From Alphaproteobacteria bacterium UBA6178 (GTDB lineage Bacteria; Pseudomonadota; Alphaproteobacteria; Rickettsiales; UBA3002), in assembly GCA_002422205.1 (NCBI GenBank), contig DITS01000033.1:4083-68082 (forward strand): a stretch of 64,000 nt of DNA, read 5' to 3'. Below are positions 1-64,000 of this stretch, one piece after another. Made by a program: the position numbers and the translations under genes. Positions within the stretch are counted from its first letter, which is position 1. Each line of letters opens with the position of its first letter. Under the pieces are notes generated by a model, which was given only the letters and a program-made list of their open reading frames with translations, was not told where the DNA came from and did not search any database.

Positions 1-282
1 CTTCGCTCATGCTGGCATAGGCGCAGATGATCACGAGGTCGCCTACTTGTACCAGCCGTGCGGCGGGACCGTTGATGGTGATAGTTTTGCCGCCTGCTGG
101 CGCTTCGATGATATAGGTGGTGAAGCGCGCGCCATTGTTGACGTTCAGGATATCGACCTGCTCATGGGGGAGGAGGTTGGCTGCGTCCATCAGATCACGC
201 GGCAGGGTGATCGAGCCTTCATAGCCCAGCTCAGAGCCGGTGACGGTGGCGCGGTGAATTTTGGATTTCAGTAGCGTCAGGT

Positions 283-286
<4 letters not shown>
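1..286 (-). CDS. panD: aspartate 1-decarboxylase PanD (3' end runs off the window; not in the supplied ORF track)
   Basis: Manual minus-strand translation from ATG at 286 gives [63 protein letters not shown]... This is a typical PanD, including the G-S self-processing site (YEGS). Its start overlaps the glyQ stop as ATGA. Confidence 0.85.
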
Positions 287-1173
<887 letters not shown>

Positions 1174-1220
1174 GGTCGCATTGGTATAGCGGTTTTTTGT
1201 GGTGATTCAACGATTAATTT

Positions 1221-1273
1221 AGAGTTCAGAGTCCAGAGTTCAGAGTCCAGTAAGGAAGGGAGGAAGGGGGAGG
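1221..1273. repeat. composite repeat: heptamer tandem (AGAGTTC/AGAGTCC x4) + GGAAGGGAGGAAGGGGGAGG
   Basis: Lies in the spacer upstream of glyQ (between the glyQ start and the yqgE stop). It has the same architecture as the nadE-internal copy. Confidence 0.8.
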
Positions 1274-1361
1274 TCAGGAGACCGAGGCTTTAGTCGCGTA
1301 TGCGTTAGGTTCATCGCGTAGCACAGTAGTGCGGAGCGGGAACGAATATAATAACACGCCG

Positions 1362-1988
1362 TTAGGCGTGACCGACGCTGTGGGAGAAGAAATTCATGTC
1401 GATGCCGAGGGACTGGCTGGCCATGCCCCATTTCATTTCGTCGTCGATATCAAATACCAGTTCACGCGTGGCGGGGACCGTGATCCAGCTGTTTTCTTCG
1501 ATTTCGCGCTCGAGTTGGCCTGCGGTCCAGCCTGCGTAACCGACGACTAAGGTGGCGTGGGCGGGGCCGTGGCCTTCGGCGATATCTTTTAAGATTCCGG
1601 TGTTAGCTGATACAGCGATGCCATCATGCGCGCAGAGCAGCTCGCCTTTATTATAATCGGTGCTGTGAATGACGAAGCCACGGCTGCGGTCGACGGGGCC
1701 ACCATAATAAACGGCGATTTCATCGTCGCTGCTGGTGCGGGGCAAGTCGGATTCTTCGAGTAACGCATCGTAGGTGACGTATTCGAGCGGTTGATTGACG
1801 ATAATGCCCATGGCACCGTCTTCGTTGTGCGCGAAAAGATAAATGACGGATTTGTGAAAGCAGCTGGCGGTAATCAGTGGTGTAGAGACCAGTAATTGCC
1901 CCTGCAAATAGCCTTCCGAGCGATGCACGGGGGCGATGGTCGATGCGTTAAGCGGGGAATCGTAGGACTTACGTTTAAAAAAGAGCAT
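1362..1988 (-). CDS. YqgE/AlgH family (UPF0301) protein
   Basis: 208-aa ORF with family blocks GAMGIIVNQPL, YYGGPV..SRGFVIH and GYAGWTAGQLEREI. Confidence 0.85.
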   Translation of the reverse strand: MLFFKRKSYDSPLNASTIAPVHRSEGYLQGQLLVSTPLITASCFHKSVIYLFAHNEDGAMGIIVNQPLEYVTYDALLEESDLPRTSSDDEIAVYYGGPVDRSRGFVIHSTDYNKGELLCAHDGIAVSANTGILKDIAEGHGPAHATLVVGYAGWTAGQLEREIEENSWITVPATRELVFDIDDEMKWGMASQSLGIDMNFFSHSVGHA

Positions 1989-2059
1989 GGGAGCGCGCCA
2001 GATTGGTTTGTATGATGTGTTACTTTAGCATTGCGGTTGCATCCTGCCAACTGCATTTG

Positions 2060-2932
2060 TCAGCTTGGTGGATGAGCCGCGCCAGCCTCGTGGATTGCCG
2101 TGATTTTTTCGGTCATATACGGCGGAAGCGTGGCGGTGAGTGTGAGGCCATTTGCATAAAGAGGCAATGTGGATTGTGCCGCTTCGATACGCAGCAGCGC
2201 CAAGCCTATCGTACCATTAGATGAGCGCATTTCACCGACGGGTTTTTCGTTATCAGCACGGGTGATGGGAGTGCCAATCGCTGGCAGCGGGTTATCAGCG
2301 GTGATGATGTAGAGGCATTTGCGCAGGATGTTGCGGTAATGCATGCGGGCGGTGACCTCTTGTCCGACATAGCAGCCTTTGGTGAAGCTGATGGCGTGGA
2401 GTTGGTCGTAGCCAAGCTCCATGATGACGGCGCGCTCGGACGCATCGGCTGCGCCGCTGGGGATGCCGAGTTGCAGGCGGTGTTGGTCGTAGGCTTCGTA
2501 AGGCGCGGTGGCGTCGAGCGGGGTGTGGCTGAGGATGCGGATGCCGAGTGCAGGGTGACGTGGGTCGGGGAAGGCTGGATTCCCGCTTTCGCGGGAATGA
2601 CATGGTTTATCCTCGCCCCATTCCGCGTAGATGTGCCATTGATTGGATTCATCGGTGATGGTGACTTTGGAACGGAGTTTGTAGCGTTTGAGTTTTTTTT
2701 GCAGCGCATCGGCGAGGGGGAATTCGGTTTCGAGCAGGATGTCGTCGCCATCGCGGATTAAAAAGAAATCATGCTGGAATTTGCCTTGCGGGGAGAGCAT
2801 GGCGGCGAAGATTGCGGGCTGCGTGCTCAGCGCATTGATGTCGTTGGTGATGAGGCCTTGCAGAAAAGGGCGCGTATCCTCGCCGGTGAGGCGCAGTATG
2901 GCACGGTTAGGGAGAGCGCAGCGTGAGGTCAT
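2060..2932 (-). CDS. ygfZ: YgfZ/CAF17-type folate-binding protein (Fe-S cluster / tRNA modification associated)
   Basis: 290-aa ORF; RAILRLTGEDTRPFLQGLITNDI and KGCYVGQE motifs. It carries an in-frame hairpin-repeat insertion (CHSRESGNPAFP). Confidence 0.8.
   Translation of the reverse strand: MTSRCALPNRAILRLTGEDTRPFLQGLITNDINALSTQPAIFAAMLSPQGKFQHDFFLIRDGDDILLETEFPLADALQKKLKRYKLRSKVTITDESNQWHIYAEWGEDKPCHSRESGNPAFPDPRHPALGIRILSHTPLDATAPYEAYDQHRLQLGIPSGAADASERAVIMELGYDQLHAISFTKGCYVGQEVTARMHYRNILRKCLYIITADNPLPAIGTPITRADNEKPVGEMRSSNGTIGLALLRIEAAQSTLPLYANGLTLTATLPPYMTEKITAIHEAGAAHPPS
2574..2603. repeat. hairpin repeat GGATTCCCGCTTTCGCGGGAATGACA inside ygfZ
   Basis: The stem ATTCCCGC/GCGGGAAT carries compensatory changes relative to the ATTCCTGC/GCAGGAAT copies. 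Confidence 0.85.
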
Positions 2933-2937
2933 GGCTA

Positions 2938-3993
2938 TTATATAGGGGGGGATGCGTTGGGGACAAGGGCACGCACTTGCTGTAGGGCTTGCTGCAGGCG
3001 GGCGCTGATAATGGTGATATTATAGGTTTCGTCGATGGTGCGCTGCGCGGCTTTGCCAGCAGCGATTGCAGCGTCGGGGTTTTCGAGCCATTCGGTGAGG
3101 GCTTGTGCCATTTGATAGGGGCGGGCTTTTTCGACCATAATGGCATTGCGCTCATGAGTGATGATTTCGCACGGGCCTTCGCTGTCGGTGGTGATACAGG
3201 GCAGGCCTTGCGCCATCGCCTCGATAAGGACAATACCGAATGGCTCGTGCTGCGAGGGTAGCACGAAAATGTCGAGCTGATCGAAGAAGGCTTGTTTGTC
3301 TTCGACCCAGCCGGTGAAGGTGAGGTGGTTATGCAAACCGAAATCCTGCGCTTGTTTTTGCAGCTGGGTGGTGAGGATGCCGTCACCGCCGAGCAGTGCG
3401 CGGAAGGGGACGGATTGATCTTTGAGTGCTTTGAGGGCGTGAAGGAAAATATCGAAGCCTTTTTTATCGACAAAACGGCCCATGCTACCGATGACGGGCG
3501 GGTCGCGGAAATGGGTGCGTGCAGCGGCAGTCGGCATGCGTACCATGTTAGGCATGTGGCATAATTTTTCGCGCGGGATATTGAGATGTACCATTTCTTC
3601 GAGCAGGTCGCGGGTGATGGTGAAGATACCATCGGCACGAGGAAAGCGTTTTTTGATATTGTAATTATGTGCTACGGCGATGACAGGCACGCGGCCTTTT
3701 AATGCTTTGAGCGTGAGACCCAATGCGCGGTTGCCATGCGCGATGGCGATGTCGGCCTGTGCTTCTTTTGCAATGCGGCGCAGGCGACGTGCGGCCAGCC
3801 AGTCGCGCTCGCTGAATTGGGAGAGGCTTTGGGTGGGGAATGATTGCGCCGTGAATGTGGGCTGTAAGGCGCTGTGGGGATGCAAAATGCTAGTGACATT
3901 GTTGCCTGCCATGTGCAGCGCTTCGTGGTAATCAAGCGCGGCTTGTTCCAGCCCGCCTTTGCCCTTGCCTAACATGATATTGAGAATATGCAT
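2938..3993 (-). CDS. glycosyltransferase family 4 (GT-B)
   Basis: EPFGIVLIEAMAQGLPCITTD (E-X7-E region). The start is set at MHILNIMLGKGKGG (ATG 3993), because the longer ORF would read through the heptamer repeat at 3999-4059. Confidence 0.8.
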   Translation of the reverse strand: MHILNIMLGKGKGGLEQAALDYHEALHMAGNNVTSILHPHSALQPTFTAQSFPTQSLSQFSERDWLAARRLRRIAKEAQADIAIAHGNRALGLTLKALKGRVPVIAVAHNYNIKKRFPRADGIFTITRDLLEEMVHLNIPREKLCHMPNMVRMPTAAARTHFRDPPVIGSMGRFVDKKGFDIFLHALKALKDQSVPFRALLGGDGILTTQLQKQAQDFGLHNHLTFTGWVEDKQAFFDQLDIFVLPSQHEPFGIVLIEAMAQGLPCITTDSEGPCEIITHERNAIMVEKARPYQMAQALTEWLENPDAAIAAGKAAQRTIDETYNITIISARLQQALQQVRALVPNASPPI

Positions 3994-3998
3994 TTTAT

Positions 3999-4059
3999 GT
4001 TCGTGATTCGTGGTTCGTAGTCCGTATAGCATACGAATCCCGAATTACGAATCCCGAAT
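3999..4059. repeat. inverted repeat with 7-bp-periodic arms (GTTCGTG ATTCGTG GTTCGTA ... TACGAAT CCCGAAT TACGAAT CCCGAAT)
   Basis: Lies between the GT4 start and the usg stop. Confidence 0.8.
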
Positions 4060-4340
4060 TAATGAATGAGAAACTCGCCTTTGCCCAAGCGCCAGTCGGT
4101 GGGTTGTACCAGCTGCAGCGAATCGACTTTGACGGAATGGATTTTGCCGTCGAGTTCGCGGTTCCAGAAATCAAGAAATTGGGTGAGAATGGGGAATTTA
4201 GGGGCGCGGTCGAGCTCTTGCCAGACATAGCTTTGCAGCAAGCGCGGATGGTCAGGAAAGTGATAGAGGATTTCGGCAGTCGTCAGGCGCCAGTCGCGCA
4301 GCATCAGCTCGAATTCGGATGGTTTGATTTCATGTGTCAT
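4059..4340 (-). CDS. usg: Usg family protein
   Basis: LRDWRLTTAEILYHFPDHPRLLQSYVWQELDRAPKFPILTQFLDFWNRELDGKIHSVKV matches the alphaproteobacterial Usg-like family. The start is chosen at MTHEIK. Confidence 0.75.
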   Translation of the reverse strand: MTHEIKPSEFELMLRDWRLTTAEILYHFPDHPRLLQSYVWQELDRAPKFPILTQFLDFWNRELDGKIHSVKVDSLQLVQPTDWRLGKGEFLIH

Positions 4341-4570
4341 ATTGCACCTCACCCTTGGGTAGCCGGACGCCACCCTTCACTTTATTATAGTCAAAAATTC
4401 TTTAATTTTCTCTTAATTTGTAGCGATTGTGGATAATGCTTTGTGTCAGGGGTGGGGCGGGGATGATTTTGTTTTTTGCAATCAACGGGTTTTTGTGGCA
4501 TAACAAGCGTCATCTTTGCGTTGGGGCGAAATGCAGAGGTAACCTGAATTTACAAGGAAAACAGCTATTT

Positions 4571-5608
4571 ATGACCCCCATCCGGATTCATGATAGGGCT
4601 TTGTGGTGCGCGGCTTTGGGTTTTGTTGCCCTGCTGTTGGTGGGCGCGTGCAGCCCGACAGAGCAGCCGGTGCAGCCTGCGAGCGTGGAGCCTGCACTGC
4701 ATGATGATTATTTTATTACCAAGGATAATTACAAGCTGCCCTTGCGCCGGTTTATGCCGGAAGGTGCGCCTAAGGCGGTGATTATTGCGCTGCATGGGAT
4801 GAATGATTACAGCAATGCCTTTACGGGTGCGGGGGATTATTTTAAGGCGCAGGGGCTTGCGCTTTATGCCTATGATCAGCGTGGCTTTGGGGCGAACGGG
4901 ATGCGCGGAATTTGGGGCGGCAACCAGAATTTGATGACCGATATGGCGCAGCTGGCGGCGCTGGTGAAGCACGAGCATCCGTCTGCGCCGGTGTATGTAT
5001 TGGGTGAGAGCATGGGCGGGGCGGTAGCGATTAATGCCATGTCGGCTGCTGATTTGGCGGAAGTGGATGGGGTGATTTTATCGGCTCCCGCGGTGTGGGG
5101 CGAGGATGCGATGAACGGGTTTTACCGTGCATCGCTATGGCTGATGGCGCATACGTTTCCGGCTTCGGAATTTACCGGTGAGGATTTAGAGATTCTAGCG
5201 TCGGATAATATTGCGATGTTGCGGGCGCTGGCAATGGACCCGCTAGTGATCAAGCAAACACGGGTGGATGCGATGTATGGAATTGTGGGGCTGATGGATG
5301 ATGCCTACCGTAATATTGAACAGGTGAAAAAGCCGGTATTGGTGCTGTATGGTGCTAATGATGAGGTGATTCCAGCCGATGCGGTGACGGGCGCGATTGG
5401 ACGGATTACGGCACCTTATACGGTGGCGTATTACCCCAAGGGCTATCATATGTTGCTGCGCGATTTGCAGGGCGAAGTGGTGCTTGGTGATATTGTGAGC
5501 TGGATTGAAGACCGGTATAAGCCGCTGCCGTCGGGTTCGGATATGGGCTGGCGGGATGATATGCGGCTGGTGTATGAGCGTAATGCGCATCAGGCGGCGC
5601 TGCAATAG
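4571..5608 (+). CDS. alpha/beta hydrolase (lysophospholipase / monoacylglycerol-lipase-like), probable lipoprotein
   Basis: HGMNDYS, the nucleophile elbow GESMGG, and a signal peptide with lipobox-like LLVGAC. The start is taken at MTPIRI rather than at the ORF-track start 4427. Confidence 0.8.
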   Translation: MTPIRIHDRALWCAALGFVALLLVGACSPTEQPVQPASVEPALHDDYFITKDNYKLPLRRFMPEGAPKAVIIALHGMNDYSNAFTGAGDYFKAQGLALYAYDQRGFGANGMRGIWGGNQNLMTDMAQLAALVKHEHPSAPVYVLGESMGGAVAINAMSAADLAEVDGVILSAPAVWGEDAMNGFYRASLWLMAHTFPASEFTGEDLEILASDNIAMLRALAMDPLVIKQTRVDAMYGIVGLMDDAYRNIEQVKKPVLVLYGANDEVIPADAVTGAIGRITAPYTVAYYPKGYHMLLRDLQGEVVLGDIVSWIEDRYKPLPSGSDMGWRDDMRLVYERNAHQAALQ

Positions 5609-5693
5609 GCTGGGGATGGGGCAATGTATTTCCTCGCCAAAGGCGGCTTTTGCCGCTATGGTGGCTGGCGTGATATTTGCAAGGTGTCAGTGA

Positions 5694-6740
5694 ATGACCA
5701 AACGCTATGGAAAATTTTGCCGGTTTGTGGCGCTGCTGAGTGTGGTAGGGGCTTTTTATGCTCCTTCTGCGATGGCAGTCCCCCGTGATGCGATGATTGA
5801 AGGGGCCAAGCAATGCACGCAGCATTTTCCTACCCATGAGCGGTTAAACGGCATTCCGACACATTTGCTGGCGGCTATCGCGGCGACGGAATCGGGGCGT
5901 TATAACAAAACGCTGGGCATGGTTTTGCCATGGCCGTGGACGGTGAATGCCAACGGGCAGGGCTATTATCTGGATACGAAAGCCGAAGCAGTGGCGAAGG
6001 TGAAAAGTCTGCAGGCCAAAGGCATTAAGAGCATTGATGTGGGCTGTATGCAGGTGAATCTGTATCATCATCCGAATGCGTTTGCGTCGCTCGATCAAGC
6101 GTTTGATCCGCGCTATAATATTGCGTATTCGGCCAAGTTTTTGCGCCGTAATTATGATGATCTGGGGACCTGGGTGAAGGCGACGGGTGCTTATCATTCG
6201 CGCACGCCGAAATTCGGAAATATCTATTTGGGTAAAATTGAAAAATCATGGCGTTCGATTGTTGGCAAAGTGCGTGAAGCGCGTGCCAGCCGTGGGATGG
6301 ATCAGGGGCAATACAGCCTTGCGGCGGACCGCGATTTTGATGCGTTAAGCCGTGCCTTTACCAACCATGCCAGCCGCGTACCGGTATCGGAAGTGGATGG
6401 CCGCGCGGGGCTTTCTGCGTCGAGTGCGTCGTCTCGCACCGGTGTATCGTCGCGTAGCATGAAAATGATTTCGGTGCGTGAGCCGAGCGACAGATCACGC
6501 GAGAATGTGATGGTGATTCGGCCCACGCATGTACCGGCCAAGGCTAGCGTCAGCGTGAGCGATGATAAGCCGTCGGCGACGCGAGTGGCGTCGATTCACG
6601 ATAATATTTTTGTGTTGAACACGACCAAAACCAGCGCCAATACCGGTTCGTCCTTTGTGAAAACAAGTGGCGTGACAAATAAGACGACGCCTGCTAAGCC
6701 CAGTGCGCAATCGGCACCAAAATTTATTTTTGTGGATTAG
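5694..6740 (+). CDS. lytic transglycosylase (SLT domain) with a long S/T-rich C-terminal tail
   Basis: Signal peptide (...PSAMA), catalytic AAIAATESGRYN, and GCMQVN / YHS blocks. Confidence 0.75.
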   Translation: MTKRYGKFCRFVALLSVVGAFYAPSAMAVPRDAMIEGAKQCTQHFPTHERLNGIPTHLLAAIAATESGRYNKTLGMVLPWPWTVNANGQGYYLDTKAEAVAKVKSLQAKGIKSIDVGCMQVNLYHHPNAFASLDQAFDPRYNIAYSAKFLRRNYDDLGTWVKATGAYHSRTPKFGNIYLGKIEKSWRSIVGKVREARASRGMDQGQYSLAADRDFDALSRAFTNHASRVPVSEVDGRAGLSASSASSRTGVSSRSMKMISVREPSDRSRENVMVIRPTHVPAKASVSVSDDKPSATRVASIHDNIFVLNTTKTSANTGSSFVKTSGVTNKTTPAKPSAQSAPKFIFVD

Positions 6741-6742
6741 GT

Positions 6743-6934
6743 ATGGTAATGACAGCGGACAAAGCATTTGAAATTATCTCGGTCGATCGCATGGCCATTG
6801 CATGCGATGGCGGTGGCGGGCCGTTGGGACATCCGCGCGTGTATCTGCATATCGAGCAGGATAAGGGTGATGTGATGTGCCCTTATTGCAGCCGGTTATT
6901 TGTGTATAAAGCCATTCATCATAAGGTGGGCTAA
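6743..6934 (+). CDS. zinc-finger (zf-CHCC, NDUFS6-like) domain protein
   Basis: IACDGGGGPLGHPRVYL....VMCPYCSRLF is the typical zf-CHCC pattern. Confidence 0.75.
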   Translation: MVMTADKAFEIISVDRMAIACDGGGGPLGHPRVYLHIEQDKGDVMCPYCSRLFVYKAIHHKVG

Positions 6935-7132
6935 ATGGCGTTTGGCAATATCATGTTGCTTGTGGTGATGCTGGCGGTGGCAGGTGTGCTGGTGACGGGC
7001 GTGGTGGTGATGGCGCGCGGCGGCGAAGCTAACCGTAAATATGGTAATAAACTGATGGCATGGCGCGTGGGGCTGCAAGGGCTGGCGCTGGCGGTGCTGG
7101 GCGTTTTGTTTTTGCTTTCGGGTAAGTCGTGA
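6935..7132 (+). CDS. twin-transmembrane-helix small protein (HIG1 domain)
   Basis: 65 aa with two TM helices separated by ARGGEANRKYGNKLMAWRV. The ATG directly follows the zf gene stop. Confidence 0.7.
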   Translation: MAFGNIMLLVVMLAVAGVLVTGVVVMARGGEANRKYGNKLMAWRVGLQGLALAVLGVLFLLSGKS

Positions 7133-7220
7133 TTCGTGGTTCGTTATTCGTCGTTCGTTATTCGGGATTCGTTATTTAAGAACTCTTTCGAATCGCGAAC
7201 GACGAATAACGAATCACGAA
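7127..7220. repeat. inverted repeat with 7-bp-periodic arms (GTGATTC GTGGTTC GTTATTC GTCGTTC GTTATTC GGGATTC ... GAATCGC GAACGAC GAATAAC GAATCAC)
   Basis: It starts at the HIG1 stop codon and probably acts as a terminator hairpin. Confidence 0.8.
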
Positions 7221-7304
7221 ATGCTGCACTGCATGACAGCTATTTGTGTGCGGGGGAAAATAACGCTATACTGAAGCCAGAAGAATAAAAACAAGGGAGG
7301 CATC

Positions 7305-8060
7305 GTGGCGCTTAAAATTCTCGTCCCCGTTAAGCGGGTGGTCGATTACAATGTTAAAATCCGTGTTAAATCCGATTCTTCAGGTGTTGAGCTGGCCAAT
7401 GTAAAAATGGCCATGAACCCGTTTGATGAAATTGCAGTGGAAGAAGCGATTCGATTAAAGGAATCGGGTGTTGCGGGTGAAGTGATTGCGGTGTCGATGG
7501 GTGGCGAGAAGGTGGAAGAAACTTTGCGTACCGCGCTGGCACTCGGTGCAGACCGCGCGATTCGTATTGTTAGCGAAAGCGAAATTCAACCCTTGGCGGC
7601 AGCGAAATTGCTGCAGCAGATTGTGCAAAAAGAATCGCCTGATATCGTGATTCTGGGTAAACAAGCAATTGATGATGATGCTAACCAAACCGGCCAGATG
7701 CTGGCAGCGTTGCTGGGTTGGGGGCAGGGCACCTTTGCGTCGAAACTGGTGATTGAGGGGGATGCGGTGCGCGTGACACGGGAAGTGGATGGCGGCGCGA
7801 TGACGGTGGGCTTGCGCTTGCCTTGTGTGGTGACAACCGATTTGCGACTCAATGAGCCGCGCTATGCGAAATTGCCGGATATTATGAAAGCGCGCAGCAA
7901 GCCGCTAGAGACCATTGCGGCAGCCGATATGGGCGTGGATATGAGCCCACGATTGCGTGTGCTGAAGGTGGAAGAGCCACCCAAGCGAAAGGGAGGCGGC
8001 AAGGTTGCGAGTGTGGAAGAGTTGGTGGCGAAATTGCGGGATGAGGCGAAGGTTATATGA
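7305..8060 (+). CDS. etfB: electron transfer flavoprotein beta subunit
   Basis: [21 protein letters not shown]...; GTG start preceded by AAGGGAGG. Confidence 0.95.
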
Positions 8061-8061
8061 G

Positions 8062-8136
8062 GGGCTAGAGGCTAGAGGCTAGGGACTAGATTAGTAAGGG
8101 CCCTCACCCCGACCCTCTCTCGCAGGGAGAGGGGAT
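8062..8136. repeat. composite repeat: heptamer tandem (GGCTAGA x4, degenerate) + CCCTCACCCCGACCCTCT..AGAGGGG palindrome
   Basis: Lies in the etfB-etfA spacer. The palindromic part recurs at 24337-24379. Confidence 0.8.
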
Positions 8137-8154
8137 GAAGATGAAAGGGAATGT

Positions 8155-9084
8155 ATGATGATATTGCTGGTTGCGGATCATGATAATGTGGGGTTGACTC
8201 CGGCAACGCGGGCGGTGATGGGGGCGGCAAAAGCGATTGGCGGCGAGGTGCATGTGCTGGTGGCGGGACACAACTGTGATGCGGTCGCGCGGGCGGCTGC
8301 AGCGATGGATGGCGCGGCGAAGATATTGTATGCGGATGATGCGGTTTATGCTTATCCGTTGGCGGAAAATATGGCGTTATTGATTGCGGGGATTGCTGAA
8401 GGATACAGCCATATTCTGGCAGCGGCGACGACGACGGGCAAAGATATAATGCCGCGCGTGGCGGCACTGCGTGATGTGGCGCAAATTTCGGAAATTATTG
8501 CGGTGGAATCGGCGGATACATTTAAGCGCCCGATCTATGCGGGGAATGCGATTGAGACGGTGCAATCATCGGATGCGCTTAAAATTATGACGGTGCGTAC
8601 TACCGCTTTTGACAAGGTGGGTGATGGTGGCAGTGCTGCCATTGAGGCGATTGCTGTAGCGGGCGATGCGGGGCTGTCGCAATTTGTATCGTTGGATGCG
8701 GCGGCGAGTGACCGGCCCGAGCTGACAGCGGCGCGGGTGGTGATTTCTGGCGGGCGCGCCTTTGGCGATGGTGATACATTCAGAGCGTTGCTCGAGCCGC
8801 TGGCAGACAAACTGGGTGCTGCCCTTGGCGCGTCGCGCGCGGCGGTGGATGCGGGCTATGTGCCCAATGATTATCAGGTGGGACAGACGGGCAAGGTGGT
8901 GGCACCGGAGCTTTATATTGCAGTAGGGATTTCAGGCGCGATTCAGCATCTGGCGGGGATGAAGGAATCGAAAGTGATTGTTGCCATCAACAAGGATGAA
9001 AACGCGCCGATTTTTGAAATCGCCGATTATGGGTTGGTGGGCGATTTGTTTGAGATTATCCCCAAGCTGACGGCTGCGCTTTAA
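8155..9084 (+). CDS. etfA: electron transfer flavoprotein alpha subunit
   Basis: 309 aa; ...VVISGGRA..., PELYIAVGISGAIQHLAGM and IVAINKD blocks. Confidence 0.95.
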   Translation: MMILLVADHDNVGLTPATRAVMGAAKAIGGEVHVLVAGHNCDAVARAAAAMDGAAKILYADDAVYAYPLAENMALLIAGIAEGYSHILAAATTTGKDIMPRVAALRDVAQISEIIAVESADTFKRPIYAGNAIETVQSSDALKIMTVRTTAFDKVGDGGSAAIEAIAVAGDAGLSQFVSLDAAASDRPELTAARVVISGGRAFGDGDTFRALLEPLADKLGAALGASRAAVDAGYVPNDYQVGQTGKVVAPELYIAVGISGAIQHLAGMKESKVIVAINKDENAPIFEIADYGLVGDLFEIIPKLTAAL

Positions 9085-9086
9085 GC

Positions 9087-9536
9087 TTATCCACACTGCA
9101 TGGCTTTGGGTAACGAGGCCTCTTGCTCACGAATTTTTTTGGCCATGCCCTGTCCTTCCTCGATTGCCTCTTTGATATCGTCGCTTTTGTATAGCAACAC
9201 TCTAGCCAGCCCATCATACGACATGATGCTGGCGGGGATGCTCACTTTGAATTGCATGTTGAGCAGGTTGTTTTTGGCACGCCTATTAACATCAGGATTA
9301 CCAATGGTGGTGATTTTCTCTCCGTTATCGCCTTTGACCGTGTCGTTCAGTGCGTTGGCAAGCGCTTGTGCAACAGGCCCGCGCAGATAGCGGTCGGTCA
9401 CTACACTGTCGGTGGCTTCATCATAGGTGAATTGGCAGGTGTCTTGAGTTATGGCGTTCAAAACGGAAGTGGTTTGCTGGTGGTTAAATTGTTCGGCTGT
9501 GTCCATTTGTTCGGCTGTGGTATGGTTTCCGTGCAT
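9087..9536 (-). CDS. orphan hypothetical protein (149 aa)
   Basis: Long ORF. The start is reset to MHGNHTT (ATG 9536), which is preceded by AGGAGA. The longer ORF-track start would overlap the upstream box at 9601-9618. No family recognised. Confidence 0.6.
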   Translation of the reverse strand: MHGNHTTAEQMDTAEQFNHQQTTSVLNAITQDTCQFTYDEATDSVVTDRYLRGPVAQALANALNDTVKGDNGEKITTIGNPDVNRRAKNNLLNMQFKVSIPASIMSYDGLARVLLYKSDDIKEAIEEGQGMAKKIREQEASLPKAMQCG

Positions 9537-9589
9537 CTGATTCTCCTGATTTATTGATGCCAATATGCCAGATAAAACTTGTAAATGTA

Positions 9590-9618
9590 ATGAAGGTTGC
9601 GTGAAGATTTGATGAAGA
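9590..9618 (-). promoter_or_regulatory. Pho-box-like direct repeat (three half-sites) upstream of orphan 9087-9536
   Basis: In gene sense: TCTTCATCAAATCTTCAC followed by gcaaCCTTCAT, with 11-bp periodicity. TACATT lies 12 nt after the 18-mer. The box is 65 nt from the ATG. Confidence 0.5.
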
Positions 9619-9664
9619 TTCAATGTACTGGAATCGATCAGGGAAACATGCTACGCACAGCATT

Positions 9665-11410
9665 ATGACGGAAAAACTTACCATTGCGTGCGCGCAAATT
9701 AATCTGGTTGTTGGGGATGTTCCCGGCAATGTGGATGCGATTGCGGACTGGACGCGGCGCGCAGCAGCGCAGGGCGCGGATTTAATTATATTCCCCGAAA
9801 TGGCGATTACCGGTTATCCGCCGGAGGATCTGGTGTTTAAGCGTTCGTTTCAGCAGGCGGCGATGCGCGCGGTGGAGGAGCTAGCCAAAGAACTGGCTGA
9901 TTGCCCTACGGCGGTGCTGGTGGGCGGGCTTTGGCGCGAAGGGGATGCGGTTTATAATGCAACATTTTTGATAGAAGGCGGGGCGTGCGTGCATCGCCAG
10001 TTTAAACGCTCGTTGCCGAATTACGGCGTGTTTGACGAGAAGCGGCTGTTTGCTAAGGGCGAGCGGGCGGAGCCCGTGATGTGGCGCGGTGTGTCGCTGG
10101 GGATTTTGATTTGCGAGGATGTGTGGGACGAGCGCGGGCCACGCCAACTGAAAAAACATGGGGCGGAATTGCTGATTGTGCAAAACGCGTCGCCTTACGA
10201 GATGGGCAAGGCACGGCGGCGCAAGCATGTGGTGGATATGGCGGCGAGCCAAAATAATCTGCCGGTGATTTATTTAAATCTGGTGGGTGGTCAGGATGAG
10301 CTGGTGTTTGATGGCCGCTCATTTGCTGCGCATCCGGACGGAGCGGATGTGATGAAGCTGGCGGCGTTTGATGCGGAGCTTGGCATTACGCAATGGGAAA
10401 AGCAACCCAAAGGCTGGCGCTGTGTGCAGGCGCCGATGGAGGCCACGCCCGATGATTGTGAAACGATTTATCAGGCGATGGTGCTGGGCCTGCGCGACTA
10501 TGTGAATAAAAACGGATTTAAGGGCGTGGTGATCGGCATTTCGGGCGGGATTGATTCGGGCCTGAGCGCGGCGGTGGCGGTGGATGCGCTGGGGGCCGAG
10601 CGCGTGCGCGGGCTGCTGATGCCATCGCGCTATACGTCGGATGAGAGTGTGGAAGATGCGCGTGATTTAGCGCAGCGGCTGGGTTTTCGGCTGGATATGA
10701 TTGGGATTGAACCGGCGATGGCCGCGTTTGATGGTATGTTGCGCGAGGTGTTTGCGGGCTTAAAAGCCGATACGACGGAAGAAAATATTCAGGCGCGGAT
10801 ACGCGGAAATTTGTTGATGGCGATGAGCAATAAGCTGGGGTTCATGGTGCTGACCACTGGCAATAAATCGGAAATGTCGGTGGGGTATGCGACGCTCTAT
10901 GGTGATATGTGCGGCGGGTATTCGGTGCTGAAGGATGTGTATAAGACGACGGTGTATAAATTGTCGTGGTGGCGGAATCAGTGCTCAGAGTTCAGAGTTC
11001 AGCGTTCAGGAAGCGAAGGGCAGCAAACCCCCTCCTTAGTCCTCCCCCTGGAAGGGGGAGGGAGGGGTGGTGGTGGAGCGCCATTGATTCTGGCCGGCCC
11101 TGCGGGTGAAGTGATTCCTCAGCGGATGATTACGAAAGCGCCGACGGCGGAGCTGAAGGCGAATCAGAAGGATCAGGATACGCTGCCGCCTTATGAGCTG
11201 CTGGATGCAATGCTGATGGGGCTGGTGGAGCAGCGCTTGTCGGTGGATGAGCTGGTGGATCAGGGGTTTGACCGCGCGGTGGCGAATCAGGTCGCGCGCA
11301 TGGTCTATGTGGCGGAATATAAGCGTCGCCAGTCGCCGCCGGGGGTGAAAGTATCCGGCATGGCATTCGGGCGCGACCGGCGTTATCCGATTACTAATCG
11401 GTGGATATAA
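9665..11410 (+). CDS. nadE: glutamine-dependent NAD+ synthetase (CN-hydrolase + NAD synthase domains)
   Basis: MTEKLTIACAQINLVVGD..., FPEMAITGYPPEDL, GISGGIDSGL, and TKAPTAELKANQKDQDTLPPY. It contains an insertion of about 35 aa encoded by a repeat at 10984-11067. Confidence 0.93.
   Translation: MTEKLTIACAQINLVVGDVPGNVDAIADWTRRAAAQGADLIIFPEMAITGYPPEDLVFKRSFQQAAMRAVEELAKELADCPTAVLVGGLWREGDAVYNATFLIEGGACVHRQFKRSLPNYGVFDEKRLFAKGERAEPVMWRGVSLGILICEDVWDERGPRQLKKHGAELLIVQNASPYEMGKARRRKHVVDMAASQNNLPVIYLNLVGGQDELVFDGRSFAAHPDGADVMKLAAFDAELGITQWEKQPKGWRCVQAPMEATPDDCETIYQAMVLGLRDYVNKNGFKGVVIGISGGIDSGLSAAVAVDALGAERVRGLLMPSRYTSDESVEDARDLAQRLGFRLDMIGIEPAMAAFDGMLREVFAGLKADTTEENIQARIRGNLLMAMSNKLGFMVLTTGNKSEMSVGYATLYGDMCGGYSVLKDVYKTTVYKLSWWRNQCSEFRVQRSGSEGQQTPSLVLPLEGGGRGGGGAPLILAGPAGEVIPQRMITKAPTAELKANQKDQDTLPPYELLDAMLMGLVEQRLSVDELVDQGFDRAVANQVARMVYVAEYKRRQSPPGVKVSGMAFGRDRRYPITNRWI
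10984..11067. repeat. composite repeat (heptamer tandem CTCAGAG/TTCAGAG/TTCAGCG + CCCCCTCC...GGAGGGGG palindrome) inside nadE
   Basis: It has the same architecture as the intergenic copy at 1221-1273. It is translated in frame as SEFRVQRSGSEGQQTPSLVLPLEGGGRGGGG. Confidence 0.8.
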
Positions 11411-11433
11411 CTGATTATCATTTATCAGGCAGC

Positions 11434-12045
11434 TTATTTGCCAGATAAATAGCCTCTTACTATCGCTGCTTCATCATCTATGCTGCCGTGATGACGTGCG
11501 CCGTGTGGATGGGCCATAAGAGTGGGCTCATTCGGGATATCCAATTTAATTCGACGCGGCAGTTCTGCAATAACGGAGGCTTCGCCTGCTGTCATCGCAT
11601 TACATGCATCAACCACGCTATTGGCCCATTCTTCGGTTACTACTGATTTAGCGTCTTCAGGTGTTTGTAAGGGAATGGCACCTTGGGTTATGGCCGTCTC
11701 CACTGCTTTTGACATAATGAGTACATGGGCGATGCTGCGGGCTTTATTATAGGGATTATCTGGTTGGTTGATATACGCCACATCACCGTCAATACGTTTG
11801 CGCAGTGCTTGTAGCAATGGTTCTTTATCAAAACATTGTGGACTGTTTCGTATGGTGGCAATCCCTGCATCTTCTACCAGGCTGGCTAGTGTCTGATTCC
11901 AGTAGGTTTCAAGATTAATGGGAAAATTCCGATCATCGGTTTGTTGTTGTAACGGCGCCCATGTGTAACGCAGTAGTCTGCTTACAGCATCTGCTACAGC
12001 CTTTATATCTTTTAGCGTGATTGTATTGTCATTATTGTCGGTCAT
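11434..12045 (-). CDS. orphan hypothetical protein (203 aa)
   Basis: Long ORF convergent on nadE; no family recognised; preceded by the triple half-site box at 12106-12134. Confidence 0.6.
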   Translation of the reverse strand: MTDNNDNTITLKDIKAVADAVSRLLRYTWAPLQQQTDDRNFPINLETYWNQTLASLVEDAGIATIRNSPQCFDKEPLLQALRKRIDGDVAYINQPDNPYNKARSIAHVLIMSKAVETAITQGAIPLQTPEDAKSVVTEEWANSVVDACNAMTAGEASVIAELPRRIKLDIPNEPTLMAHPHGARHHGSIDDEAAIVRGYLSGK

Positions 12046-12105
12046 TGCGTTACCATTTATTTTGTTATTTGATGCTGCGCTTTAGCAGCTTTGGGGTATT
12101 ATTGT

Positions 12106-12134
12106 ATGACATAATGATGACATTTGCGTGACAA
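12106..12134 (-). promoter_or_regulatory. Pho-box-like direct repeat (three half-sites) upstream of orphan 11434-12045
   Basis: In gene sense: TTGTCACgcaaATGTCATcattATGTCAT. TACAAT lies 11 nt after the first 18-mer. The box is 61 nt from the ATG. Confidence 0.55.
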
Positions 12135-12225
12135 TCACGGAAAAAGCGGATTTTGCTGATATAGCCACTTGTTTCAACACGGGAAATTGTCTAAAACTCG
12201 GACTCCTTCAATGAAGAGAGTATGT

Positions 12226-13569
12226 ATGTCTGATGCTGTGAAAGTCCGTTTTGCCCCTTCTCCCACGGGTTATGTGCATGTGGGGAATGTGCGCACGGCG
12301 CTGATTAACTGGTTGTTTGCGCGTAAGGCAGGCGGGCATTTTTTGTTGCGCAGCGATGATACGGATCAGGCGCGCTCAAAGCCGGAATATGAAGCGGGCA
12401 TTCAGGACGATTTGCAATGGCTGGGGCTTGGCTGGGATAGTTTTGCCAAACAATCCGATTATTTTGAGGCCTACGCGTTGGCGCAGCAAAAGCTGGTGGC
12501 TGATGGGCGCTTATATGCATGCTACGAGACGCCGGAAGAGCTTGATATCAAGCGTAAGATGTTATCTAGCCGTGGCTTGCCGCCTATTTATGACCGCTCG
12601 GCACTGAAGCTGACTGATGCGCAGAAAGCGGATTTTGAGCGGGAAGGCCGCAAGCCGCATTGGCGCTTTAAGCTGAACCATGCGCCGATTGAGTGGCAGG
12701 ATATGGTGCGTGGCGCGGTAAAGTTTGAAGGACAAAATTTAGCTGATCCGGTGCTGGTGCGCGAGGATGGTGTGCCGTTATTTACGCTGTCGACATCGGT
12801 CGATGATGGGACGATGGGGATTACCCATATTTTGCGCGGCGAAGACCATGTGAGCAATACGGCGATTCAGGTGCAGATTATGGAAGCACTGGGCTATACG
12901 CCGCCAGTATTTGGCCATACGGCGCTGCTGCAAATGAAAGGCGGCAAACTGAGCAAGCGCGAGGGCGGCGGGGATATCCGTAGTTTGCGCGCGGATGGGT
13001 TGTTTGCGATGGTGGTGAATTCGTATCTTGCCAAGATTGGCACATCGGATGCGATTGCGCTTTATGAATCACTCGATGCGCTGGTGGAGAGTTTTGATAT
13101 TGGTAAATTTGGCCGCTCCACGGCCAATTATGACCCGGATGAATTGCAGCGGCTGAATGAGAAATTGCTGCATGGGTTGAGTTTTGATGCGGTGAGCGCG
13201 CAGCTTGATGCGCTGGGTGTGCGCGGTGTGGATGCGGACTTTTGGGAGCAGACGCGCGCTAATGTGTCGTCACTGGTGCAGGTAAAAGATTGGTGGGAAT
13301 TGTTGTATCAGCCGATTACACCAGTGATTACCGATGCTGGTTTTACCAATCAGGCGGCAGGGTTATTGCCGGAAGGCGAATGGGGTGAGCATAGCTGGAG
13401 CCAGTTTGTCGATGCGGTGAAAGCGCAAACAGGGCGTAAGGGCAAGGAGCTGTTTATGCCGCTGCGGTTGGCGCTGACAGGGCGCGAGGACGGGCCGGAG
13501 CTGGCGAAGCTTTTTGCGTTGCTGGGGCGTGAGAAGGCGCATAAGCGCTTGAAGGGCGAGGCGGCTTAG
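12226..13569 (+). CDS. gltX: glutamate--tRNA ligase
   Basis: MSDAVKVRFAPSPTGYVHVGNVRTA (HIGH region) and KLSKR (KMSKS region). The start is chosen at ATG 12226, after AAGAGAG. Confidence 0.95.
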   Translation: MSDAVKVRFAPSPTGYVHVGNVRTALINWLFARKAGGHFLLRSDDTDQARSKPEYEAGIQDDLQWLGLGWDSFAKQSDYFEAYALAQQKLVADGRLYACYETPEELDIKRKMLSSRGLPPIYDRSALKLTDAQKADFEREGRKPHWRFKLNHAPIEWQDMVRGAVKFEGQNLADPVLVREDGVPLFTLSTSVDDGTMGITHILRGEDHVSNTAIQVQIMEALGYTPPVFGHTALLQMKGGKLSKREGGGDIRSLRADGLFAMVVNSYLAKIGTSDAIALYESLDALVESFDIGKFGRSTANYDPDELQRLNEKLLHGLSFDAVSAQLDALGVRGVDADFWEQTRANVSSLVQVKDWWELLYQPITPVITDAGFTNQAAGLLPEGEWGEHSWSQFVDAVKAQTGRKGKELFMPLRLALTGREDGPELAKLFALLGREKAHKRLKGEAA

Positions 13570-13594
13570 TGGGTTTGTTGGTGAGAAAAGTGAA

Positions 13595-13671
13595 GGGGAT
13601 TCCCCTTAATCCGCTGCGCGGATTCGGGGAATGACGGCAAGGTGAGGGGCGCGGATTCGGGGAATGACAGG
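13595..13671. repeat. hairpin/direct repeats (GCGCGGATTCGGGGAATGAC x2, GGGGATTCCCC palindrome)
   Basis: The direct 20-mers lie at 13616-13635 and 13649-13668, between gltX and cysS. Confidence 0.75.
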
Positions 13672-13710
13672 CAGGGGGCTGCACGGGTTTGGGGAATGGG
13701 TAGAGGTACG

Positions 13711-15075
13711 ATGAAACTGCAATTTTATAATACACTGACGCGCCGCAAGGAAGAGTTTACGCCGATTGATGCGCAGCATGTGACGATGTATGTGTGCGGG
13801 CCGACGGTGTATGCGCGTCCCCATATTGGGAATGCGCGCAGTGTGGTGGTGTATGATGTGTTGTACCGGTTGCTGACGCATTTATATCCGAAGGTGACCT
13901 ATGCGCGCAATATTACCGATGTGGATGATAAAATTAATGCGGCGGCGATGGAGCGCGGTATTAGCATTCAGGCGCTGACGACGGAAGTGACGCAGCAATT
14001 TCATGATGATATGGATGCGCTGAATTGCCTGCGCCCGAGCATTGAGCCGCGTGCGACTGAGCATATTGATGGCATGATTGCGATGACACAGCAGTTGATT
14101 GATAACGGTCATGCGTATGTGGGCAGCGATGGGCAGCATGTGCTGTTTGATGTGACGAGCTACGCGGATTATGGTGCGCTATCGGGCCGTCAGATTGACG
14201 AGCAGGAAGCGGGCGCGCGCGTGGCGGTGGAGGGCTATAAAAAACACCCAGGGGATTTTGTGCTGTGGAAACCTGCGGATGCGCAGGATGATGCGTCGAG
14301 TGTGTTTGACAGCCCGTGGGGGCCTGGGCGGCCCGGCTGGCATATTGAATGCTCGGTGATGAGCACGCATTATTTGGGTGCTACATTTGACATTCATGGG
14401 GGTGGTGCCGATTTGAAATTTCCGCATCATGAAAATGAAATTGCACAAAGCTGCTGCGCGCACACTGACAGCCAGTTTGCGCGCTATTGGGTGCATAATG
14501 GGTTTCTGACCGTGAATGGCGAGAAGATGTCGAAGTCGCTGGGGAATTTTGTGACGGTACGCGATTTGCTTGATCGCGGCATTAAGGGCGAGGTGATTCG
14601 GCTGGCGCTGCTGATGAGCAAATATAATGAGCCGCTGGATTGGAATGATGAGAAAGTGCGTGAGGCGGAGAAGCTGTTGGATAAGTGGTATCGGGCTTTA
14701 GATCGTCATCCGCGCGAGCACTCTCATGTGGAAAAAGATTTTAAGATTCCTGCTTTCGCAGGAATGACAGATTTTATTGCGGTGTTATGTGATGATTTAA
14801 ATTTCCCTAAGGCGATTGCTGCGGTGCAGCAAATGCCGGAGGCTGATCAAATCGGCGCCGCGAAATTTTTGGGATTACTACAGCAGGATGCGCAGCAATG
14901 GTTTAAAGGTGTTCAAGCGGACGGCGATATTGAGGCGCAGATTACGGTGCGGGCGGAGGCGAAAAAGAATCGTGATTTTGCCACCGCGGACCGCATTCGT
15001 GACGAGTTGAAGGCGCAAGGGATTATGTTGGAAGACCGGCCTGATGGCACGACCGACTGGCGGCGGGGTACTTGA
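13711..15075 (+). CDS. cysS: cysteine--tRNA ligase
   Basis: MKLQFYNTLTRRKEEF, CGPTVYARPHIGNARS, and KMSKSLGN. It contains a 9-aa in-frame repeat insertion (KIPAFAGMT). Confidence 0.95.
   Translation: MKLQFYNTLTRRKEEFTPIDAQHVTMYVCGPTVYARPHIGNARSVVVYDVLYRLLTHLYPKVTYARNITDVDDKINAAAMERGISIQALTTEVTQQFHDDMDALNCLRPSIEPRATEHIDGMIAMTQQLIDNGHAYVGSDGQHVLFDVTSYADYGALSGRQIDEQEAGARVAVEGYKKHPGDFVLWKPADAQDDASSVFDSPWGPGRPGWHIECSVMSTHYLGATFDIHGGGADLKFPHHENEIAQSCCAHTDSQFARYWVHNGFLTVNGEKMSKSLGNFVTVRDLLDRGIKGEVIRLALLMSKYNEPLDWNDEKVREAEKLLDKWYRALDRHPREHSHVEKDFKIPAFAGMTDFIAVLCDDLNFPKAIAAVQQMPEADQIGAAKFLGLLQQDAQQWFKGVQADGDIEAQITVRAEAKKNRDFATADRIRDELKAQGIMLEDRPDGTTDWRRGT
14743..14770. repeat. hairpin repeat AAGATTCCTGCTTTCGCAGGAATGAC inside cysS
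   Basis: 8-bp stem with a TTTC loop. Near-identical copies lie at 15103-15130 and 52133-52160. Confidence 0.85.
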
Positions 15076-15102
15076 TTCTCATCGCCGTGAATGCGGAGGC
15101 AT

Positions 15103-15130
15103 TAAGATTCCTGCTTTCGCAGGAATGACG
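15103..15130. repeat. hairpin repeat AAGATTCCTGCTTTCGCAGGAATGAC (intergenic twin of the cysS copy)
   Basis: Lies 28 nt after the cysS stop. It matches the 14743 copy in 27 of 28 positions. Confidence 0.85.
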
Positions 15131-15181
15131 GGTTCTATGCAGAATGAGTGGTATGGTGCAATGCAGCGTCAATGCGGTGGA

Positions 15182-15199
15182 TTGTCATAAAATCTTCAT
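15182..15199 (+). promoter_or_regulatory. Pho-box-like direct repeat upstream of orphan 15261-15767
   Basis: TTGTCATAAAATCTTCAT. CATAAT lies 12 nt downstream. The box is 62 nt from the ATG. Confidence 0.55.
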
Positions 15200-15260
15200 C
15201 CTATATTTAGCATAATCTCCTATGATTTCTGTGCAGTAAACATCCTTCGGAGCTAAAATT

Positions 15261-15767
15261 ATGGGCGTGGACCCTTCATCATTTATCAAGGCAGATCCTG
15301 AATTCAGGGGTGTTGAGGCTATTGTACAACGTCGTCAGAAGGCATGCACTTTGGCTATTGAAGCCGCTTTTAAATCAATGAAAGGTTATATGGCAAAACA
15401 TTCTTTGCCCGAGTTGGTAGGAGAGGTGAATGCCGAATTGTTAGTAAGGGGAATTAAGGACCGATACGGCGTAAATCTTATTGATGACAAGCCGATTCAG
15501 ATCGATTTTGAGCGGATAAAAACAATAGCGGAAGAGAGCGAAACAGGCTTTACAGGTGAAATGGTGTATAAAAAATTTCTGGGTCGTATGCAAGGCACGC
15601 TAGAAGCATTTAAGCGCGATTGCGCGGATTGCAATATTAGCGGAACGGTGGATGTGCAGGGTATGCAAGATTATGTAAACGAGATGTTTAGCCAAATGAG
15701 CCAAGCGGCTGCCGATGCTTCCCGAAAGTATGAGGCTAAGCATATTCAGCCGTTATTAGGCTACTAA
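15261..15767 (+). CDS. orphan hypothetical protein (168 aa)
   Basis: ORF with GGAG 9 nt before the ATG; no family recognised. Confidence 0.6.
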   Translation: MGVDPSSFIKADPEFRGVEAIVQRRQKACTLAIEAAFKSMKGYMAKHSLPELVGEVNAELLVRGIKDRYGVNLIDDKPIQIDFERIKTIAEESETGFTGEMVYKKFLGRMQGTLEAFKRDCADCNISGTVDVQGMQDYVNEMFSQMSQAAADASRKYEAKHIQPLLGY

Positions 15768-15814
15768 GTCGAAAGCTTGTTGCGGTTTGATGGGCTTCGC
15801 GCTACAAAATTAGC

Positions 15815-17398
15815 ATGAATAAAGACCGTATCTATTTATATGATTCGACCTTGCGGGATGGGGCGCAGGCGCGGGGGATTGATTTTACCGTGGCGGATAA
15901 GCAGGCTATTGCGCGCGAGCTGGATGCGTTTGGCATTGATTATGTGGAAGGCGGATGGCCGGGAGCAAACCCGACGGATGATGCGTTTTTTGCGGCGCAG
16001 CCCAAGTTGCGACATGCGGTAGTTACGGCTTTTGGCATGACGCGGCGCGCCGGACGCTCGGCCGAGAATGACCCGGGGCTGGCCGATGTGCTGGGCACCA
16101 ACACCAAATCGGTTTGTCTGGTGGGTAAATGTTCGGCCACACAGGTGGAGAAAACATTAAAGATTACCCGCGCGGAAAATCTGCGCATGGTGGCGGAGAG
16201 CATTGCGCATGTGGTGAGCCAGAAGCGGGAAGCGCTGTTTGACGCGGAGCATTTTTTTGACGGGTATAAAACCAATCCCGAATATGCGCTGGAGGTGGTG
16301 CAGGCGGCCTATGATGCAGGCGCGCGCTGGGTGGTGTTGTGTGATACTAATGGCGGGTCTCTGCCGCATGAGATCAGCCAGATTGTGACGGAAGTGACCG
16401 CCTATATTCCGGGCACGCATTTGGGCATTCATTGCCATAATGATACGGATAATGCGGTGGCGAATTCGCTGGCGGCGGTGCGAGCGGGCGTGCGGCAAAT
16501 TCAGGGCACGATTAATGGGATTGGCGAGCGTTGCGGCAATGCGAATTTAATTTCGCTGATTCCGACATTGATGCTGAAGCTGGGTTTTAATACCGGCGTG
16601 AGTGAGAAAAATCTGGCGCGCATTACGCAGATTTCGCGCATGATTGATGACCGGCTGAATCGTGATGGCAACCCGCATGCGCCTTATGTGGGTAGCGCGG
16701 CATTTGCGCATAAGGGCGGGCTGCATGTGTCGGCGATGGCGAAGGATTCGAGTAGTTATGAGCATATATCACCGGCGCTGGTGGGCAATGAGCGGGTGAT
16801 CTTGGTGTCGGACAAGGCCGGTAAATCGAATATTGTGACGCGGTTGAACCAGATGGGAATTGCGATTGAAGCGGATAACCCCAAGCTGAATGAGCTGGTG
16901 AAGGAAATTAAAGACCGCGAAAAACAAGGCTATGCGTATGATGATGCGGATGCGAGCTTTGAGCTGTTGGTGCGGCGACGGTTGGGCGATGTGCCGGATT
17001 TCTTCTCGGTGGAGAGTTTTCGTGTGATGGATGAACGGCGGCGCAATGCGAAGGGTGCGCTGGTAACCATTGCGGAAGCGACGGTGAAGCTGAGCATTCA
17101 AAAACGCGACGGGATGGTGATGGAAGTGGCGGAAGGCAACGGGCCGGTGAATGCGCTGGATGCGGCGCTGCGCAAGGCACTGATTCCGCATTATAAGAAA
17201 TTGCAGGGTATGATGCTTAGCGATTATAAGGTGCGGATTTTAACGCCGCAGGATGCGACCGCGGCACTGACGCGCGTGATGATTGAAAGCCGTGATGCCA
17301 AGCAGGTGTGGACGACGATTGGCGTGTCGCACAATGTGATTGATGCCTCGTTCAACGCGTTGTTTGATGCGATTACGTATATGTTGCTTAAGGGTTAG
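15815..17398 (+). CDS. cimA: citramalate synthase (LeuA-related, CimA type)
   Basis: 527 aa; YDSTLRDGAQARGIDFTV..., HCHNDTDNAVANSLAAV, and a C-terminal LeuA-dimerisation-like region. Confidence 0.8.
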   Translation: MNKDRIYLYDSTLRDGAQARGIDFTVADKQAIARELDAFGIDYVEGGWPGANPTDDAFFAAQPKLRHAVVTAFGMTRRAGRSAENDPGLADVLGTNTKSVCLVGKCSATQVEKTLKITRAENLRMVAESIAHVVSQKREALFDAEHFFDGYKTNPEYALEVVQAAYDAGARWVVLCDTNGGSLPHEISQIVTEVTAYIPGTHLGIHCHNDTDNAVANSLAAVRAGVRQIQGTINGIGERCGNANLISLIPTLMLKLGFNTGVSEKNLARITQISRMIDDRLNRDGNPHAPYVGSAAFAHKGGLHVSAMAKDSSSYEHISPALVGNERVILVSDKAGKSNIVTRLNQMGIAIEADNPKLNELVKEIKDREKQGYAYDDADASFELLVRRRLGDVPDFFSVESFRVMDERRRNAKGALVTIAEATVKLSIQKRDGMVMEVAEGNGPVNALDAALRKALIPHYKKLQGMMLSDYKVRILTPQDATAALTRVMIESRDAKQVWTTIGVSHNVIDASFNALFDAITYMLLKG

Positions 17399-18336
17399 CC
17401 GCACGTTTTTGCAGCAGCGAACATCTCATGGCTCAGGCTTGTAACCAGCGTGTCACGTTTACCGGCCAAGCGCGGGTTTATTATATTTGCCTCCTCGCCA
17501 AGAGAAATCTCTAGTTGTGTTAATGCCTGCACGAGATGAGGCGCGCTGATGCGCAACTGCGTGCTGCGATGCGCGGGCTGTTCGCTCTTGCTGGGCACCT
17601 CGAAACTTAGACCCTGCAAGATTTCTGCTACTTCGGGATCGGTATTTTCAGCCAGCAGAGAGACACTGCTCCGGAGTGCATTGGCAAGGGTTGATGCGGT
17701 ATTGGTGCTACCGTAAGAGAGGGTAATGGTTTCGGAGGCCTCTGCGTCGGCGGTGCAGGCCCGAATGGCGGAGCGGATAACATGCCCCAGCACTTTGGAA
17801 GGTTGTGGGGCAAGAAGCTTTTGTTTATCCACCGGATTACTCAAGGCCTGTATGATGCGCACAGAGCCGGAAGCACCGACGATGGACTCGATATTCGGCC
17901 AGTTCTGTTGATTCTGAATAAACGCCTGCATGTCTTCAACCCATTGCATCAATATTTGCGATGACAGACCGGGTATATTGTCTGGATTTAGTATGCTGCT
18001 TGGCTTGATAATGAGTATATCCGGCCTGCCTTTAATCTCTCGTTCCTTCAACGTGTGCCTCTCCGCCAACTCAATAATAAAATCTTTATGCACGAAATTA
18101 TTACCAATGCGCAGCAAATCGACCTTATTTATGATATTCTGAATGTCTTTCTGTTGCCGGTATCCACTGCCGTTGTTGCCCCCTTTGATGGGAATCATAA
18201 TAGCACAATCATTTATTTTACCGACATCGCGTAAAGATACTTCGCTTAGCAGCGTGATGCGCGCTGCATCGAGTATTTGTTGCAGCCCGGCAAGGATGGC
18301 CGGCGGTTCTTTTGTGAGTTTTTCTGCGTGGCTCAT
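17395..18336 (-). CDS. orphan hypothetical protein (313 aa)
   Basis: The start is set at MSHAEKLT (ATG 18336). The stop overlaps the cimA stop in TTAG. No family recognised. Confidence 0.6.
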   Translation of the reverse strand: MSHAEKLTKEPPAILAGLQQILDAARITLLSEVSLRDVGKINDCAIMIPIKGGNNGSGYRQQKDIQNIINKVDLLRIGNNFVHKDFIIELAERHTLKEREIKGRPDILIIKPSSILNPDNIPGLSSQILMQWVEDMQAFIQNQQNWPNIESIVGASGSVRIIQALSNPVDKQKLLAPQPSKVLGHVIRSAIRACTADAEASETITLSYGSTNTASTLANALRSSVSLLAENTDPEVAEILQGLSFEVPSKSEQPAHRSTQLRISAPHLVQALTQLEISLGEEANIINPRLAGKRDTLVTSLSHEMFAAAKTCG

Positions 18337-18400
18337 GGTGCTGTATCCGTGTTTTTTGTGGTGTTTGAGACAGACTAACCCTACAGATGGGGTAATGAAA

Positions 18401-18418
18401 GTGAAGGTTTTATGAAGA
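18401..18418 (-). promoter_or_regulatory. Pho-box-like direct repeat upstream of orphan 17395-18336
   Basis: In gene sense: TCTTCATAAAACCTTCAC, 65 nt from ATG 18336. It overlaps the ATG of the divergent trmJ-like gene. Confidence 0.5.
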
Positions 18419-26084: not shown

Positions 26085-27448
26085 GCTTTCCCCCGTTTCA
26101 GTCCGCGCATTTGCAGGGTGCTCACATCGGGTATTTTGGCGCCGTCTTCATGACGCAAAACCAGTACAAGCTGCAATCGGCATTCATCGTAGAATTTGTG
26201 AAATTGTTGCATCACCTCGTCACGTGACAGGGTGGGATGTTGTTGTTTGACCCGATCGACTATCTCATCGATGGAGCGTTTACCATCAATGGCTTCCAGC
26301 AGATCGGCTGTGGTTTCATGCAAGGTGAAAGTGACATGTATGGGATAATTAGGAAATGCGAAGGTGGCTTTTTCTTCTTTTGTATTTCGCATCACATTGG
26401 CTGTGTCTTTCGCTGTGCTAGGCGCAATGGCTGATACCATTGAAATACTCGGAATAAGTGATGTATCTTCAATTGTCAGCTCCTCAGGCACTGGCCCATT
26501 TGTCACATAAAATGTTTGTTTGCTGTTTAAACCAAATAGCAAATCAGCGACATGCTGCTGATCAGGAATGGGTATGGTTTTGGCCTGCGCCACAAATTCA
26601 GGATCAGTAATATGTATCGCGGGGTTCAGTAATACTTCCTGATGATTTTCGCCAAAAACAAATTCGGCGAAAGTGCCGCCACAATTTTTTACCCATTCAT
26701 AGGTTTGGGGGATGGTATAGGCGCGATCCTGCGTGTGCAGTAACAAATCAAAAATGCCGCTATCGCCGAAATGCAAAATGTCATGCATGGTATAGTTATG
26801 CATATGCCATAGCCAGTTACTCTCTGGTAAATGGTCGATAATGGTGCGCGCCAGATTTATTTGCTCATCAATGGGATCGTTTTTTTTATCAAGCAATTCA
26901 TTCAATAATGCTTGCATGTGGTAGATGCCGGTGCGGCCTGTTTGTGCGTAGACCATGACGCCCAATATGCCACCGGGTTTGAGTGCGCCGATTAATGTGC
27001 GCAACCCCTCATCGGGATCGGCCAGATGGTGCAGCACACCCGAGCAGCTAATGAAATCAAACTCACCCAAATTCAGTTTTGGAATATCGAGCAATGATTC
27101 ATTGAGGTAAGTGATATTGGTGAGGCCACGAATTTCAGCGCGTCTCTTGGCGATTGCCTGCGAGGCAGAGGACATGTCGAGCGAGACCACTTCGCCGCCG
27201 AATTCGCTGAGCTGTTCAGCCATAAATACGGATGCGTCACCGGTACCATCGCCTGCGCTTAACGCGCGGAAGCCTTTGAAGTTGGCGCGCCCACGATAGA
27301 AGCGATGATTCAAATAATCTAACCGATCAAAGAGTGTCACGCTCAGGCGTTTATATTCATCTTCCGCATCGCATGGCGGGTAGGGCAATGCTTCATATTG
27401 CTCGCGGACTTTGGGGAGGTAGTTGGGTGCGGTTGCTTGTTGTGCCAT
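26081..27448 (-). CDS. class I SAM-dependent methyltransferase with a C-terminal PqqD/RRE-like domain (paralogue A)
   Basis: Collinear paralogue of 24735-26084, with a 4-nt overlap. Its C-terminus reads TFTLHETTADLLEAIDGKRSIDEIVDRVKQQHP.LSRDEVMQQF. Confidence 0.8.
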   Translation of the reverse strand: MAQQATAPNYLPKVREQYEALPYPPCDAEDEYKRLSVTLFDRLDYLNHRFYRGRANFKGFRALSAGDGTGDASVFMAEQLSEFGGEVVSLDMSSASQAIAKRRAEIRGLTNITYLNESLLDIPKLNLGEFDFISCSGVLHHLADPDEGLRTLIGALKPGGILGVMVYAQTGRTGIYHMQALLNELLDKKNDPIDEQINLARTIIDHLPESNWLWHMHNYTMHDILHFGDSGIFDLLLHTQDRAYTIPQTYEWVKNCGGTFAEFVFGENHQEVLLNPAIHITDPEFVAQAKTIPIPDQQHVADLLFGLNSKQTFYVTNGPVPEELTIEDTSLIPSISMVSAIAPSTAKDTANVMRNTKEEKATFAFPNYPIHVTFTLHETTADLLEAIDGKRSIDEIVDRVKQQHPTLSRDEVMQQFHKFYDECRLQLVLVLRHEDGAKIPDVSTLQMRGLKRGKA

Positions 27449-27470
27449 GCTGTTATCTATCTTTTATACT

Positions 27471-27505
27471 CAGGCCGGACCCCGTCATGAAGACGGGGTG
27501 ACAGG
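27471..27505. repeat. hairpin repeat CAGGCCGGACCCCGTCATGAAGACGGGGTGACAGG
   Basis: Lies between purL and the methyltransferase pair. It is the twin of the copy inside the trmJ-like gene. Confidence 0.85.
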
Positions 27506-27511
27506 CTTTCG

Positions 27512-29737
<2,226 letters not shown>

Positions 29738-29827
29738 GCGGTGTCATTGCCTTCGTTTGATGAAGGCCGCAGCATAGCAATATGCCCGCGTTTGACAAGC
29801 GGGATTGCATGGAATTACAGGAGAAAA

Positions 29828-30094
29828 TTAGCCGATTTGGGTGGTGTCTCGGATTTCATTGGCAGCGTAGCTGGTAGAGGGCGCGAGGCTCGTTGCTTCG
29901 ATGGACGAGGCTTTGCTTACACCGGCATTGGCTACATCAATTCCGGCTTTGGCAGAGGCATAGGCACCGCCCATTAATTCCTGCAGGGTATCCATGAAGA
30001 TATCCGGCACGCCATATTGACTAGCGGTATCGATGCTAGCGCGACAAAAATTTACGGCATTCGCCAAATTAATAGGCTGAATCGCTGCTCCCAT
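29828..30094 (-). CDS. orphan hypothetical protein (88 aa)
   Basis: The start is set at MGAAIQP (ATG 30094), which is preceded by GGGAGG. It lies between purQ and purL. Confidence 0.45.
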   Translation of the reverse strand: MGAAIQPINLANAVNFCRASIDTASQYGVPDIFMDTLQELMGGAYASAKAGIDVANAGVSKASSIEATSLAPSTSYAANEIRDTTQIG

Positions 30095-30149
30095 TATGCT
30101 TGCCTCCCTAATCACCTTCATACGGGTGATTTTATCTTTTTATCTTACC

Positions 30150-30167
30150 CTGAATATAGCATGAAAA
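30150..30167 (-). promoter_or_regulatory. weaker Pho-box-like direct repeat upstream of orphan 29828-30094
   Basis: In gene sense: TTTTCATGCTATATTCAG, 56 nt from ATG 30094. Confidence 0.3.
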
Positions 30168-30240
30168 GTATTAAAAATATATTAAGTTTATGGTGGGTTT
30201 ATGGGTGGGATTTTAATCAAATGCTAGGGAATTTGGTAGG

Positions 30241-30562
30241 TGGATTCTAGAGTTCAGATTTCAGATTTCAGAGTTCAGAAAGGTGTCATCCCGTCGCATG
30301 GCGGGGTCTGCTTTAAGTGAAGGAAGGCCGGATGCCGTGATGAACACGGCATGACAAAAAACGGAAATGTCAGAGTTTAGAGTTAAGAAAGGTGTCACCC
30401 CGTCGTATGACGGGGTCTGGTCGGCCTAGGAGGAAGCAAGGCCGGACTCCGTAACAAGTACGGGGTGACGGTGTGGGGCTTCTTTGCGTTGTCATACCCG
30501 CGGAAGCGGGTATCCAGTAAGGGAAGTATGGCTGGATTCCCGCTTTCGCGGGTATGGCAAGA
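30241..30562. repeat. dense array of repeats (heptamer tandems + four GTCAY...RTGAC hairpins, including a 68-bp composite at 30491-30558)
   Basis: TCTAGAGTTCAGATTTCAGATTTCAGAGTTCAGA; GTGTCATCCCGTCGCATGGCGGGGTC; GTGTCACCCCGTCGTATGACGGGGTC; GTCATACCCGCGGAAGCGGGTAT...ATTCCCGCTTTCGCGGGTATGGC. Confidence 0.8.
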
Positions 30563-30587
30563 TTAAAATACCGAGGCTAATGCAAAA

Positions 30588-31277
30588 TTAATGGAAGCGT
30601 TTGAGGAGGGATGTAAACATGGCCTGACCATCGGTGCCGCCGGTGGCAGCGTCGGCATGGCGCTCAGGGTGGGGCATGAGGCCGAGGATGTTTTTGCGCT
30701 CGTTGAAAATGCCCGCGATATTAGCGCGTGAGCCATTGGGATTAGACAGGGGCGAAATATCACCATTGTCTTCGCAATAGCGGAAGGCAATCTGGCCGTT
30801 ATCCTGCATGCGTTTGATCGTGTCATCATCGGCATAGTAATTACCTTCGTGATGGGCGATGGGGATGGAGATAACCTGCCCTTGCTGATAGTCGGCGGTA
30901 TAAGGCGAATCGGTGGTTTCGACGCGCAAATTGACCGGCTTGCAATTGAATTTGAGGTGGTCGTTGCGCATGAGGGTGCCGGGGAGCATGCGGGTTTCGC
31001 ATAGAATCTGGAAGCCGTTGCAAATGCCCAGCACATGGCCACCATTATCGGCGTAGGTACGCACGCTTTGCATGATGGGTGAATGCGCGGCCATGGCACC
31101 GCAGCGCAGATAATCGCCATAGGTGAAACCGCCGGGGACGATGATGAGGTCGAGGCCGTCGGGCAGTTCGGAGTCGCCATGCCAGATCATTTGCGGGTTC
31201 ATGCCTTCACGCTCGAGGGTGGTGAAAGCATCGCGTTCGCAATTGGAGCCGGGGAACTGGATGACGGCTGATTTCAT
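30588..31277 (-). CDS. purQ: phosphoribosylformylglycinamidine synthase subunit PurQ
   Basis: MKSAVIQFPGSNCERD..., GICNGFQIL, and MPHPER. Confidence 0.95.
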   Translation of the reverse strand: MKSAVIQFPGSNCERDAFTTLEREGMNPQMIWHGDSELPDGLDLIIVPGGFTYGDYLRCGAMAAHSPIMQSVRTYADNGGHVLGICNGFQILCETRMLPGTLMRNDHLKFNCKPVNLRVETTDSPYTADYQQGQVISIPIAHHEGNYYADDDTIKRMQDNGQIAFRYCEDNGDISPLSNPNGSRANIAGIFNERKNILGLMPHPERHADAATGGTDGQAMFTSLLKRFH

Positions 31278-31279
31278 GG

Positions 31280-31522
31280 TTAGTCTACTAATTCAAACTG
31301 GTAGTTTTCGACGACGGTATTGGCGAGTAGTTTTTCGCACATTTCTTTGAGCTGGGCTGAGGCTTTGTCGTGACTGGTTTCGTCGAGAGCCAGCTCGATA
31401 TATTTGCCCTGACGCACCTGATTAATGCCGGAAAAGCCCAGATGGTCTAGTGCGTTTTCGATGGCTTTGCCTTGCGGATCGAGGACGCCGTTTTTTAAGG
31501 TGATATGGATTTTTGCTTTCAT
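31280..31522 (-). CDS. purS: phosphoribosylformylglycinamidine synthase subunit PurS
   Basis: 80 aa; MKAKIHITLKNGVLDPQGKAIENAL... Confidence 0.9.
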   Translation of the reverse strand: MKAKIHITLKNGVLDPQGKAIENALDHLGFSGINQVRQGKYIELALDETSHDKASAQLKEMCEKLLANTVVENYQFELVD

Positions 31523-31552
31523 AAACTCTTACCCGTTGTGGCTGTGATCGCC

Positions 31553-32392
31553 TTATTTTTTACGGCCAGTGCTGCCTTTGGGGGCGGCTTTGCGTGTTGG
31601 TGCCGGTTTTTTAGCGGGCGCTTTGCGCTTTGTCGACGGCTTTTTTGCGCTTGAGGTATCCAGCACTTCGGCACCGACGAGCACGCCTAAGCGACGCGCG
31701 ACTTCGCGGTAATAGTCGCCGACTTTGCCTAAATCGCGGCGGAAGCGGTCTTTATCCATTTTTTCGCCGGATTCGATGTCCCACAGGCGGCAGGTGTCGG
31801 GGCTGATTTCGTCTGCCAATACGATGGAGACGGTGTCTTCGGTGTAAACGCGGCCAAATTCCAGTTTCATATCGACCAGCTTAATGCCAACGCCCATGAA
31901 CAAACCGCTGAGAAAATCATTGATGCGTAAAGCGTAGTGATGAATCTCATCCAGTTCAATGGGTTCGCAAATGTCGAATGCGAAAATATGCGATTCGGCA
32001 ATGAACGGATCGCCCAGTTGATCTGATTTGAGGCAAAATTCGACCAAGGGCAGGCCGATGGGCTCGCCCTCGACGGCTTTGAAACGCTCGGCGAAGCTGC
32101 CAGCCGCGTAGTTGCGCACGATCACTTCGAGTGGAATGATTTCGACAGCGTGCACCAACTGCTCGCGCATATTGATATTGCGGATGAAGTGTGTGGGGAC
32201 GCCCATTTCGCCCAGCTTGGTCATCAGCAATTCGGTGATGCGGTTGTTGATGACGCCCTTGCCGCTGATGCTACCGTGCTTTTTGCCGTTGAAGGCGGTG
32301 GCATCATCTTTGAAATGCTGGATTAACGTGCCTGGCTCCGGCCCTTCAAATAATTTTTTGGCTTTGCCTTCATAGATCGGTTTTTTGCTCAT
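31553..32392 (-). CDS. purC: phosphoribosylaminoimidazole-succinocarboxamide synthase (with a basic A/K/P-rich C-terminal tail)
   Basis: [31 protein letters not shown]..., plus an extra tail [33 protein letters not shown]. Confidence 0.95.
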
Positions 32393-32565
32393 TATGGCTA
32401 CAATTTCTCATGGTTAACGCAATAGCGCCTTTGTAATGAATAAGCTTTCAAGACGCAAATTATTTTATGGATGCGTCAGCATGGCAGGTTGCTGTTGACT
32501 TTTTGCTTTGCCCCCGCCATCTAATCCGCCATAATTATATTAACAGATATTAAGCAGGAGATGCT

Positions 32566-32889
32566 ATGACCACTTTTGATGATCGCGAACAATCCTTTGA
32601 ACGCAAATTTGCCCATGATCAGGAATTGCAGTTTAAAGTGATGGCGCGCCGTAACAAATTGCTGGGTATCTGGGCTGCTGGCCAGCTTGGCAAAAGCCCT
32701 GATGACATTGATGCGTATGCTAAATCGGTCGTAGTGTCGGATTTTGCTGAGCCGGGGGATGATGACGTGCTGCGCAAAGTACTGGCTGATTTGCAAGGAG
32801 GGGGTGTGGATATTGACCGCCCGCAGCTGCGCCAGAAAATGGATATGCTGATGCGCGAAGCCATGGATCAGATGACGCGCGAAGCGTAG
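32566..32889 (+). CDS. DUF1476 protein (F1-ATPase inhibitor zeta-subunit family)
   Basis: MTTFDDREQSFERKFAHDQELQFKVMARRNKLLGIWAA... is typical of the family. Confidence 0.8.
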   Translation: MTTFDDREQSFERKFAHDQELQFKVMARRNKLLGIWAAGQLGKSPDDIDAYAKSVVVSDFAEPGDDDVLRKVLADLQGGGVDIDRPQLRQKMDMLMREAMDQMTREA

Positions 32890-32909
32890 CTTTTTCAGCT
32901 TGTAGTTTT

Positions 32910-33698
32910 TTAATCGTAGATAACGCCGGTTTTCACCGAGGCGCTGCAGACCCGGGATTTGACATTGCGTGGGTAGACGGCGGTGTCCGGATCGGTGGTG
33001 GTGGTGCAACTACCATTGCGTGGGGCAGCGATGACTCTACCATAACCGGGGAGCCCATCGTCCATTTTGGTGTCGATATTCCATAACTCTTTAGGGGTAA
33101 AATCATAGACAGCGGATGTGTTACCACCGATGGTGCGAATAATATGACCATAATCGCTAGGAAAGTTATGGGTTGAGCTGTAATTGCCGAAAAATTGGAT
33201 AGCATAATAATTATCCAGGGGCGTTGCAGGGGCATTGATACCCGGGACATAATGATTTTCGTTATTTGGCCCAGTGACACCGCTATAGACGCCCTCAATT
33301 AATCCGGCGTTGGCCAGATGCTGCCATGCGCGGAAGCGTTCATAAATCGTGGCGCCGGTATGTACGGTGCTGTGGATGCGGCGGTTGCCATCCCCATTGC
33401 ATGTTTCTTTGCGTGGGGTTTGCACGGCGTTGCTGGGGCAGCCATGCGGGTCGGTGCCCCACACCTCCTCGGCATTCGGCATGTCGCCAGGAATAGCGTG
33501 ATAGTTATCGATAAAGGTGAAGAGTGCAATACGGATGGTTTCATAATCCTTGGTGTAACCGCGTAATTCAGCGCCGCGTATCAGCGCTTTTCCGCCCATG
33601 AGGCCGCCCATCAATAAGCCGATAATTACTAACACTATGCTGAGTTCGACCAGCGTGAAGCCTTGGGTGGATTGTCGTGTGGAGAGCATCCTTTGCAT
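32910..33698 (-). CDS. prepilin-type N-terminal cleavage/methylation domain protein (262 aa)
   Basis: ...STQG/FTLVELSIVLVIIGLLMGG is a class III signal with Glu+5. It is a paralogue of 33760-34545. Confidence 0.75.
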   Translation of the reverse strand: MQRMLSTRQSTQGFTLVELSIVLVIIGLLMGGLMGGKALIRGAELRGYTKDYETIRIALFTFIDNYHAIPGDMPNAEEVWGTDPHGCPSNAVQTPRKETCNGDGNRRIHSTVHTGATIYERFRAWQHLANAGLIEGVYSGVTGPNNENHYVPGINAPATPLDNYYAIQFFGNYSSTHNFPSDYGHIIRTIGGNTSAVYDFTPKELWNIDTKMDDGLPGYGRVIAAPRNGSCTTTTDPDTAVYPRNVKSRVCSASVKTGVIYD

Positions 33699-33759
33699 CC
33701 GTACAGTATAATATTTTTAAGGTAATGCTACAATATGAATCAGGGTTATGCCGATAAAT

Positions 33760-34545
33760 TTAAATTATATCTCTGAAATATAGCGCACAGCGAATCGCGC
33801 TGTCGCTGAGTTTGTAACTGGCATTCAGGTCGTTATTGGCGTGGGTTCCGTCATCGGCGGCGGCGCATAAATTATTCCAGAAGCGGGCAATGATTTTGCC
33901 GTAAGCGGGGCGTCCATCATCCACTTTTGTATCGATGTTCCATGCCTCCTCAGGTTTGAGAAGCGGGGCGTAGGGCAGGTTGTTGGTTGTCGCTGCGCCT
34001 AAGATAAAATAATTGTTGTAGACCACGGCGTATTGTTCGGTATCACCCCCGCCAGTAAAGGAGGAATGTAGCCCCCATGCCCCATTGCCTATTTTAGATT
34101 TCGGGGCATTCACGGCTGCTGAGACATGATGCGTGGTGCTGCCGGAAAGACCGCTGTAACTTCCTTCAATGAGGCCCGCTAATGCCAGTTGCTTCCAGAA
34201 TTGGTGGCGTTCTCCGGTTGCGCCGGCAGAGGCGGCGGCGGCGATATTGCCATCGCCATTGCCATTGCAGGTGCCGGGCGTTGCCGCTGTGCCGGTATCG
34301 CCGGTGCAGGCGGCGTTATCCTTGCCCCAGAATTTGGTGGCGTCTTTGAAGTCGCCGGGGATGGCGAAATATTTGTCCTGAAAGGTTTTAATCGCGGCGT
34401 GATACTGCGCTAATTCGGTGGATACGCTGCGCAATTCGGCGGCGCGGATGAGGGACTGACCGGATAATATGCCGCCGGTGAGCAATCCGAGAATGACCAG
34501 TACGATCGAGAGTTCTACCAGTGAGAAGCCGTGCGTGGATTTCAT
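33760..34545 (-). CDS. prepilin-type N-terminal cleavage/methylation domain protein (261 aa)
   Basis: MKSTHG/FSLVELSIVLVILGLLTGG. It shares the motifs AIPGD, WG.D...C....TCNGNGD, GLIEG.YSG and WNIDTK.DDG.P.YG with its neighbour. Confidence 0.75.
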   Translation of the reverse strand: MKSTHGFSLVELSIVLVILGLLTGGILSGQSLIRAAELRSVSTELAQYHAAIKTFQDKYFAIPGDFKDATKFWGKDNAACTGDTGTAATPGTCNGNGDGNIAAAASAGATGERHQFWKQLALAGLIEGSYSGLSGSTTHHVSAAVNAPKSKIGNGAWGLHSSFTGGGDTEQYAVVYNNYFILGAATTNNLPYAPLLKPEEAWNIDTKVDDGRPAYGKIIARFWNNLCAAADDGTHANNDLNASYKLSDSAIRCALYFRDII

Positions 34546-34831
34546 ATTTTTTGCCCCGAAAATGGATGGGATGACTCTTCAGTATTTAAGCATAAATGCC
34601 TTATCTTATACTAGCGCTTTATATTTAAGAATTAGTAAAGAATGGTTGCTTGCCGACGCATTTTTGAGGGTGGTTTTCAAGGAAATGGTGAGTGAGGCAT
34701 GGCCGTATTCGTGACCTAATTGTCACATTGGGGCGCATTTATGCACAGGCGGCGATTTTGCTACAAAATGTGGTTGTCAGGATACAGGCGGGGCTATATA
34801 TAGTGTTTGTAACAAAGCAAAACAACAAACT

Positions 34832-35596
34832 GTGGCGTTAACCGAAATATACATGGAAGCAGTGTTAAGCAAACCAAGCGGCTTTACAGATCAGCTTACC
34901 TTCCTTGGGCAGTGCCTGCGGAAGTGGTGGTCAGTCCAATCGAGTGGGTATGCACAGGAGGTTCATGGGCAGGTGAGTGCTGCGGCAACGGAGGATACCC
35001 GCCAGATTGCGTTTACCTTTGCCATTATTGCGCTGGCAGCTAAGCTGGCGCAGGTGGATGGGGTGGTGTCGAAGCAGAGTTACTGGGCGTTTCGGGAAGT
35101 ATTTCCGATGCAGGCCAGTGAAGACACCAAGATTCGTTCGCTGTTTTTGATGGCGATGAATGAGCAATCGCAACCCGATCAGTATGTACGCCAGATTGTG
35201 CGGCTGTTTCCGGGGCGGATCTCGCTGTATCGCGAAATCGTCAACCGCCTACTGAAGGTGGCGACGGCGGATTCGGGATTGAGTGCGGGACAGATGGATT
35301 ATATGCAGCGCGTGGCCCTGAAGCTGGGTTTGTCGCGACGTGAATGGAAGAAAATGGCGGATAGTTTTAGTGCGCCCCGACAGACCGATCCGTATGCGGT
35401 GTTAGGGATTTCGCGCACAGCTGACGCCGCAGAGTTGAAGGCTGCGCACCGCGAATTGGTGCGTGCGCATCATCCGGACCGGTTTGCCTCGCAAGGGGCG
35501 TCGACTGAGACACTGGAGATGCTCGCCGCGCGCATGGCAGAGATTAATGCTGCTTATGATGAGGTGCGGCGAATGAGGCCTAAAAAAGGCGCGTAA
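34832..35596 (+). CDS. J-domain protein with a TerB-like N-terminal domain (DjlA-like co-chaperone)
   Basis: The C-terminal DPYAVLGISRTADAAELKAAHRELVRAHHPDR contains the HPD motif. The start is uncertain (GTG 34832 or ATG 34853). Confidence 0.7.
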   Translation: MALTEIYMEAVLSKPSGFTDQLTFLGQCLRKWWSVQSSGYAQEVHGQVSAAATEDTRQIAFTFAIIALAAKLAQVDGVVSKQSYWAFREVFPMQASEDTKIRSLFLMAMNEQSQPDQYVRQIVRLFPGRISLYREIVNRLLKVATADSGLSAGQMDYMQRVALKLGLSRREWKKMADSFSAPRQTDPYAVLGISRTADAAELKAAHRELVRAHHPDRFASQGASTETLEMLAARMAEINAAYDEVRRMRPKKGA

Positions 35597-35688
35597 CCCT
35601 TAGGGAAACACGCCTTTTTGATACGATATAACCGGTTGAGCCTTTTCATGGTGCATACCGGTGACCAGTTGCTTGCCGAGCGACTTGT

Positions 35689-35719
35689 GGGCTAAAGCTT
35701 GCTTTAGCCCTCTTTTTTT
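35689..35719 (+). terminator. intrinsic terminator
   Basis: GGGCTAAAGC-ttgc-TTTAGCCC followed by TCTTTTTTT, about 90 nt after the J-domain gene stop. Confidence 0.6.
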
Positions 35720-35824
35720 GTTCGGAGAATGACGCTAACACAGCCTGTGGATAAAATCCAGAAAATTTATATGCGGGCTGTTTTTAGCGTGAAGTTTGCA
35801 GCAAATGGCTTTAGAGACTGGCGT

Positions 35825-36715
35825 ATGCAACAGACAAAAAATATGGGCCTTTTTGCTAGCCTCATGGCCATTGGGGTGGCGTTGATATGGGGCGGTAATT
35901 TTGCGGCGTCGAAATATGCCTTGCTGCATTTCCCGCCTTTTTATGTGATCTTCATTCGCTATCTGTTAGTGGTCGTGCTGCTGTTGCCTTTTGCCCGACC
36001 CTCTGGATTGAAAAAATCACAACTATTTACGCTGTCCCTGCTTACCATATCGCTGCATTTTACTCTGGTATTTTCAGCATTATGGCTCGGGTTGAATATT
36101 GGTACCACGGTAGTCGTGATTCAACTGGGGGCGCCATTCAGTTGTTTGTTGGGTGTTATCTTTTTAAAGGACCTGATGGGACCGTGGCGTACCTTTGGTA
36201 TGGTCGTTGCGTTTATTGGAATTATCGTGGTGGCAGGCACACCGGAGGTAGCAGATAACTGGTTCGCATTTTTACTGGCAATAGCGGGGGCTTGTGCGTG
36301 GGCAGGCTCGAATGTGTATCTGAAGACATTGGGGTCAATACCGGTGGTGCCATTATTATTCTGGACGGGTTTATTTTCGTTGCCGCAAACGTTGTGTGTT
36401 TCGCTACTGATTGAACATAATCATATTGCATTGCTTCAAGCAGCGCCAGTAACTGCTTGGTTTGGAATTGTTTATAGTGCGGTATTTTCTACTATGTTAG
36501 GCTATGGGATGTGGTATTGGCTTTTGCGAAACTATAATGTGAGTCAGGTAACGCCGTATTCGTTATTGGTTCCGATTGGCGGGTTTAGCTCTGGCATTAT
36601 CTTTTTTAACGAGCAGCTTACTCTACATATGTTAATTGGTGCTGCCATTACGATTGCTGGTGTTGCGATTATTACAATAAGACGCCCCAAGCTGGTGCCG
36701 GCTCCGCGGGCTTAG
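35825..36715 (+). CDS. EamA/DMT family transporter
   Basis: About 10 TM segments, IWGGNFAASKYAL. The start is set at MQQTKN, downstream of the terminator; the ORF-track start is 35729. Confidence 0.8.
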   Translation: MQQTKNMGLFASLMAIGVALIWGGNFAASKYALLHFPPFYVIFIRYLLVVVLLLPFARPSGLKKSQLFTLSLLTISLHFTLVFSALWLGLNIGTTVVVIQLGAPFSCLLGVIFLKDLMGPWRTFGMVVAFIGIIVVAGTPEVADNWFAFLLAIAGACAWAGSNVYLKTLGSIPVVPLLFWTGLFSLPQTLCVSLLIEHNHIALLQAAPVTAWFGIVYSAVFSTMLGYGMWYWLLRNYNVSQVTPYSLLVPIGGFSSGIIFFNEQLTLHMLIGAAITIAGVAIITIRRPKLVPAPRA

Positions 36716-37596
36716 TGAAGGGAAATGGAGCCTTCCATATCACCGCTGTGACAACGGGTACGGATATAGTCTGCCACGCGATGCGATGCCTGTTTGAAAA
36801 GTGAGCTGGTCTGAACAGCCTGAGCGTAATTCGTATTGGGGTTATCAAAGAAGAATAACATCTTATAGGATTCCGCATGTCCGGGTAAGGCGGAATGGAT
36901 ATAGGCTTGCTGGGTAATGCCGGTAGTATTGCCCAGGGTGTAAGTCAATGCCTCGTGTAATAGCCAGAATGCCTTATTTAATATCGTTGGATCCATGGGT
37001 AAGTGGTCTAACGGTACGGCGATGCATAATTGATGTGCTGCGAATTGGGGCGTGACGGCTAAATCAGGGGCCGCTACTTCCAGTTTTTCGATCGGAAGAT
37101 ATTGCAGGCGCGCATAAAGCTCCGTTGTAACTGCCTGCAACGTTACCCGTTCTTGATCAGCCGTGGTGGTGGCAAAATTATTCAGCCGCTGCATTGTTGA
37201 GCGTGTTGATGGTTGGGACTTTATCGCGGCTAAACGTTCAATAATCTGAGGTATATACTGGCAGAAATTTATAATCTGCATCGGGTTTGCAGGATCAAAA
37301 TATAAGCGAACATGGTGATTATTTTCAGTATCGCTTTCTATGGTAACGGCATGCAATAAATCGGGACGTTCAGCGGAAATAGCCTGATTGAGGATTTCAT
37401 TGAGTTCACTCTCCTGATCAGAGGATAAGGCATGTGGCAGACGATAATCATGCAAAATTTGTCCTTTCGCTGTGACGATATGAGAGTGGGTTTGCCATGT
37501 CTTACAAATGGCAATGGCAAGATCAACCATATTATCAGCAGAATTGCTCGTCACATTGATTTCGGTATTGGGTTTTTTATCGGATGCGTCAGTCAT
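36712..37596 (-). CDS. orphan hypothetical protein (294 aa), distant paralogue of 37614-38510
   Basis: Lies 17 nt downstream of its paralogue. The stop overlaps the EamA stop in TTAG. No family recognised. Confidence 0.6.
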   Translation of the reverse strand: MTDASDKKPNTEINVTSNSADNMVDLAIAICKTWQTHSHIVTAKGQILHDYRLPHALSSDQESELNEILNQAISAERPDLLHAVTIESDTENNHHVRLYFDPANPMQIINFCQYIPQIIERLAAIKSQPSTRSTMQRLNNFATTTADQERVTLQAVTTELYARLQYLPIEKLEVAAPDLAVTPQFAAHQLCIAVPLDHLPMDPTILNKAFWLLHEALTYTLGNTTGITQQAYIHSALPGHAESYKMLFFFDNPNTNYAQAVQTSSLFKQASHRVADYIRTRCHSGDMEGSISLH

Positions 37597-37613
37597 ATCT
37601 TTTCTAAACTAAT

Positions 37614-38510
37614 TTAATGGGTGAGGGCGGACTGCATGTGCTCATCTTTATTCATATATAGCACTTTCCGCATGTATGTGCGGATTGACCGCGCGTTGTC
37701 CTGTATTTCTTTTCCTAATATTTCAGCGGCATGGCGATCATATTCATATTCGTTGGGTTTATGCGGATTGCACGCACGGATTTGAAAAACTAATTGTGGC
37801 GGGGTGCCGGTTTTAGGGTTGCCGGATGTGCTGGCAACCCTTTTATCCAGTTGCATGATATTGCTACCCAAAACACCGTGCAGGCTATTAAAGGCTAAAT
37901 TCAGGCTACCATCTAATATTTTCTCATCACTGGTCAGTTTCTCGAGCGGAATTCTGATGGTGAAAGACTGAGTGGGCGACACTGCGGCAGACTGCTTAAC
38001 AGATTGCTCGATGCAGGCGGTTTTTAACTCGTCGATTATGGTTAAAGTGTTGATATGCAGTTTATTTATAGTGATTTGTGAGTGGTGGGGCCTATAATCA
38101 TCCAGCCGATGCCAGGCATGCTTGCCTTCGGTGAGGGGTGGGGGCAATAAATCACGCAAATAAGACTTGATATCAGCAAGTGATTGCGCAACCGAAGTGG
38201 CGTCTGGTGTGATATGCAGCGTAAAATATTGCTTCTTATCTTTTCCTTCTCCGCTTCGATGCGTGACGGTGAGTGGTAGATGCAATGATTCAAAAGACTC
38301 ATTTAAAAGCCCCGCAATGGATGGGGACTCCTGTGCTGTAACATTCAGCGGTAATTCCCAATCAACGGCGTGGTTAGGGGATTGATCCTTGGCCATGACT
38401 CGCCAATCGGTACAGAGGCTCATTGCGGAATACAGCATGTGGGTAATGTTGGATGCTGATGCCGAGCCATATACGGTTAAGGACGGGGTGTTAGCGTTGT
38501 CTAATGGCAT
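37614..38510 (-). CDS. orphan hypothetical protein (298 aa)
   Basis: The start is reset to MPLDNANT (ATG 38510). The 402-aa ORF-track form would overlap the amidase gene and the upstream box. Confidence 0.6.
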   Translation of the reverse strand: MPLDNANTPSLTVYGSASASNITHMLYSAMSLCTDWRVMAKDQSPNHAVDWELPLNVTAQESPSIAGLLNESFESLHLPLTVTHRSGEGKDKKQYFTLHITPDATSVAQSLADIKSYLRDLLPPPLTEGKHAWHRLDDYRPHHSQITINKLHINTLTIIDELKTACIEQSVKQSAAVSPTQSFTIRIPLEKLTSDEKILDGSLNLAFNSLHGVLGSNIMQLDKRVASTSGNPKTGTPPQLVFQIRACNPHKPNEYEYDRHAAEILGKEIQDNARSIRTYMRKVLYMNKDEHMQSALTH

Positions 38511-38570
38511 AAATCGTGTTTTCTCTTTTATGGCGGGGTGATGAGTAGTATAGGTATGTACAGGGAAGTT

Positions 38571-38588
38571 ATGACAGTTTCGTGACAA
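38571..38588 (-). promoter_or_regulatory. Pho-box-like direct repeat upstream of the 38510-36712 orphan pair
   Basis: In gene sense: TTGTCACGAAACTGTCAT, which matches the E. coli Pho-box consensus at 15 of 18 positions. TACATA lies 11 nt downstream. The box is 61 nt from the ATG. Confidence 0.55.
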
Positions 38589-38603
38589 AGCAGGGATATT
38601 CCG

Positions 38604-39341
38604 ATGACATTGCCAGCGTTTATCCCGTGTCCTTCGCCTAATTTCGATGGGAGAGGCGACGCGCCGATTGAAAAGCTGGTGCTGCATTATACGGGCATGC
38701 CCAGCGGTGCAGAGGCGATAGCGCGACTTTGTGATGCAAAGGCCGAAGTATCTGCGCATTATGTGGTAGAAGAAGACGGGCGGATTTTTCAGCTGGTGGA
38801 TGAAAAAGAGCGGGCGTGGCATGCGGGCATTGCCTTCTGGCGCGGCTGCCGCGACATTAATGCGCGCTCAATTGGCATTGAAATTGTTAATCCGGGGCAT
38901 GAATGGGGCTATCGCCCGTTCCCTGAGGCGCAAATGCACTCGGTGCTGGCGCTGTGTCAGGATATCTTTGCGCGACACCCAACGATTATACCGCGTAGTG
39001 TGGTGGGGCATTCGGATGTGGCCTTCCGACGCAAGACAGACCCGGGTGAGCTGTTTGACTGGCGCTGGCTGGCCGCCCATGGGGTGGGGCTGTGGCATGG
39101 CGATCCGCCGCCCAAAGAGGTGCATCATACCCTGCAACGCGCCGATGCGGGCGAAGCGATACGGCAAATGCAGGAAATGCTGGTATTTTATGGCTATGGC
39201 ATGCCGGTGGACGGAATCTATTGTGATGTGACCGAGCTGTGTGTGCAGGCGTTTCAGCGGCATTTTCGCCCCTTGCGCATTGACGGGAAGTGGGATGGTG
39301 ACTGCGCGGCCAGACTTGAACATTTGTTAAAACTGCTGTAA
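38604..39341 (+). CDS. N-acetylmuramoyl-L-alanine amidase (Amidase_2, AmpD/AmiD-like) with a C-terminal peptidoglycan-binding domain
   Basis: LVLHYTGM, AWHAGIAFW, SIGIEIVNPG and GHSD; the C-terminus has a PG_binding_1-like region (IRQMQEMLVFYGY...VDGIY). Confidence 0.85.
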   Translation: MTLPAFIPCPSPNFDGRGDAPIEKLVLHYTGMPSGAEAIARLCDAKAEVSAHYVVEEDGRIFQLVDEKERAWHAGIAFWRGCRDINARSIGIEIVNPGHEWGYRPFPEAQMHSVLALCQDIFARHPTIIPRSVVGHSDVAFRRKTDPGELFDWRWLAAHGVGLWHGDPPPKEVHHTLQRADAGEAIRQMQEMLVFYGYGMPVDGIYCDVTELCVQAFQRHFRPLRIDGKWDGDCAARLEHLLKLL

Positions 39342-39349
39342 TCAGGCCG

Positions 39350-39816
39350 GACCAGAGGGTCGGATGGCTGCGGGAGGAAACTTCCGAGGAAAGTCCGGGC
39401 TCCACGTAGCAGGATGGCGGGTAACACCCGCCCGGAGCAATCCGAGGGAAAGTGCAACAGAGAGTAGGTTTCCTTTTTTGTTGTTTCCCGCTTCGGTCTA
39501 CTGACCGCCGCGATGAAACAGGCTCAAGGCTGGGTTGCGCATCTGCGCTCCCTTCTTGTTCCCCGTAAGGGCATTAAGGGTAAAAGTGAAAGGGTGCGGT
39601 AAGAGCGCACCGCGCATCTGGTAACAGATGTGGCATGGTAAACCCCATCCGGAGCAAGACCAAATAGGGGCTGGCAGTCTCATTCGTGAGGCTTCGTGTG
39701 CTGCGCACGGTGTATCAGCCCGGGTAGGTTGCTAGAGGCGGCGGGTAATCGCCGTTCGAGATGAATAGTCATCACCGCGCAAGCGGGACAGAACCCGGCT
39801 TACAGACCCTCTGGTG
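39350..39816 (+). ncRNA. rnpB: RNase P RNA (bacterial type A) with an expanded P12 region
   Basis: GAGGAAAGTCCGGGCTCC (39386-39403), AGGGTGCGGTAAGAGCGCACCGCG, GGTAAACCCCATCCGGAGCAAGACCAAATAGGGG, and ACAGAACCCGGCTTA. P1 pairs CCAGAGGGTC (39352-39361) with GACCCTCTGG (39805-39814). Confidence 0.9.
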
Positions 39817-40050
39817 AGGATTTTTGTGTTTGCTCCTGCTTCGGGCTACTGCCCTTCGCAATGAACCTAACGCCTTCGGCGACTGAAGGCTCGGTCTGCT
39901 GACCTCGCTCTTTATTCTTCTGTCATGCTGCGGGGCGCGGAGCGTCAGCGCAGCATCTCGCTCCACCTCATGATATCCTGCGCTCTTGCTGTGCAAGCCG
40001 CAGGATGACTACCTTGGGGTTGGGCTTGGTCTACTGACCTCGTGTTATTG
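39817..40050. repeat. cluster of repeats downstream of rnpB
   Basis: It contains a second copy of the rnpB-internal element (TTTTTGTGTTTGCTCCTGCTTCGGGCTACTGCCC...), further CGGTCTRCTGACC cores, and the palindromes ATGCTGCG..CGCAGCAT and ATCCTGCG..CGCAGGAT. Confidence 0.7.
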
Positions 40051-40066
40051 AATTAGGCTTGGCCGT

Positions 40067-40358
40067 CTAGAGTTGTGGGCCACCTTTATTCGTAATCGGG
40101 AAAGCATTTAAGTACTCTGCCCAGCGATTAACTGGCATGCCGTTATTGGTATCCGGATGTATAGGTGCTTCGCCTTCATTATGTGTAAAGGTAGGGCCTT
40201 TGGGGGTGTAGTCAGGAATATCCGAGCCGGGCGAAGGGCCATGGGAAGCGGCATTCTCGCGTACAGCATCTGTCAATGGAGGTATGCCGCTAACACGTGG
40301 TCCATGCAATAAGATGCTCCGAAGGTGGAAGCGTAATTAAGGTCGAAGGCTTACTCAT
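40067..40358 (-). pseudogene. possible frameshifted orphan gene
   Basis: ATG 40358 sits 64 nt from the box at 40422-40439 and has GAGAGA upstream. It opens a 22-codon frame (MSKPSTLITLPPSEHLIAWTTC*). An 80-codon ORF in the +1 frame continues to 40067 but has only a TTG start. Confidence 0.3.
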
Positions 40359-40421
40359 AGTTTTCTCTCATTTCTCTCGGTTGGCTGATCTGTATAGGGC
40401 CTTCACATATAGCATCCCAAT

Positions 40422-40439
40422 ATGACGATTTGATGATGA
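40422..40439 (-). promoter_or_regulatory. Pho-box-like direct repeat
   Basis: In gene sense: TCATCATCAAATCGTCAT. TATATG lies 11 nt downstream. Confidence 0.45.
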
Positions 40440-40520
40440 TGAGAGGAAAAATTGGCTTTTTTATCGTTCATCGTGGCGAATTTTTCAGGCAATTCAGTTA
40501 GACGCTTAACTCATGCACAT

Positions 40521-40597
40521 CCCAAATAATGCTTGACTGTACCCAAAATTATACATACCATCCCAATTGTTCCCAAGAAAACCCAAGATCAACCAAA
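40521..40597 (+). promoter_or_regulatory. candidate dcw promoter and MraZ-type operator (NCCCAA repeats in 10-bp register)
   Basis: CCCAA occurs at 40521, 40542, 40562, 40572 and 40582, with a degenerate ACCAA at 40592. TTGACT (40533) -17 nt- TACCAT is a possible sigma-70 promoter. Confidence 0.4.
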
Positions 40598-40752
40598 TGG
40601 GAACCTTGAGGCAGGCAGTCGCTGGATTGAAAGGGATCGTCCGCCCCATGTTTAAAAAACAACAAGGTTGGTTACGCGTATTTGATAGGGGATGGGTGTT
40701 GCTCATCCCCGTCGCGTCAGCCGCCGCAGGTGAGGACGGGTGGATTTGTGTG

Positions 40753-41220
40753 ATGGCGCTGTTTCTGTCCACATATGAGAAAAAGATCGACAAGAAGGGG
40801 CGGGTGTCCGTTCCGGTGTCGTTTCGCGGCGCGTTGGCAGGGCAGAATTTTAACGGCGTCATTGTGTATGCGTCGTTTATCCATTCCTGCATTGAGGCGT
40901 GCGGCATGGATCGGATCGAGAAGCTCTATGAGCAGATCGAAACACTGGACCCGTTCTCGGAAGAGCGCGACGCGTTTGCGACGGCGATTCTGGGCGGTAG
41001 TCAGCAGTTGGCATTTGACGGCGAAGGCCGTGTGAGTTTGCCAGAAGAGCTGATGAAGGAAGCGGGGATTGAAGAAGGTTGCGTGTTTGTGGGAAAAGGC
41101 GCGACATTTGAGATTTGGGAGCCGAAGGCATTTGCGACCTATGAGGCTGAGTCGCGGAAGCTGGCAAAAGAAAAGCGCCTGGCGCTGCGCTCGGATTCGA
41201 TGCGCGGAGGCGCGGCATGA
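40753..41220 (+). CDS. mraZ: division/cell wall cluster transcriptional regulator MraZ
   Basis: MALFLSTYEKKIDKKGRVSVP... The ORF-track N-terminal extension is rejected. Confidence 0.92.
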   Translation: MALFLSTYEKKIDKKGRVSVPVSFRGALAGQNFNGVIVYASFIHSCIEACGMDRIEKLYEQIETLDPFSEERDAFATAILGGSQQLAFDGEGRVSLPEELMKEAGIEEGCVFVGKGATFEIWEPKAFATYEAESRKLAKEKRLALRSDSMRGGAA

Positions 41221-42185
41221 GCGGGGCGACGGAGACATTGCACAAGCCGGTGATGCTGGCGGAAGTGATGCAGGTGCTGGGACCGCGCGACGGAGAGATA
41301 TATATTGATGCCACATTCGGTGCAGGCGGTTATAGCCGCGCCATGTTGGAATCAGCGGAATGCAGGGTTTACGCGATTGATCGCGACCCTCAGGTGGTTA
41401 TGCTTGCCGATGCACTCGCCCGGGATTTTCCCGGGCGCTTTCTTTTGCTGACGGGGTGTTTTGGTGACATGTTGTCGCTGATGGAAGCCGAAGGCGTTGC
41501 GTCGGTGGACGGCATTGTGATGGATTTGGGCGTATCGTCGATGCAGATCGACCAGCCGGATCGCGGGTTTTCCTTTCGTTTTGACGGGCCGCTGGATATG
41601 CGCATGGGCAGCTGTACGCTGGATGCGGCGACGCTGGTGAATCATCTGCCCGCCGATGAGCTGGCGGATATACTTTATCAATATGGTGAAGAAAAAGCGT
41701 CGCGCAAGATTGCAGCGGCGATTGTGGCGGCGCGCGAGATTGCGCCGATTGAAACCACGACGCAGCTGGCGGATATTGTGCGCAGTGTGGTGCGTAAAAC
41801 CGATAAGATCGATCCGGCGACGCGGACCTTTCAGGCGCTGCGGATTAAAGTCAATGACGAGCTGGGCGAGATTGAACGCGCGCTGGCGTCGGCGCCGCAT
41901 TTGCTGCGCCCGGGTGGACGGTTGATTGCAGTGAGCTTTCACTCATTGGAAGACCGGATTGTGAAGCGGTTTTTGCGCCCGCAATCGAAAGCAATTTCAC
42001 GGCATGATCCCCATTTTATGCTGCAGCAAGAAGAAGCGGTAAACGCTCATTTTGATTTGCCTCAGTCCAAGCCGATACACGCTTCGGATGAGGAAAGCTA
42101 TGTCAATCCCCGTGCGCGCTCGGCCAAGTTACGCGTTGCAATCCGCAATGAAGTACCGGTGCTGCATGGGGAGTCGGAGACATGA
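41217..42185 (+). CDS. rsmH: 16S rRNA (cytosine1402-N4)-methyltransferase
   Basis: HKPVMLAEV..., DATFGAGGYS, DLGVSSMQ, and SFHSLEDRIVK. Confidence 0.95.
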   Translation: MSGATETLHKPVMLAEVMQVLGPRDGEIYIDATFGAGGYSRAMLESAECRVYAIDRDPQVVMLADALARDFPGRFLLLTGCFGDMLSLMEAEGVASVDGIVMDLGVSSMQIDQPDRGFSFRFDGPLDMRMGSCTLDAATLVNHLPADELADILYQYGEEKASRKIAAAIVAAREIAPIETTTQLADIVRSVVRKTDKIDPATRTFQALRIKVNDELGEIERALASAPHLLRPGGRLIAVSFHSLEDRIVKRFLRPQSKAISRHDPHFMLQQEEAVNAHFDLPQSKPIHASDEESYVNPRARSAKLRVAIRNEVPVLHGESET

Positions 42186-42517
42186 CGCGCAAGCTTTCCA
42201 CAATACATTGGGTATTTTTATTTGGGCTGGCGGCGCTTGCACTCTATTTAGTAAAATATCAGGTGCAGGATGTGAAGCGCGAGCTGGTGGGTCTGCGTTA
42301 TGATTTGCAGCAAGAACAAGAATCGCTGCGTTTGCTACAGGCGGAATGGGCGTATCTGAACCGGCCTGAGCGGCTGCGCCGTTTGGCGTCGCGCTATTTA
42401 CAATTACAGCCTTATCAGGCCACCCATATTATGGCGATGGAGCAGCTGCCGATGCGTGCGGCAGGGCTTTCGACACCCATTGGATTTGATGCACCGTCTT
42501 CAGTGGGGGGGCAGTAA
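42182..42517 (+). CDS. ftsL: cell division protein FtsL (alphaproteobacterial type)
   Basis: 111 aa, single TM plus coiled coil, in the canonical position between rsmH and ftsI. Confidence 0.8.
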   Translation: MTRKLSTIHWVFLFGLAALALYLVKYQVQDVKRELVGLRYDLQQEQESLRLLQAEWAYLNRPERLRRLASRYLQLQPYQATHIMAMEQLPMRAAGLSTPIGFDAPSSVGGQ

Positions 42518-44334
42518 TGTCGCGCCGCATGTATCGCCATACCCGCCGTCCTGCTGCCCGCGTGATCAAGCGCGAAAGTAAAATGCTGCATGTGATGGAG
42601 CAAAGCCAGATTCGGGTGTTTACGATTCTGGTGGGGTTTGGGTTTTGCTTTTTGGTGCTGTCGTTGCGGTTGATTGAGGTAAGCCTTGTGGGTGGCGGCG
42701 AACTGCCCTTTAAGCGGTTGGTGACGGAACCGCAGCTGATGTTGCAGGCGGAAGAAAAGCGCGATGACAAACCGGTGTTGCCAGCAAAAATATTGCGCGG
42801 TGATGTGGTGGATCGTAATGGTATGTTGCTGGCCACTAATGTGCGTTCGGCATCACTCGCGGCTAACCCGACATTGATTCGTCAGCCGGCCAAAGTCGCG
42901 CGTGATTTAGCGTCGGTTTTAAGCGGGGTGAATGAACAGGAATTGCTGCGCAAACTGGAGCAGAAAAACAGCAAATTTGCGTATGTCAAACGTCACTTAA
43001 CGCCACGCGAGCAAGAGCGGGTGAATGCGCTGGGAGTACCGGGTTTATTCTTTGAAGACAGTGTGCGGCGCGTGTACCCGTTTGGTGCGCTGGGCTCGCA
43101 TGTGGTGGGGTATGTCGATGTCGATAATAATGGCATTTCGGGCATTGAAAAACAGTTTGATGCACAGCTGGCGCGCAGTCTGGATAGCAATCCGGTGACC
43201 CTGTCGCTGGATATCCGCCTGCAATCGATTATGGCGGAAGAAATTCAAAAGGGCATGGATGAATTTAAAAGTATCGGCGGCGCGGGGCTGATTATGGATA
43301 TTGCCTCGGGTGAGATGCTGTCGATGGTGAGTTTGCCCAGCTTTGATCCCCATGATGCGGGGCATGCTTCGGCGGATAGTAAGTTTAATCGCGTGTCGCT
43401 GGGCGCGTATGAGATGGGCTCGACCTTTAAGAGCTTTACGGCGGCTATGGCGCTGGAGAAGGGCGTGGTGGGCATGCGTGACGGCTATGATGCGAGCAGC
43501 CCGATTCGCAGCGCCGGTTATACGATCAATGATTCGCACCCTTATTATCGGTGGCTGAGCGTGCCGGAGATTTTTGCGTATTCGTCGAATATCGGCACGG
43601 TGAAAATGGCAATGGATGTGGGCACATCCTATCAGAAACGCTTTCTGGGTAATCTGGGGATGATGCGGCCTGTGGACATAGAATTGCCCGAGCGGGCGCA
43701 ACCTTTGTCACCGGCTGACTGGCGGCCAATCAACAGCATGACGATTTCGTACGGGCACGGTATTTCGGTGTCGCCTTTGCATCTGGCGCAAGGGATTTCG
43801 ACGATGGTCAATGGTGGGTATAAAACGTCGATGACATTGCTGAAAGATGGCAATAAAGACAAAGGAAAAGGTGAGCGTATCATTAAGGAAGAGACATCCT
43901 TTCAGATGCGTAAGCTGATGCAGTATGTGGTGGAATATGGTACCGCCAAAAAGGCCAATGTCGCGGGCTACCAGATGGGCGGTAAAACCGGCACAGCAGA
44001 GAAGGTGGTCAACGGGCGTTACAAGGATAAAGCCAAGCTGGCGATCTTTGTCGGGGCATTTCCGATTCAGGACCCGCGCTATCTGATTTTTGTGATGATT
44101 GATGAGCCGCAGGGCAATAAGAGCACCTTTGGCTATGCGACCGGTGGTTGGGTGTCGGCACCGGTGGTGTCCAATATTGTGTCGCGCATGGGGCCACTGA
44201 TGGGGCTGGAGCCGGTGTTCTCCGAGCCGGACCCACAAGAAAAAGCCTTCTGGCAAACCGCAGAACAACGCAACCGCGATGCGCGTGAGCGACGCTTTAA
44301 TCCGGGGAGGGATGTGCATGCAGTCTCTTACTGA
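42517..44334 (+). CDS. ftsI: peptidoglycan D,D-transpeptidase FtsI (PBP3)
   Basis: STFK, SSN and KTGT motifs; TAATG overlap with ftsL. Confidence 0.95.
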   Translation: MSRRMYRHTRRPAARVIKRESKMLHVMEQSQIRVFTILVGFGFCFLVLSLRLIEVSLVGGGELPFKRLVTEPQLMLQAEEKRDDKPVLPAKILRGDVVDRNGMLLATNVRSASLAANPTLIRQPAKVARDLASVLSGVNEQELLRKLEQKNSKFAYVKRHLTPREQERVNALGVPGLFFEDSVRRVYPFGALGSHVVGYVDVDNNGISGIEKQFDAQLARSLDSNPVTLSLDIRLQSIMAEEIQKGMDEFKSIGGAGLIMDIASGEMLSMVSLPSFDPHDAGHASADSKFNRVSLGAYEMGSTFKSFTAAMALEKGVVGMRDGYDASSPIRSAGYTINDSHPYYRWLSVPEIFAYSSNIGTVKMAMDVGTSYQKRFLGNLGMMRPVDIELPERAQPLSPADWRPINSMTISYGHGISVSPLHLAQGISTMVNGGYKTSMTLLKDGNKDKGKGERIIKEETSFQMRKLMQYVVEYGTAKKANVAGYQMGGKTGTAEKVVNGRYKDKAKLAIFVGAFPIQDPRYLIFVMIDEPQGNKSTFGYATGGWVSAPVVSNIVSRMGPLMGLEPVFSEPDPQEKAFWQTAEQRNRDARERRFNPGRDVHAVSY

Positions 44335-45790
44335 TTTATTGGCGCTGTCATCGGTTGATGCGAGTGTGGAAGGGGATATGGCGGTGCAGATTCACTCGAT
44401 CACCTCGGATTCGCGTATGGTGAGCGCGGGCGCGCTTTTTGCAGCGATTACCGGTGTGCAGCAAGATGGCGTGGCGTTTATTGATGATGCGATTCAAAAA
44501 GGCGCATCGGCGATTATGTTGCAGCGCAAAATCGAGAAGGATAATCCGCAGCAGAATACTTTTGTGCGGGTCGATCATGTGCGGCATGCGCTGGCACGAA
44601 TGGCTGCAGCATTTTATGGTGCGCAGCCAAAGCATTTGGTGGCAGTGACGGGTACGAATGGCAAAACCTCGATTGCCGAATTTTACCGTCAGTTATGGAT
44701 GCTGGAAGGCAAATTGTCGGCGTCGATCGGGACGTTGGGATTGCGCAGCAATGATGCAGAGCGCGATGCGCAATATCCAGCAAATAATACCTCGCCCGAT
44801 CCGGTGATGCTATCGCAAATGTTGGCTGATTTGGCGCAAGGCGGGGTGCAGCATGTGGCTTTGGAAGCATCGAGCCATGGGTTGGATCAATACCGGTTGG
44901 ACGGGGTGAAAATTGAGGCGGCGGCGTATAGTAATATCAGTCGTGATCATCTGGATTATCATGCGTCGATGGATGAATATTTTGCGGCGAAAACACGGCT
45001 GTTCACGCAACTGGAATGGTCGGGCAATGTGGCGGTGATTAATGCGGATGATGCGCATGCCGAGTCGCTGATGGCGTTGTGCATAACGCATGGGCGTGAG
45101 GTGCGAAGCTATGGGCATGCGGGGACGTATTTGCGTTTGCTGGAAGTGACACCAACAGCGCAGGGGCTGCATGTATCGTTGGAGATGGCAGGGCAGCCAT
45201 GGCAGGGGACAATTCCGCTGTTTGGTGCGTTTCAGGTATATAATGTGGCAGCGGCTTTGTCGCTGGCGGTCGCGAGTGGGATGAGCGTGGATCATACGCT
45301 GGCGCATATACCGCGGCTGCAAGGGGTGCGCGGGCGGATGGAATGCGTGGCGCATCATCCTGATGGCGCACCGGTATTTGTGGATTATGCGCATACACCG
45401 GATGCGTTGCAGAATGTGTTGCAATCCTTACGCGCACATACGGCGGGGAAGCTGCATGTAGTGTTTGGTTGTGGTGGCAATCGCGATGCGGGCAAGCGCC
45501 CATTGATGGGTGATGTTGCAGCGCAATATGCGGATGTGGTGATAGTGACGGATGATAACCCGCGCAAGGAAGAGGCGGCAGCGATTCGTGCGGCCATCAT
45601 GGCTACCGTGCCGCAGGCAACAGAGATTGGTAATCGTACCCATGCGATTCGCCATGCAATAACGAAACTGGCTGCTGGCGACGTGCTGGTGGTGGCTGGA
45701 AAAGGACATGAGACCTATCAGATAATAGGCGAAAAAAGCGAGCATTTCGATGACGCAGAACAAATAAGGGAGGCGATAGCCGCGCTATGA
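44318..45790 (+). CDS. murE: UDP-N-acetylmuramoyl-L-alanyl-D-glutamate--2,6-diaminopimelate ligase
   Basis: VTGTNGKTS, and DNPR within VTDDNPRKE. The start is at ATG 44318, 7 nt after GGGGAGG. Confidence 0.93.
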   Translation: MQSLTDLLALSSVDASVEGDMAVQIHSITSDSRMVSAGALFAAITGVQQDGVAFIDDAIQKGASAIMLQRKIEKDNPQQNTFVRVDHVRHALARMAAAFYGAQPKHLVAVTGTNGKTSIAEFYRQLWMLEGKLSASIGTLGLRSNDAERDAQYPANNTSPDPVMLSQMLADLAQGGVQHVALEASSHGLDQYRLDGVKIEAAAYSNISRDHLDYHASMDEYFAAKTRLFTQLEWSGNVAVINADDAHAESLMALCITHGREVRSYGHAGTYLRLLEVTPTAQGLHVSLEMAGQPWQGTIPLFGAFQVYNVAAALSLAVASGMSVDHTLAHIPRLQGVRGRMECVAHHPDGAPVFVDYAHTPDALQNVLQSLRAHTAGKLHVVFGCGGNRDAGKRPLMGDVAAQYADVVIVTDDNPRKEEAAAIRAAIMATVPQATEIGNRTHAIRHAITKLAAGDVLVVAGKGHETYQIIGEKSEHFDDAEQIREAIAAL

Positions 45791-47208
45791 AACATTTATG
45801 GACCATGCAGGAGGTGGCGCAGGCCACCCAAGGAAAAGGTGGCAGCGACTGGGCTGCGACCGGAGTGAGTATTGACAGCCGAAAGGTGCAGTCCGGAGAT
45901 ATTTTTATTGCACTCAAAGGTGCAGCATTTGATGGGCATGATTATGTGGCCCAAGCGCTGGCATCGGGTGCGGTGGCGGCGATTGTGAGCCATGTTCCGC
46001 AGGGTGTGGATGTGGCAACGCTGATGCTGGTGGCCGATACGGAAAAGGCGTTGCAGGATTTGGGTATTGCTGCGCGCAAGCGAAGCCATGCAAGGGTGAT
46101 TGGCGTGACAGGTAGCATCGGTAAAACCGGCTGCAAGGAAATGCTGAAAGTGGCGCTGGCAACAGCGGGGAAAGTGCATGCGACTTCGGGCAATTATAAT
46201 AATCATCTGGGTGTGCCGTTGACATTGGCGACGATGCCGCGCGATACGGAGATTGCCATTTTTGAAATGGGCATGAACCATGCGGGCGAGATTTCGCAAT
46301 TGTCGAAATGGGTGAAACCGCATGTGGCAGTGATTACGACAGTCGAGGCCGCGCATATAGAATTTTTTGAAAATATTGACGCGATTGCGAATGCGAAAGC
46401 GGAGATTTTTGATGGAATGGGCGGCGCTGGTGTGGCGGTGCTGAATATTGATAACCCACAATTTTTGCGGCTGCAGAAGCATGCGGTGACGCGTGATCTG
46501 GATCGGGTATTGTCGTTTGGCGCGTCGGATGATGCGCTGTGCCAGCTGGTGCAATATGGCATTGAGAATGTGCATTCTACCGTTGATGCGGTGATTGCGG
46601 GGACGCGTATGCAGTATCGTCTGGGCGCGATTGGCAAGCATTGGGGGTTGATGTCGGTGGCGGTGCTGGCGGTGGTGGATGCGCTGGAAGCGGATTTGCC
46701 TAAGGCCGCTGCGGCGCTAGAGTTTTTCAGTGAACCGGAAGGGCGCGGCAAAATTTCGCAGATGCAGGTGCAGGGCGGGTATTTGCGTTTGATTGATGAT
46801 TGCTATAATGCATCGCCCGCGTCGATGGTGGGTGCGTTTGAAAAAATGGCGGATTTGCGCGATGCAAGCCCCGAGCCGGTGCGTACGATTGCAGTGCTGG
46901 GGGATATGCTGGAGCTGGGTGAGCGGAGCCGCGAGCTGCATGTGGGCCTGGCTCCTACACTTGTGAATAACCATATTGATCTGGTATTTGCTGCTGGTGA
47001 ATTTATGAAACAGCTTTATGATGCGTTGCCGGAATCGATGCGCGGGGATTATGATAAAACCGCAGCAGGGCTTGCACCCAAAGTGGTCGGGCGCCTGCAG
47101 CATCAGGATTTGGTATTGATTAAAGGATCGAATGGCAGCCGTATGCGTGATGTGAAAAATGCGATTGAGCATAACGCGCAAAAGCTGGAAGAACGGAAGG
47201 ACGCGTAA
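45787..47208 (+). CDS. murF: UDP-N-acetylmuramoyl-tripeptide--D-alanyl-D-alanine ligase
   Basis: VTGSIGKTG, FEMGMNHAGEI, and its position in the dcw order. Confidence 0.95.
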   Translation: MKHLWTMQEVAQATQGKGGSDWAATGVSIDSRKVQSGDIFIALKGAAFDGHDYVAQALASGAVAAIVSHVPQGVDVATLMLVADTEKALQDLGIAARKRSHARVIGVTGSIGKTGCKEMLKVALATAGKVHATSGNYNNHLGVPLTLATMPRDTEIAIFEMGMNHAGEISQLSKWVKPHVAVITTVEAAHIEFFENIDAIANAKAEIFDGMGGAGVAVLNIDNPQFLRLQKHAVTRDLDRVLSFGASDDALCQLVQYGIENVHSTVDAVIAGTRMQYRLGAIGKHWGLMSVAVLAVVDALEADLPKAAAALEFFSEPEGRGKISQMQVQGGYLRLIDDCYNASPASMVGAFEKMADLRDASPEPVRTIAVLGDMLELGERSRELHVGLAPTLVNNHIDLVFAAGEFMKQLYDALPESMRGDYDKTAAGLAPKVVGRLQHQDLVLIKGSNGSRMRDVKNAIEHNAQKLEERKDA

Positions 47209-48294
47209 ATGCTCTATAATCTGCTGGTGCCGTATGCTGACCAGTTCCAGCTGTTTAATCTGTTTCGCTATCTGACGTTTCGTAGCGGTGGCGCGGTGAT
47301 GACAGCGCTGATTTTGAGTTTTCTGATCGGGCCGGCGGTGATTCGCTGGTTGCGGCTTAAGCAGTCGGGCGGGCAGCCGATTCGCGAAGACGGGCCGGAA
47401 TCGCATCTGTCGAAAAAAGGCACCCCGACCATGGGCGGGCTGATGATGCTGTTCTCCGTTGGGGTTTCGACGCTGCTATGGGCTGATCTGACCAATGAGT
47501 ATGTGTGGGTGGTGTTGTTTGTCACGCTGAGCTATGGCTTTATCGGCTTTAGCGATGATTATTTAAAAGTGAGAAAGAAAAACAGTAAGGGCCTGCGCGG
47601 TAAACTTAAACTGCTGGGGCAGATTGCGGTGGCGCTGGTGGCGGTGCTGTGGGTGCAGAAAATTTCGCATGATTCGCTCGATAATATGCTGGCGATTCCG
47701 TTTTTCAAAAACCTGCTGCTGGATTTAGGCTGGCTGTTTATTCCCTTTGCGATTGTGGTGATGGTGGGTGCATCGAATGCGGTGAATCTGACCGACGGGC
47801 TGGATGGGCTGGCGATTGTACCGATTATGATTGCGGCGGGCTGCTTTGCGCTGATTGCGTATCTGGTAGGCAATGCGGTTTTTGCGAATTATTTGCAGAT
47901 TCTGCCGGTGCCAGGAACGGGGGAGCTGGCAGTATTTTGTGCAGCGATGATTGGAGCAGGGCTTGGATTTTTGTGGTTCAATGCGCCGCCGGCGATGGTG
48001 TTTATGGGGGATACGGGCAGCTTGTCTTTTGGGGGTGCGCTGGGTGCAATCAGCGTGATTACCAAGCATGAGCTGGTGCTGGCGATTATCGGTGGATTGT
48101 TTGTAATGGAGGCGGTGTCGGTGATGATGCAGGTAGCGTCGTTTAAGCTTACGGGTAAGCGCGTGTTTCGCATGGCGCCGATACATCATCATTTCGAAAA
48201 GAAGGGCTGGGCCGAGCCGACGGTGGTGATTCGTTTCTGGATTATTGCGGTGATTCTGGCGTTGATTGGCCTGTCGTCGCTGAAGCTGAGATAG
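47209..48294 (+). CDS. mraY: phospho-N-acetylmuramoyl-pentapeptide-transferase
   Basis: [20 protein letters not shown], and MGDTGSL. Confidence 0.97.
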
Positions 48295-48296
48295 TT

Positions 48297-49703
48297 ATGA
48301 TTCGCTTGCCTTTTTTAGCGCAAAAACATGTAGCGGTTTTGGGGTTGGGCAAAAGCGGCATCGCAACGGTGGATGCGTTGCTGGCTAGTGATGCAATGCC
48401 CGTGGTGTGGGACGACAAACCACAAGCGCTTGAGGATTTTGCTGCGAAATACCCGCAGGTAAAAGTGGCCGAACCTGAGGCATGGGATTGGGCGCAGGTG
48501 AGCATGGTAGTGTTATCGCCCGGCTTGCCTTACACGCATCCTGCACCCCATAAGGGCGTGTTGCTGGCGCAGCAAAACGGGGTGGAGATTGTGGGTGATA
48601 TTGAGCTGCTTTATCGCGCGCAGCCGGATGCTACCATTATTGCGATTACGGGGACGAATGGGAAATCGACAACGACGAGTCTGATTGGCCATATATTGCA
48701 GCAGGCGGGGCGTCACGTGCAGGTCGGTGGTAATCTGGGGCTGCCGGTGCTGGCATTTGAGCCGTTGGGTGCGGACGGTATTTATGTCGTGGAGTTATCA
48801 TCTTATCAGCTCGATCTGGTGCGCACGACGGTGTTTGATGTGGCGGTGCTTTTAAATCTCAGCGCCGACCATATTGACCGGCATGGCGATTTGCGCGGCT
48901 ATATTGCAGCGAAGGAGCATATTTTTGAGCGTCAGGGGAATGAGCAGATTGCGATTGTCGGGGTGGATGATGCGATAAGTGAATCGCTGTGTCATAGCAT
49001 GATTGAGCGGGGCATGCAGCGTGTGATTCCGATTATGACGACGCAATCATGCGATGCAGGGATTTGGGTGGAAGACGGGCAGTTGCATAATGCACTGGCG
49101 CAGCCGGAAATGATGATGAATTTATCGCAATGCAGCAATTTACGCGGAGAGCATAATCATCAAAATGCTGCGGCGGCTTATGCGGCCTGCTGGTCGGTGG
49201 ATGTGGCGCATGCGGATATTGAAAAAGGCATGATGAGCTTTCCCGGTTTGGCGCATCGGATGCAACGTATTGCCGAGCTGGATGGGGTTGTGTGTGTGAA
49301 TGACAGCAAGGCGACCAATGCCGATGCGGCGGCGAAATCGCTGGGTAGTTATGAAGCGATATATTGGATTGCAGGCGGTGTGGCGAAAGAGGGTGGCATA
49401 GAGCCGTTGGGCCATTATTTTCCGCGCGTGCGCAAAGCGTTTTTGATTGGTGCCGCGCAGGATGATTTTGCGGCGACGCTGGAAGGGCATGTAGGTTACG
49501 AGAAAAACGGTACGATGGAGGCTGCATTTGCTGCAGCATTGCGTGCAGCAAAAATGGATGCGGTTGAGGGGGCAGTGATATTGTTGGCACCGGCTTGCGC
49601 ATCATTTGATCAGTATCAGAATTTTGAGCAGCGCGGTGAGCATTTTGTGCGGCTGGTGATGGATGCGCAGGCGCAAAACACTGAGGCAAAATATGCAGTT
49701 TGA
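48297..49703 (+). CDS. murD: UDP-N-acetylmuramoylalanine--D-glutamate ligase
   Basis: ITGTNGKSTT, and its position. Confidence 0.95.
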   Translation: MIRLPFLAQKHVAVLGLGKSGIATVDALLASDAMPVVWDDKPQALEDFAAKYPQVKVAEPEAWDWAQVSMVVLSPGLPYTHPAPHKGVLLAQQNGVEIVGDIELLYRAQPDATIIAITGTNGKSTTTSLIGHILQQAGRHVQVGGNLGLPVLAFEPLGADGIYVVELSSYQLDLVRTTVFDVAVLLNLSADHIDRHGDLRGYIAAKEHIFERQGNEQIAIVGVDDAISESLCHSMIERGMQRVIPIMTTQSCDAGIWVEDGQLHNALAQPEMMMNLSQCSNLRGEHNHQNAAAAYAACWSVDVAHADIEKGMMSFPGLAHRMQRIAELDGVVCVNDSKATNADAAAKSLGSYEAIYWIAGGVAKEGGIEPLGHYFPRVRKAFLIGAAQDDFAATLEGHVGYEKNGTMEAAFAAALRAAKMDAVEGAVILLAPACASFDQYQNFEQRGEHFVRLVMDAQAQNTEAKYAV

Positions 49704-50820
49704 CCGCACCAATTTATCGGCGATCGGGCGCTGGTGGTGGACGGTGGACCGGCCCATCTGGTTTGCGCTGTTGATGTTGATGTGTTTGGGTGCGGTGATG
49801 GTGACGGCATCGAGCCCGCCGGTAGCAGAGCGGCTTGGCTATGACGCCTTTTATTTTGTGGGGCGACAGCATGTGTTTTTGGTGTTGGCGTTGCTGGTGA
49901 TGTTTACGGTGTCGCTGTTATCGGTGCCGAATGTGCGGCGGTTGGCGGTATTATTATTTCTGCTTTCGCTGGTGATGTTGCTGCTGCTGCCTTTGATTGG
50001 CTATGAGAATAAGGGTGCGACGCGGTGGTTTCGGTTTTTGGGTGTGTCGGTGCAGCCATCGGAATTTATGAAACCGGCCTTTGCGGTGGTAGTAGCATGG
50101 ATGTTTTCAGAGCGGTATAAAACGATTGGTTTTCCCGGTTTTCGTATTGCGCTTGTGACCTATGCGATTGTGACGGCATTGCTGATCACGCAGCCGGATT
50201 TTGGCATGGTAGTGACGGTATCGGGCGTGTTTGGCGCGCAGTTTTTTTTAGCGGGCGTGCCCGTGGTGTGGGTGCTGGTGATGCTGGCAGCAGGTGCTAT
50301 TGGTGTGGTGATGGCGTATCAGATGCTGCCGCATGTGAGCCACCGTATTGATCGGTTTTTGGACCCGTCATCGGGTGATAATTATCAGGTGGAAAAATCG
50401 CTGGAGGCATTTAAAAATGGTGGCTGGGTCGGGCAGGGGCCGGGCGAGGGGACGGTGAAGCAATTCATTCCCGATTCGCATACCGATTTTGTGTTCTCGG
50501 TTGCGGGTGAGGAATATGGCGTGCTGGTGTGTTTGGTGATCATCGGGCTGTTTGGGTTTATTGTATTGCGCGGTTATTTGCGGCTGATGCGCGAGACCGA
50601 TTTATTTATTATTATTGCGGTGGCGGGCTTGCTGGCGCAGTTTGGTATTCAGGCGATTATCAATATGGGTGTGGCGGTGAATTTGTTGCCTGCCAAAGGG
50701 ATGACGCTGCCGTTTTTATCCTATGGTGGGTCATCGTTGATTGCGATGGCGATTGGTATGGGGATGTTGCTGGCGCTTACGCGCAAGCGGTATGGGCAGT
50801 ATAAGGTGAATCTGAGGTAG
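49693..50820 (+). CDS. ftsW: peptidoglycan glycosyltransferase / lipid II flippase FtsW
   Basis: SEDS blocks (QPSEFMKP, PDSHTDFVF, LPAKGMTLPFLSYGGSS). The start is at MQFDRT. Confidence 0.93.
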   Translation: MQFDRTNLSAIGRWWWTVDRPIWFALLMLMCLGAVMVTASSPPVAERLGYDAFYFVGRQHVFLVLALLVMFTVSLLSVPNVRRLAVLLFLLSLVMLLLLPLIGYENKGATRWFRFLGVSVQPSEFMKPAFAVVVAWMFSERYKTIGFPGFRIALVTYAIVTALLITQPDFGMVVTVSGVFGAQFFLAGVPVVWVLVMLAAGAIGVVMAYQMLPHVSHRIDRFLDPSSGDNYQVEKSLEAFKNGGWVGQGPGEGTVKQFIPDSHTDFVFSVAGEEYGVLVCLVIIGLFGFIVLRGYLRLMRETDLFIIIAVAGLLAQFGIQAIINMGVAVNLLPAKGMTLPFLSYGGSSLIAMAIGMGMLLALTRKRYGQYKVNLR

Positions 50821-50845
50821 TAGGTTTTAGGTTTTAGGTTTTAGC
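50821..50845. repeat. heptamer tandem repeat (TAGGTTT x3.5)
   Basis: TAGGTTTTAGGTTTTAGGTTTTAGC, directly after the ftsW stop. Confidence 0.75.
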
Positions 50846-50915
50846 TAAGTACAGATAGGCTTTGCACTCGTGGAGAGGCTATTGTAAGCATAAGGTTTCA
50901 CCAGTGAACGGGTTT

Positions 50916-52067
50916 ATGCAACAGACAGGAACAGGACAAGTGATTGTGCTCGCGGCAGGCGGGACGGGTGGTCATATTTTTCCGGCAGAATCGCTGGCGG
51001 AGGCGCTGATTGCACAAGGGCGCAAGGTGGTGCTGATTACCGATAAACGCTTCGCGGATTATGGCGCGTCGAGCTATGAAGGCGTGATCGGTGATATTCC
51101 GGTTTATTATATTCATGCCGGTGGGCTTGGTGGCGGACTGGTGAAAAAACTGTGCGGTATGGTCTGTATCGCGCTGGGGACATTGCAGGCGCGCCGCATT
51201 ATGCGAAAATTAAAACCGGCGGCGGTGGTTGGGTTTGGCGGGTATCCGTCGTTCCCAACGATGCTGGCGGCAACGCAGATGAAGCTGAACACGGTGATAC
51301 ATGAACAGAATTCGGTGGCAGGGCGCGCGAATCGTGCGTTATGCCCCAAGGTAAAGCGGATTGCCACTTCGTATCCTAATACGCAAAGGCTGCCGGGGCA
51401 GTGTGGCAATAAGGTGCAGATGACGGGGAATCCAGTGCGGGCGGCCATTAAGGCGCTGCATCATGTGCCGTATCCGGAAGTGCAGGAAGATGGCACATTG
51501 CGGATTCTGGTGATGGGAGGGTCGCAAGGTGCGCATGTGTTTAGTGCGGTGGTGCCGGAGGCAATTAAATTATTGCCGGAAGCGATGCGCGCGCGGGTGC
51601 GGATTGATCAGCAATGCCGTGCGGGGGATATTGAGCCAACACGGGCGGCCTATAAAGCGATGGGGATGCAGGTGGATTTGGCACCGTTTTTTAATGATAT
51701 TCCGGCTAGATTAGCGTCGGCGCATCTGGTGATTTGCCGTGCGGGTGCCTCGACCGTGGCGGAGCTGACCTGCGCGGGGCGGCCTGCGATTTTGGTGCCC
51801 TACCCGCAGGCAACGGATAACCATCAATATCATAATGCGCAGGCGATTGAAGATGTGAGTGCGGGCTGGGTGATGCCGCAGGAAGGCTTTACGGCGCAGG
51901 CGCTGTCGGCGCGGCTTGAATCCTTTTTGAATTTGCCGCATTTGCTGCCTAAGGCGGCGGCGCAGATGCGCACGCTGGGACGTATTGACGCGGCGCAGGA
52001 TCTGGCCAGGCTGGTACATGATGTTTCGGGTAATGCGCGGGAGGCGAAGCAGAATTATATTCCGTGA
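50916..52067 (+). CDS. murG: UDP-N-acetylglucosamine--N-acetylmuramyl-(pentapeptide) pyrophosphoryl-undecaprenol GlcNAc transferase
   Basis: VIVLAAGGTGGHIFPAESLAEAL, and RAGASTVAEL. The start is at MQQTGTG. Confidence 0.95.
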   Translation: MQQTGTGQVIVLAAGGTGGHIFPAESLAEALIAQGRKVVLITDKRFADYGASSYEGVIGDIPVYYIHAGGLGGGLVKKLCGMVCIALGTLQARRIMRKLKPAAVVGFGGYPSFPTMLAATQMKLNTVIHEQNSVAGRANRALCPKVKRIATSYPNTQRLPGQCGNKVQMTGNPVRAAIKALHHVPYPEVQEDGTLRILVMGGSQGAHVFSAVVPEAIKLLPEAMRARVRIDQQCRAGDIEPTRAAYKAMGMQVDLAPFFNDIPARLASAHLVICRAGASTVAELTCAGRPAILVPYPQATDNHQYHNAQAIEDVSAGWVMPQEGFTAQALSARLESFLNLPHLLPKAAAQMRTLGRIDAAQDLARLVHDVSGNAREAKQNYIP

Positions 52068-52093
52068 GGAGTATTGGAAGACGGGAAAGAGTC

Positions 52094-52160
52094 GTCATCC
52101 CTGCGGAAGCAGGGATCTTCATGGGAGGTGGATTAAGATTCCTGCTTTCGCAGGAATGAC
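52094..52160. repeat. 67-bp composite element with GTCAT...ATGAC termini (two opposed hairpin repeats)
   Basis: GTCATCCCTGCGGAAGCAGGGAT-cttcatgggaggtggattaag-ATTCCTGCTTTCGCAGGAATGAC, in the murG-murC spacer. It has the same architecture as 30491-30558. Confidence 0.8.
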
Positions 52161-52198
52161 GGCAATAGAGGATAATTATAAAGCATGAAGGTAGTCGT

Positions 52199-53671
52199 AT
52201 GAACCAATCACCTATTCGACCGTTTCCGGTTGCCAAGACCATGTCGCTGGATGTGGGGTTATTGCATTTTGTGGGGATTGGCGGCATTGGCATGAGCGGG
52301 ATTGCCGAGCTGCTGCATAATCTGGGTTATCAGGTGCAGGGGTCGGACGTAGCAGAAAGCGCTAATGTGGAGCGGCTGCGCGGGTTGGGGATGCAGGTGA
52401 TGGTCGGCCATGAGGCGGCGCATGTTACCGATGCGGCGGTGGTGATTATTTCCTCGGCGGTGAAGGCGACGAACCCGGAGGTGGTCGAAGCGCGCAATCT
52501 GCGTATTCCGGTGTTGCGCCGCGCGGAAATGCTGGCGGAGCTGATGCATTTGAAAATGACGGTGTCGGTGGCGGGTACGCATGGCAAGACCACGACGACG
52601 TCATTGATTAGTGCGTTATTTGAGGCGGCGGGGCGCAATCCGACGGTGATTAATGGCGGGATTATTAATGCCTATGGTACCAATGCGGTGCTGGGTAAGG
52701 GCGAGTGGATGATTGTGGAAGCCGATGAATCGGACGGGACGTTTATTCGCATTCCGTCATCGGTGGCGGTGGTGACGAATATCGACCCTGAGCATCTTGA
52801 TCATTATGGCAGCTTTGATGCGCTGCGTGCGGCGTTTAAGCAATTTCTCGATCATATTCCTTTTTATGGGTTTGGCGTGTTGTGTATGGACCATCCGGAA
52901 GTGCAGGCGCTGATTGCGCAGATTACTGACCGGCGGATTATTACCTATGGGGTGTCGCCACAGGCCGATGTGCGCGCGGTGCAGGTGCGGCAAACGTCGA
53001 GCGGGCAGCATTATGATGTGGAAATTACCAACCGTGCGGATGACAGTGTGCATGTGATTCGTGATGTGCATTTGCCGATGTTTGGCCAGCATAACCTGAC
53101 CAATTCACTGGCGGCGATTGCGGTGGCGCATGAGCTGGGGATGCCGGACGGTGCGATTGTCAAAGGCTTTGGCAGCTTTAGTGGTGTGAAGCGGCGCTTT
53201 ACCAAAACCGGCGAAGTGGGTGGCATCACGGTGATTGATGATTATGGCCATCATCCGGTGGAGATTGCGGCGACGCTGAGTAGCGCAAGGCAAGCGGTGA
53301 GCAGCAATGGCGGGCGCGTGATTGCGGTGGTGCAGCCGCATCGCTTTACGCGGTTAAAAAGCCTGTTTGATGATTTTTGCACCTGTTTTAATAATGCGGA
53401 TATGGTGCTGGTAGCTGATGTGTATACGGCAGGAGAAGACCCGATTGAAGGTGCAAACCGTGATGCGCTGGTGGAGGGGATTCGTCGTCATGGGCATAAG
53501 CATGTCGCGCCGCTGGATTCGGAAGAGATGCTGGCCACACAGGTGGCGGCATTGGCTAAACCCAATGATTTTGTGGTGTGCTTAGGCGCGGGCAGTATTT
53601 CGAAATGGGCAAACGCATTGCCGGCGCAACTTGAAAAGGTGATGGATGCAAGCCGTAAAGCCAGTGCGTGA
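52199..53671 (+). CDS. murC: UDP-N-acetylmuramate--L-alanine ligase
   Basis: [17 protein letters not shown], and [12 protein letters not shown]. The start could instead be MSLDVG at 52241. Confidence 0.95.
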
Positions 53672-54566
53672 GCCGACGCTTCTAGCGCGATTGCCGTCTG
53701 TACGCGGGCGTTACCGTGAGCATGCTTCGCTGGCGGAAACCACCTGGTTTCGTGTGGGCGGGGTAGCTGATATTTTGTTTAAACCTGCGGATGTGCAGGA
53801 TTTGGCGGATTTTATGCGAGCCAAACCGGCTGATGTGCCGGTGACGGTGCTGGGTGTGGGATCGAATGTGATTGTGCGCGATGGCGGGATTGACGGGGTG
53901 GTGATTCGCCTTGGGCGGGGCTTTACCGATATGGATATGGAAGGTGATATGCTAGTGGTTGGCGCGGCTTGCCTTGATGTGCATGTGGCGCAATTTGCGG
54001 CGGAGCAATCACGCGCGGGGCTGGAGTTTTTGGTGGGCATTCCCGGCACTATGGGGGGGGCGCTGGCGATGAATGCGGGCGCTTATGGGCGCGAGATGGT
54101 GGATGTGCTGGTGGCAGCAGAGGCCGTGAGCGCGCAAGGCGAAATCCGTTGGTTTGATTGTGCGGAGCTTGATTATCGCTATCGCCATTGCGGGCTGGGC
54201 GAGGGGTGGATATTTACCCGTGCGCGCTTGCGCAGCGAAGCGGGCGACAAAATGGCGGTTTTACAAGCCATGCAGGCGATATCGGATGCGAGGGAAGCCA
54301 GCCAACCGGTGCGCGCGCGCACCGGTGGCAGCACATTCCGCAATCCAACGGGGCAAAAAGCGTGGGAGTTGATTGACGCCGCCGGTTGTCGTGGTATGAT
54401 GCTTGACGGGGCACAAGTGTCAGAGAAGCATTGCAACTTTCTGATTAACACGGGCACCGCTACCGCGCAGGCGCTTGAGCAATTGGGTGACATGGTGCGG
54501 CAAAAAGTCAAAACGCATTCCGGCATTGATCTGGAATGGGAAATCAAACGAATCGGCAAGAAGTGA
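53646..54566 (+). CDS. murB: UDP-N-acetylenolpyruvoylglucosamine reductase
   Basis: [27 protein letters not shown], and NFLIN. Confidence 0.95.
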
Positions 54567-54570
54567 ATGA

Positions 54571-54676
54571 AGTGGCTGGTGACTAGTGGCTAGTGACTAG
54601 AGAGTTATAATGTAGAAATGGCTAACAGCATTTTTTGTTTTTCTTTCTAGCTACTAGCCACTAGTCACCAGCCACC
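54571..54676. repeat. large inverted repeat with 7-bp-periodic arms (GTGGCTGGTGACTAGTGGCTAGTGACTAGAG ... CTAGCTACTAGCCACTAGTCACCAGCCAC)
   Basis: The arms lie at 54571-54602 and 54648-54676, filling the murB-ddl spacer. A related copy lies at 60711-60775. Confidence 0.8.
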
Positions 54677-54691
54677 CTGTAGGTGGAGCCG

Positions 54692-55591
54692 ATGCATATT
54701 GCCGTATTAAAAGGTGGATTTTCAGCTGAGCGCGAGGTGTCGCTGATGAGCGGCGCGGCGGTGGAGCGCGCATTGCAGGCGTTGGGTTACCGCGTGAGCG
54801 TGATTGATGTGAGCCGCGAATTGTCGTTACAGTTGGATGCGGTAAAGCCGGATGTGGTGTTTAACGCGCTGCATGGGCGCTATGGTGAAGATGGCACGGT
54901 GCAGGGCGTGCTGGAAATTGCGGGGATTCCCTATACGCATTCGGGTGTGCTGGCGTCGGCGCTGGCGATGGACAAGCCGATGGCGAAAAAGATTTTTGCG
55001 CAAGCGGGGCTGCGCTGTGCGCGTGGCGGCGTATTTACCAAGGACCAGATGCTGGCGGGCGATGTGATGGCGCGGCCCTATGTGGTGAAGCCACTGAACG
55101 AAGGCTCGAGCGTGGGCGTGAGCATTGTACGCGAGGGCGATAATTTTTATTTTGATAGCAATAACTGGCCATTCGGGGAGACGGTGCTGGTGGAGCAATA
55201 TATTCCCGGGCGCGAGATTCAGGTGGCGGTGCTGGATGATACAGCGCTGGGCGCGATCGAGATTAAACCGTTGAGCGGTTTTTATGATTATGAAGCGAAA
55301 TATACCGATGGCAAGGCGCAGCATTTAATGCCCGCACCGCTGGATAAAACGCGTTATGACGAGGTGTGTGAGCTGGGCTTGCGCGCGCATCAGGCGCTGG
55401 GATGCCGTGGGTTGACGCGCTCTGATTTCCGTTTTGATGAGGCGGGCGATGGGTTGTTTTATATTTTGGAAACTAACACGCAGCCGGGGATGACGCCACT
55501 GTCGCTTTCGCCGGAAATTGCGGCACATGCTGGCATTGATTTTAATACACTGATTGACCGGCTGGTGAAGGGAGCGCGACTGGATGGTTAG
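54692..55591 (+). CDS. ddl: D-alanine--D-alanine ligase
   Basis: MHIAVLKGGFSAEREVSL, HGRYGEDGTVQG, and EGSSVGV. GTG 54683 is an alternative start. Confidence 0.95.
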   Translation: MHIAVLKGGFSAEREVSLMSGAAVERALQALGYRVSVIDVSRELSLQLDAVKPDVVFNALHGRYGEDGTVQGVLEIAGIPYTHSGVLASALAMDKPMAKKIFAQAGLRCARGGVFTKDQMLAGDVMARPYVVKPLNEGSSVGVSIVREGDNFYFDSNNWPFGETVLVEQYIPGREIQVAVLDDTALGAIEIKPLSGFYDYEAKYTDGKAQHLMPAPLDKTRYDEVCELGLRAHQALGCRGLTRSDFRFDEAGDGLFYILETNTQPGMTPLSLSPEIAAHAGIDFNTLIDRLVKGARLDG

Positions 55592-56504
55592 GCGCATGAC
55601 CAAAGCGCGCCGTGCGGCGCGGCCCGTTGTGCATGCCAGTAAATGGCAGGCGGAATGCGCGCTGATTAACCGCCAGAAAGGCAAGCAGCGCTGGTGGATG
55701 AGTTTTCGCCGCCGATGCATGATTGTGGGGGCGGCGATGGTGTTGCTGCATTTGGCCGTGGGCGGCTGGTGGGTGGTGCATACGGGACAGATTCAGGCCG
55801 CGTATATGGCGGCGCAACTATGGATGGGCGACCAGACCAAACTGGCCGGATTTGAAGTGAAGCGCATTGAAATTGAAGGCTCAAAAAAAGTGCCGCCGAT
55901 GATTATAGTTGAGGCGATGGGGGTGAAGGTGGGCGATCCGATTTTGCCGCTTTCCATTCGCGATATGCGTGACAAGCTGGAGGCGTTGCCGGAGATTCGC
56001 AGCGCACGGGTGGAGCGGAATCTGCCCAATATCTTGCATATCAGTGTGGAAGAGCGCGAAGGTGCGGCGTTGTGGCAACATTTGGGTAAGCATCAGCTTA
56101 TTGACCGCGACGGCACGGTGCTGGCGAATCAGGAGCGTGAAGCGGGGAAGCGGTATTTGGTGCTGGTGGGTGAGGATGCGCCCAGCCATGCGCAGGCGTT
56201 TTTTGCCATGCTGAGCCGCACGCCGGAGCTGGCAGCGGAAGTGGTGGCCGCCAAACGGATTGGGAAAAGACGGTGGAATATTAGTTTGCGTAATCAGCTG
56301 GTGGTGAAGCTGCCGCAGGAGGCGCCGCAACAGGCATGGTTGCGCTTTGCGCAGATGGTACGCGATGAGCAGTTGCTAGATCGTGCAATTAAGGCTATTG
56401 ATATGCGTATAGAGGATCGGCTGTTTATTGCCACAGATCCCGATGATGGTCCGACTCCGGCAGGCGCGATTCAACCCGTGCTGACATCGGCGCATGATAC
56501 ATGA
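55584..56504 (+). CDS. ftsQ: cell division protein FtsQ
   Basis: Basic N-terminus, single TM, POTRA-like IEIEGSKKVPPMIIVEAMGVKVGDPI, and its position. Confidence 0.88.
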   Translation: MVRRMTKARRAARPVVHASKWQAECALINRQKGKQRWWMSFRRRCMIVGAAMVLLHLAVGGWWVVHTGQIQAAYMAAQLWMGDQTKLAGFEVKRIEIEGSKKVPPMIIVEAMGVKVGDPILPLSIRDMRDKLEALPEIRSARVERNLPNILHISVEEREGAALWQHLGKHQLIDRDGTVLANQEREAGKRYLVLVGEDAPSHAQAFFAMLSRTPELAAEVVAAKRIGKRRWNISLRNQLVVKLPQEAPQQAWLRFAQMVRDEQLLDRAIKAIDMRIEDRLFIATDPDDGPTPAGAIQPVLTSAHDT

Positions 56505-56542
56505 GCAGCTATGACACTACTTGTACTGACGATTGAAACATT

Positions 56543-57805
56543 ATGAAGCACGAAGCCATCAGAGGACGCCCCGGTAGTGTGGCTGTGCTGGATATCGGCA
56601 CCACCAAAATTGTCTGTTTTATTGCACAAGTCGATGATGAGGGCGTGCTGCGTGTGCTGGGCGTGGGGCATCAGCTGGCCAAAGGCATTAAATCGGGTGT
56701 GATTACCGATGTGGGTGAGGTGGAAACCTCGATTGTGGCCGCCGTGCATGCGGCGGAGCAAATGGCCGGTGAAACGATTGAGAATGTGATTGTGAGCGTG
56801 AGCGGCACCAACATGCATTCGCGCAGTGTGACGGTGGAGCTGGAAGTGACCGGCGAAGGTGTCAGCGATTATGATATTGCGGATTTAATTCAGGAAGGCT
56901 GCGCCAGCTTAGAAGATGACGCGCATACGATTTTGCACGCGTTTCCGGTGCAGTATTATCTGGATAATGCCAAGGGGTTGGGCGATCCGCGCGGGATGGT
57001 GGGCGATGTGCTGGGCAGTGAGCTGCATGTGGTATCGGCGCGTAACAGCTATCTTAAAAACATGATTAATTGCGTGGCGCGGTGCCATTTGAATATTGAT
57101 GAATATGTGCTGGCCAGCCATGCATCGGCCCTATCGGTGCTGGAGCCGGACGAGATGGATTTGGGCGTGACGTTGATTGATATGGGCGGCGGCGTGACCA
57201 GCTTTACGGTGTTTGTCGGCGGCAAGAATGTGTACAGCGATTCGATTCCGGTGGGTGGTAAGCATGTGACGAATGATATTGCCAAAGGCCTGTCGACCAC
57301 GCTAACGCAAGCCGAGCGACTGAAAACGATTCATGGCAGCGCCATCGGGTCGGTGAAGGATGCCGAGGTGATGATTGAAGTGCCGCAGCTGGGCGAAGAA
57401 GAAGACGAAGATGATGTGAATATGATGCCGCGCTCGATGCTGGTGGGGGTGGTGCGGCCGCGGATGGAAGAAATTTTTGAGTTGATTCGCGCCAAGCTGG
57501 AAGCGGCGGGTGTGGATAAGGTGGCGGGACGGCGCTGCGTGATTACGGGCGGGGCCAGCCAGATGATCGGCGTGAGTGATTTGGCCGCGCGCATGCTGGG
57601 CAAACAGGTGCGCAAAGGTAAGCCGCATGCGGTGCCGGGCTTGGCGGATATGGCGAGCGGGCCGGCATTTGCCACGGCGGTCGGCATGCTGGAATATGCC
57701 ACCAAACGCCCATGGGAAGATGTGCTGCTGCGCGGCTCATCCGTGCGCGGCGGGCTGGCGCAGACGAAAGAAAAAATCGTCAACTGGTTCAGAGAGAATT
57801 TTTAA
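56543..57805 (+). CDS. ftsA: cell division protein FtsA
   Basis: VAVLDIGTTKIVCFI, and LIDMGGGVTSF. Confidence 0.95.
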   Translation: MKHEAIRGRPGSVAVLDIGTTKIVCFIAQVDDEGVLRVLGVGHQLAKGIKSGVITDVGEVETSIVAAVHAAEQMAGETIENVIVSVSGTNMHSRSVTVELEVTGEGVSDYDIADLIQEGCASLEDDAHTILHAFPVQYYLDNAKGLGDPRGMVGDVLGSELHVVSARNSYLKNMINCVARCHLNIDEYVLASHASALSVLEPDEMDLGVTLIDMGGGVTSFTVFVGGKNVYSDSIPVGGKHVTNDIAKGLSTTLTQAERLKTIHGSAIGSVKDAEVMIEVPQLGEEEDEDDVNMMPRSMLVGVVRPRMEEIFELIRAKLEAAGVDKVAGRRCVITGGASQMIGVSDLAARMLGKQVRKGKPHAVPGLADMASGPAFATAVGMLEYATKRPWEDVLLRGSSVRGGLAQTKEKIVNWFRENF

Positions 57806-58717
57806 TTAGCGGGTGGCAACAGCCGATGTCCCTGTACCACCGCTCTCAATTTGCAATAATTCGTTCGTTTGACTGGCATAATGTTTGCCCATATGGCCGG
57901 CCAGCTCCGTAAATTGCTCTTCGGTTAGGTGGGTTTTCCAGCCTGTGCTAACAAGCAATTGATAAACGCCATAAGCCACTGTGGCTACGATACCAATATT
58001 AAGCCCACCATTAACCATGCTTTCTACAGTTGTGTGTGGTTCTTCGTCAGAGGGTTTCAGGCCATATGCTGCAGCAGCAATCACCGCTGCTCCACCTGCT
58101 TTTAAAAACGCACGGCGTCGCATGGTATCCCGTGCTTCACCCGGTAATTCATTGCCTATGGGAAAGCCGGTTTTTACACGATTGTCATATTTATCAGTGC
58201 TACCAAACCCATCATAATTAAGCTTATGCAGTCTAATTGCGAAGCTTTTTTCGGCTCTACGAATCGCGTTTCTGACTACATCATTATAGTCTCTTTTAAT
58301 ATCAACGTTTTCGCCAGCGGCGACAGCCTTAAAAAAGGACATCAGCTCTTCAGCATTCTGCTGGAAACGCTCATTGGCTAAGCCCGCCATTTTTCGGTTA
58401 AGGTTATATTCAGGATCCTTTAGATGATCTGTGCCATAAGGATAATGAATTTGCAAATCAGGATTATCTGAAATTTTTAGCTTACTAGAAACGCCGTCGG
58501 TTGTGTTTTCATCATAAAATCGACGGGCATCAATTTCCAAATGCTCAAATGCCATGGCTACAATATAAGGAAAGGCGTATGTCTGTATAAGCGTTTTGGG
58601 GTCTTTGCGTAGCGGATCCTTATCGGCCACATAGTTGACCATACTATCAGTTACAACATCATATAATTGGTTATGCGCCTTATGCAATTCTGTATTACTA
58701 CGCGTTAATTGTGGCAT
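57806..58717 (-). CDS. orphan membrane protein (303 aa) inserted between ftsA and ftsZ
   Basis: Its stop (TTA 57806-57808 on the plus strand) abuts the ftsA TAA. It has two hydrophobic segments about 20 aa apart near the C-terminus (AFLKAGGAAVIAAAAYGL / GLNIGIVATVAYGVYQLLV). No family recognised. Confidence 0.65.
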   Translation of the reverse strand: MPQLTRSNTELHKAHNQLYDVVTDSMVNYVADKDPLRKDPKTLIQTYAFPYIVAMAFEHLEIDARRFYDENTTDGVSSKLKISDNPDLQIHYPYGTDHLKDPEYNLNRKMAGLANERFQQNAEELMSFFKAVAAGENVDIKRDYNDVVRNAIRRAEKSFAIRLHKLNYDGFGSTDKYDNRVKTGFPIGNELPGEARDTMRRRAFLKAGGAAVIAAAAYGLKPSDEEPHTTVESMVNGGLNIGIVATVAYGVYQLLVSTGWKTHLTEEQFTELAGHMGKHYASQTNELLQIESGGTGTSAVATR

Positions 58718-58782
58718 TGTGTGTCCCCATAATTAAAATTTAAAATCCGGTCTTGTATTAGCTGATTAAAATAAACCATAGT

Positions 58783-58800
58783 GTTAATTATTTATGAAGA
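58783..58800 (-). promoter_or_regulatory. weaker Pho-box-like site upstream of orphan 57806-58717
   Basis: In gene sense: TCTTCATAAATAATTAAC. The first half-site is identical to those at 9601 and 18401. TATTTT lies 10 nt downstream. The site is 66 nt from the ATG. Confidence 0.3.
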
Positions 58801-59022
58801 AACCGCTGTGTTAGGAGATGAGTTATGGAAAGGGGCGCATGTTATCCACAACTATATCTTGCGGGGGTTTTTTCCGTTGCAACGAGATTTAGGATTCTGC
58901 TATAGGTAGAGGGAGCTTTTCATGCACTGAAAAAGCGTAAAAAAGATAATAAAATACCGTTTCGGCAAGATATAAAGATTTGAAAAACAAACATTTTAGG
59001 CCTGTCCTGCCGGAGAGTTCGT

Positions 59023-60699
59023 ATGACCATTAATCTGCATTTACCGTCGCATTCGGAAACATTGAAGCCCAAAATCACCGTTGTCGGGGTGGGGGGTGCC
59101 GGTGGTAACGCCGTGAATAATATGATTGCCGCCAATCTGGAGGGCGTCGATTTTGTGATGGCCAATACCGATGCGCAGGCGCTTGAGTCCGCGATGACGG
59201 ATCGCACGATTCAGCTGGGTATGTCGGTGACGCGCGGTTTGGGCGCAGGGGCCAGCCCGCAGATTGGTCAGGCAGCTGCCGAAGAAGCGCTGGATGAAAT
59301 CGCCGATTATATTAATGGTAGTAATATGGTGTTTATCACTGCCGGTATGGGTGGTGGTACGGGCACAGGTGCGGCGCCGGTGATTGCGCAGCTGGCGCGC
59401 CAGCAAGGCATTCTGACCGTCGGTGTGGTGACTAAGCCATTCCAGTTTGAAGGCACGCACCGGATGCGTATCGCTGATCGCGGGATTGAAGAATTGCAGC
59501 AATATGTTGATACGCTAATTGTGATTCCGAACCAGAATTTATTCCGTATTGCCAATGAAAAAACAACCTTTGCCGATGCGTTCCGCATGGCAGATGAGGT
59601 GCTGCATTCGGGTGTGCGCGGCGTGACCGATCTGATGGTGAAGCCGGGTTTGGTGAATCTGGATTTTGCCGATATTCGTGCCGTGATGAGCGAGATGGGC
59701 AAAGCGATGATGGGCACCGGCGAGGCGGAGGGCGATAAGCGTGCGATTGACGCCGCCGAATCGGCGATTTCGAACCCGCTGCTGGATGATGTTTCCTTAC
59801 GCGGCGCGCGAGCGGTGCTGATCAATATTACGGGCGGCCCTGATATGACCTTGTTTGAGGTGGATGAAGCGGCGAACCGTATCCGTGATGAGGTGGACCC
59901 TGAGGCGAATATTATTTTCGGCTCGACCTTCAGCGATTCGATGGAAGGTAAAATGCGGGTGTCGGTGGTGGCGACAGGGATTGATGCAGCTGCGACAGCG
60001 GCGAGCATTACCAGCCATCGCAGCCAGTCGGCGGCGATGTCGCAACCGCGCCCGATGGAAAATGTTGCGAGGGAAGCCCGGCAACCCAAGCCATTCAATA
60101 TTATTCCGCCCAAACAGGAAATGAAGCAAGAGCGCAGCCCTGCAGAAATCGTGCGTCAGGCTGGTAGCGCCTCGGCATATGATATTGCGCGGATGGCGAA
60201 TGAGCGCATTATGGGTCAGCCACAACAACAGGCGACTGCTTTGCAAGAGCCGGTGGTGCGCGTGAAACAAACACAACAGGAAGAAACGCTGTTTGTGCAG
60301 GAGCAAGGCCAGTTGGCGATTGATGTGCCTGGCGAAGACCGCCGCCGCCCGTTTAAGCTGGGTGAGGTGAAAGACCAGTTTGGTGATGGCCCGTTATTTA
60401 TGAGCCCCAAGCCGGAGCAACCCGCGCAGCGCACGCATTTTGCTGCGCAACAGCCAGAGATCGATGAAGCAGTGGCTGAGGAAGAGCAAGAAGGCACGGC
60501 CTTCAATTTCTTCACACGAATTGCCGGTGTGGGTAAGGCGTTGTCAGGCAAGGTGGAAGCTGCGCATCAGGCCGCATCGCCGCGTGAGCGGATGGTGCAG
60601 CAAGGCGGTGCCGCTGCTGTGGTCAAAGATTCGCCACTCACCGAGGAAAATGACGATTATCTGGATATTCCAGCCTTTCTGCGGCGTCAGGCGAATTAG
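59023..60699 (+). CDS. ftsZ: cell division protein FtsZ (long linker)
   Basis: [27 protein letters not shown], and the C-terminal [15 protein letters not shown] peptide. Confidence 0.97.
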
Positions 60700-60710
60700 T
60701 AAGTAGATAA

Positions 60711-60775
60711 TAGTGGCTAGTGACTGGTAGGCCACTAGCGCTACTCTTTTTAGCCGCTAGTCACTACCACCAGCC
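60711..60775. repeat. inverted repeat of the GTGGCTAGTGACT family
   Basis: TAGTGGCTAGTGACTGGTAGGCCACTAGCG...AGCCGCTAGTCACTACCACCAGCC, directly after the ftsZ stop. Confidence 0.75.
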
Positions 60776-60951
60776 CCTTATTATATGTCGGTCGCTCTGC
60801 GCATAGCGCAACCGCTTCCCTTGCGTTTGTAACACTCCGTAACAATCTGTGATTTGCTTTGGACGGGTGCATTTCCTACATTCACACTAACAAAAGATAT
60901 CAATAAGCGCGCGAGCGCCTGTGTTTAAAATTAGTGTGAAAGATAAATAAC

Positions 60952-61887
60952 ATGCAAATGGATGTGTCCCCTTTTCAAACCACGTTGCACCATGCCGTTA
61001 CCTGTAATGGGGTGGCGCTGCATAGCGGTGCGACGGTGTCGATGACGCTTCACCCTGCCGAAGCCGGCCATGGCATTGTGTTTAAACGCCGCGATGTGGA
61101 AGGCTTTAAATCGCTGGTGCCAGCGCGCTATGACGCGGTGTGCGATACCAAGCTGGGCACGACGATTTGCAATGAATATGGCACCAAGGTGATGACCGTT
61201 GAGCATCTGATGGCGGCGCTGTGGGGCAGTGGGATTGATAATTGCCTGATCGAGCTGGAAGGGCCGGAAATTCCGATTATGGATGGCAGCTCGGAGCCGT
61301 TTGTGTTTTTGGTGGAATGCGCAGGCGTGCGCGTGCTCGATGTACCGCGCCAGATTATTACCGTAAACCGTGTGGTAGCTGTGGAAGATCAGGGCGCGAC
61401 GGCGGTGATTGTACCGGCGGATCATTTCAGCCTCGATATCACCATTCATTTTGACCATGCGAAAATCGGCACGCAACAAGCGGTGTATGATTTTACGGAA
61501 ACCAGCTTCAAGCGGTCCTTGTGCCGCGCGCGGACCTTTGGTTTTGCGCGGGATGTGGAGCAGCTGCGCAGCATCGGGCTGGCGCAGGGCGGTTCGCTAG
61601 CTAATGCCATTGTGCTGGGCGATGACACTATCATGAATGAAGATGGCTTGCGCTATAATGATGAGTTTGTACGCCATAAAGCGCTGGATTGCTGCGGGGA
61701 TTATTATTTAGCGGGCGCGATTTTGCGTGGTGCTGTTACCACCTTCCGGCCCGGCCATGGCATCAATAATCAATTGATGCGCGAGCTGTTTTCGCATGCG
61801 GATAATTACAGCATCAGCGAAGCAGGTGGCTATATGCATACGCCAGCGGCAGCCGCTTTTGCTGCCATTACAGCGCAGGCTATTTAA
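60952..61887 (+). CDS. lpxC: UDP-3-O-acyl-N-acetylglucosamine deacetylase
   Basis: VEHLMAAL, IPIMDGSSEPF, and HKALD. Confidence 0.95.
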   Translation: MQMDVSPFQTTLHHAVTCNGVALHSGATVSMTLHPAEAGHGIVFKRRDVEGFKSLVPARYDAVCDTKLGTTICNEYGTKVMTVEHLMAALWGSGIDNCLIELEGPEIPIMDGSSEPFVFLVECAGVRVLDVPRQIITVNRVVAVEDQGATAVIVPADHFSLDITIHFDHAKIGTQQAVYDFTETSFKRSLCRARTFGFARDVEQLRSIGLAQGGSLANAIVLGDDTIMNEDGLRYNDEFVRHKALDCCGDYYLAGAILRGAVTTFRPGHGINNQLMRELFSHADNYSISEAGGYMHTPAAAAFAAITAQAI

Positions 61888-61907
61888 ACTTTTTCCGGAA
61901 TTACCCT

Positions 61908-62282
61908 TTAGCGCACCATGTGCGGGTGGGGAATGACGATGGGCAGGTAAATGGTCGAGGGGATATTGTCATATTCCGCGCGGTGCAGATGGCTGGTGAA
62001 GCTGCTGTTTTCTGCTACTTCGCGCGGGAGATTGATGATGGCGTGGCCACGGCCTGTGGATTCGAACACAATCGCGCGTGGGCGGCCCGTCGCGGCAATG
62101 GCCGCTTCCTGCAACTGTCGTACAATATGTGGGGCGCGGATGAGGGTGGTGATGGCATGATAGCCGTTGCGCAATAGCGACGGATTGCTGGGCGGCAAGG
62201 CCCAGCGCAGGCCGGTTGCCTGCTCCAGATGATCAATAATTTCATGCGCGTGGGTGTCTTGACTACTTGCCGGACGGGTCAT
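61908..62282 (-). CDS. orphan hypothetical protein (124 aa)
   Basis: ORF convergent on lpxC with a 20-nt gap. Only a degenerate half-site (TATCAT) lies at the expected upstream distance. Confidence 0.5.
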   Translation of the reverse strand: MTRPASSQDTHAHEIIDHLEQATGLRWALPPSNPSLLRNGYHAITTLIRAPHIVRQLQEAAIAATGRPRAIVFESTGRGHAIINLPREVAENSSFTSHLHRAEYDNIPSTIYLPIVIPHPHMVR

Positions 62283-62572
62283 CGGTGGGTCTCCTTGCGG
62301 CCTTATCGGGCTGCGTATTCGGTTTCTTATGCTTTCAGCTTAGCATCTATTTATTAAATGATAGTTAAGAATGCATCAAAAACATACTTTATTTTCAGCT
62401 GGTTATCGTTGATTTTGAATTAAATAATGCTAAAATGCTGTGTAATTTTTTGCGGGGGCCACCATAGCATAGAGCTGTCAGGCGGGGGCGGCATGCAGCT
62501 GTTAACAATCCGATAAAGACAGATGACGTGCGCGCCTGCGCTTGCTATAACCTAGCGGTAAGGAGATATCAG

Positions 62573-63415
62573 ATGAGAATGATCCCGTGGTGGACGCGTA
62601 TTGGCATAATAGTATTGTGCGGGGTGATGGCATGGATGCTGACGGGCTGCAGCGGCGATGCGCCATCGGATGATGCGGATGATGACGAGCTGATGTCGGA
62701 TAAAAACGAGCCGGTGGATGTGCTGTATAATAAAGCGCTCACCAGTTTTGAAACGGGAGATTACAAGCAAGCGATCGAGCAGTTTGAAGAGGTGGAGCGG
62801 CAGCATCCTTATTCGGAATGGGCGAAAAAATCCCAGGTGATGGCGGCGTATGCGGCGTATCGCGGGCAGGAATATGATGAAGCGGCGGTGATTTTAGAGC
62901 GGTTTGTGAAGCTGCATCCGAATAATGAACATACGCCTTATGCCTATTATTTGCGTGCGCTGTGTTATTATGATCAGATTTCCGATGTGGGCCGTGATCA
63001 GAAAATGACGCGTGATGCACGGCAGGCTTTGCGTGAGGTGGTGTCGCGTTTTCCGAATACCGATTATGCACGCGATGCCAAGATTAAGCTGGACCTGACC
63101 GAGGATCATCTGGCGGGCAAGGAAATGCAGGTGGGGCGCTATTATTTGCAGCGGCAGGAATGGCTGGCGGCGATCAATCGTTTTACCTATGTGCTCGATA
63201 ATCACCAGACCACCAGCCATGTGCCGGAAGCGCTGCATCGTCTGGTGGAAGCGTATTTGCAGCTGGGCGTGAAGGATGAGGCGACGAAATATGCGTCGGT
63301 GCTGGGGCATAATTATCCGGGTAGCGAGTGGTATCAGTATAGTTACCAGATGCTGCATGGCGAGGTGAACCCTGAGAATAAAAACACGGGTGGCGGTTGG
63401 CTCAATCCGTTTTAA
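62573..63415 (+). CDS. bamD: outer membrane protein assembly factor BamD
   Basis: Lipobox MLTGC and TPR-like repeats (YNKALTSFETGDYKQAIEQFEEVERQHPYSEWA). The start is at ATG 62573, after AAGGAG. Confidence 0.9.
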   Translation: MRMIPWWTRIGIIVLCGVMAWMLTGCSGDAPSDDADDDELMSDKNEPVDVLYNKALTSFETGDYKQAIEQFEEVERQHPYSEWAKKSQVMAAYAAYRGQEYDEAAVILERFVKLHPNNEHTPYAYYLRALCYYDQISDVGRDQKMTRDARQALREVVSRFPNTDYARDAKIKLDLTEDHLAGKEMQVGRYYLQRQEWLAAINRFTYVLDNHQTTSHVPEALHRLVEAYLQLGVKDEATKYASVLGHNYPGSEWYQYSYQMLHGEVNPENKNTGGGWLNPF

Positions 63416-63445
63416 CTGATGCCCTCGATGTGAGGTAAGGACGCG

Positions 63446-64000
63446 ATGCTCAAACAATTATCAATTCGCAATATTGTGCTGATTTCGGCGTGCGACATTC
63501 CGTTTGAAGACGGGTTGTGCGTGCTGACGGGCGAGACCGGTGCGGGCAAATCGATTCTGCTGGATGCGCTGGGGCTTGCGCTGGGTGAGCGCGGTGATTC
63601 GGGCTTGCTACGCGACGGCGAAGAGCAGGCGAGTGTGACGGCGGAATTTCATTTGGTGCCGAAAAGCACCACACATGGTGTGTTGTCCGATTTGGGGCTA
63701 GAGGCGGATGATGTGCTGGTGATTCGGCGCATTATTGGTGCGGATGGTAAGAGTCGTTGTTTTGTTAATGATCAGCCGGTGAGTGTGACGGGGCTGAAGC
63801 GTATCGGCGAAACGCTGGTGGAGGTGCATGGGCAGCATGATCAGCGCGGGCTGCTGGATATGCGCACGCATCTGGATTTGCTCGATGCCTATGGGCGGCT
63901 GGAAGCGCAGCGCGCGGAAGTATCGATGTTGTATGAGCGCTGGGCTGAGAAGCGCGATGCGTTGCGCCGCTTGCGAGAAAGCATTGTGGAGTCGCAGCGT
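63446..64000 (+). CDS. recN: DNA repair protein RecN (5' part; runs off the window)
   Basis: MLKQLSIRNIVLISACDIPFEDGLCVLTGETGAGKSILLDALGLALGERG (Walker A). Confidence 0.93.
   Translation, partial: MLKQLSIRNIVLISACDIPFEDGLCVLTGETGAGKSILLDALGLALGERGDSGLLRDGEEQASVTAEFHLVPKSTTHGVLSDLGLEADDVLVIRRIIGADGKSRCFVNDQPVSVTGLKRIGETLVEVHGQHDQRGLLDMRTHLDLLDAYGRLEAQRAEVSMLYERWAEKRDALRRLRESIVESQR

Follow-up and report, generated by a model that had tools for sequence, protein, structure and literature searches.

A direct-repeat box with an 11-bp period lies at a set distance upstream of orphan genes in an uncultured alphaproteobacterium

In a 64,000-nt stretch of DNA from Alphaproteobacteria bacterium UBA6178 (GCA_002422205.1, DITS01000033.1:4083-68082; hereafter the window), an oriented direct-repeat box precedes orphan genes at a nearly constant distance from the start codon, is missing in front of annotated genes and is conserved in relatives. 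We consider this box, with a probability of about 0.65, to be bound by an OmpR/PhoB-family response regulator of the winged-helix type, which would activate the orphan genes of this clade. That nine orphans share one box at a fixed distance argues that the boxed genes probably form a single co-regulated set.

The box spans 18 bp and consists of two 7-bp half-sites repeated directly with a period of 11 bp (consensus a-TTGTCAT-mAAA-nCTTCAY; local core TCAYmAAAnYKTCAY). The TCA core is invariant across the strong boxes, and some sites carry three or four half-sites in phase, the additional ones being displaced by exactly 11 or 22 bp. A preliminary description made from the same sequence had listed eleven sites, nine of which were confirmed as strong boxes with the coordinates and strands given there (9/9), whereas those at 30150 (6.1 bits, off the canonical distance) and 58783 found no statistical support. 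With up to three mismatches allowed, the consensus of that description matched the window nine times against 1.59 expected, a count reached in 0 of 100 shuffles.

Inspection of the 6,960 nt of intergenic DNA revealed 14 occurrences of TCAY-N7-TCAY, compared with 0-5 at other spacings and with a mean of 0.93 and a maximum of 4 in 1000 shuffles; the 10 matches in 57 kb of coding DNA represent no excess. Similarly, KTCAY-N6-KTCAY occurs 14 times in the window and any other spacing 1-5 times. The repeat is direct, not inverted, and its intergenic excess is found solely at the 11-bp period, which fits the OmpR/PhoB-type architecture proposed at the outset. Enumeration of exact 4-mer dyads was uninformative, being swamped by heptamer tandem repeats.

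A position weight matrix (PWM) was built from the nine strong sites and used to scan the whole window. Ten matches of at least 19 bits were obtained against 0.08 expected from Markov simulations, all of them intergenic. The runner-up scored 15.4 bits (position 1843, within an algH-like ORF) and was taken as a chance match, and the rest scored 12 bits or less. Matches at 18729-18814 fall in palindromic repeats of one family and were not counted as boxes. The matrix derives from sites within the window itself, a circularity mitigated by leave-one-out scores of 9.9-27.7 bits and by the sites in relatives. The individual boxes are listed in Table 1.

Table 1. Boxes in the window, with the genes behind them
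Position	Strand	Box	PWM score (bits)	Box edge to ATG (nt)	Gene served and other features
9590..9618	-	TCTTCATCAAATCTTCACGCAACCTTCAT	26.8 and 21.2	64	Three in-phase half-sites, distance from first pair; 149-aa orphan 9087-9536 (minus strand); directed away from nadE (opposite strand)
12106..12134	-	TTGTCACGCAAATGTCATCATTATGTCAT		60	Three in-phase half-sites, distance from last half-site (upstream pair, 71 nt); 203-aa orphan 11434-12045 (minus strand)
15182..15199	+	TTGTCATAAAATCTTCAT	29.1	61	168-aa orphan 15261-15767
18401..18418	-	TCTTCATAAAACCTTCAC	26.8	64	313-aa orphan 17395-18336 (minus strand)
19260..19306	+	TCGTCATCAAACCTTCAT	28.0	68	Box 19260-19277, promoter to 19306; Gly-zipper genes 19346-19819 and 19820-20404
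20439..20484	+	TTGTCATAAAAGCTTCAC	26.5	77	Box 20439-20456, -10 TATTAT 20479-20484; Gly-zipper genes 20534-21376 and 21386-21817
23880..23917	-	CCGTCATAAAATCGTTAC	22.5 (leave-one-out 15.1)	46	Box 23880-23897, extra in-phase half-site GTCAC 22 bp upstream (23913-23917); 140-aa orphan 23411-23833 (minus strand)
38571..38608	-	TTGTCACGAAACTGTCAT	23.4	60	Box 38571-38588, extra in-phase half-site GTCAT 22 bp upstream (38604-38608); orphan pair 37614-38510 and 36712-37596 (minus strand)
40422..40439	-	TCATCATCAAATCGTCAT	25.9	63	22-codon ORF 40290-40358
58783..58800	-	TCTTCATAAATAATTAAC	7.5	65 (exactly)	Candidate degenerate box, not statistically supported alone; 303-aa orphan 57806-58717, between ftsA and ftsZ

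Each of the ten matches of at least 19 bits is co-directional with a downstream gene that has no Pfam, NCBIfam, PADLOC or PHROGs family. A box on the gene's own strand (at least 15 bits, 20-150 nt upstream) was present for 9/16 Pfam-less genes of the window and for 0/49 annotated genes (Fisher p = 3.6e-7), in keeping with the earlier claim that housekeeping genes are not preceded by boxes; the envelope genes of the window (SLT, ampD, bamD, lpxC and the dcw cluster) are box-less. The claim that almost every orphan has a box holds for 12 of the 16, counting the genes at 19820, 21386 and 36712, which are second genes behind a boxed gene, but not for those at 22905, 29828, 57806 and 61908, which have no supported box. 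Four intergenic regions (9.6, 12.1, 18.4 and 38.6 kb) are divergent, and the box in every one of them is directed at the orphan and not at the housekeeping gene. The distance to the ATG ranges from 46 to 77 nt and is 60-68 nt for seven of the nine sites. The earlier picture of a promoter-proximal element that has a defined orientation, keeps its distance from the start codon and combines two 7-bp half-sites with an 11-bp offset was borne out. Downstream of the box at 40422 lie solely the 22-codon ORF and an 80-codon TTG ORF, and its target could be a small gene, a frameshifted gene or a non-coding transcript. Outside the window, within 10 kb of its left edge, lie two more boxes, one preceding another orphan and the other a stand-alone receiver-domain gene.

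The relation of the box to the predicted -10 hexamer is not uniform. At 15182, 18401, 19260 and 20439, the four promoters comparable across relatives, a conserved TAnnnT hexamer lies 21-23 nt 3' of the box, and the box there therefore lies against the -35 hexamer instead of standing in for it, contrary to the preliminary description, which had the box take the place of the -35 element with the -10 at 10-12 nt. The hexamers listed there are present, but they are not those conserved in relatives. For the other five sites (9601, 12117, 23880, 38571 and 40422), -10 candidates occur at +10 to +11 and the classical spacing is possible. The -10 candidate of the 15182 promoter is TATGAT (15221-15226), with TATAAT at +21 and TAGGAT at +22 in the related metagenomic contigs L017 and L101, respectively; that of the 18401 promoter is TAGTCT (18372-18377), with TACAAA at +22 in L017. 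The 19260 promoter has the order box, -35 TTGAGA (19278-19283), 17-nt spacer and -10 TACACT (19301-19306), and TTGAGA-17-TACACT was also returned by an independent promoter scan. This entire layout is kept in L017, L018 and L101, as is the 20439 box, each time with a -10 hexamer exactly 22 nt 3' of it. A promoter-proximal position, co-directionality and a predicted -10 that puts the box next to or over the -35 region are as expected of sites of the OmpR/PhoB family.

Box and -10 hexamer are retained at syntenic promoters in L017, L018, L101, L105 and L107, whereas the proteins encoded behind the conserved boxes are down to 22-56% identity or past detection, and the surrounding DNA has diverged too. 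That the box outlives a gene diverged beyond recognition implies purifying selection on the box itself. The L017 orthologue of the site at 12106..12134 retains the downstream pair (GTCATcatcttGTCAT), and weaker boxes occupy the position equivalent to 38571 in L105 (14.7 bits) and L107 (10.3 bits). In the metagenome-assembled genome (MAG) GCA_022763105.1 (L102 and L106), the same housekeeping genes are contiguous, without these orphans and without boxes, and one weak box lies 51 nt before the orphan present there. On this comparison, box and gene appear to be gained and lost jointly within the clade. More distant LeuA loci totalling 766 kb, among the matches listed in a metagenome search and all at or below 69% identity, served as a negative control and contained two matches of at least 19 bits. 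Two 18-bit matches in L018 are intragenic (leuA and purL). In a TrmJ search of genome contigs, the closest match had only 37% identity; trmJ here carries a repeat-derived insertion not shared by other trmJ genes, and two TrmJ peptide probes fell inside it.

The boxed genes are lineage-restricted, very fast-evolving and interspersed among housekeeping genes. Searches of the orphan proteins against Pfam, PADLOC, PHROGs and NCBIfam gave no family match, and for the 313-aa orphan (17395-18336) only one relative was found in 1.84 billion representative proteins. The products are mostly soluble and acidic, most having neither a signal peptide nor a transmembrane segment, together with one cluster of Gly-zipper membrane proteins; all-against-all BLAST of the orphans revealed no paralogy except a weak similarity among the latter. 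A single-sequence AlphaFold model of an orphan had a mean pLDDT of 53.6. Assignment of 36712-37596 as DarT (19.6 bits in Pfam; 16 bits in NCBIfam against a cut-off of 150) was rejected. No type IV secretion genes or effector-family matches were found among the window genes and neighbouring loci examined. A role of the orphans in host interaction or phosphate stress, as suggested in the preliminary description, is speculation, no secretion system, signal peptide or family match backing either.

We infer the family of the binding protein, the sign of regulation and the co-regulation as follows. The two 11-bp repeat units would accommodate a regulator dimer in head-to-tail arrangement, with larger oligomers on sites that have a third or fourth half-site in phase. 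By abutting or overlapping the -35 region, the regulator would activate otherwise weak sigma-70 promoters, those of the transcription units for the lineage-restricted, very fast-evolving proteins found in a single clade of uncultured alphaproteobacteria. Neither the ∼82 kb examined (the window plus flanks of ∼17.7 kb) nor the related loci contain a gene for a response regulator with a DNA-binding domain, and the binding protein is therefore pure inference. An alternative sigma-factor promoter was rejected given the two identical parts 11 bp apart followed by a separate -10 hexamer. The CtrA box (TTAA-N7-TTAA(C)) was likewise set aside, with 0 window matches to TTAA-N7-TTAAC and a C as the third base of each half-site in all strong boxes, and ChvI sites (GCC-N8-GCC or TTGC-N3-GCAA) are unrelated. 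The box sequence sits between the Pho box, the cre tag of CreB and the alphaproteobacterial CenR site.

The Pho box of E. coli, CTGTCATA(A/T)A(T/A)CTGTCA(C/T), described also in Sinorhizobium and Caulobacter, is placed in classical pho promoters ∼10 bp upstream of the -10 hexamer, in place of the -35. Like the box described here, it consists of two 11-nt direct repeat units (PMC4415409), and the likeness extends to the 7-bp conserved and 4-bp A/T-rich parts of each unit, the TCA core, the in-phase additional units and the promoter-proximal, co-directional placement. It is possible, if doubtful, that the boxes are true Pho boxes bound by PhoB under phosphate limitation and that the orphans are an expanded Pho regulon. 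When the two are set in register, no position of the local consensus conflicts with the Pho-box core TCATAAAACTGTCAT; a 7-bp repeat precedes an A-rich tract of 4 bp, with tandem extra units 22 bp off as in pstS-type promoters, and the five sites with a -10-like hexamer at 10-11 nt would have the classical Pho geometry. However, the E. coli consensus with up to three mismatches recovers among the boxes only that at 38571 (plus the intragenic match at 1843), typical boxes differing at 4/18 positions, and most downstream half-sites read CTTCAY, not CTGTCAY. Furthermore, the four conserved promoters place the box ∼11 bp, or one helical turn, further upstream of the -10 than classical pho promoters do. 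The targets are orphans and not phosphate-acquisition genes, none having a phosphate-related family match, and the ∼82 kb of genome examined contains no pst or pho genes. The density of ∼12 boxes in ∼43 kb (window coordinate 40,439 to the leftmost left-flank box) also contrasts with the PhoB regulon of Caulobacter, which comprises 47 genes (PMC11208175). The earlier comparison with the Pho box is supported in register and repeat architecture and no more than partly for PhoB specifically, the cre and CenR sites being comparably close.

In R. sphaeroides, CenR binds T[GC]AC-N7-TGA (= TGA-N8-TGA), a direct repeat of 11-bp period that is co-directional and lies directly 5' of the -35 hexamer in 28/31 cases (PMC9275681). 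That the boxes are sites of CenR, or of a close paralogue, with the orphans as envelope-related accessory proteins, is unlikely. The period, the orientation, the alphaproteobacterial host and the adjoining -35 hexamer agree, the published geometry being that of the four conserved promoters; the first half-site is compatible, individual sites are near-identical (for example, TCACGCAATCTTTAT of RSP_1465 and TCACGCAACCTTCAT at 9590), and one boxed cluster encodes the Gly-zipper membrane proteins. In contrast, the second half-site is TGA in 24/31 CenR sites and TCA in 12/13 sites here. The CenR regulon comprises conserved envelope genes with signal peptides, whereas the boxed genes are restricted to the clade and most of their products look cytoplasmic, without signal peptide or transmembrane segment, and the recognizable envelope genes of the window carry no box. 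The conserved CenR targets cenR, tolQ, surA and msrA are all absent from the ∼82 kb examined.

Were the box a repressor operator that silences costly or toxic accessory genes, the arrangement of both three-half-site promoters would be explained: the third half-site abuts a -10-like hexamer (TCAT-TACATT and GTCA-TACAAT), so that a bound protein would occlude RNA polymerase, and such positions do allow OmpR-family regulators to repress (PMC9275681). This reading is nevertheless very unlikely. The conserved promoters have the box 5' of a -35 region whose hexamers are mostly poor, as is typical of activator-dependent promoters, and strict co-directionality together with a constant distance upstream is what characterises activation by the OmpR/PhoB family. 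A non-regulatory origin, as a mobile-cassette scar or terminus or as the recombination site by which each orphan gene arrived, has next to no probability: although box and orphan are co-present or co-absent among relatives and the genome abounds in small intergenic repeat families, the similarity is limited to ∼20 bp with no shared extended flank or matching element at the genes' other end, the box is always 5' at a promoter-like ATG distance and in set relation to the -10 hexamer, and it persists while the gene behind it diverges.

As a site for an activator of the OmpR/PhoB family, the box would represent no new regulatory principle. It does provide a sequence-only handle on genes without annotation, grouping at least nine transcription units (twelve window orphans, two units just outside and the counterparts in relatives) into one testable regulon of an uncultured lineage. 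Should the regulator and its signal be found, a block of genomic dark matter would gain a physiological context. The conserved box before fast-diverging coding sequence is also a clean case of regulatory DNA outliving its gene, a contrast that may aid work on the recruitment of accessory genes into signalling circuits already in place.

To our knowledge, CreBC has been described only in Gammaproteobacteria. Its cre/blr tag, recognized by CreB or BlrA, is TTCAC-N6-TTCAC (PMC4689548), the same pentamer and spacing, which the sites at 9590, 9601 and 18401 match at one mismatch. The tag has no exact match here and five at one mismatch, three of them real boxes, against 3.5 expected, so that the pattern does not exceed chance; the upstream half-site is usually GTCAT, and no target resembles creD.

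A different kind of comparison, drawn in the preliminary description, is fair as an analogy only. In Legionella and Coxiella, PmrA recognizes a TTAA-based tandem repeat before genes for Dot/Icm-translocated effectors. The site differs from the boxes with their invariant TCA core, and nothing here points to a type IV secretion system, host association or a translocation signal. What the two arrangements would share is their logic, not membership: one repeat of OmpR-family type at a fixed distance before many poorly conserved, scattered accessory genes, so that the motif can be used as a tag for the set. Tentatively, and with some doubt, the orphans may be pictured as a large, clade-wide, hyper-variable set answering to a single dedicated master regulator of the OmpR/PhoB type, an equivalent of the PmrA effector regulons for a free-living or predatory life; its members would be inserted singly among housekeeping genes, for the most part on the lagging strand, and would turn over so quickly that syntenic copies are no longer detectably similar. 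If so, the box would be a genomic tag for a class of uncharacterised interaction or surface proteins, and might serve as a transferable promoter module through which ORFs newly born or acquired come to be expressed.

Every strong copy of the 18-bp direct repeat (the box) named in the preliminary description was recovered at the position and on the strand assigned to it there, and the observation of a shared repeat is confirmed. A search with the proposed consensus, allowing up to three mismatches, returned 9 sites against 1.6 expected, and the paired motif KTCAY-N6-KTCAY occurred 14 times as compared with 1-5 times at neighbouring spacings. The pair TCAY-N7-TCAY was matched 14 times in the 6,960 nt of intergenic DNA, as opposed to 0-5 times at other spacings and a mean of 0.93 (maximum of 4) in 1000 shuffles. 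This excess was confined to intergenic DNA, with none seen in the coding DNA of the window. Scanning with a position weight matrix (PWM) built from the nine strong boxes gave 10 matches of at least 19 bits, for which simulation predicts 0.08; the next match scored 15.4 bits, and the remainder scored 12 bits or less. Leave-one-out scores ranged from 9.9 to 27.7 bits, and the information in the motif was restricted to ∼20 bp, a-TTGTCAT-mAAA-nCTTCAY, with unconserved flanks.

The relationship of the box to gene content was assessed with 65 curated genes, of which 49 were annotated and 16 had no Pfam match; a box was assigned to a gene if it scored at least 15 bits on the gene's own strand, 20-150 nt upstream. 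Boxes preceded 9 of the 16 genes lacking a Pfam match (orphans) and none of the 49 annotated genes (Fisher p = 3.6e-7). Given that another three orphans occupy downstream positions in boxed operons, 12 of the 16 lie in box-led units. The earlier statement that almost every orphan is boxed therefore holds for these 12 but not for the orphans at 22905, 29828, 57806, and 61908, which have no supported box. In all four divergent intergenic regions, the box faces the orphan and points away from nadE, gltX, trmJ, or ampD. Measured from the 3′ edge of the box, the ATG at the nine strong sites (9601, 12106, 15182, 18401, 19260, 20439, 23880, 38571, and 40422) lay 64, 60, 61, 64, 68, 77, 46, 60, and 63 nt away, respectively.

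Two weaker sites that had been added to this set gained no statistical support. The site at 30150 scored 6.1 bits and lies at the wrong distance, and that at 58783 scored 7.5 bits, although its position exactly 65 nt from the ATG means that it may be a decayed box. The 303-aa gene at 57806-58717 (minus strand), which has no family match, lies between ftsA and ftsZ on the opposite strand and interrupts an otherwise canonical dcw cluster. The final 24 kb of the window contained no box, nor did the 7.9 kb that follow. The 10-kb left flank contained two further boxes; one of these precedes a receiver-domain gene, so that a signalling component is part of the putative regulon. Downstream of box 40422 (unit 40290-40439, minus strand) are only a 22-codon open reading frame and an 80-codon frame starting with TTG, and this unit may represent a gene with a frameshift, a small protein, or a non-coding RNA. 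The box fires toward the RNase P RNA (class A, 299.5 bits), which is encoded at 39352-39818 on the plus strand.

Ten orphan proteins were tested, and none had a match of meaningful score in Pfam, NCBIfam, PADLOC, or PHROGs. When the 313-aa protein was compared exhaustively by HMMER with 1.84 billion representative proteins, the only matches were the protein itself and one relative with 34% identity. The Gly-zipper cluster (19.3-21.8 kb) encodes proteins with transmembrane segments; the orphan proteins outside it are acidic, appear soluble, and have no signal peptide. The quality of a structure predicted from a single sequence was too low for use. Assignment of 36712-37596 as DarT was rejected, its score being marginal and far below the cut-offs.

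Syntenic contigs of related organisms were recovered with LeuA and AmpD as anchors. Boxes were present at the same five promoters in the locus L017, whose LeuA is 89% identical, and the proteins behind the boxes share only 22-56% identity between L017 and the window. At 76% LeuA identity (L018 and L101), boxes precede the Gly-zipper genes and the orphans adjoining nadE and cysS. Weaker boxes precede the orphan pair beside ampD in L105 and L107; the syntenic counterparts of this pair in L105 have 24% identity or cannot be detected, compared with 78% identity for AmpD. Alignment of the upstream regions revealed the box and the -10 hexamer as conserved islands within otherwise diverged DNA. In the metagenome-assembled genome (MAG) GCA_022763105.1 (LeuA 75%), the same housekeeping genes are directly adjacent, with neither these orphans nor the boxes, and the only box is weak and is found 51 nt upstream of an orphan located between purL and purQ. 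That this genome lacks both elements and has a weak box before an orphan that it does carry implies that box and gene are gained or lost together. The distant LeuA loci among the matches listed (766 kb) contained two PWM matches of at least 19 bits. Two intragenic PWM matches in L018 (18.2 and 18.6 bits; 7452-7469, minus strand, and 13304-13321, plus strand; inside leuA and the 3′ end of purL) exceed the chance expectation for 17.7 kb; they may be remnants of box-gene modules that have been lost, or inert sites.

It had been proposed that the box replaces the -35 element. The hexamers claimed 10-12 nt after the box do exist, but the main peak of TAnnnT lies elsewhere: among 23 sites of the window and its relatives, it was found at +21 to +24 in 13 and at a minor mode of +10/11 in 4. 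At promoter 19260, the box is followed directly by TTGAGA, a 17-nt spacer, and TACACT, an arrangement kept in three relatives and retrieved independently by a promoter scan; at promoter 20439, the -10 hexamer is exactly 22 nt downstream in four of four genomes. The box is predicted to span roughly -52 to -35 at these two promoters, abutting the -35 hexamer, and probably does likewise at 15182 and 18401. The +10/11 geometry is possible for 9601, 12117, 23880, 38571, and 40422.

The window lies within a 178-kb metagenomic contig (ENA ERZ27315062 k141_197374), also present in JGI 3300001605, from an uncultured alphaproteobacterium. Its gene content is typical for that class, including a dcw cluster in which murC and ddl flank murB, a 558-aa FtsZ, the ATPase inhibitor zeta subunit, ETF, and purSQL. 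Of the named relatives, the closest are MAGs bearing the label “Rickettsiales bacterium”, and the probes used found no close relative among GTDB species representatives. A strong and uniformly positive GC skew across 1-64000 (+0.09 to +0.29 in 2-kb windows) places the entire window on one replichore. The minus strand, which is the lagging strand, carries seven of the nine boxed orphan units, and the plus strand carries the majority of the housekeeping genes. G+C content is ∼54% overall and lowest at 36000-38000 (45.5%), a segment containing the orphan pair 36712-38510; third-position G+C is generally lower in orphans than in housekeeping genes.

Short palindromic repeats of several families, for example TTAAGATTCCTGCTTTCGCAGGAATGAC and AGGCCGGACCCCGTCATGAAGACGGGGTGACA, also occur in the intergenic DNA. 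The trmJ (SpoU methylase) frame at 18412-19257 has an in-frame insertion of ∼45 aa (∼18720-18860) that is absent in four relatives and coincides exactly with two copies of a palindromic repeat family (18729-18758 and 18782-18813), so that a REP/MITE-like element appears to have inserted in frame into this housekeeping gene. Two paralogous SAM-methyltransferase genes of ∼450 aa, one with a weak PqqD-like C terminus, occupy 24735-27448 (minus strand) between bolA and purL; they share a 300-nt repeat of 72% identity and are absent from the syntenic regions of L018 and of L106, a locus of GCA_022763105.1.

Additional box features and repeats
Feature	Position	Detail
Left-flank boxes	16070-17327 of L103 (locus carrying the left flank)	∼5-6.5 kb left of window position 1; opposite orientation
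Left-flank box, 17.8 bits		46 nt before 185-aa orphan
Left-flank box, 17.5 bits		56 nt before 151-aa stand-alone receiver-domain (CheY-like) protein
Box with three in-phase half-sites	9590-9618	
Box with three in-phase half-sites	12106-12134	
Boxes with additional GTCAY	23880 and 38571	Exactly 22 bp upstream
Palindromic/intergenic repeats	2574, 14741, 15102, 30531, 52133; 18782, 27472, 30325, 30439; 8096, 24337; 7133-7220; 54572-54675	
Heptamer tandem runs	1227, 10986, 19020, 30255	CAGAGTT
31-nt tandem	22747-22839	Related copy at 39937-40020

Direct repeats that are oriented and recur every 11 bp, with extra units in phase and a predicted location on the upstream border of the promoter, are the signature of OmpR/PhoB-family winged-helix response regulators. 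The general interpretation offered previously stands: lineage-specific genes are marked by a predicted OmpR/PhoB-type box and are probably regulated together. Four points of detail were unsupported or only partly supported, namely PhoB as the regulator, replacement of the -35 element by the box, the extension to almost every orphan, and a link of the orphans to host interaction or phosphate stress. Genes for DNA-binding response regulators were absent from the ∼82 kb of genome read, as were pst, pho, tol, and cenR.

As judged from its consensus, the putative operator falls between three known sites, whereas the CtrA and ChvI motifs do not fit. The Pho box consists of two 11-nt units of CTGTCAT plus an A/T-rich tract (PMC4415409) and is resembled by the upstream half of the local box, TTGTCAT, but its consensus with up to three mismatches recovers one real site and not the set. 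The cre/blr tag of CreB/BlrA, TTCAC-N6-TTCAC (PMC4689548), is resembled by the downstream half, CTTCAY; with up to one mismatch, the cre tag recovers three real sites and again not the set. The alphaproteobacterial CenR site, T[GC]AC-N7-TGA, has the orientation of transcription and adjoins the upstream side of the -35 hexamer in 28 of 31 promoters (PMC9275681). The local box resembles it in this geometry at the conserved promoters; the second half-site of CenR is TGA rather than the local TCA. This kind of regulatory system is already known, and the boxed set is a further instance, similar in its logic to the PmrA effector regulons; its features of note are how densely the boxes lie locally, that they are linked exclusively to orphan genes, and that the box persists longer than the sequence of the genes behind it.

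Follow-up and report, generated by a model that had tools for sequence, protein, structure and literature searches.

Translated repeats within essential genes have so far been regarded as peculiar to Rickettsia and Wolbachia. The Rickettsia palindromic elements RPE-1 to RPE-10 (Ogata et al. 2000, 2002) lie in frame in unrelated housekeeping genes and also between genes, and PMC10969869 and PMC3767692 describe them as single elements of about 100-150 bp, wholly palindromic, with a conserved peptide for each family. The same two papers place the segments that they encode at the surface or in loops of the proteins, where they are compatible with the fold.

Other dispersed repeats have been described as REPs, as bacterial interspersed mosaic elements (BIMEs) and as REPINs with RAYT transposases (PMC3333891, PMC2817692, PMC3116915). 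Heptanucleotide repeats include TAACTGA of Beggiatoaceae, Cyanobacteria and Bacteroidetes, which has stops in all frames of one orientation and hence occurs within ORFs only in the other (PMC4679880), and the GGGAATC and GGGGAYT repeats of Xanthomonas and Nostoc (PMC4692102).

The in-frame insertion in nadE

The nadE gene studied here belongs to a draft genome (G000) of 52 contigs and 2.18 Mb, with 52.7% G+C and 100% complete by marker genes, and the window referred to below is the whole stretch of 64,000 nt that was analysed. The closest named homologues of its NadE come from uncultured 'Rickettsiales bacterium' MAGs, at an identity of 66% or less; the host is one of the Rickettsiales-related Alphaproteobacteria and is not Rickettsia or Wolbachia. 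The gene is the only NAD synthase gene of the genome (the sole PF02540 match) and the catalytic Glu/Lys/Cys, SGGxDS and PP-loop residues, which are among the invariant alignment columns, are all kept. For these two reasons the reading of nadE as a decaying gene was rejected. The features of the locus are collected in Table 1.

Table 1. Features of the nadE locus (window coordinates) and other genes carrying the array
Feature	Position	Strand	Remarks
nadE, glutamine-dependent NAD+ synthetase	9623..11410	+	intact 595-codon ORF; Pfam CN_hydrolase and NAD_synthase
In-frame insertion, 87 nt, codons 453-481 (QCSEFRVQRSGSEGQQTPSLVLPLEGGGR)	10979..11065	+	single gap against the 81%-identical orthologue
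Heptad element AGTG-CTCAGAG-TTCAGAG-TTCAGCG-TTCAG, 30 nt	10980..11009	+	stop-free orientation
Purine-rich linker GAAGCGAAGGGC	11010..11021	+	likeness to AAG-rich inter-module junctions elsewhere in the genome
Diverged module B hairpin copy	11022..11065	+	covariance model match, full length
Heptad array in frame in tgt, leuS, lipB, hisH, hisF, dapE, ubiD, xseA, carA, SpoU methylase

In a DNA alignment with an orthologue of 81% identity (L018/P0002) the two genes differ by one gap of 87 nt, which opens on a codon boundary directly 3' of a conserved Asn codon; the G-run at the 3' end leaves an uncertainty of about 3 nt in the boundaries of the insert. The empty site of this relative, a near one that allows a direct comparison with the filled site, reads AAT GGC TAT GCC, with the junction after AAT, and holds no seed resembling either module. 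When 11 relatives of the family and 119 homologues were aligned with the NadE of the window, the extra residues were present in the latter alone; of the homologues 115 have 22 residues or fewer at the insert site, and the PF02540 profile match of nadE breaks between profile positions 167 and 168, at the insert. Alignment with orthologues had been proposed in the initial annotation, which took the segment for an insertion; it is confined to the window's NadE and missing from all relatives examined, and it was not seen as a conserved NadE segment in unrelated lineages among the 119 homologues. As far as sequence comparison goes, the insert is dispersed repeat DNA that entered this lineage alone, recently and in frame. 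Synteny between the window and the relative is broken only by repeat insertions, at 7135-7221, at 8061-8152 and at the nadE site.

The initial annotation had described a single 84-bp module, and several of its parts are indeed in place: the units CTCAGAG TTCAGAG TTCAGCG TTCAGG are present at 10984-11010, the palindrome CCTCCCCCT-GGA-AGGGGGAGG is found at 11041-11061, together with an outer C-rich/G-rich stem, and the segment lies within the intact nadE ORF with the frame preserved. The single module has to be replaced by a mosaic of 87 nt made of two independent repeat families and a linker. The palindrome is limited to the 3' half of this mosaic; the first 30 nt at the 5' side are a direct tandem array without an inverted partner. 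The hairpin-forming part of the insert amounts to only about 43 nt. The heptad element has the canonical 30-nt length and the end phases of the AGAG-(TYCAGAG)n-TTCAG family of this genome, and the linker has parallels among the module B flanks, for example at C50:67276 ('TTCAGGAAAGAGCCCTCACC'). The module B copy consists of a 5' extension and then a stem (11041-11049 / 11053-11061) with the loop GGA, and its G-rich tail continues to about 11070. Across the insert nadE reads ...WWRNQCSEFRVQRSGSEGQQTPSLVLPLEGGGRGGGGA...; the peptide predicted from the translated insert would be, for example, SGSEGQQTPSLVLPLEGGGR. The encoded loop has 29 residues and is rich in glycine and serine.

The site lies at the end of helix YKTTVYKLSWWRN, directly before the IP-RMITK-PTAEL segment. 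In the solved NadE structures 4F4H and 5KHA it is a turn of 1-3 residues, in agreement with the earlier placement of the insert between conserved blocks (WRN, then IP..ITK.PTAEL) that are normally joined by a short loop. In the AlphaFold model of NadE (pTM 0.88) residues 445-472 are coil with pLDDT <50 and the insert, after helix 427-439, has a pLDDT of about 30, the rest of the protein being confidently folded. Mapping onto structure, suggested earlier as a check for a surface loop, points to a permissive surface turn by both structures and the model, and the model predicts for the insert a disordered loop compatible with the fold.

Two NadE sites, including this one, repeatedly bear inserts elsewhere in the clade, and the case points to specific NadE loops as tolerant of 30-50 extra residues. 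The inserts of the other lineages at these two sites are unrelated in sequence, which fits permissive sites and does not fit a shared function. Independent assemblies of other lineages hold analogous in-frame inserts, and the 5' junction of the nadE insert had no match in a metagenome scan. Inserts of such kind inflate protein length, split domain matches and can mislead annotation.

Heptad arrays and module B in this and other genomes

Matches to TTCAGAGTTCAG with at most one mismatch number 12 in the window against 0.07 expected, and the heptamer half of the insert is far above chance. Heptad arrays are dispersed over the genome (about 33), with 4-5 units and fixed end phases in 29 of the 33, and about two thirds of the copies are intergenic. 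Its presence is not peculiar to nadE: at least ten other housekeeping genes, confirmed by Pfam, carry the array in frame and in sense orientation every time (Table 1). Pfam domain matches span the array site in most of these genes; the copy in carA is a C-terminal extension. TTCAGAG translates in every frame as (FRVQSSE)n, free of stops, and its complement CTCTGAA has TGA in every frame, therefore sense is the only orientation open inside ORFs.

Module B follows within about 20 nt after the array in six of the 33 cases, including the composites in tgt, leuS and lipB, which encode the peptides LPLPAGEGRGEG and LPLPQGEGRGQG, similar to LVLPLEGGGRGGGG of nadE. The nadE composite has the same partner module, order and orientation as the others. 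The intergenic copy at 1221-1273, earlier presented as having the same architecture, does have the heptad element in common with the insert, and likewise a stretch rich in purines that includes the 12-mer GGAAGGGGGAGG, but it lacks the C-rich arm and a module B match; better sister composites are G000:C50:67276(-) and C52:42323(-), the latter inside lipB. The similarity of architecture that had been put forward holds for the heptamers only. When the whole insert was compared by BLAST with its own genome, the heptads alone matched; the hairpin half gave matches of 12-14 nt that are not significant.

Module B, an imperfect palindrome that is short and GC-rich, has 94 matches in the genome, where it occurs in mosaics with heptads, other hairpins and linkers. 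Its covariance model (R1) matches nadE over its full length at 11022-11070(-) with 17.8 bits and an E-value of 7.4e-4, which is roughly calibrated. This match ranks third among those of the window, after two true copies, and typical copies score 45-76 bits. A search of the genome with an nhmmer profile of module B gave the nadE hairpin about 2-3 bits (E ~200), which is not significant, and an Rfam scan of the window found RNase P only, with no family match for the insert; Rfam contains no RPE family. Taken alone, the assignment of the hairpin half to module B is weaker than that of the heptad half. The RNA of the insert folds with -39.5 kcal/mol, and since the z-score against shuffles is only -1.16 no exceptional structure is claimed for it. 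It was also observed that the hairpin half of the nadE insert is far more diverged than expected for a recent insertion. A relative of module B is present in most E. coli, at about eight per genome, unannotated and intergenic; boxC was considered as its identity and dropped, a review being silent on boxC, and module B is left unnamed.

Among the 31 genomes of the order, heptad arrays are found in 10 and module B in 21, a patchy spread that is typical of expanding repeats. TTCAGAG arrays are present in other phyla too, mid-gene in conserved enzymes, with 3-27 units and heterogeneous lengths and end phases. Because of this heterogeneity, and because none of 300 genomes sampled across the phylum had heptad arrays, one pan-bacterial TTCAGAG element was rejected.

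Origin and fate of the insert

A recent insertion of repeat origin has kept the nadE frame and takes its place in a genome-wide pattern. The explanation that we consider probable is that nadE received a copy of a piece of repeat mosaic once the lineages had split, and that this was retained as a tolerated, disordered and translated loop. A composite of the 30-nt heptad element, the purine-rich linker and the REP-like module B would have been copied into the gene after the split from the 81%-identical relative. The donor may have been a pre-existing composite, and recombination or template switching can be guessed as the route. The insert would then be transcribed and translated with nadE. Its effect is in all likelihood neutral or mildly harmful, which would make it selfish or filler DNA that is tolerated, as opposed to a module with a function. 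Its persistence can be explained by a length divisible by three, stop-free heptads, a stop-free frame of the hairpin and the permissive surface turn. Stop-free orientation, multiple-of-three length and a permissive loop together make a rule for the survival of such insertions.

As for mechanism, no Y1/RAYT transposase (PF01797) was matched in the genome, where positive controls were, no terminal inverted repeats exist across the 87 nt and no target-site duplication was found at the nadE junctions; 'insertion' is therefore defined here by comparison and not by mechanism. Elsewhere, the etfB/etfA insert has TGTATGA duplicated at its flanks, a feature that selection for retained stop and start codons could also explain.

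Growth of the array and the hairpin in situ in nadE, through replication slippage or local duplication of seed motifs, is unlikely. At 7135-7221 the window has inverted heptad arrays in place of the relative's single TGATTC and TTTCGTG motifs, a seed-like state that hints at in-situ array growth in some cases; the TTCAGAG arrays of other phyla, with their variable unit numbers and end phases, also look like products of slippage, and the nadE site without target-site duplication would agree with the same process. However, the relative's empty nadE site offers no seed for either module, the nadE array shares its 30-nt length and its start and end phases with 29 of the 33 genomic copies, and its partner module, order and orientation are those of the other composites. 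Exaptation of the insert as a functional part of NadE kept by selection, for example as a new interaction or regulatory loop near the flexible PTAEL active-site loop, seems to us very unlikely. The conserved K-PTAEL segment does lie about 10 residues downstream of the site, two NadE sites repeatedly receive inserts in the clade, and the unusual divergence of the hairpin half from module B could reflect adaptation of the coding sequence. Yet the loop is predicted to be disordered, the 81%-identical orthologue does without it, the inserts of other lineages at these sites share no sequence with it, and the array also occurs in at least ten unrelated enzymes and in intergenic DNA.

It is hardly credible that the insert is an assembly artefact, whether a chimera induced by repeats or a mis-join of a draft or metagenome-assembled genome. 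The nadE sequence runs unbroken and in one frame up to either junction, and the gain is of exactly 29 codons from a codon boundary, which would be rare for a mis-join. The frame-preserving pattern recurs in ten other genes and analogous in-frame inserts are known from independent assemblies of other lineages, and these facts weigh against an artefact despite the 52 contigs of the draft, the multi-copy nature of the repeats and the absence of the junction from other samples in the metagenome scan.

Beyond the copying of a mosaic piece into nadE, we put forward tentatively, as a possibility on the doubtful side, that the fixed-end heptad and its hairpin partners form an undescribed mobile mini-module, copying itself into permissive loops of essential enzymes, reusing hot-spots such as the two NadE sites and active in non-Rickettsia relatives of Rickettsiales. 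Such a mini-module could move alone or as ready-made composites, without terminal inverted repeats, RAYT or a clear target-site duplication. If this were true, translated selfish DNA would have been tolerated since before the RPEs and more widely than in their hosts, and a general route for rewriting protein loops would exist.

Comparison with known repeat systems

Dispersed heptanucleotide tandem repeats are represented in cyanobacteria by the STRR. The heptads resemble the known heptanucleotide repeats in their 7-nt units, typically about four copies at tens of dispersed sites, in a patchy occurrence across phyla for which no means of spread is known, and in having one orientation with stops in all frames. 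Those repeats are described as mainly intergenic and, within ORFs, are found at protein ends or in hypothetical proteins, whereas TTCAGAG arrays lie in the middle of enzymes and here form a discrete element with fixed ends, coupled to hairpin modules. A well-anchored case is thereby added for dispersed heptamer repeats, which are poorly understood.

Module B is similar to REP and BIME sequences in being short, GC-rich and imperfectly palindromic, in its high copy number (about 94 matches) and in forming mosaics with motifs and linkers. REPs are extragenic by definition, whereas the copies in nadE, tgt, leuS and lipB are within coding sequence. Moreover, the module B consensus has, by inspection, no GTAG/CGTC tag, and unlike the case of REPINs the genome has no PF01797 RAYT. 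The insert differs from a MITE as well, in that it has neither terminal inverted repeats nor a target-site duplication.

RPE behaviour had been attributed to the insert by the initial annotation, and this is true as regards repeat DNA in frame within housekeeping genes but not as regards the element, which is 87 nt long, half palindromic and modular. Both systems are dispersed repeats found in intergenic DNA and in frame within unrelated housekeeping genes, with the frame kept. In both the encoded segment occupies a loop that the fold can accommodate, as predicted here from 4F4H, 5KHA and the AlphaFold model, and both hosts belong to the Rickettsiales-related Alphaproteobacteria. The insert departs from RPEs in joining a 7-nt tandem array to a hairpin of about 43 nt within its 87 nt, in that these parts are also found alone or with other partners, and in having a host that is neither Rickettsia nor Wolbachia. 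Set against the descriptions of RPEs and not their sequences, the insert is RPE-like in behaviour and, on that comparison, not an RPE; a 2.2-Mb relative outside Rickettsia and Wolbachia shows comparable behaviour with modular elements of a different build.

Insertion of repeat DNA in nadE

The product of the nadE reading frame is a glutamine-dependent NadE, whose invariant columns include the catalytic Glu/Lys/Cys of the nitrilase-type (CN_hydrolase) domain and the SGGxDS PP-loop. With the Pfam NAD synthase profile it was the only such gene in the 2.18-Mb, 52-contig genome of UBA6178. The profile match is interrupted between profile positions 167 and 168, exactly at a segment which is open throughout within the nadE frame and is translated in silico as ...WWRNQCSEFRVQRSGSEGQQTPSLVLPLEGGGRGGGGAPL.... 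The initial annotation had placed a composite repeat between the conserved WRN and IP blocks, where other NadE proteins have a short loop, and this agrees with 4F4H and 5KHA, the nearest structures that have been solved, which have 1-3 residues between ...YRNxxxE and (D/V)(I)VPERI. When 5.8 billion proteins were searched, 119 homologues were obtained, and in 115 of them the loop from WRN to (V)IP-RM has at most 22 residues, and conservation of the segment in unrelated NadE proteins was not seen; UBA6178, with 44 residues, is among the four outliers. Moreover the extra residues are unique to it in an alignment with 11 family relatives, and within the order 29 of 31 genomes give a NadE match that stops at about residue 453 and restarts at about 486-496.

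The orthologue alignment proposed in that annotation was run with the closest relative, whose protein (81% identical) reads RWRNGYAGA-LPLLLGPEGEVIP at the site and whose DNA is L018, a Logan contig with gene order matching the window. A single clean 87-nt gap opens at a codon boundary right behind the conserved Asn codon; its length is exactly 29 codons, so the frame is kept as had been claimed. Synteny extends over 9 kb at about 75% nucleotide identity and is interrupted at repeat elements only (Table). This comparison of a filled with an empty site shows an insertion that is recent.

An AlphaFold2 model with the 119 sequences as input was of high confidence overall, with a pTM of 0.88 and a mean pLDDT of 86.6. 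Residues 445-472 (numbering of the window's NadE protein, which is ORF numbering minus 14) follow helix 427-439 with a pLDDT of about 30 and without secondary structure. From this mapping, which had also been suggested, and from the 1-3-residue site in the solved structures, we infer that the insert would form a tolerated, disordered surface loop of the predicted protein.

Table. Coordinates of nadE, its insert and other repeat-bearing loci (positions in the window unless a contig of the UBA6178 genome, G000, is given)
Feature	Position	Strand	Remarks
nadE ORF	9623-11410	+	Intact, 595 codons; N-terminal carbon-nitrogen hydrolase and C-terminal NAD synthase domains
Heptad element	10980-11009		AGTG-CTCAGAG-TTCAGAG-TTCAGCG-TTCAG
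Purine-rich linker	11010-11021		Resembles AAG-rich inter-module junctions elsewhere in G000
Hairpin, putative diverged module B	11022-11065		Palindrome core CCTCCCCCT-GGA-AGGGGGAGG at 11041-11061, C-rich then G-rich
Synteny break vs L018	7135-7221		Inverted TTCGTGA heptad array
Synteny break vs L018	8061-8152		GGCTAGA heptad array and canonical module B between etfB and etfA; genes overlap in relative (ATGA)
Synteny break vs L018	10979-11065		nadE site, 87-nt insert
Inverted arrays	7127-7220		Two TTCGTGA/TTCGTTA arrays giving a long hairpin behind a gene end
SpoU methylase	18412-19257	+	In-frame array, Pfam-confirmed
SpoU gene modules	18729-18813, 19013-19046		Hairpin modules TGTCATGCCGTC..GACGGCATCC and GACCCCGTCATGAAGACGGGGTGACA, TCCAGCG/TTCAGCG heptad element, all in frame; Pfam match broken into two stretches
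tgt, dapE (M20), hisH, hisF, ubiD, xseA, lipB			In-frame array, Pfam-confirmed
carA			Pfam-confirmed; array is a C-terminal extension
leuS			Array in 898-codon ORF; gene identity from sequence motifs only
ORF adjoining tgt	G000:C37:63704-63931		390 codons; apparently module B (..PHPAPLPQGEGEEK..) and dRS3-like hairpin (..VIPAKAGIQ..) in frame
TTCAGCG variant (A to C, position 6)	10998-11004; 19020-19040; G000:C42:29758-29771		Genic copies in nadE, SpoU and hisF
ATTCC(C/T)GC-N4-6-GC(G/A)GGAAT hairpins (GATTCCTGCTTTCGCAGGAATGAC)	2574-2610, 14741-14777, 15102-15138, 30531-30567, 52133-52169		Copy at 14741 within long ORF 13642-15075

Composition and origin of the insert

The series CTCAGAG TTCAGAG TTCAGCG TTCAGG followed by a palindrome is present as first described. 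The heptad motif has 12 matches in the window against 0.07 expected, and arrays occupy about 33 sites in the genome. Rather than a ragged microsatellite, the copies form a discrete element: 29 of the 33 have 4-5 units with a common start phase (xAGAG) and end phase (TTCAG). In nadE the element is of the canonical length, 30 nt, and its 5' end lies at most 1 nt from the insertion boundary.

For the hairpin half, BLAST and an nhmmer profile gave no link to any other sequence, and the fold energy of the insert was no better than that of shuffles (z -1.16). A covariance model built on 37 copies of module B, the common hairpin repeat of the genome (GCCCTCACCCCGACCCTCTCCC-TGA-GGGAGAGGG), matched 11022-11070(-) over its full length with 17.8 bits (E=7.4e-4), against 45-76 bits for typical copies, and this match ranks third in the window behind two true copies. 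The hairpin was accepted as a diverged module B because it lies directly behind the heptad element, in the order and orientation of the composites at C50:67276(-) and in lipB. Module B follows within about 20 nt in 6 of the 33 arrays, far above chance from its density. The nadE copy is more diverged than a recent insertion would predict. The intergenic copy at 1221-1273, initially held to have the same architecture, has the heptads and the purine run in common with nadE, but it is without the C-rich arm and without a module B match, and runs on into a different small module, GGTCAGGAGACC.

As to how such DNA arises, no Y1/RAYT transposase was found in the genome, and the nadE insert is without terminal inverted repeats and, in the alignment with L018, without a duplication at its junctions. 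[quoted passage not shown] Arrays may also grow in situ at some sites, because at 7135-7221 the relative already has the single seed motifs TGATTC and TTTCGTG, which suggests expansion on both arms of the inverted arrays there. At nadE we favour the copying in of a ready-made composite, as the element there has canonical length and ends, is joined to its canonical partner in the usual order, and has an empty counterpart without a seed.

Related repeats within and beyond the genome

The nadE case is one instance of a pattern seen throughout the genome. Inside long open frames there are twelve arrays, each in the TTCAGAG sense; translation and Pfam confirm the genes as real, and the domain matches bridge the site in most. 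This orientation is simply due to the fact that TTCAGAG is translated as (FRVQSSE)n and is free of stops in all frames, whereas CTCTGAA gives TGA in every frame; as 7 and 3 have no common factor, each reads the same in every frame. An equivalent argument has been made for TAACTGA repeats (PMC4679880). Heptads and module B occur together in tgt (...SRVQSP..LPLPAGEGRGEG..), leuS (..LPLPQGEGRGQG..) and lipB (..PGPLPEGEGE..), to be compared with ..FRVQRS..LVLPLEGGGRGGGG.. in nadE. Further hairpin modules are also found within long ORFs. The TTCAGCG variant abolishes an AGA codon, and it could represent a subfamily or selection on translated copies. The ATTCC(C/T)GC hairpins share their outline with the neisserial dRS3 repeat, ATTCCC-N8-GGGAAT.

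In the order, the heptad array was found in 10 of 31 genomes (73 matches in UBA6178, 31 in G014, 24 in G001 and 22 in G025) and was absent from the closest sampled genera; an even sample of 300 other genomes across the phylum had none. Different genomes of the order expanded different 7-nt units. In G028 the backwards-read control pattern (GACTTGA)n, a different heptad family, occurs 27 times. Module B is present in 21 of the 31 genomes, and G025 carries one copy inside the interdomain gap of its own uninterrupted nadE frame. At the same two sites other NadE proteins of the clade have unrelated inserts, for example KPSPLAGEG and VIPAKAGI... (translated from GTCATTCCCGCGAAAGCGGGAATC), a recurrence which marks these loops as permissive hot spots.

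Exact (TTCAGAG)3 is sporadic in many other phyla, with more than 120 stretches among the matches listed. At the loci fetched, 18 of 89 arrays lie within long ORFs and every one of the 18 is in the sense orientation; the ORFs include genes for alanine racemase, ArgJ, a Mur-ligase-family protein, ThiC and an Sdh/NadB-type flavoprotein. We do not claim these arrays as the element of UBA6178 because they vary in their ends and lengths. Of 5,426 complete Escherichia coli genomes, 4,537 have a relative of module B, with a median of 8 sites in each, intergenic and unannotated, a surprisingly wide distribution for so small a repeat. In E. coli NZ_CP025856.1 an unannotated palindrome related to module B, CCCCTCGCCC-TTTCA-GGGAGAGGG-CCGGGGTGAGGGG, lies between ygfF and gcvP.

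Comparison with known repeat systems

Rickettsia palindromic elements (RPEs) are inserted in frame, at positions on the protein surface, in many housekeeping genes (PMC10969869, PMC3767692), and the behaviour seen here matches theirs. Membership of the RPE families, however, is not supported, the insert being set apart by its architecture, size and host; the initial reading as RPE-like holds as an analogy, not as a family assignment, and its scope was too narrow. The case also fits the more general statement that coding sequences sometimes have small repeats fused into their interior (PMC3184786). The hairpin half is like REP/BIME elements, but differs in having no RAYT and in not being extragenic. 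The array half can be placed with the dispersed heptameric repeats, which are poorly characterised and have been described as mainly non-coding (PMC4679880, PMC4692102). Judged from the sequences compared here, the insertion of repeat DNA in nadE is real, and RPE-like behaviour is the right analogy for it.

Follow-up and report, generated by a model that had tools for sequence, protein, structure and literature searches.

An orphan gene antisense between ftsA and ftsZ in a Rickettsiales-like bacterium is probably acquired cargo in a permissive slot

The dcw cluster usually has one of the most conserved gene orders, and ftsA–ftsZ is among the most stable adjacencies in bacteria. In the window analysed here, a stretch of 64,000 nucleotides from the uncultured, aquatic Alphaproteobacteria bacterium UBA6178, the two genes stand 1,217 nt apart, in agreement with the 1.2 kb estimated in a preliminary description of the sequence, and the interval holds a 303-aa open reading frame (ORF303) on the opposite strand (Table 1). 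The locus raises the question of whether ORF303 is a real gene, how it came to separate ftsA from ftsZ and whether it has any part in division. Coordinates and sequence agree with the earlier account that its stop codon touches that of ftsA (TAA, 57803-57805, followed directly by TTA, the pair spanning 57803-57808 with a 0-nt gap) and that it is more A/T-rich than its neighbours, with a GC of 0.438 in ORF303 and 0.347 in 58718-58841 versus 0.567 in ftsA and 0.562 in ftsZ. On the plus strand of the interval every ORF has at most 78 codons, and a search of 57400-59200 against Rfam found no known RNAs.

Table 1. Features of the ftsA–ftsZ interval in the window, and cargo found at the corresponding slot in relatives.
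Feature	Position	Strand	Description
ftsA	56543-57805	+	420 aa, native dcw gene; Pfam FtsA and SHS2_FTSA
Inverted repeat, left arm	57797-57813	.	spans the ftsA stop and the ORF303 stop; partly native ftsA sequence
ORF303	57806-58717	-	303 aa, 912 nt, ATG start; apparent orphan protein-coding gene
AT-rich upstream region	58718-58841	-	124 nt, GC 0.35; no counterpart in relatives' spacers
Inverted repeat, right arm	58725-58741	.	8-24 nt before the ORF303 ATG; spans the Shine-Dalgarno-like GGGG
Candidate Pho-like box	58783-58799	-	CTTCATAAATAATTAAC; 65 nt from the ATG; only the first half-site good
Sigma-70-like promoter match	58814-58787	-	CTAACA-16-AATAAT upstream of ORF303; weak match
Putative native ftsZ promoter/leader	58842-59022	+	elements common to relatives with and without an insert
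Perfect DnaA box	58842-58850		TTATCCACA; -181 from ftsZ
Degenerate copy of family palindrome/-10	~58898-58915		upstream of ftsZ
CGGCAAG	~58960-58968		upstream of ftsZ
ftsZ	59023-60699	+	558 aa, native; Pfam Tubulin and FtsZ_C
G016 cargo	L031:1576-2952	antisense	458-aa family-less ORF; stop adjoins the ftsA stop as for ORF303; sequence unrelated
G005 cargo			302-aa orphan
G014 cargo			255-aa orphan and BrnT/BrnA
G028 cargo			M48-like peptidase ORF and 303-aa membrane protein
L039 cargo			ParD and PIN-like genes
L046 cargo			754-aa orphan
L048 (RFOF01000110)	2072-5721	convergent	virD4-virB11-virB10-like by eye, just past ftsA, where ftsZ is expected

ORF303 reads as a genuine gene, coding over its full length, whose composition looks foreign. 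We judge it real because it exceeds all shuffles (in 2,000 dinucleotide-preserving shuffles of 57806-59022 no ORF ran beyond 219 codons; mean 81), because its positional GC is coding-like (GC1 0.553, GC2 0.385, GC3 0.375) and because codon-usage log-likelihood ranks the annotated frame first of six, both over the N-terminal 198 codons and over the C-terminal 105. A GGGG Shine-Dalgarno-like run stands 7 nt before the ATG. Among the genome's ORFs of 150 aa or more, the GC3 ranks in the lowest 2.3%, and codon usage scores +0.24 bits per codon on the genome's low-GC3 table versus +0.02 on the typical-gene table, on which the means are +0.34 for typical genes and -0.09 for the low-GC3 class. Along the gene, GC is 0.50 in the C-terminal third versus 0.41.

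The low-GC3 class consists mostly of scattered singletons and includes a phage Mu F-like gene and other acquired genes. Ten randomly sampled low-GC3 ORFs split evenly into five with a known family (phage Mu F-like, glycosyltransferase, FTR1, HD dGTPase and a second MurB) and five without, a split in favour of viewing the class as a reservoir of acquired genes rather than a coherent orphan regulon. The second MurB-like gene (G000:C6:112782-113702, minus strand; 306 aa; Pfam FAD_binding_4 and MurB_C; GC3 0.33) is separate from the murB of the dcw cluster at 53646-54566 of the window, and is probably a horizontally acquired xenologue.

The orphan status given to the gene in the preliminary description held throughout, as homology searches of proteins, genomes, contigs and family libraries returned ORF303 alone. 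A search of 5.8 billion clustered proteins produced only the self-match, as did HMMER run in full against 1.84 billion representatives, and residues 1-198 and 199-303 searched apart found no homologue. There was no second copy in its own genome, nothing beyond itself in JGI metagenome contigs or IMG/VR viral contigs, no homologue in phage records, plasmid records or PDB sequences, and nothing over threshold in Pfam, NCBIfam, PHROGs or PADLOC; likeness to a known division protein family was sought in Pfam, NCBIfam and PDB sequences and none appeared. Six-frame searches of 60 related genomes gave no match (best E 0.03, in the hydrophobic region only). The identical protein occurs on four contigs, including Logan SRR5323107 and JGI 3300001605, always in the context ftsQ-ftsA-ORF-ftsZ-lpxC and with DNA 100% identical to the window over the regions compared. 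All copies thus represent one population with a single allele, and because they are identical they offer no variation from which to read selection. Two candidate kinships were rejected. A weak tblastn match to phage MazG-like pyrophosphohydrolases (E 0.4-0.5) was discarded since Pfam finds no MazG in ORF303 and the acidic motifs lie ~75 residues apart, and no common motif links ORF303 with a glycine-zipper orphan cluster at 19.3-21.8 kb of the window.

The close relatives of the window are uncultured aquatic MAGs, mostly labelled 'Rickettsiales bacterium', in keeping with the clades described in PMC9352585, deep-branching Rickettsiales that are probably free-living and possess an rvh type IV secretion system. 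The FtsA proteins of family relatives are 55-75% identical to that of the window, and we took loci with an FtsA at least 55% identical as the close family (n = 17 informative). Eleven of these loci have an ftsA–ftsZ gap of 122-398 nt, two have one of 1.6-2.4 kb, and four have no ftsZ within at least 4.1 kb of ftsA. The link is occupied or broken in 6 of the 17 close loci versus 1 of 60 more distant alphaproteobacterial loci, ftsZ lying directly downstream of ftsA in 59 of those 60 informative loci. The premise that ftsA and ftsZ are normally adjacent and co-transcribed therefore does not hold for the close family, given these six interrupted links of 17 and a conserved ftsZ promoter region that persists even where ftsZ has moved. 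Additional long gaps occur in G016 (1,548 nt), G005 (1,191 nt) and G028 (2,606 nt); spacers in relatives are otherwise 94-450 nt long or filled by unrelated genes.

The cargo differs from one relative to the next (Table 1), and ORF303 shows no similarity to the gap ORFs of relatives (best E 5.6). BrnT/BrnA and ParD occur in the slots of relatives alone; the ORF303 locus, a single 303-aa ORF devoid of toxin–antitoxin domains, does not have the two small adjacent genes of a type II toxin–antitoxin module. Because ORF303 is missing from relatives and the same slot holds unrelated cargo, we conclude that ORF303 is one case of recurrent, independent insertion at the ftsA–ftsZ slot and not a conserved dcw component. 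The insertion proposed earlier is borne out, as ORF303 is absent from 60 relatives and the intervals of relatives are short or carry other genes, and the contrary outcome then envisaged, a dcw component conserved among relatives, is not the case in those 60 genomes. Such a permissive slot is a place to seek newly acquired genes, including candidate effectors or toxins in a lineage whose rvh secretion system is ancestral.

Alignment of the 200 nt before ftsZ across relatives revealed a palindrome, CACTAcATATAGTG, with a -10-like TATAGT at about -100 from ftsZ and a CGGCAAG nearer the start; both are kept in all aligned relatives, and the loci with the palindrome include L031, L013, L014, L010, L011 and L005. 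Many relatives also have a DnaA-box-like nonamer at -125 to -156. The upstream elements of relatives range from -80 to -180 whether or not an insert is present, and they are still kept in G011, in which ftsZ lies on another contig. Since they persist irrespective of an insert or of a displaced ftsZ, an own ftsZ promoter is, on this comparison, the family norm and not a consequence of the ORF303 insertion. The window has the corresponding elements (Table 1). Their conservation therefore places the native region at ~58842-59022 and the inserted DNA, by the same argument, at ~57806-58841 (1,036 nt, GC 0.427). This bears out the earlier suggestion that ftsZ relies on its own promoter in 58718-59022 and narrows it to the 181-nt stretch that begins with the DnaA box. 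The palindrome is, to our knowledge, not a described operator and may be an undescribed ftsZ operator; elsewhere in the window genome it has only two near-copies, at C5:11058 and C35:84485.

In Caulobacter, ftsZ has an independent promoter, Pz, controlled by DnaA and CtrA. The window resembles Pz in giving ftsZ an upstream control region that is distinct from ftsQA and contains a DnaA box, and differs from it in that no CtrA-type TTAA-N7-TTAA was seen upstream of ftsZ. The 64 kb contain five perfect DnaA boxes versus 0.59 expected, a count that 0 of 100 shuffles reach; besides the one upstream of ftsZ, they lie at 4428-4436, 9087-9095, 35746-35754 and 57511-57519, the last in the 3' end of ftsA. 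In this little-studied, free-living Rickettsiales-like clade the ftsA–ftsZ link has been filled or broken repeatedly by unrelated DNA and the ftsZ promoter region has been kept. Because the link is often broken yet the promoter region is conserved, the comparison shows ftsZ as what appears to be an autonomous transcription unit in the clade. ORF303 alone is one more orphan; its context is the more useful result.

The AT-rich region upstream of ORF303 probably arrived together with the gene. The preliminary description had noted a weak member of a regulon box 66 nt upstream. The site exists, 65 nt from the ATG, but it scores 9.8 bits, compared with 15.9-24.8 for the nine sites on which the matrix was trained, and ~648 sites in the genome score higher (about rank 649), so that we regard it as background. 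The pattern sought comprised two 7-nt half-sites 11 nt apart, 40-80 nt upstream of a start. As a motif, the Pho-box-like direct repeat (approximately TGTCAT-AAAA-CTTCAT) is genuine genome-wide: 97 sites reach 16 bits or more, and most of them lie 40-80 nt before an ORF start; the genes that follow it are of both typical and low GC3, and the repeat is not restricted to orphans.

ORF303 is also bracketed by a 17-nt imperfect inverted repeat, complementary at 14 of 17 positions. With matched windows, a repeat as good was found for 0.6% of genes and 0.2% of shuffles, and the low-GC3 class is not characterised by such repeats. An interpretation as transposon ends is not favoured, the arms being single-copy in the genome, the left arm partly ftsA and a flanking direct duplication lacking; pairing of the 5' and 3' ends of the mRNA (-15.9 kcal/mol) was matched by 6% of shuffles and is not significant.

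The protein is predicted to begin with a helical N-domain of ~200 aa, followed by RRRAFLK (residues 199-205) and an Ala/Gly-rich segment (together 199-220), an acidic loop, a second segment and a 44-aa tail. The features described earlier, two C-proximal hydrophobic segments (~207-220 and 237-259) separated by a short acidic loop, with RRRAFLK before the first, are all present. The designation as a membrane protein fares less evenly. Charges are +4 before segment 1, -4 net in the loop and K/H after segment 2, a pattern that fits a hairpin and makes a membrane tether with N-in, loop-out and C-in topology plausible. The hydrophobicity, however, is marginal: the best Kyte–Doolittle 19-residue means are 1.22 (202-221) and 1.54 (238-256), under the usual threshold of 1.6, 41% of the genome's ORFs reach 1.54, and the best 19-mer has a biological-scale sum of +4.5 (position-independent). 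ORF303 could be soluble. AlphaFold2 run without an alignment gave no confident fold and unusable models (pLDDT 37 for the full protein, 43 for residues 1-198).

The first segment resembles a Tat signal peptide. Residues 198-222 (TMRRRAFLKAGGAAVIAAAAYGLKP) comprise an exact RRxFLK, a weakly hydrophobic h-region and then a basic residue and Pro; the sequence T-M-R-R-R-A-F-L-K, which runs into the uncharged AGGAAVIAAAAYGL, agrees with S/T-R-R-x-F-L-K. No other protein of the crude proteome combines a strict RRxFLK with an uncharged h-region, and the genome encodes TatC (227 bits, G000:C33:32580-33233). ORF303 shares these traits with Tat signal peptides (TIGR01409) but differs from them in position and score. 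Its motif is internal, starting at residue 199-201 of 303, whereas signal peptides are N-terminal and the two or three likely genuine Tat substrates of the genome have theirs at residues 6-22; the TIGR01409 score on residues 201-217 is 16.2 bits, just under the cut-off of 16.7. Actinobacterial Rieske proteins such as Sco2149 carry internal Tat signals. In ORF303, unlike these, the motif is neither preceded by Sec-inserted helices nor followed by a folded cofactor domain. The internal Tat-like motif is a curiosity for membrane-targeting studies.

On balance we favour, as probable though well short of certain, the reading that ORF303 is a genuine, narrowly distributed accessory gene, acquired horizontally as a unit of promoter and ORF in a permissive ftsA–ftsZ slot. 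A compact ~1.04-kb unit, from 57806 to ~58841, would have brought in the promoter region and ORF303 and landed in the one part of the spacer that can be dispensed with, past the ftsA stop but short of the native ftsZ promoter. The slot would tolerate inserts in that ftsZ is an independent transcription unit with a conserved promoter region (DnaA box and palindromic -10-like element), and different relatives would carry different cargo because of this tolerance. The protein would be mostly helical and cytoplasmic over ~200 aa and probably tethered to the inner membrane by the weak C-proximal hairpin, N-in, with the short acidic loop out and C-in, its first limb resembling a Tat signal. Most likely ORF303 is ordinary cargo that was acquired, rather than a new division gene; we infer that its position says little about its function and that it has no role in division. 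With single-gene islets and acquired ORFans it shares a low GC3, occurrence as a scattered singleton, the want of homologues, its own AT-rich upstream region, a place between conserved housekeeping genes and a slot that holds different cargo in relatives. Unlike islets, it lacks an integrase, a tRNA, direct repeats on its flanks and a multi-copy element, and it occupies a slot within the dcw cluster. Nothing that would explain its arrival was found among integrases, tRNAs, target duplications and repeated elements, nor does ORF303 show the transposase or the multiple copies of an IS or MITE: there was no transposase family match, and both the ORF and the repeat arms are single-copy in the genome.

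If ORF303 were just an open frame without function, unexpressed or not under selection, in junk DNA acquired recently, that would agree with the missing homologues, the single allele, the lack of a confident fold and the weak promoter and box matches. Against it, 303 open codons in 43% GC DNA are far beyond chance, the positional GC is of coding type, the best-frame signal extends through both halves and the ATG start has a G-rich run at the right distance, all of which make such a frame unlikely. We give less credence again to a secreted or injected effector or toxin, such as a substrate of an rvh-type type IV secretion system, that would insert its hairpin into a target-cell membrane. Bilobed effector anchors have two hydrophobic lobes with a short loop, an arrangement that the ORF303 segments recall. 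Proteins of this kind are typically orphan, scattered and of atypical GC, VirD4 is encoded in the genome and the lineage is reported to have an rvh system (PMC9352585); yet no known effector domain or C-terminal signal was matched in Pfam, NCBIfam, PHROGs or PADLOC, no immunity gene or chaperone is adjacent, and ORF303 is not beside type IV secretion genes.

Dependence on Tat, either through a start at Met199, whose 105-aa product would have the Tat signal at its N-terminus and an anchor at its C-terminus, or through an internal Tat-type signal-anchor, is a reading we hold to be very improbable. The near-threshold TIGR01409 score, the exact RRxFLK with its uncharged Ala/Gly-rich stretch and following K-P, the presence of TatC, the placing of Met199 exactly before the motif and the higher GC of the C-terminal third all speak for it. 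However, the 198 codons before Met199 are open with the same coding-frame signal, the ribosome-binding site before Met199 is poor (GGGA, 4-nt spacer), the ~16 residues between the hydrophobic stretches leave no folded passenger needing Tat, and the 105-aa piece has no homologue.

The position of ORF303 between ftsA and ftsZ, divergent from ftsZ across a 305-nt shared region with a DnaA box, and its possible membrane tether could instead point to a lineage-specific division modulator co-regulated with ftsZ, acting at the membrane on FtsZ or FtsA or through antisense transcription into ftsA. There is a precedent in StfZ, an antisense RNA from the ftsA–ftsZ region of E. coli that affects FtsZ levels (PMC9628754), with which ORF303 would share minus-strand transcription from this interval; the ORF303 unit differs from it in being a 912-nt protein-coding gene and in running antisense to ftsA and not ftsZ. 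We rate a division modulator lower still, as ORF303 is absent from all 60 relatives searched, the slot elsewhere holds unrelated cargo that includes toxin–antitoxin modules, and the protein has no similarity to known division proteins. Least probable of all, and quite speculative, is a dedicated single-gene landing pad between the ftsA stop and the ftsZ promoter in basal Rickettsiales-like bacteria, in which ORF303 and the inverted repeat would form one such cassette, its product a new kind of protein with an internal Tat-type anchor and its expression divergent from ftsZ under the shared DnaA box; were it true, ORF303 would couple an accessory function to the division cycle.

The touching stops, singled out in the preliminary description, are present but nothing special: gaps of at most 5 nt occur at 38% of convergent junctions involving low-GC3 ORFs versus 40% of others (n = 344, from crude gene calls), and stop-to-stop docking is ordinary in this compact genome. 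No terminator was found between ORF303 and ftsA, the 0-nt gap leaving no room for one. Because none can fit, head-on transcription of ORF303 against ftsQA read-through is plausible, and for the same reason transcription of ORF303 probably continues, in antisense, across the 3' end of ftsA. A further minus-strand ORF (124 aa, 61908-62282) is convergent with lpxC and lies ~20 nt past the lpxC stop.
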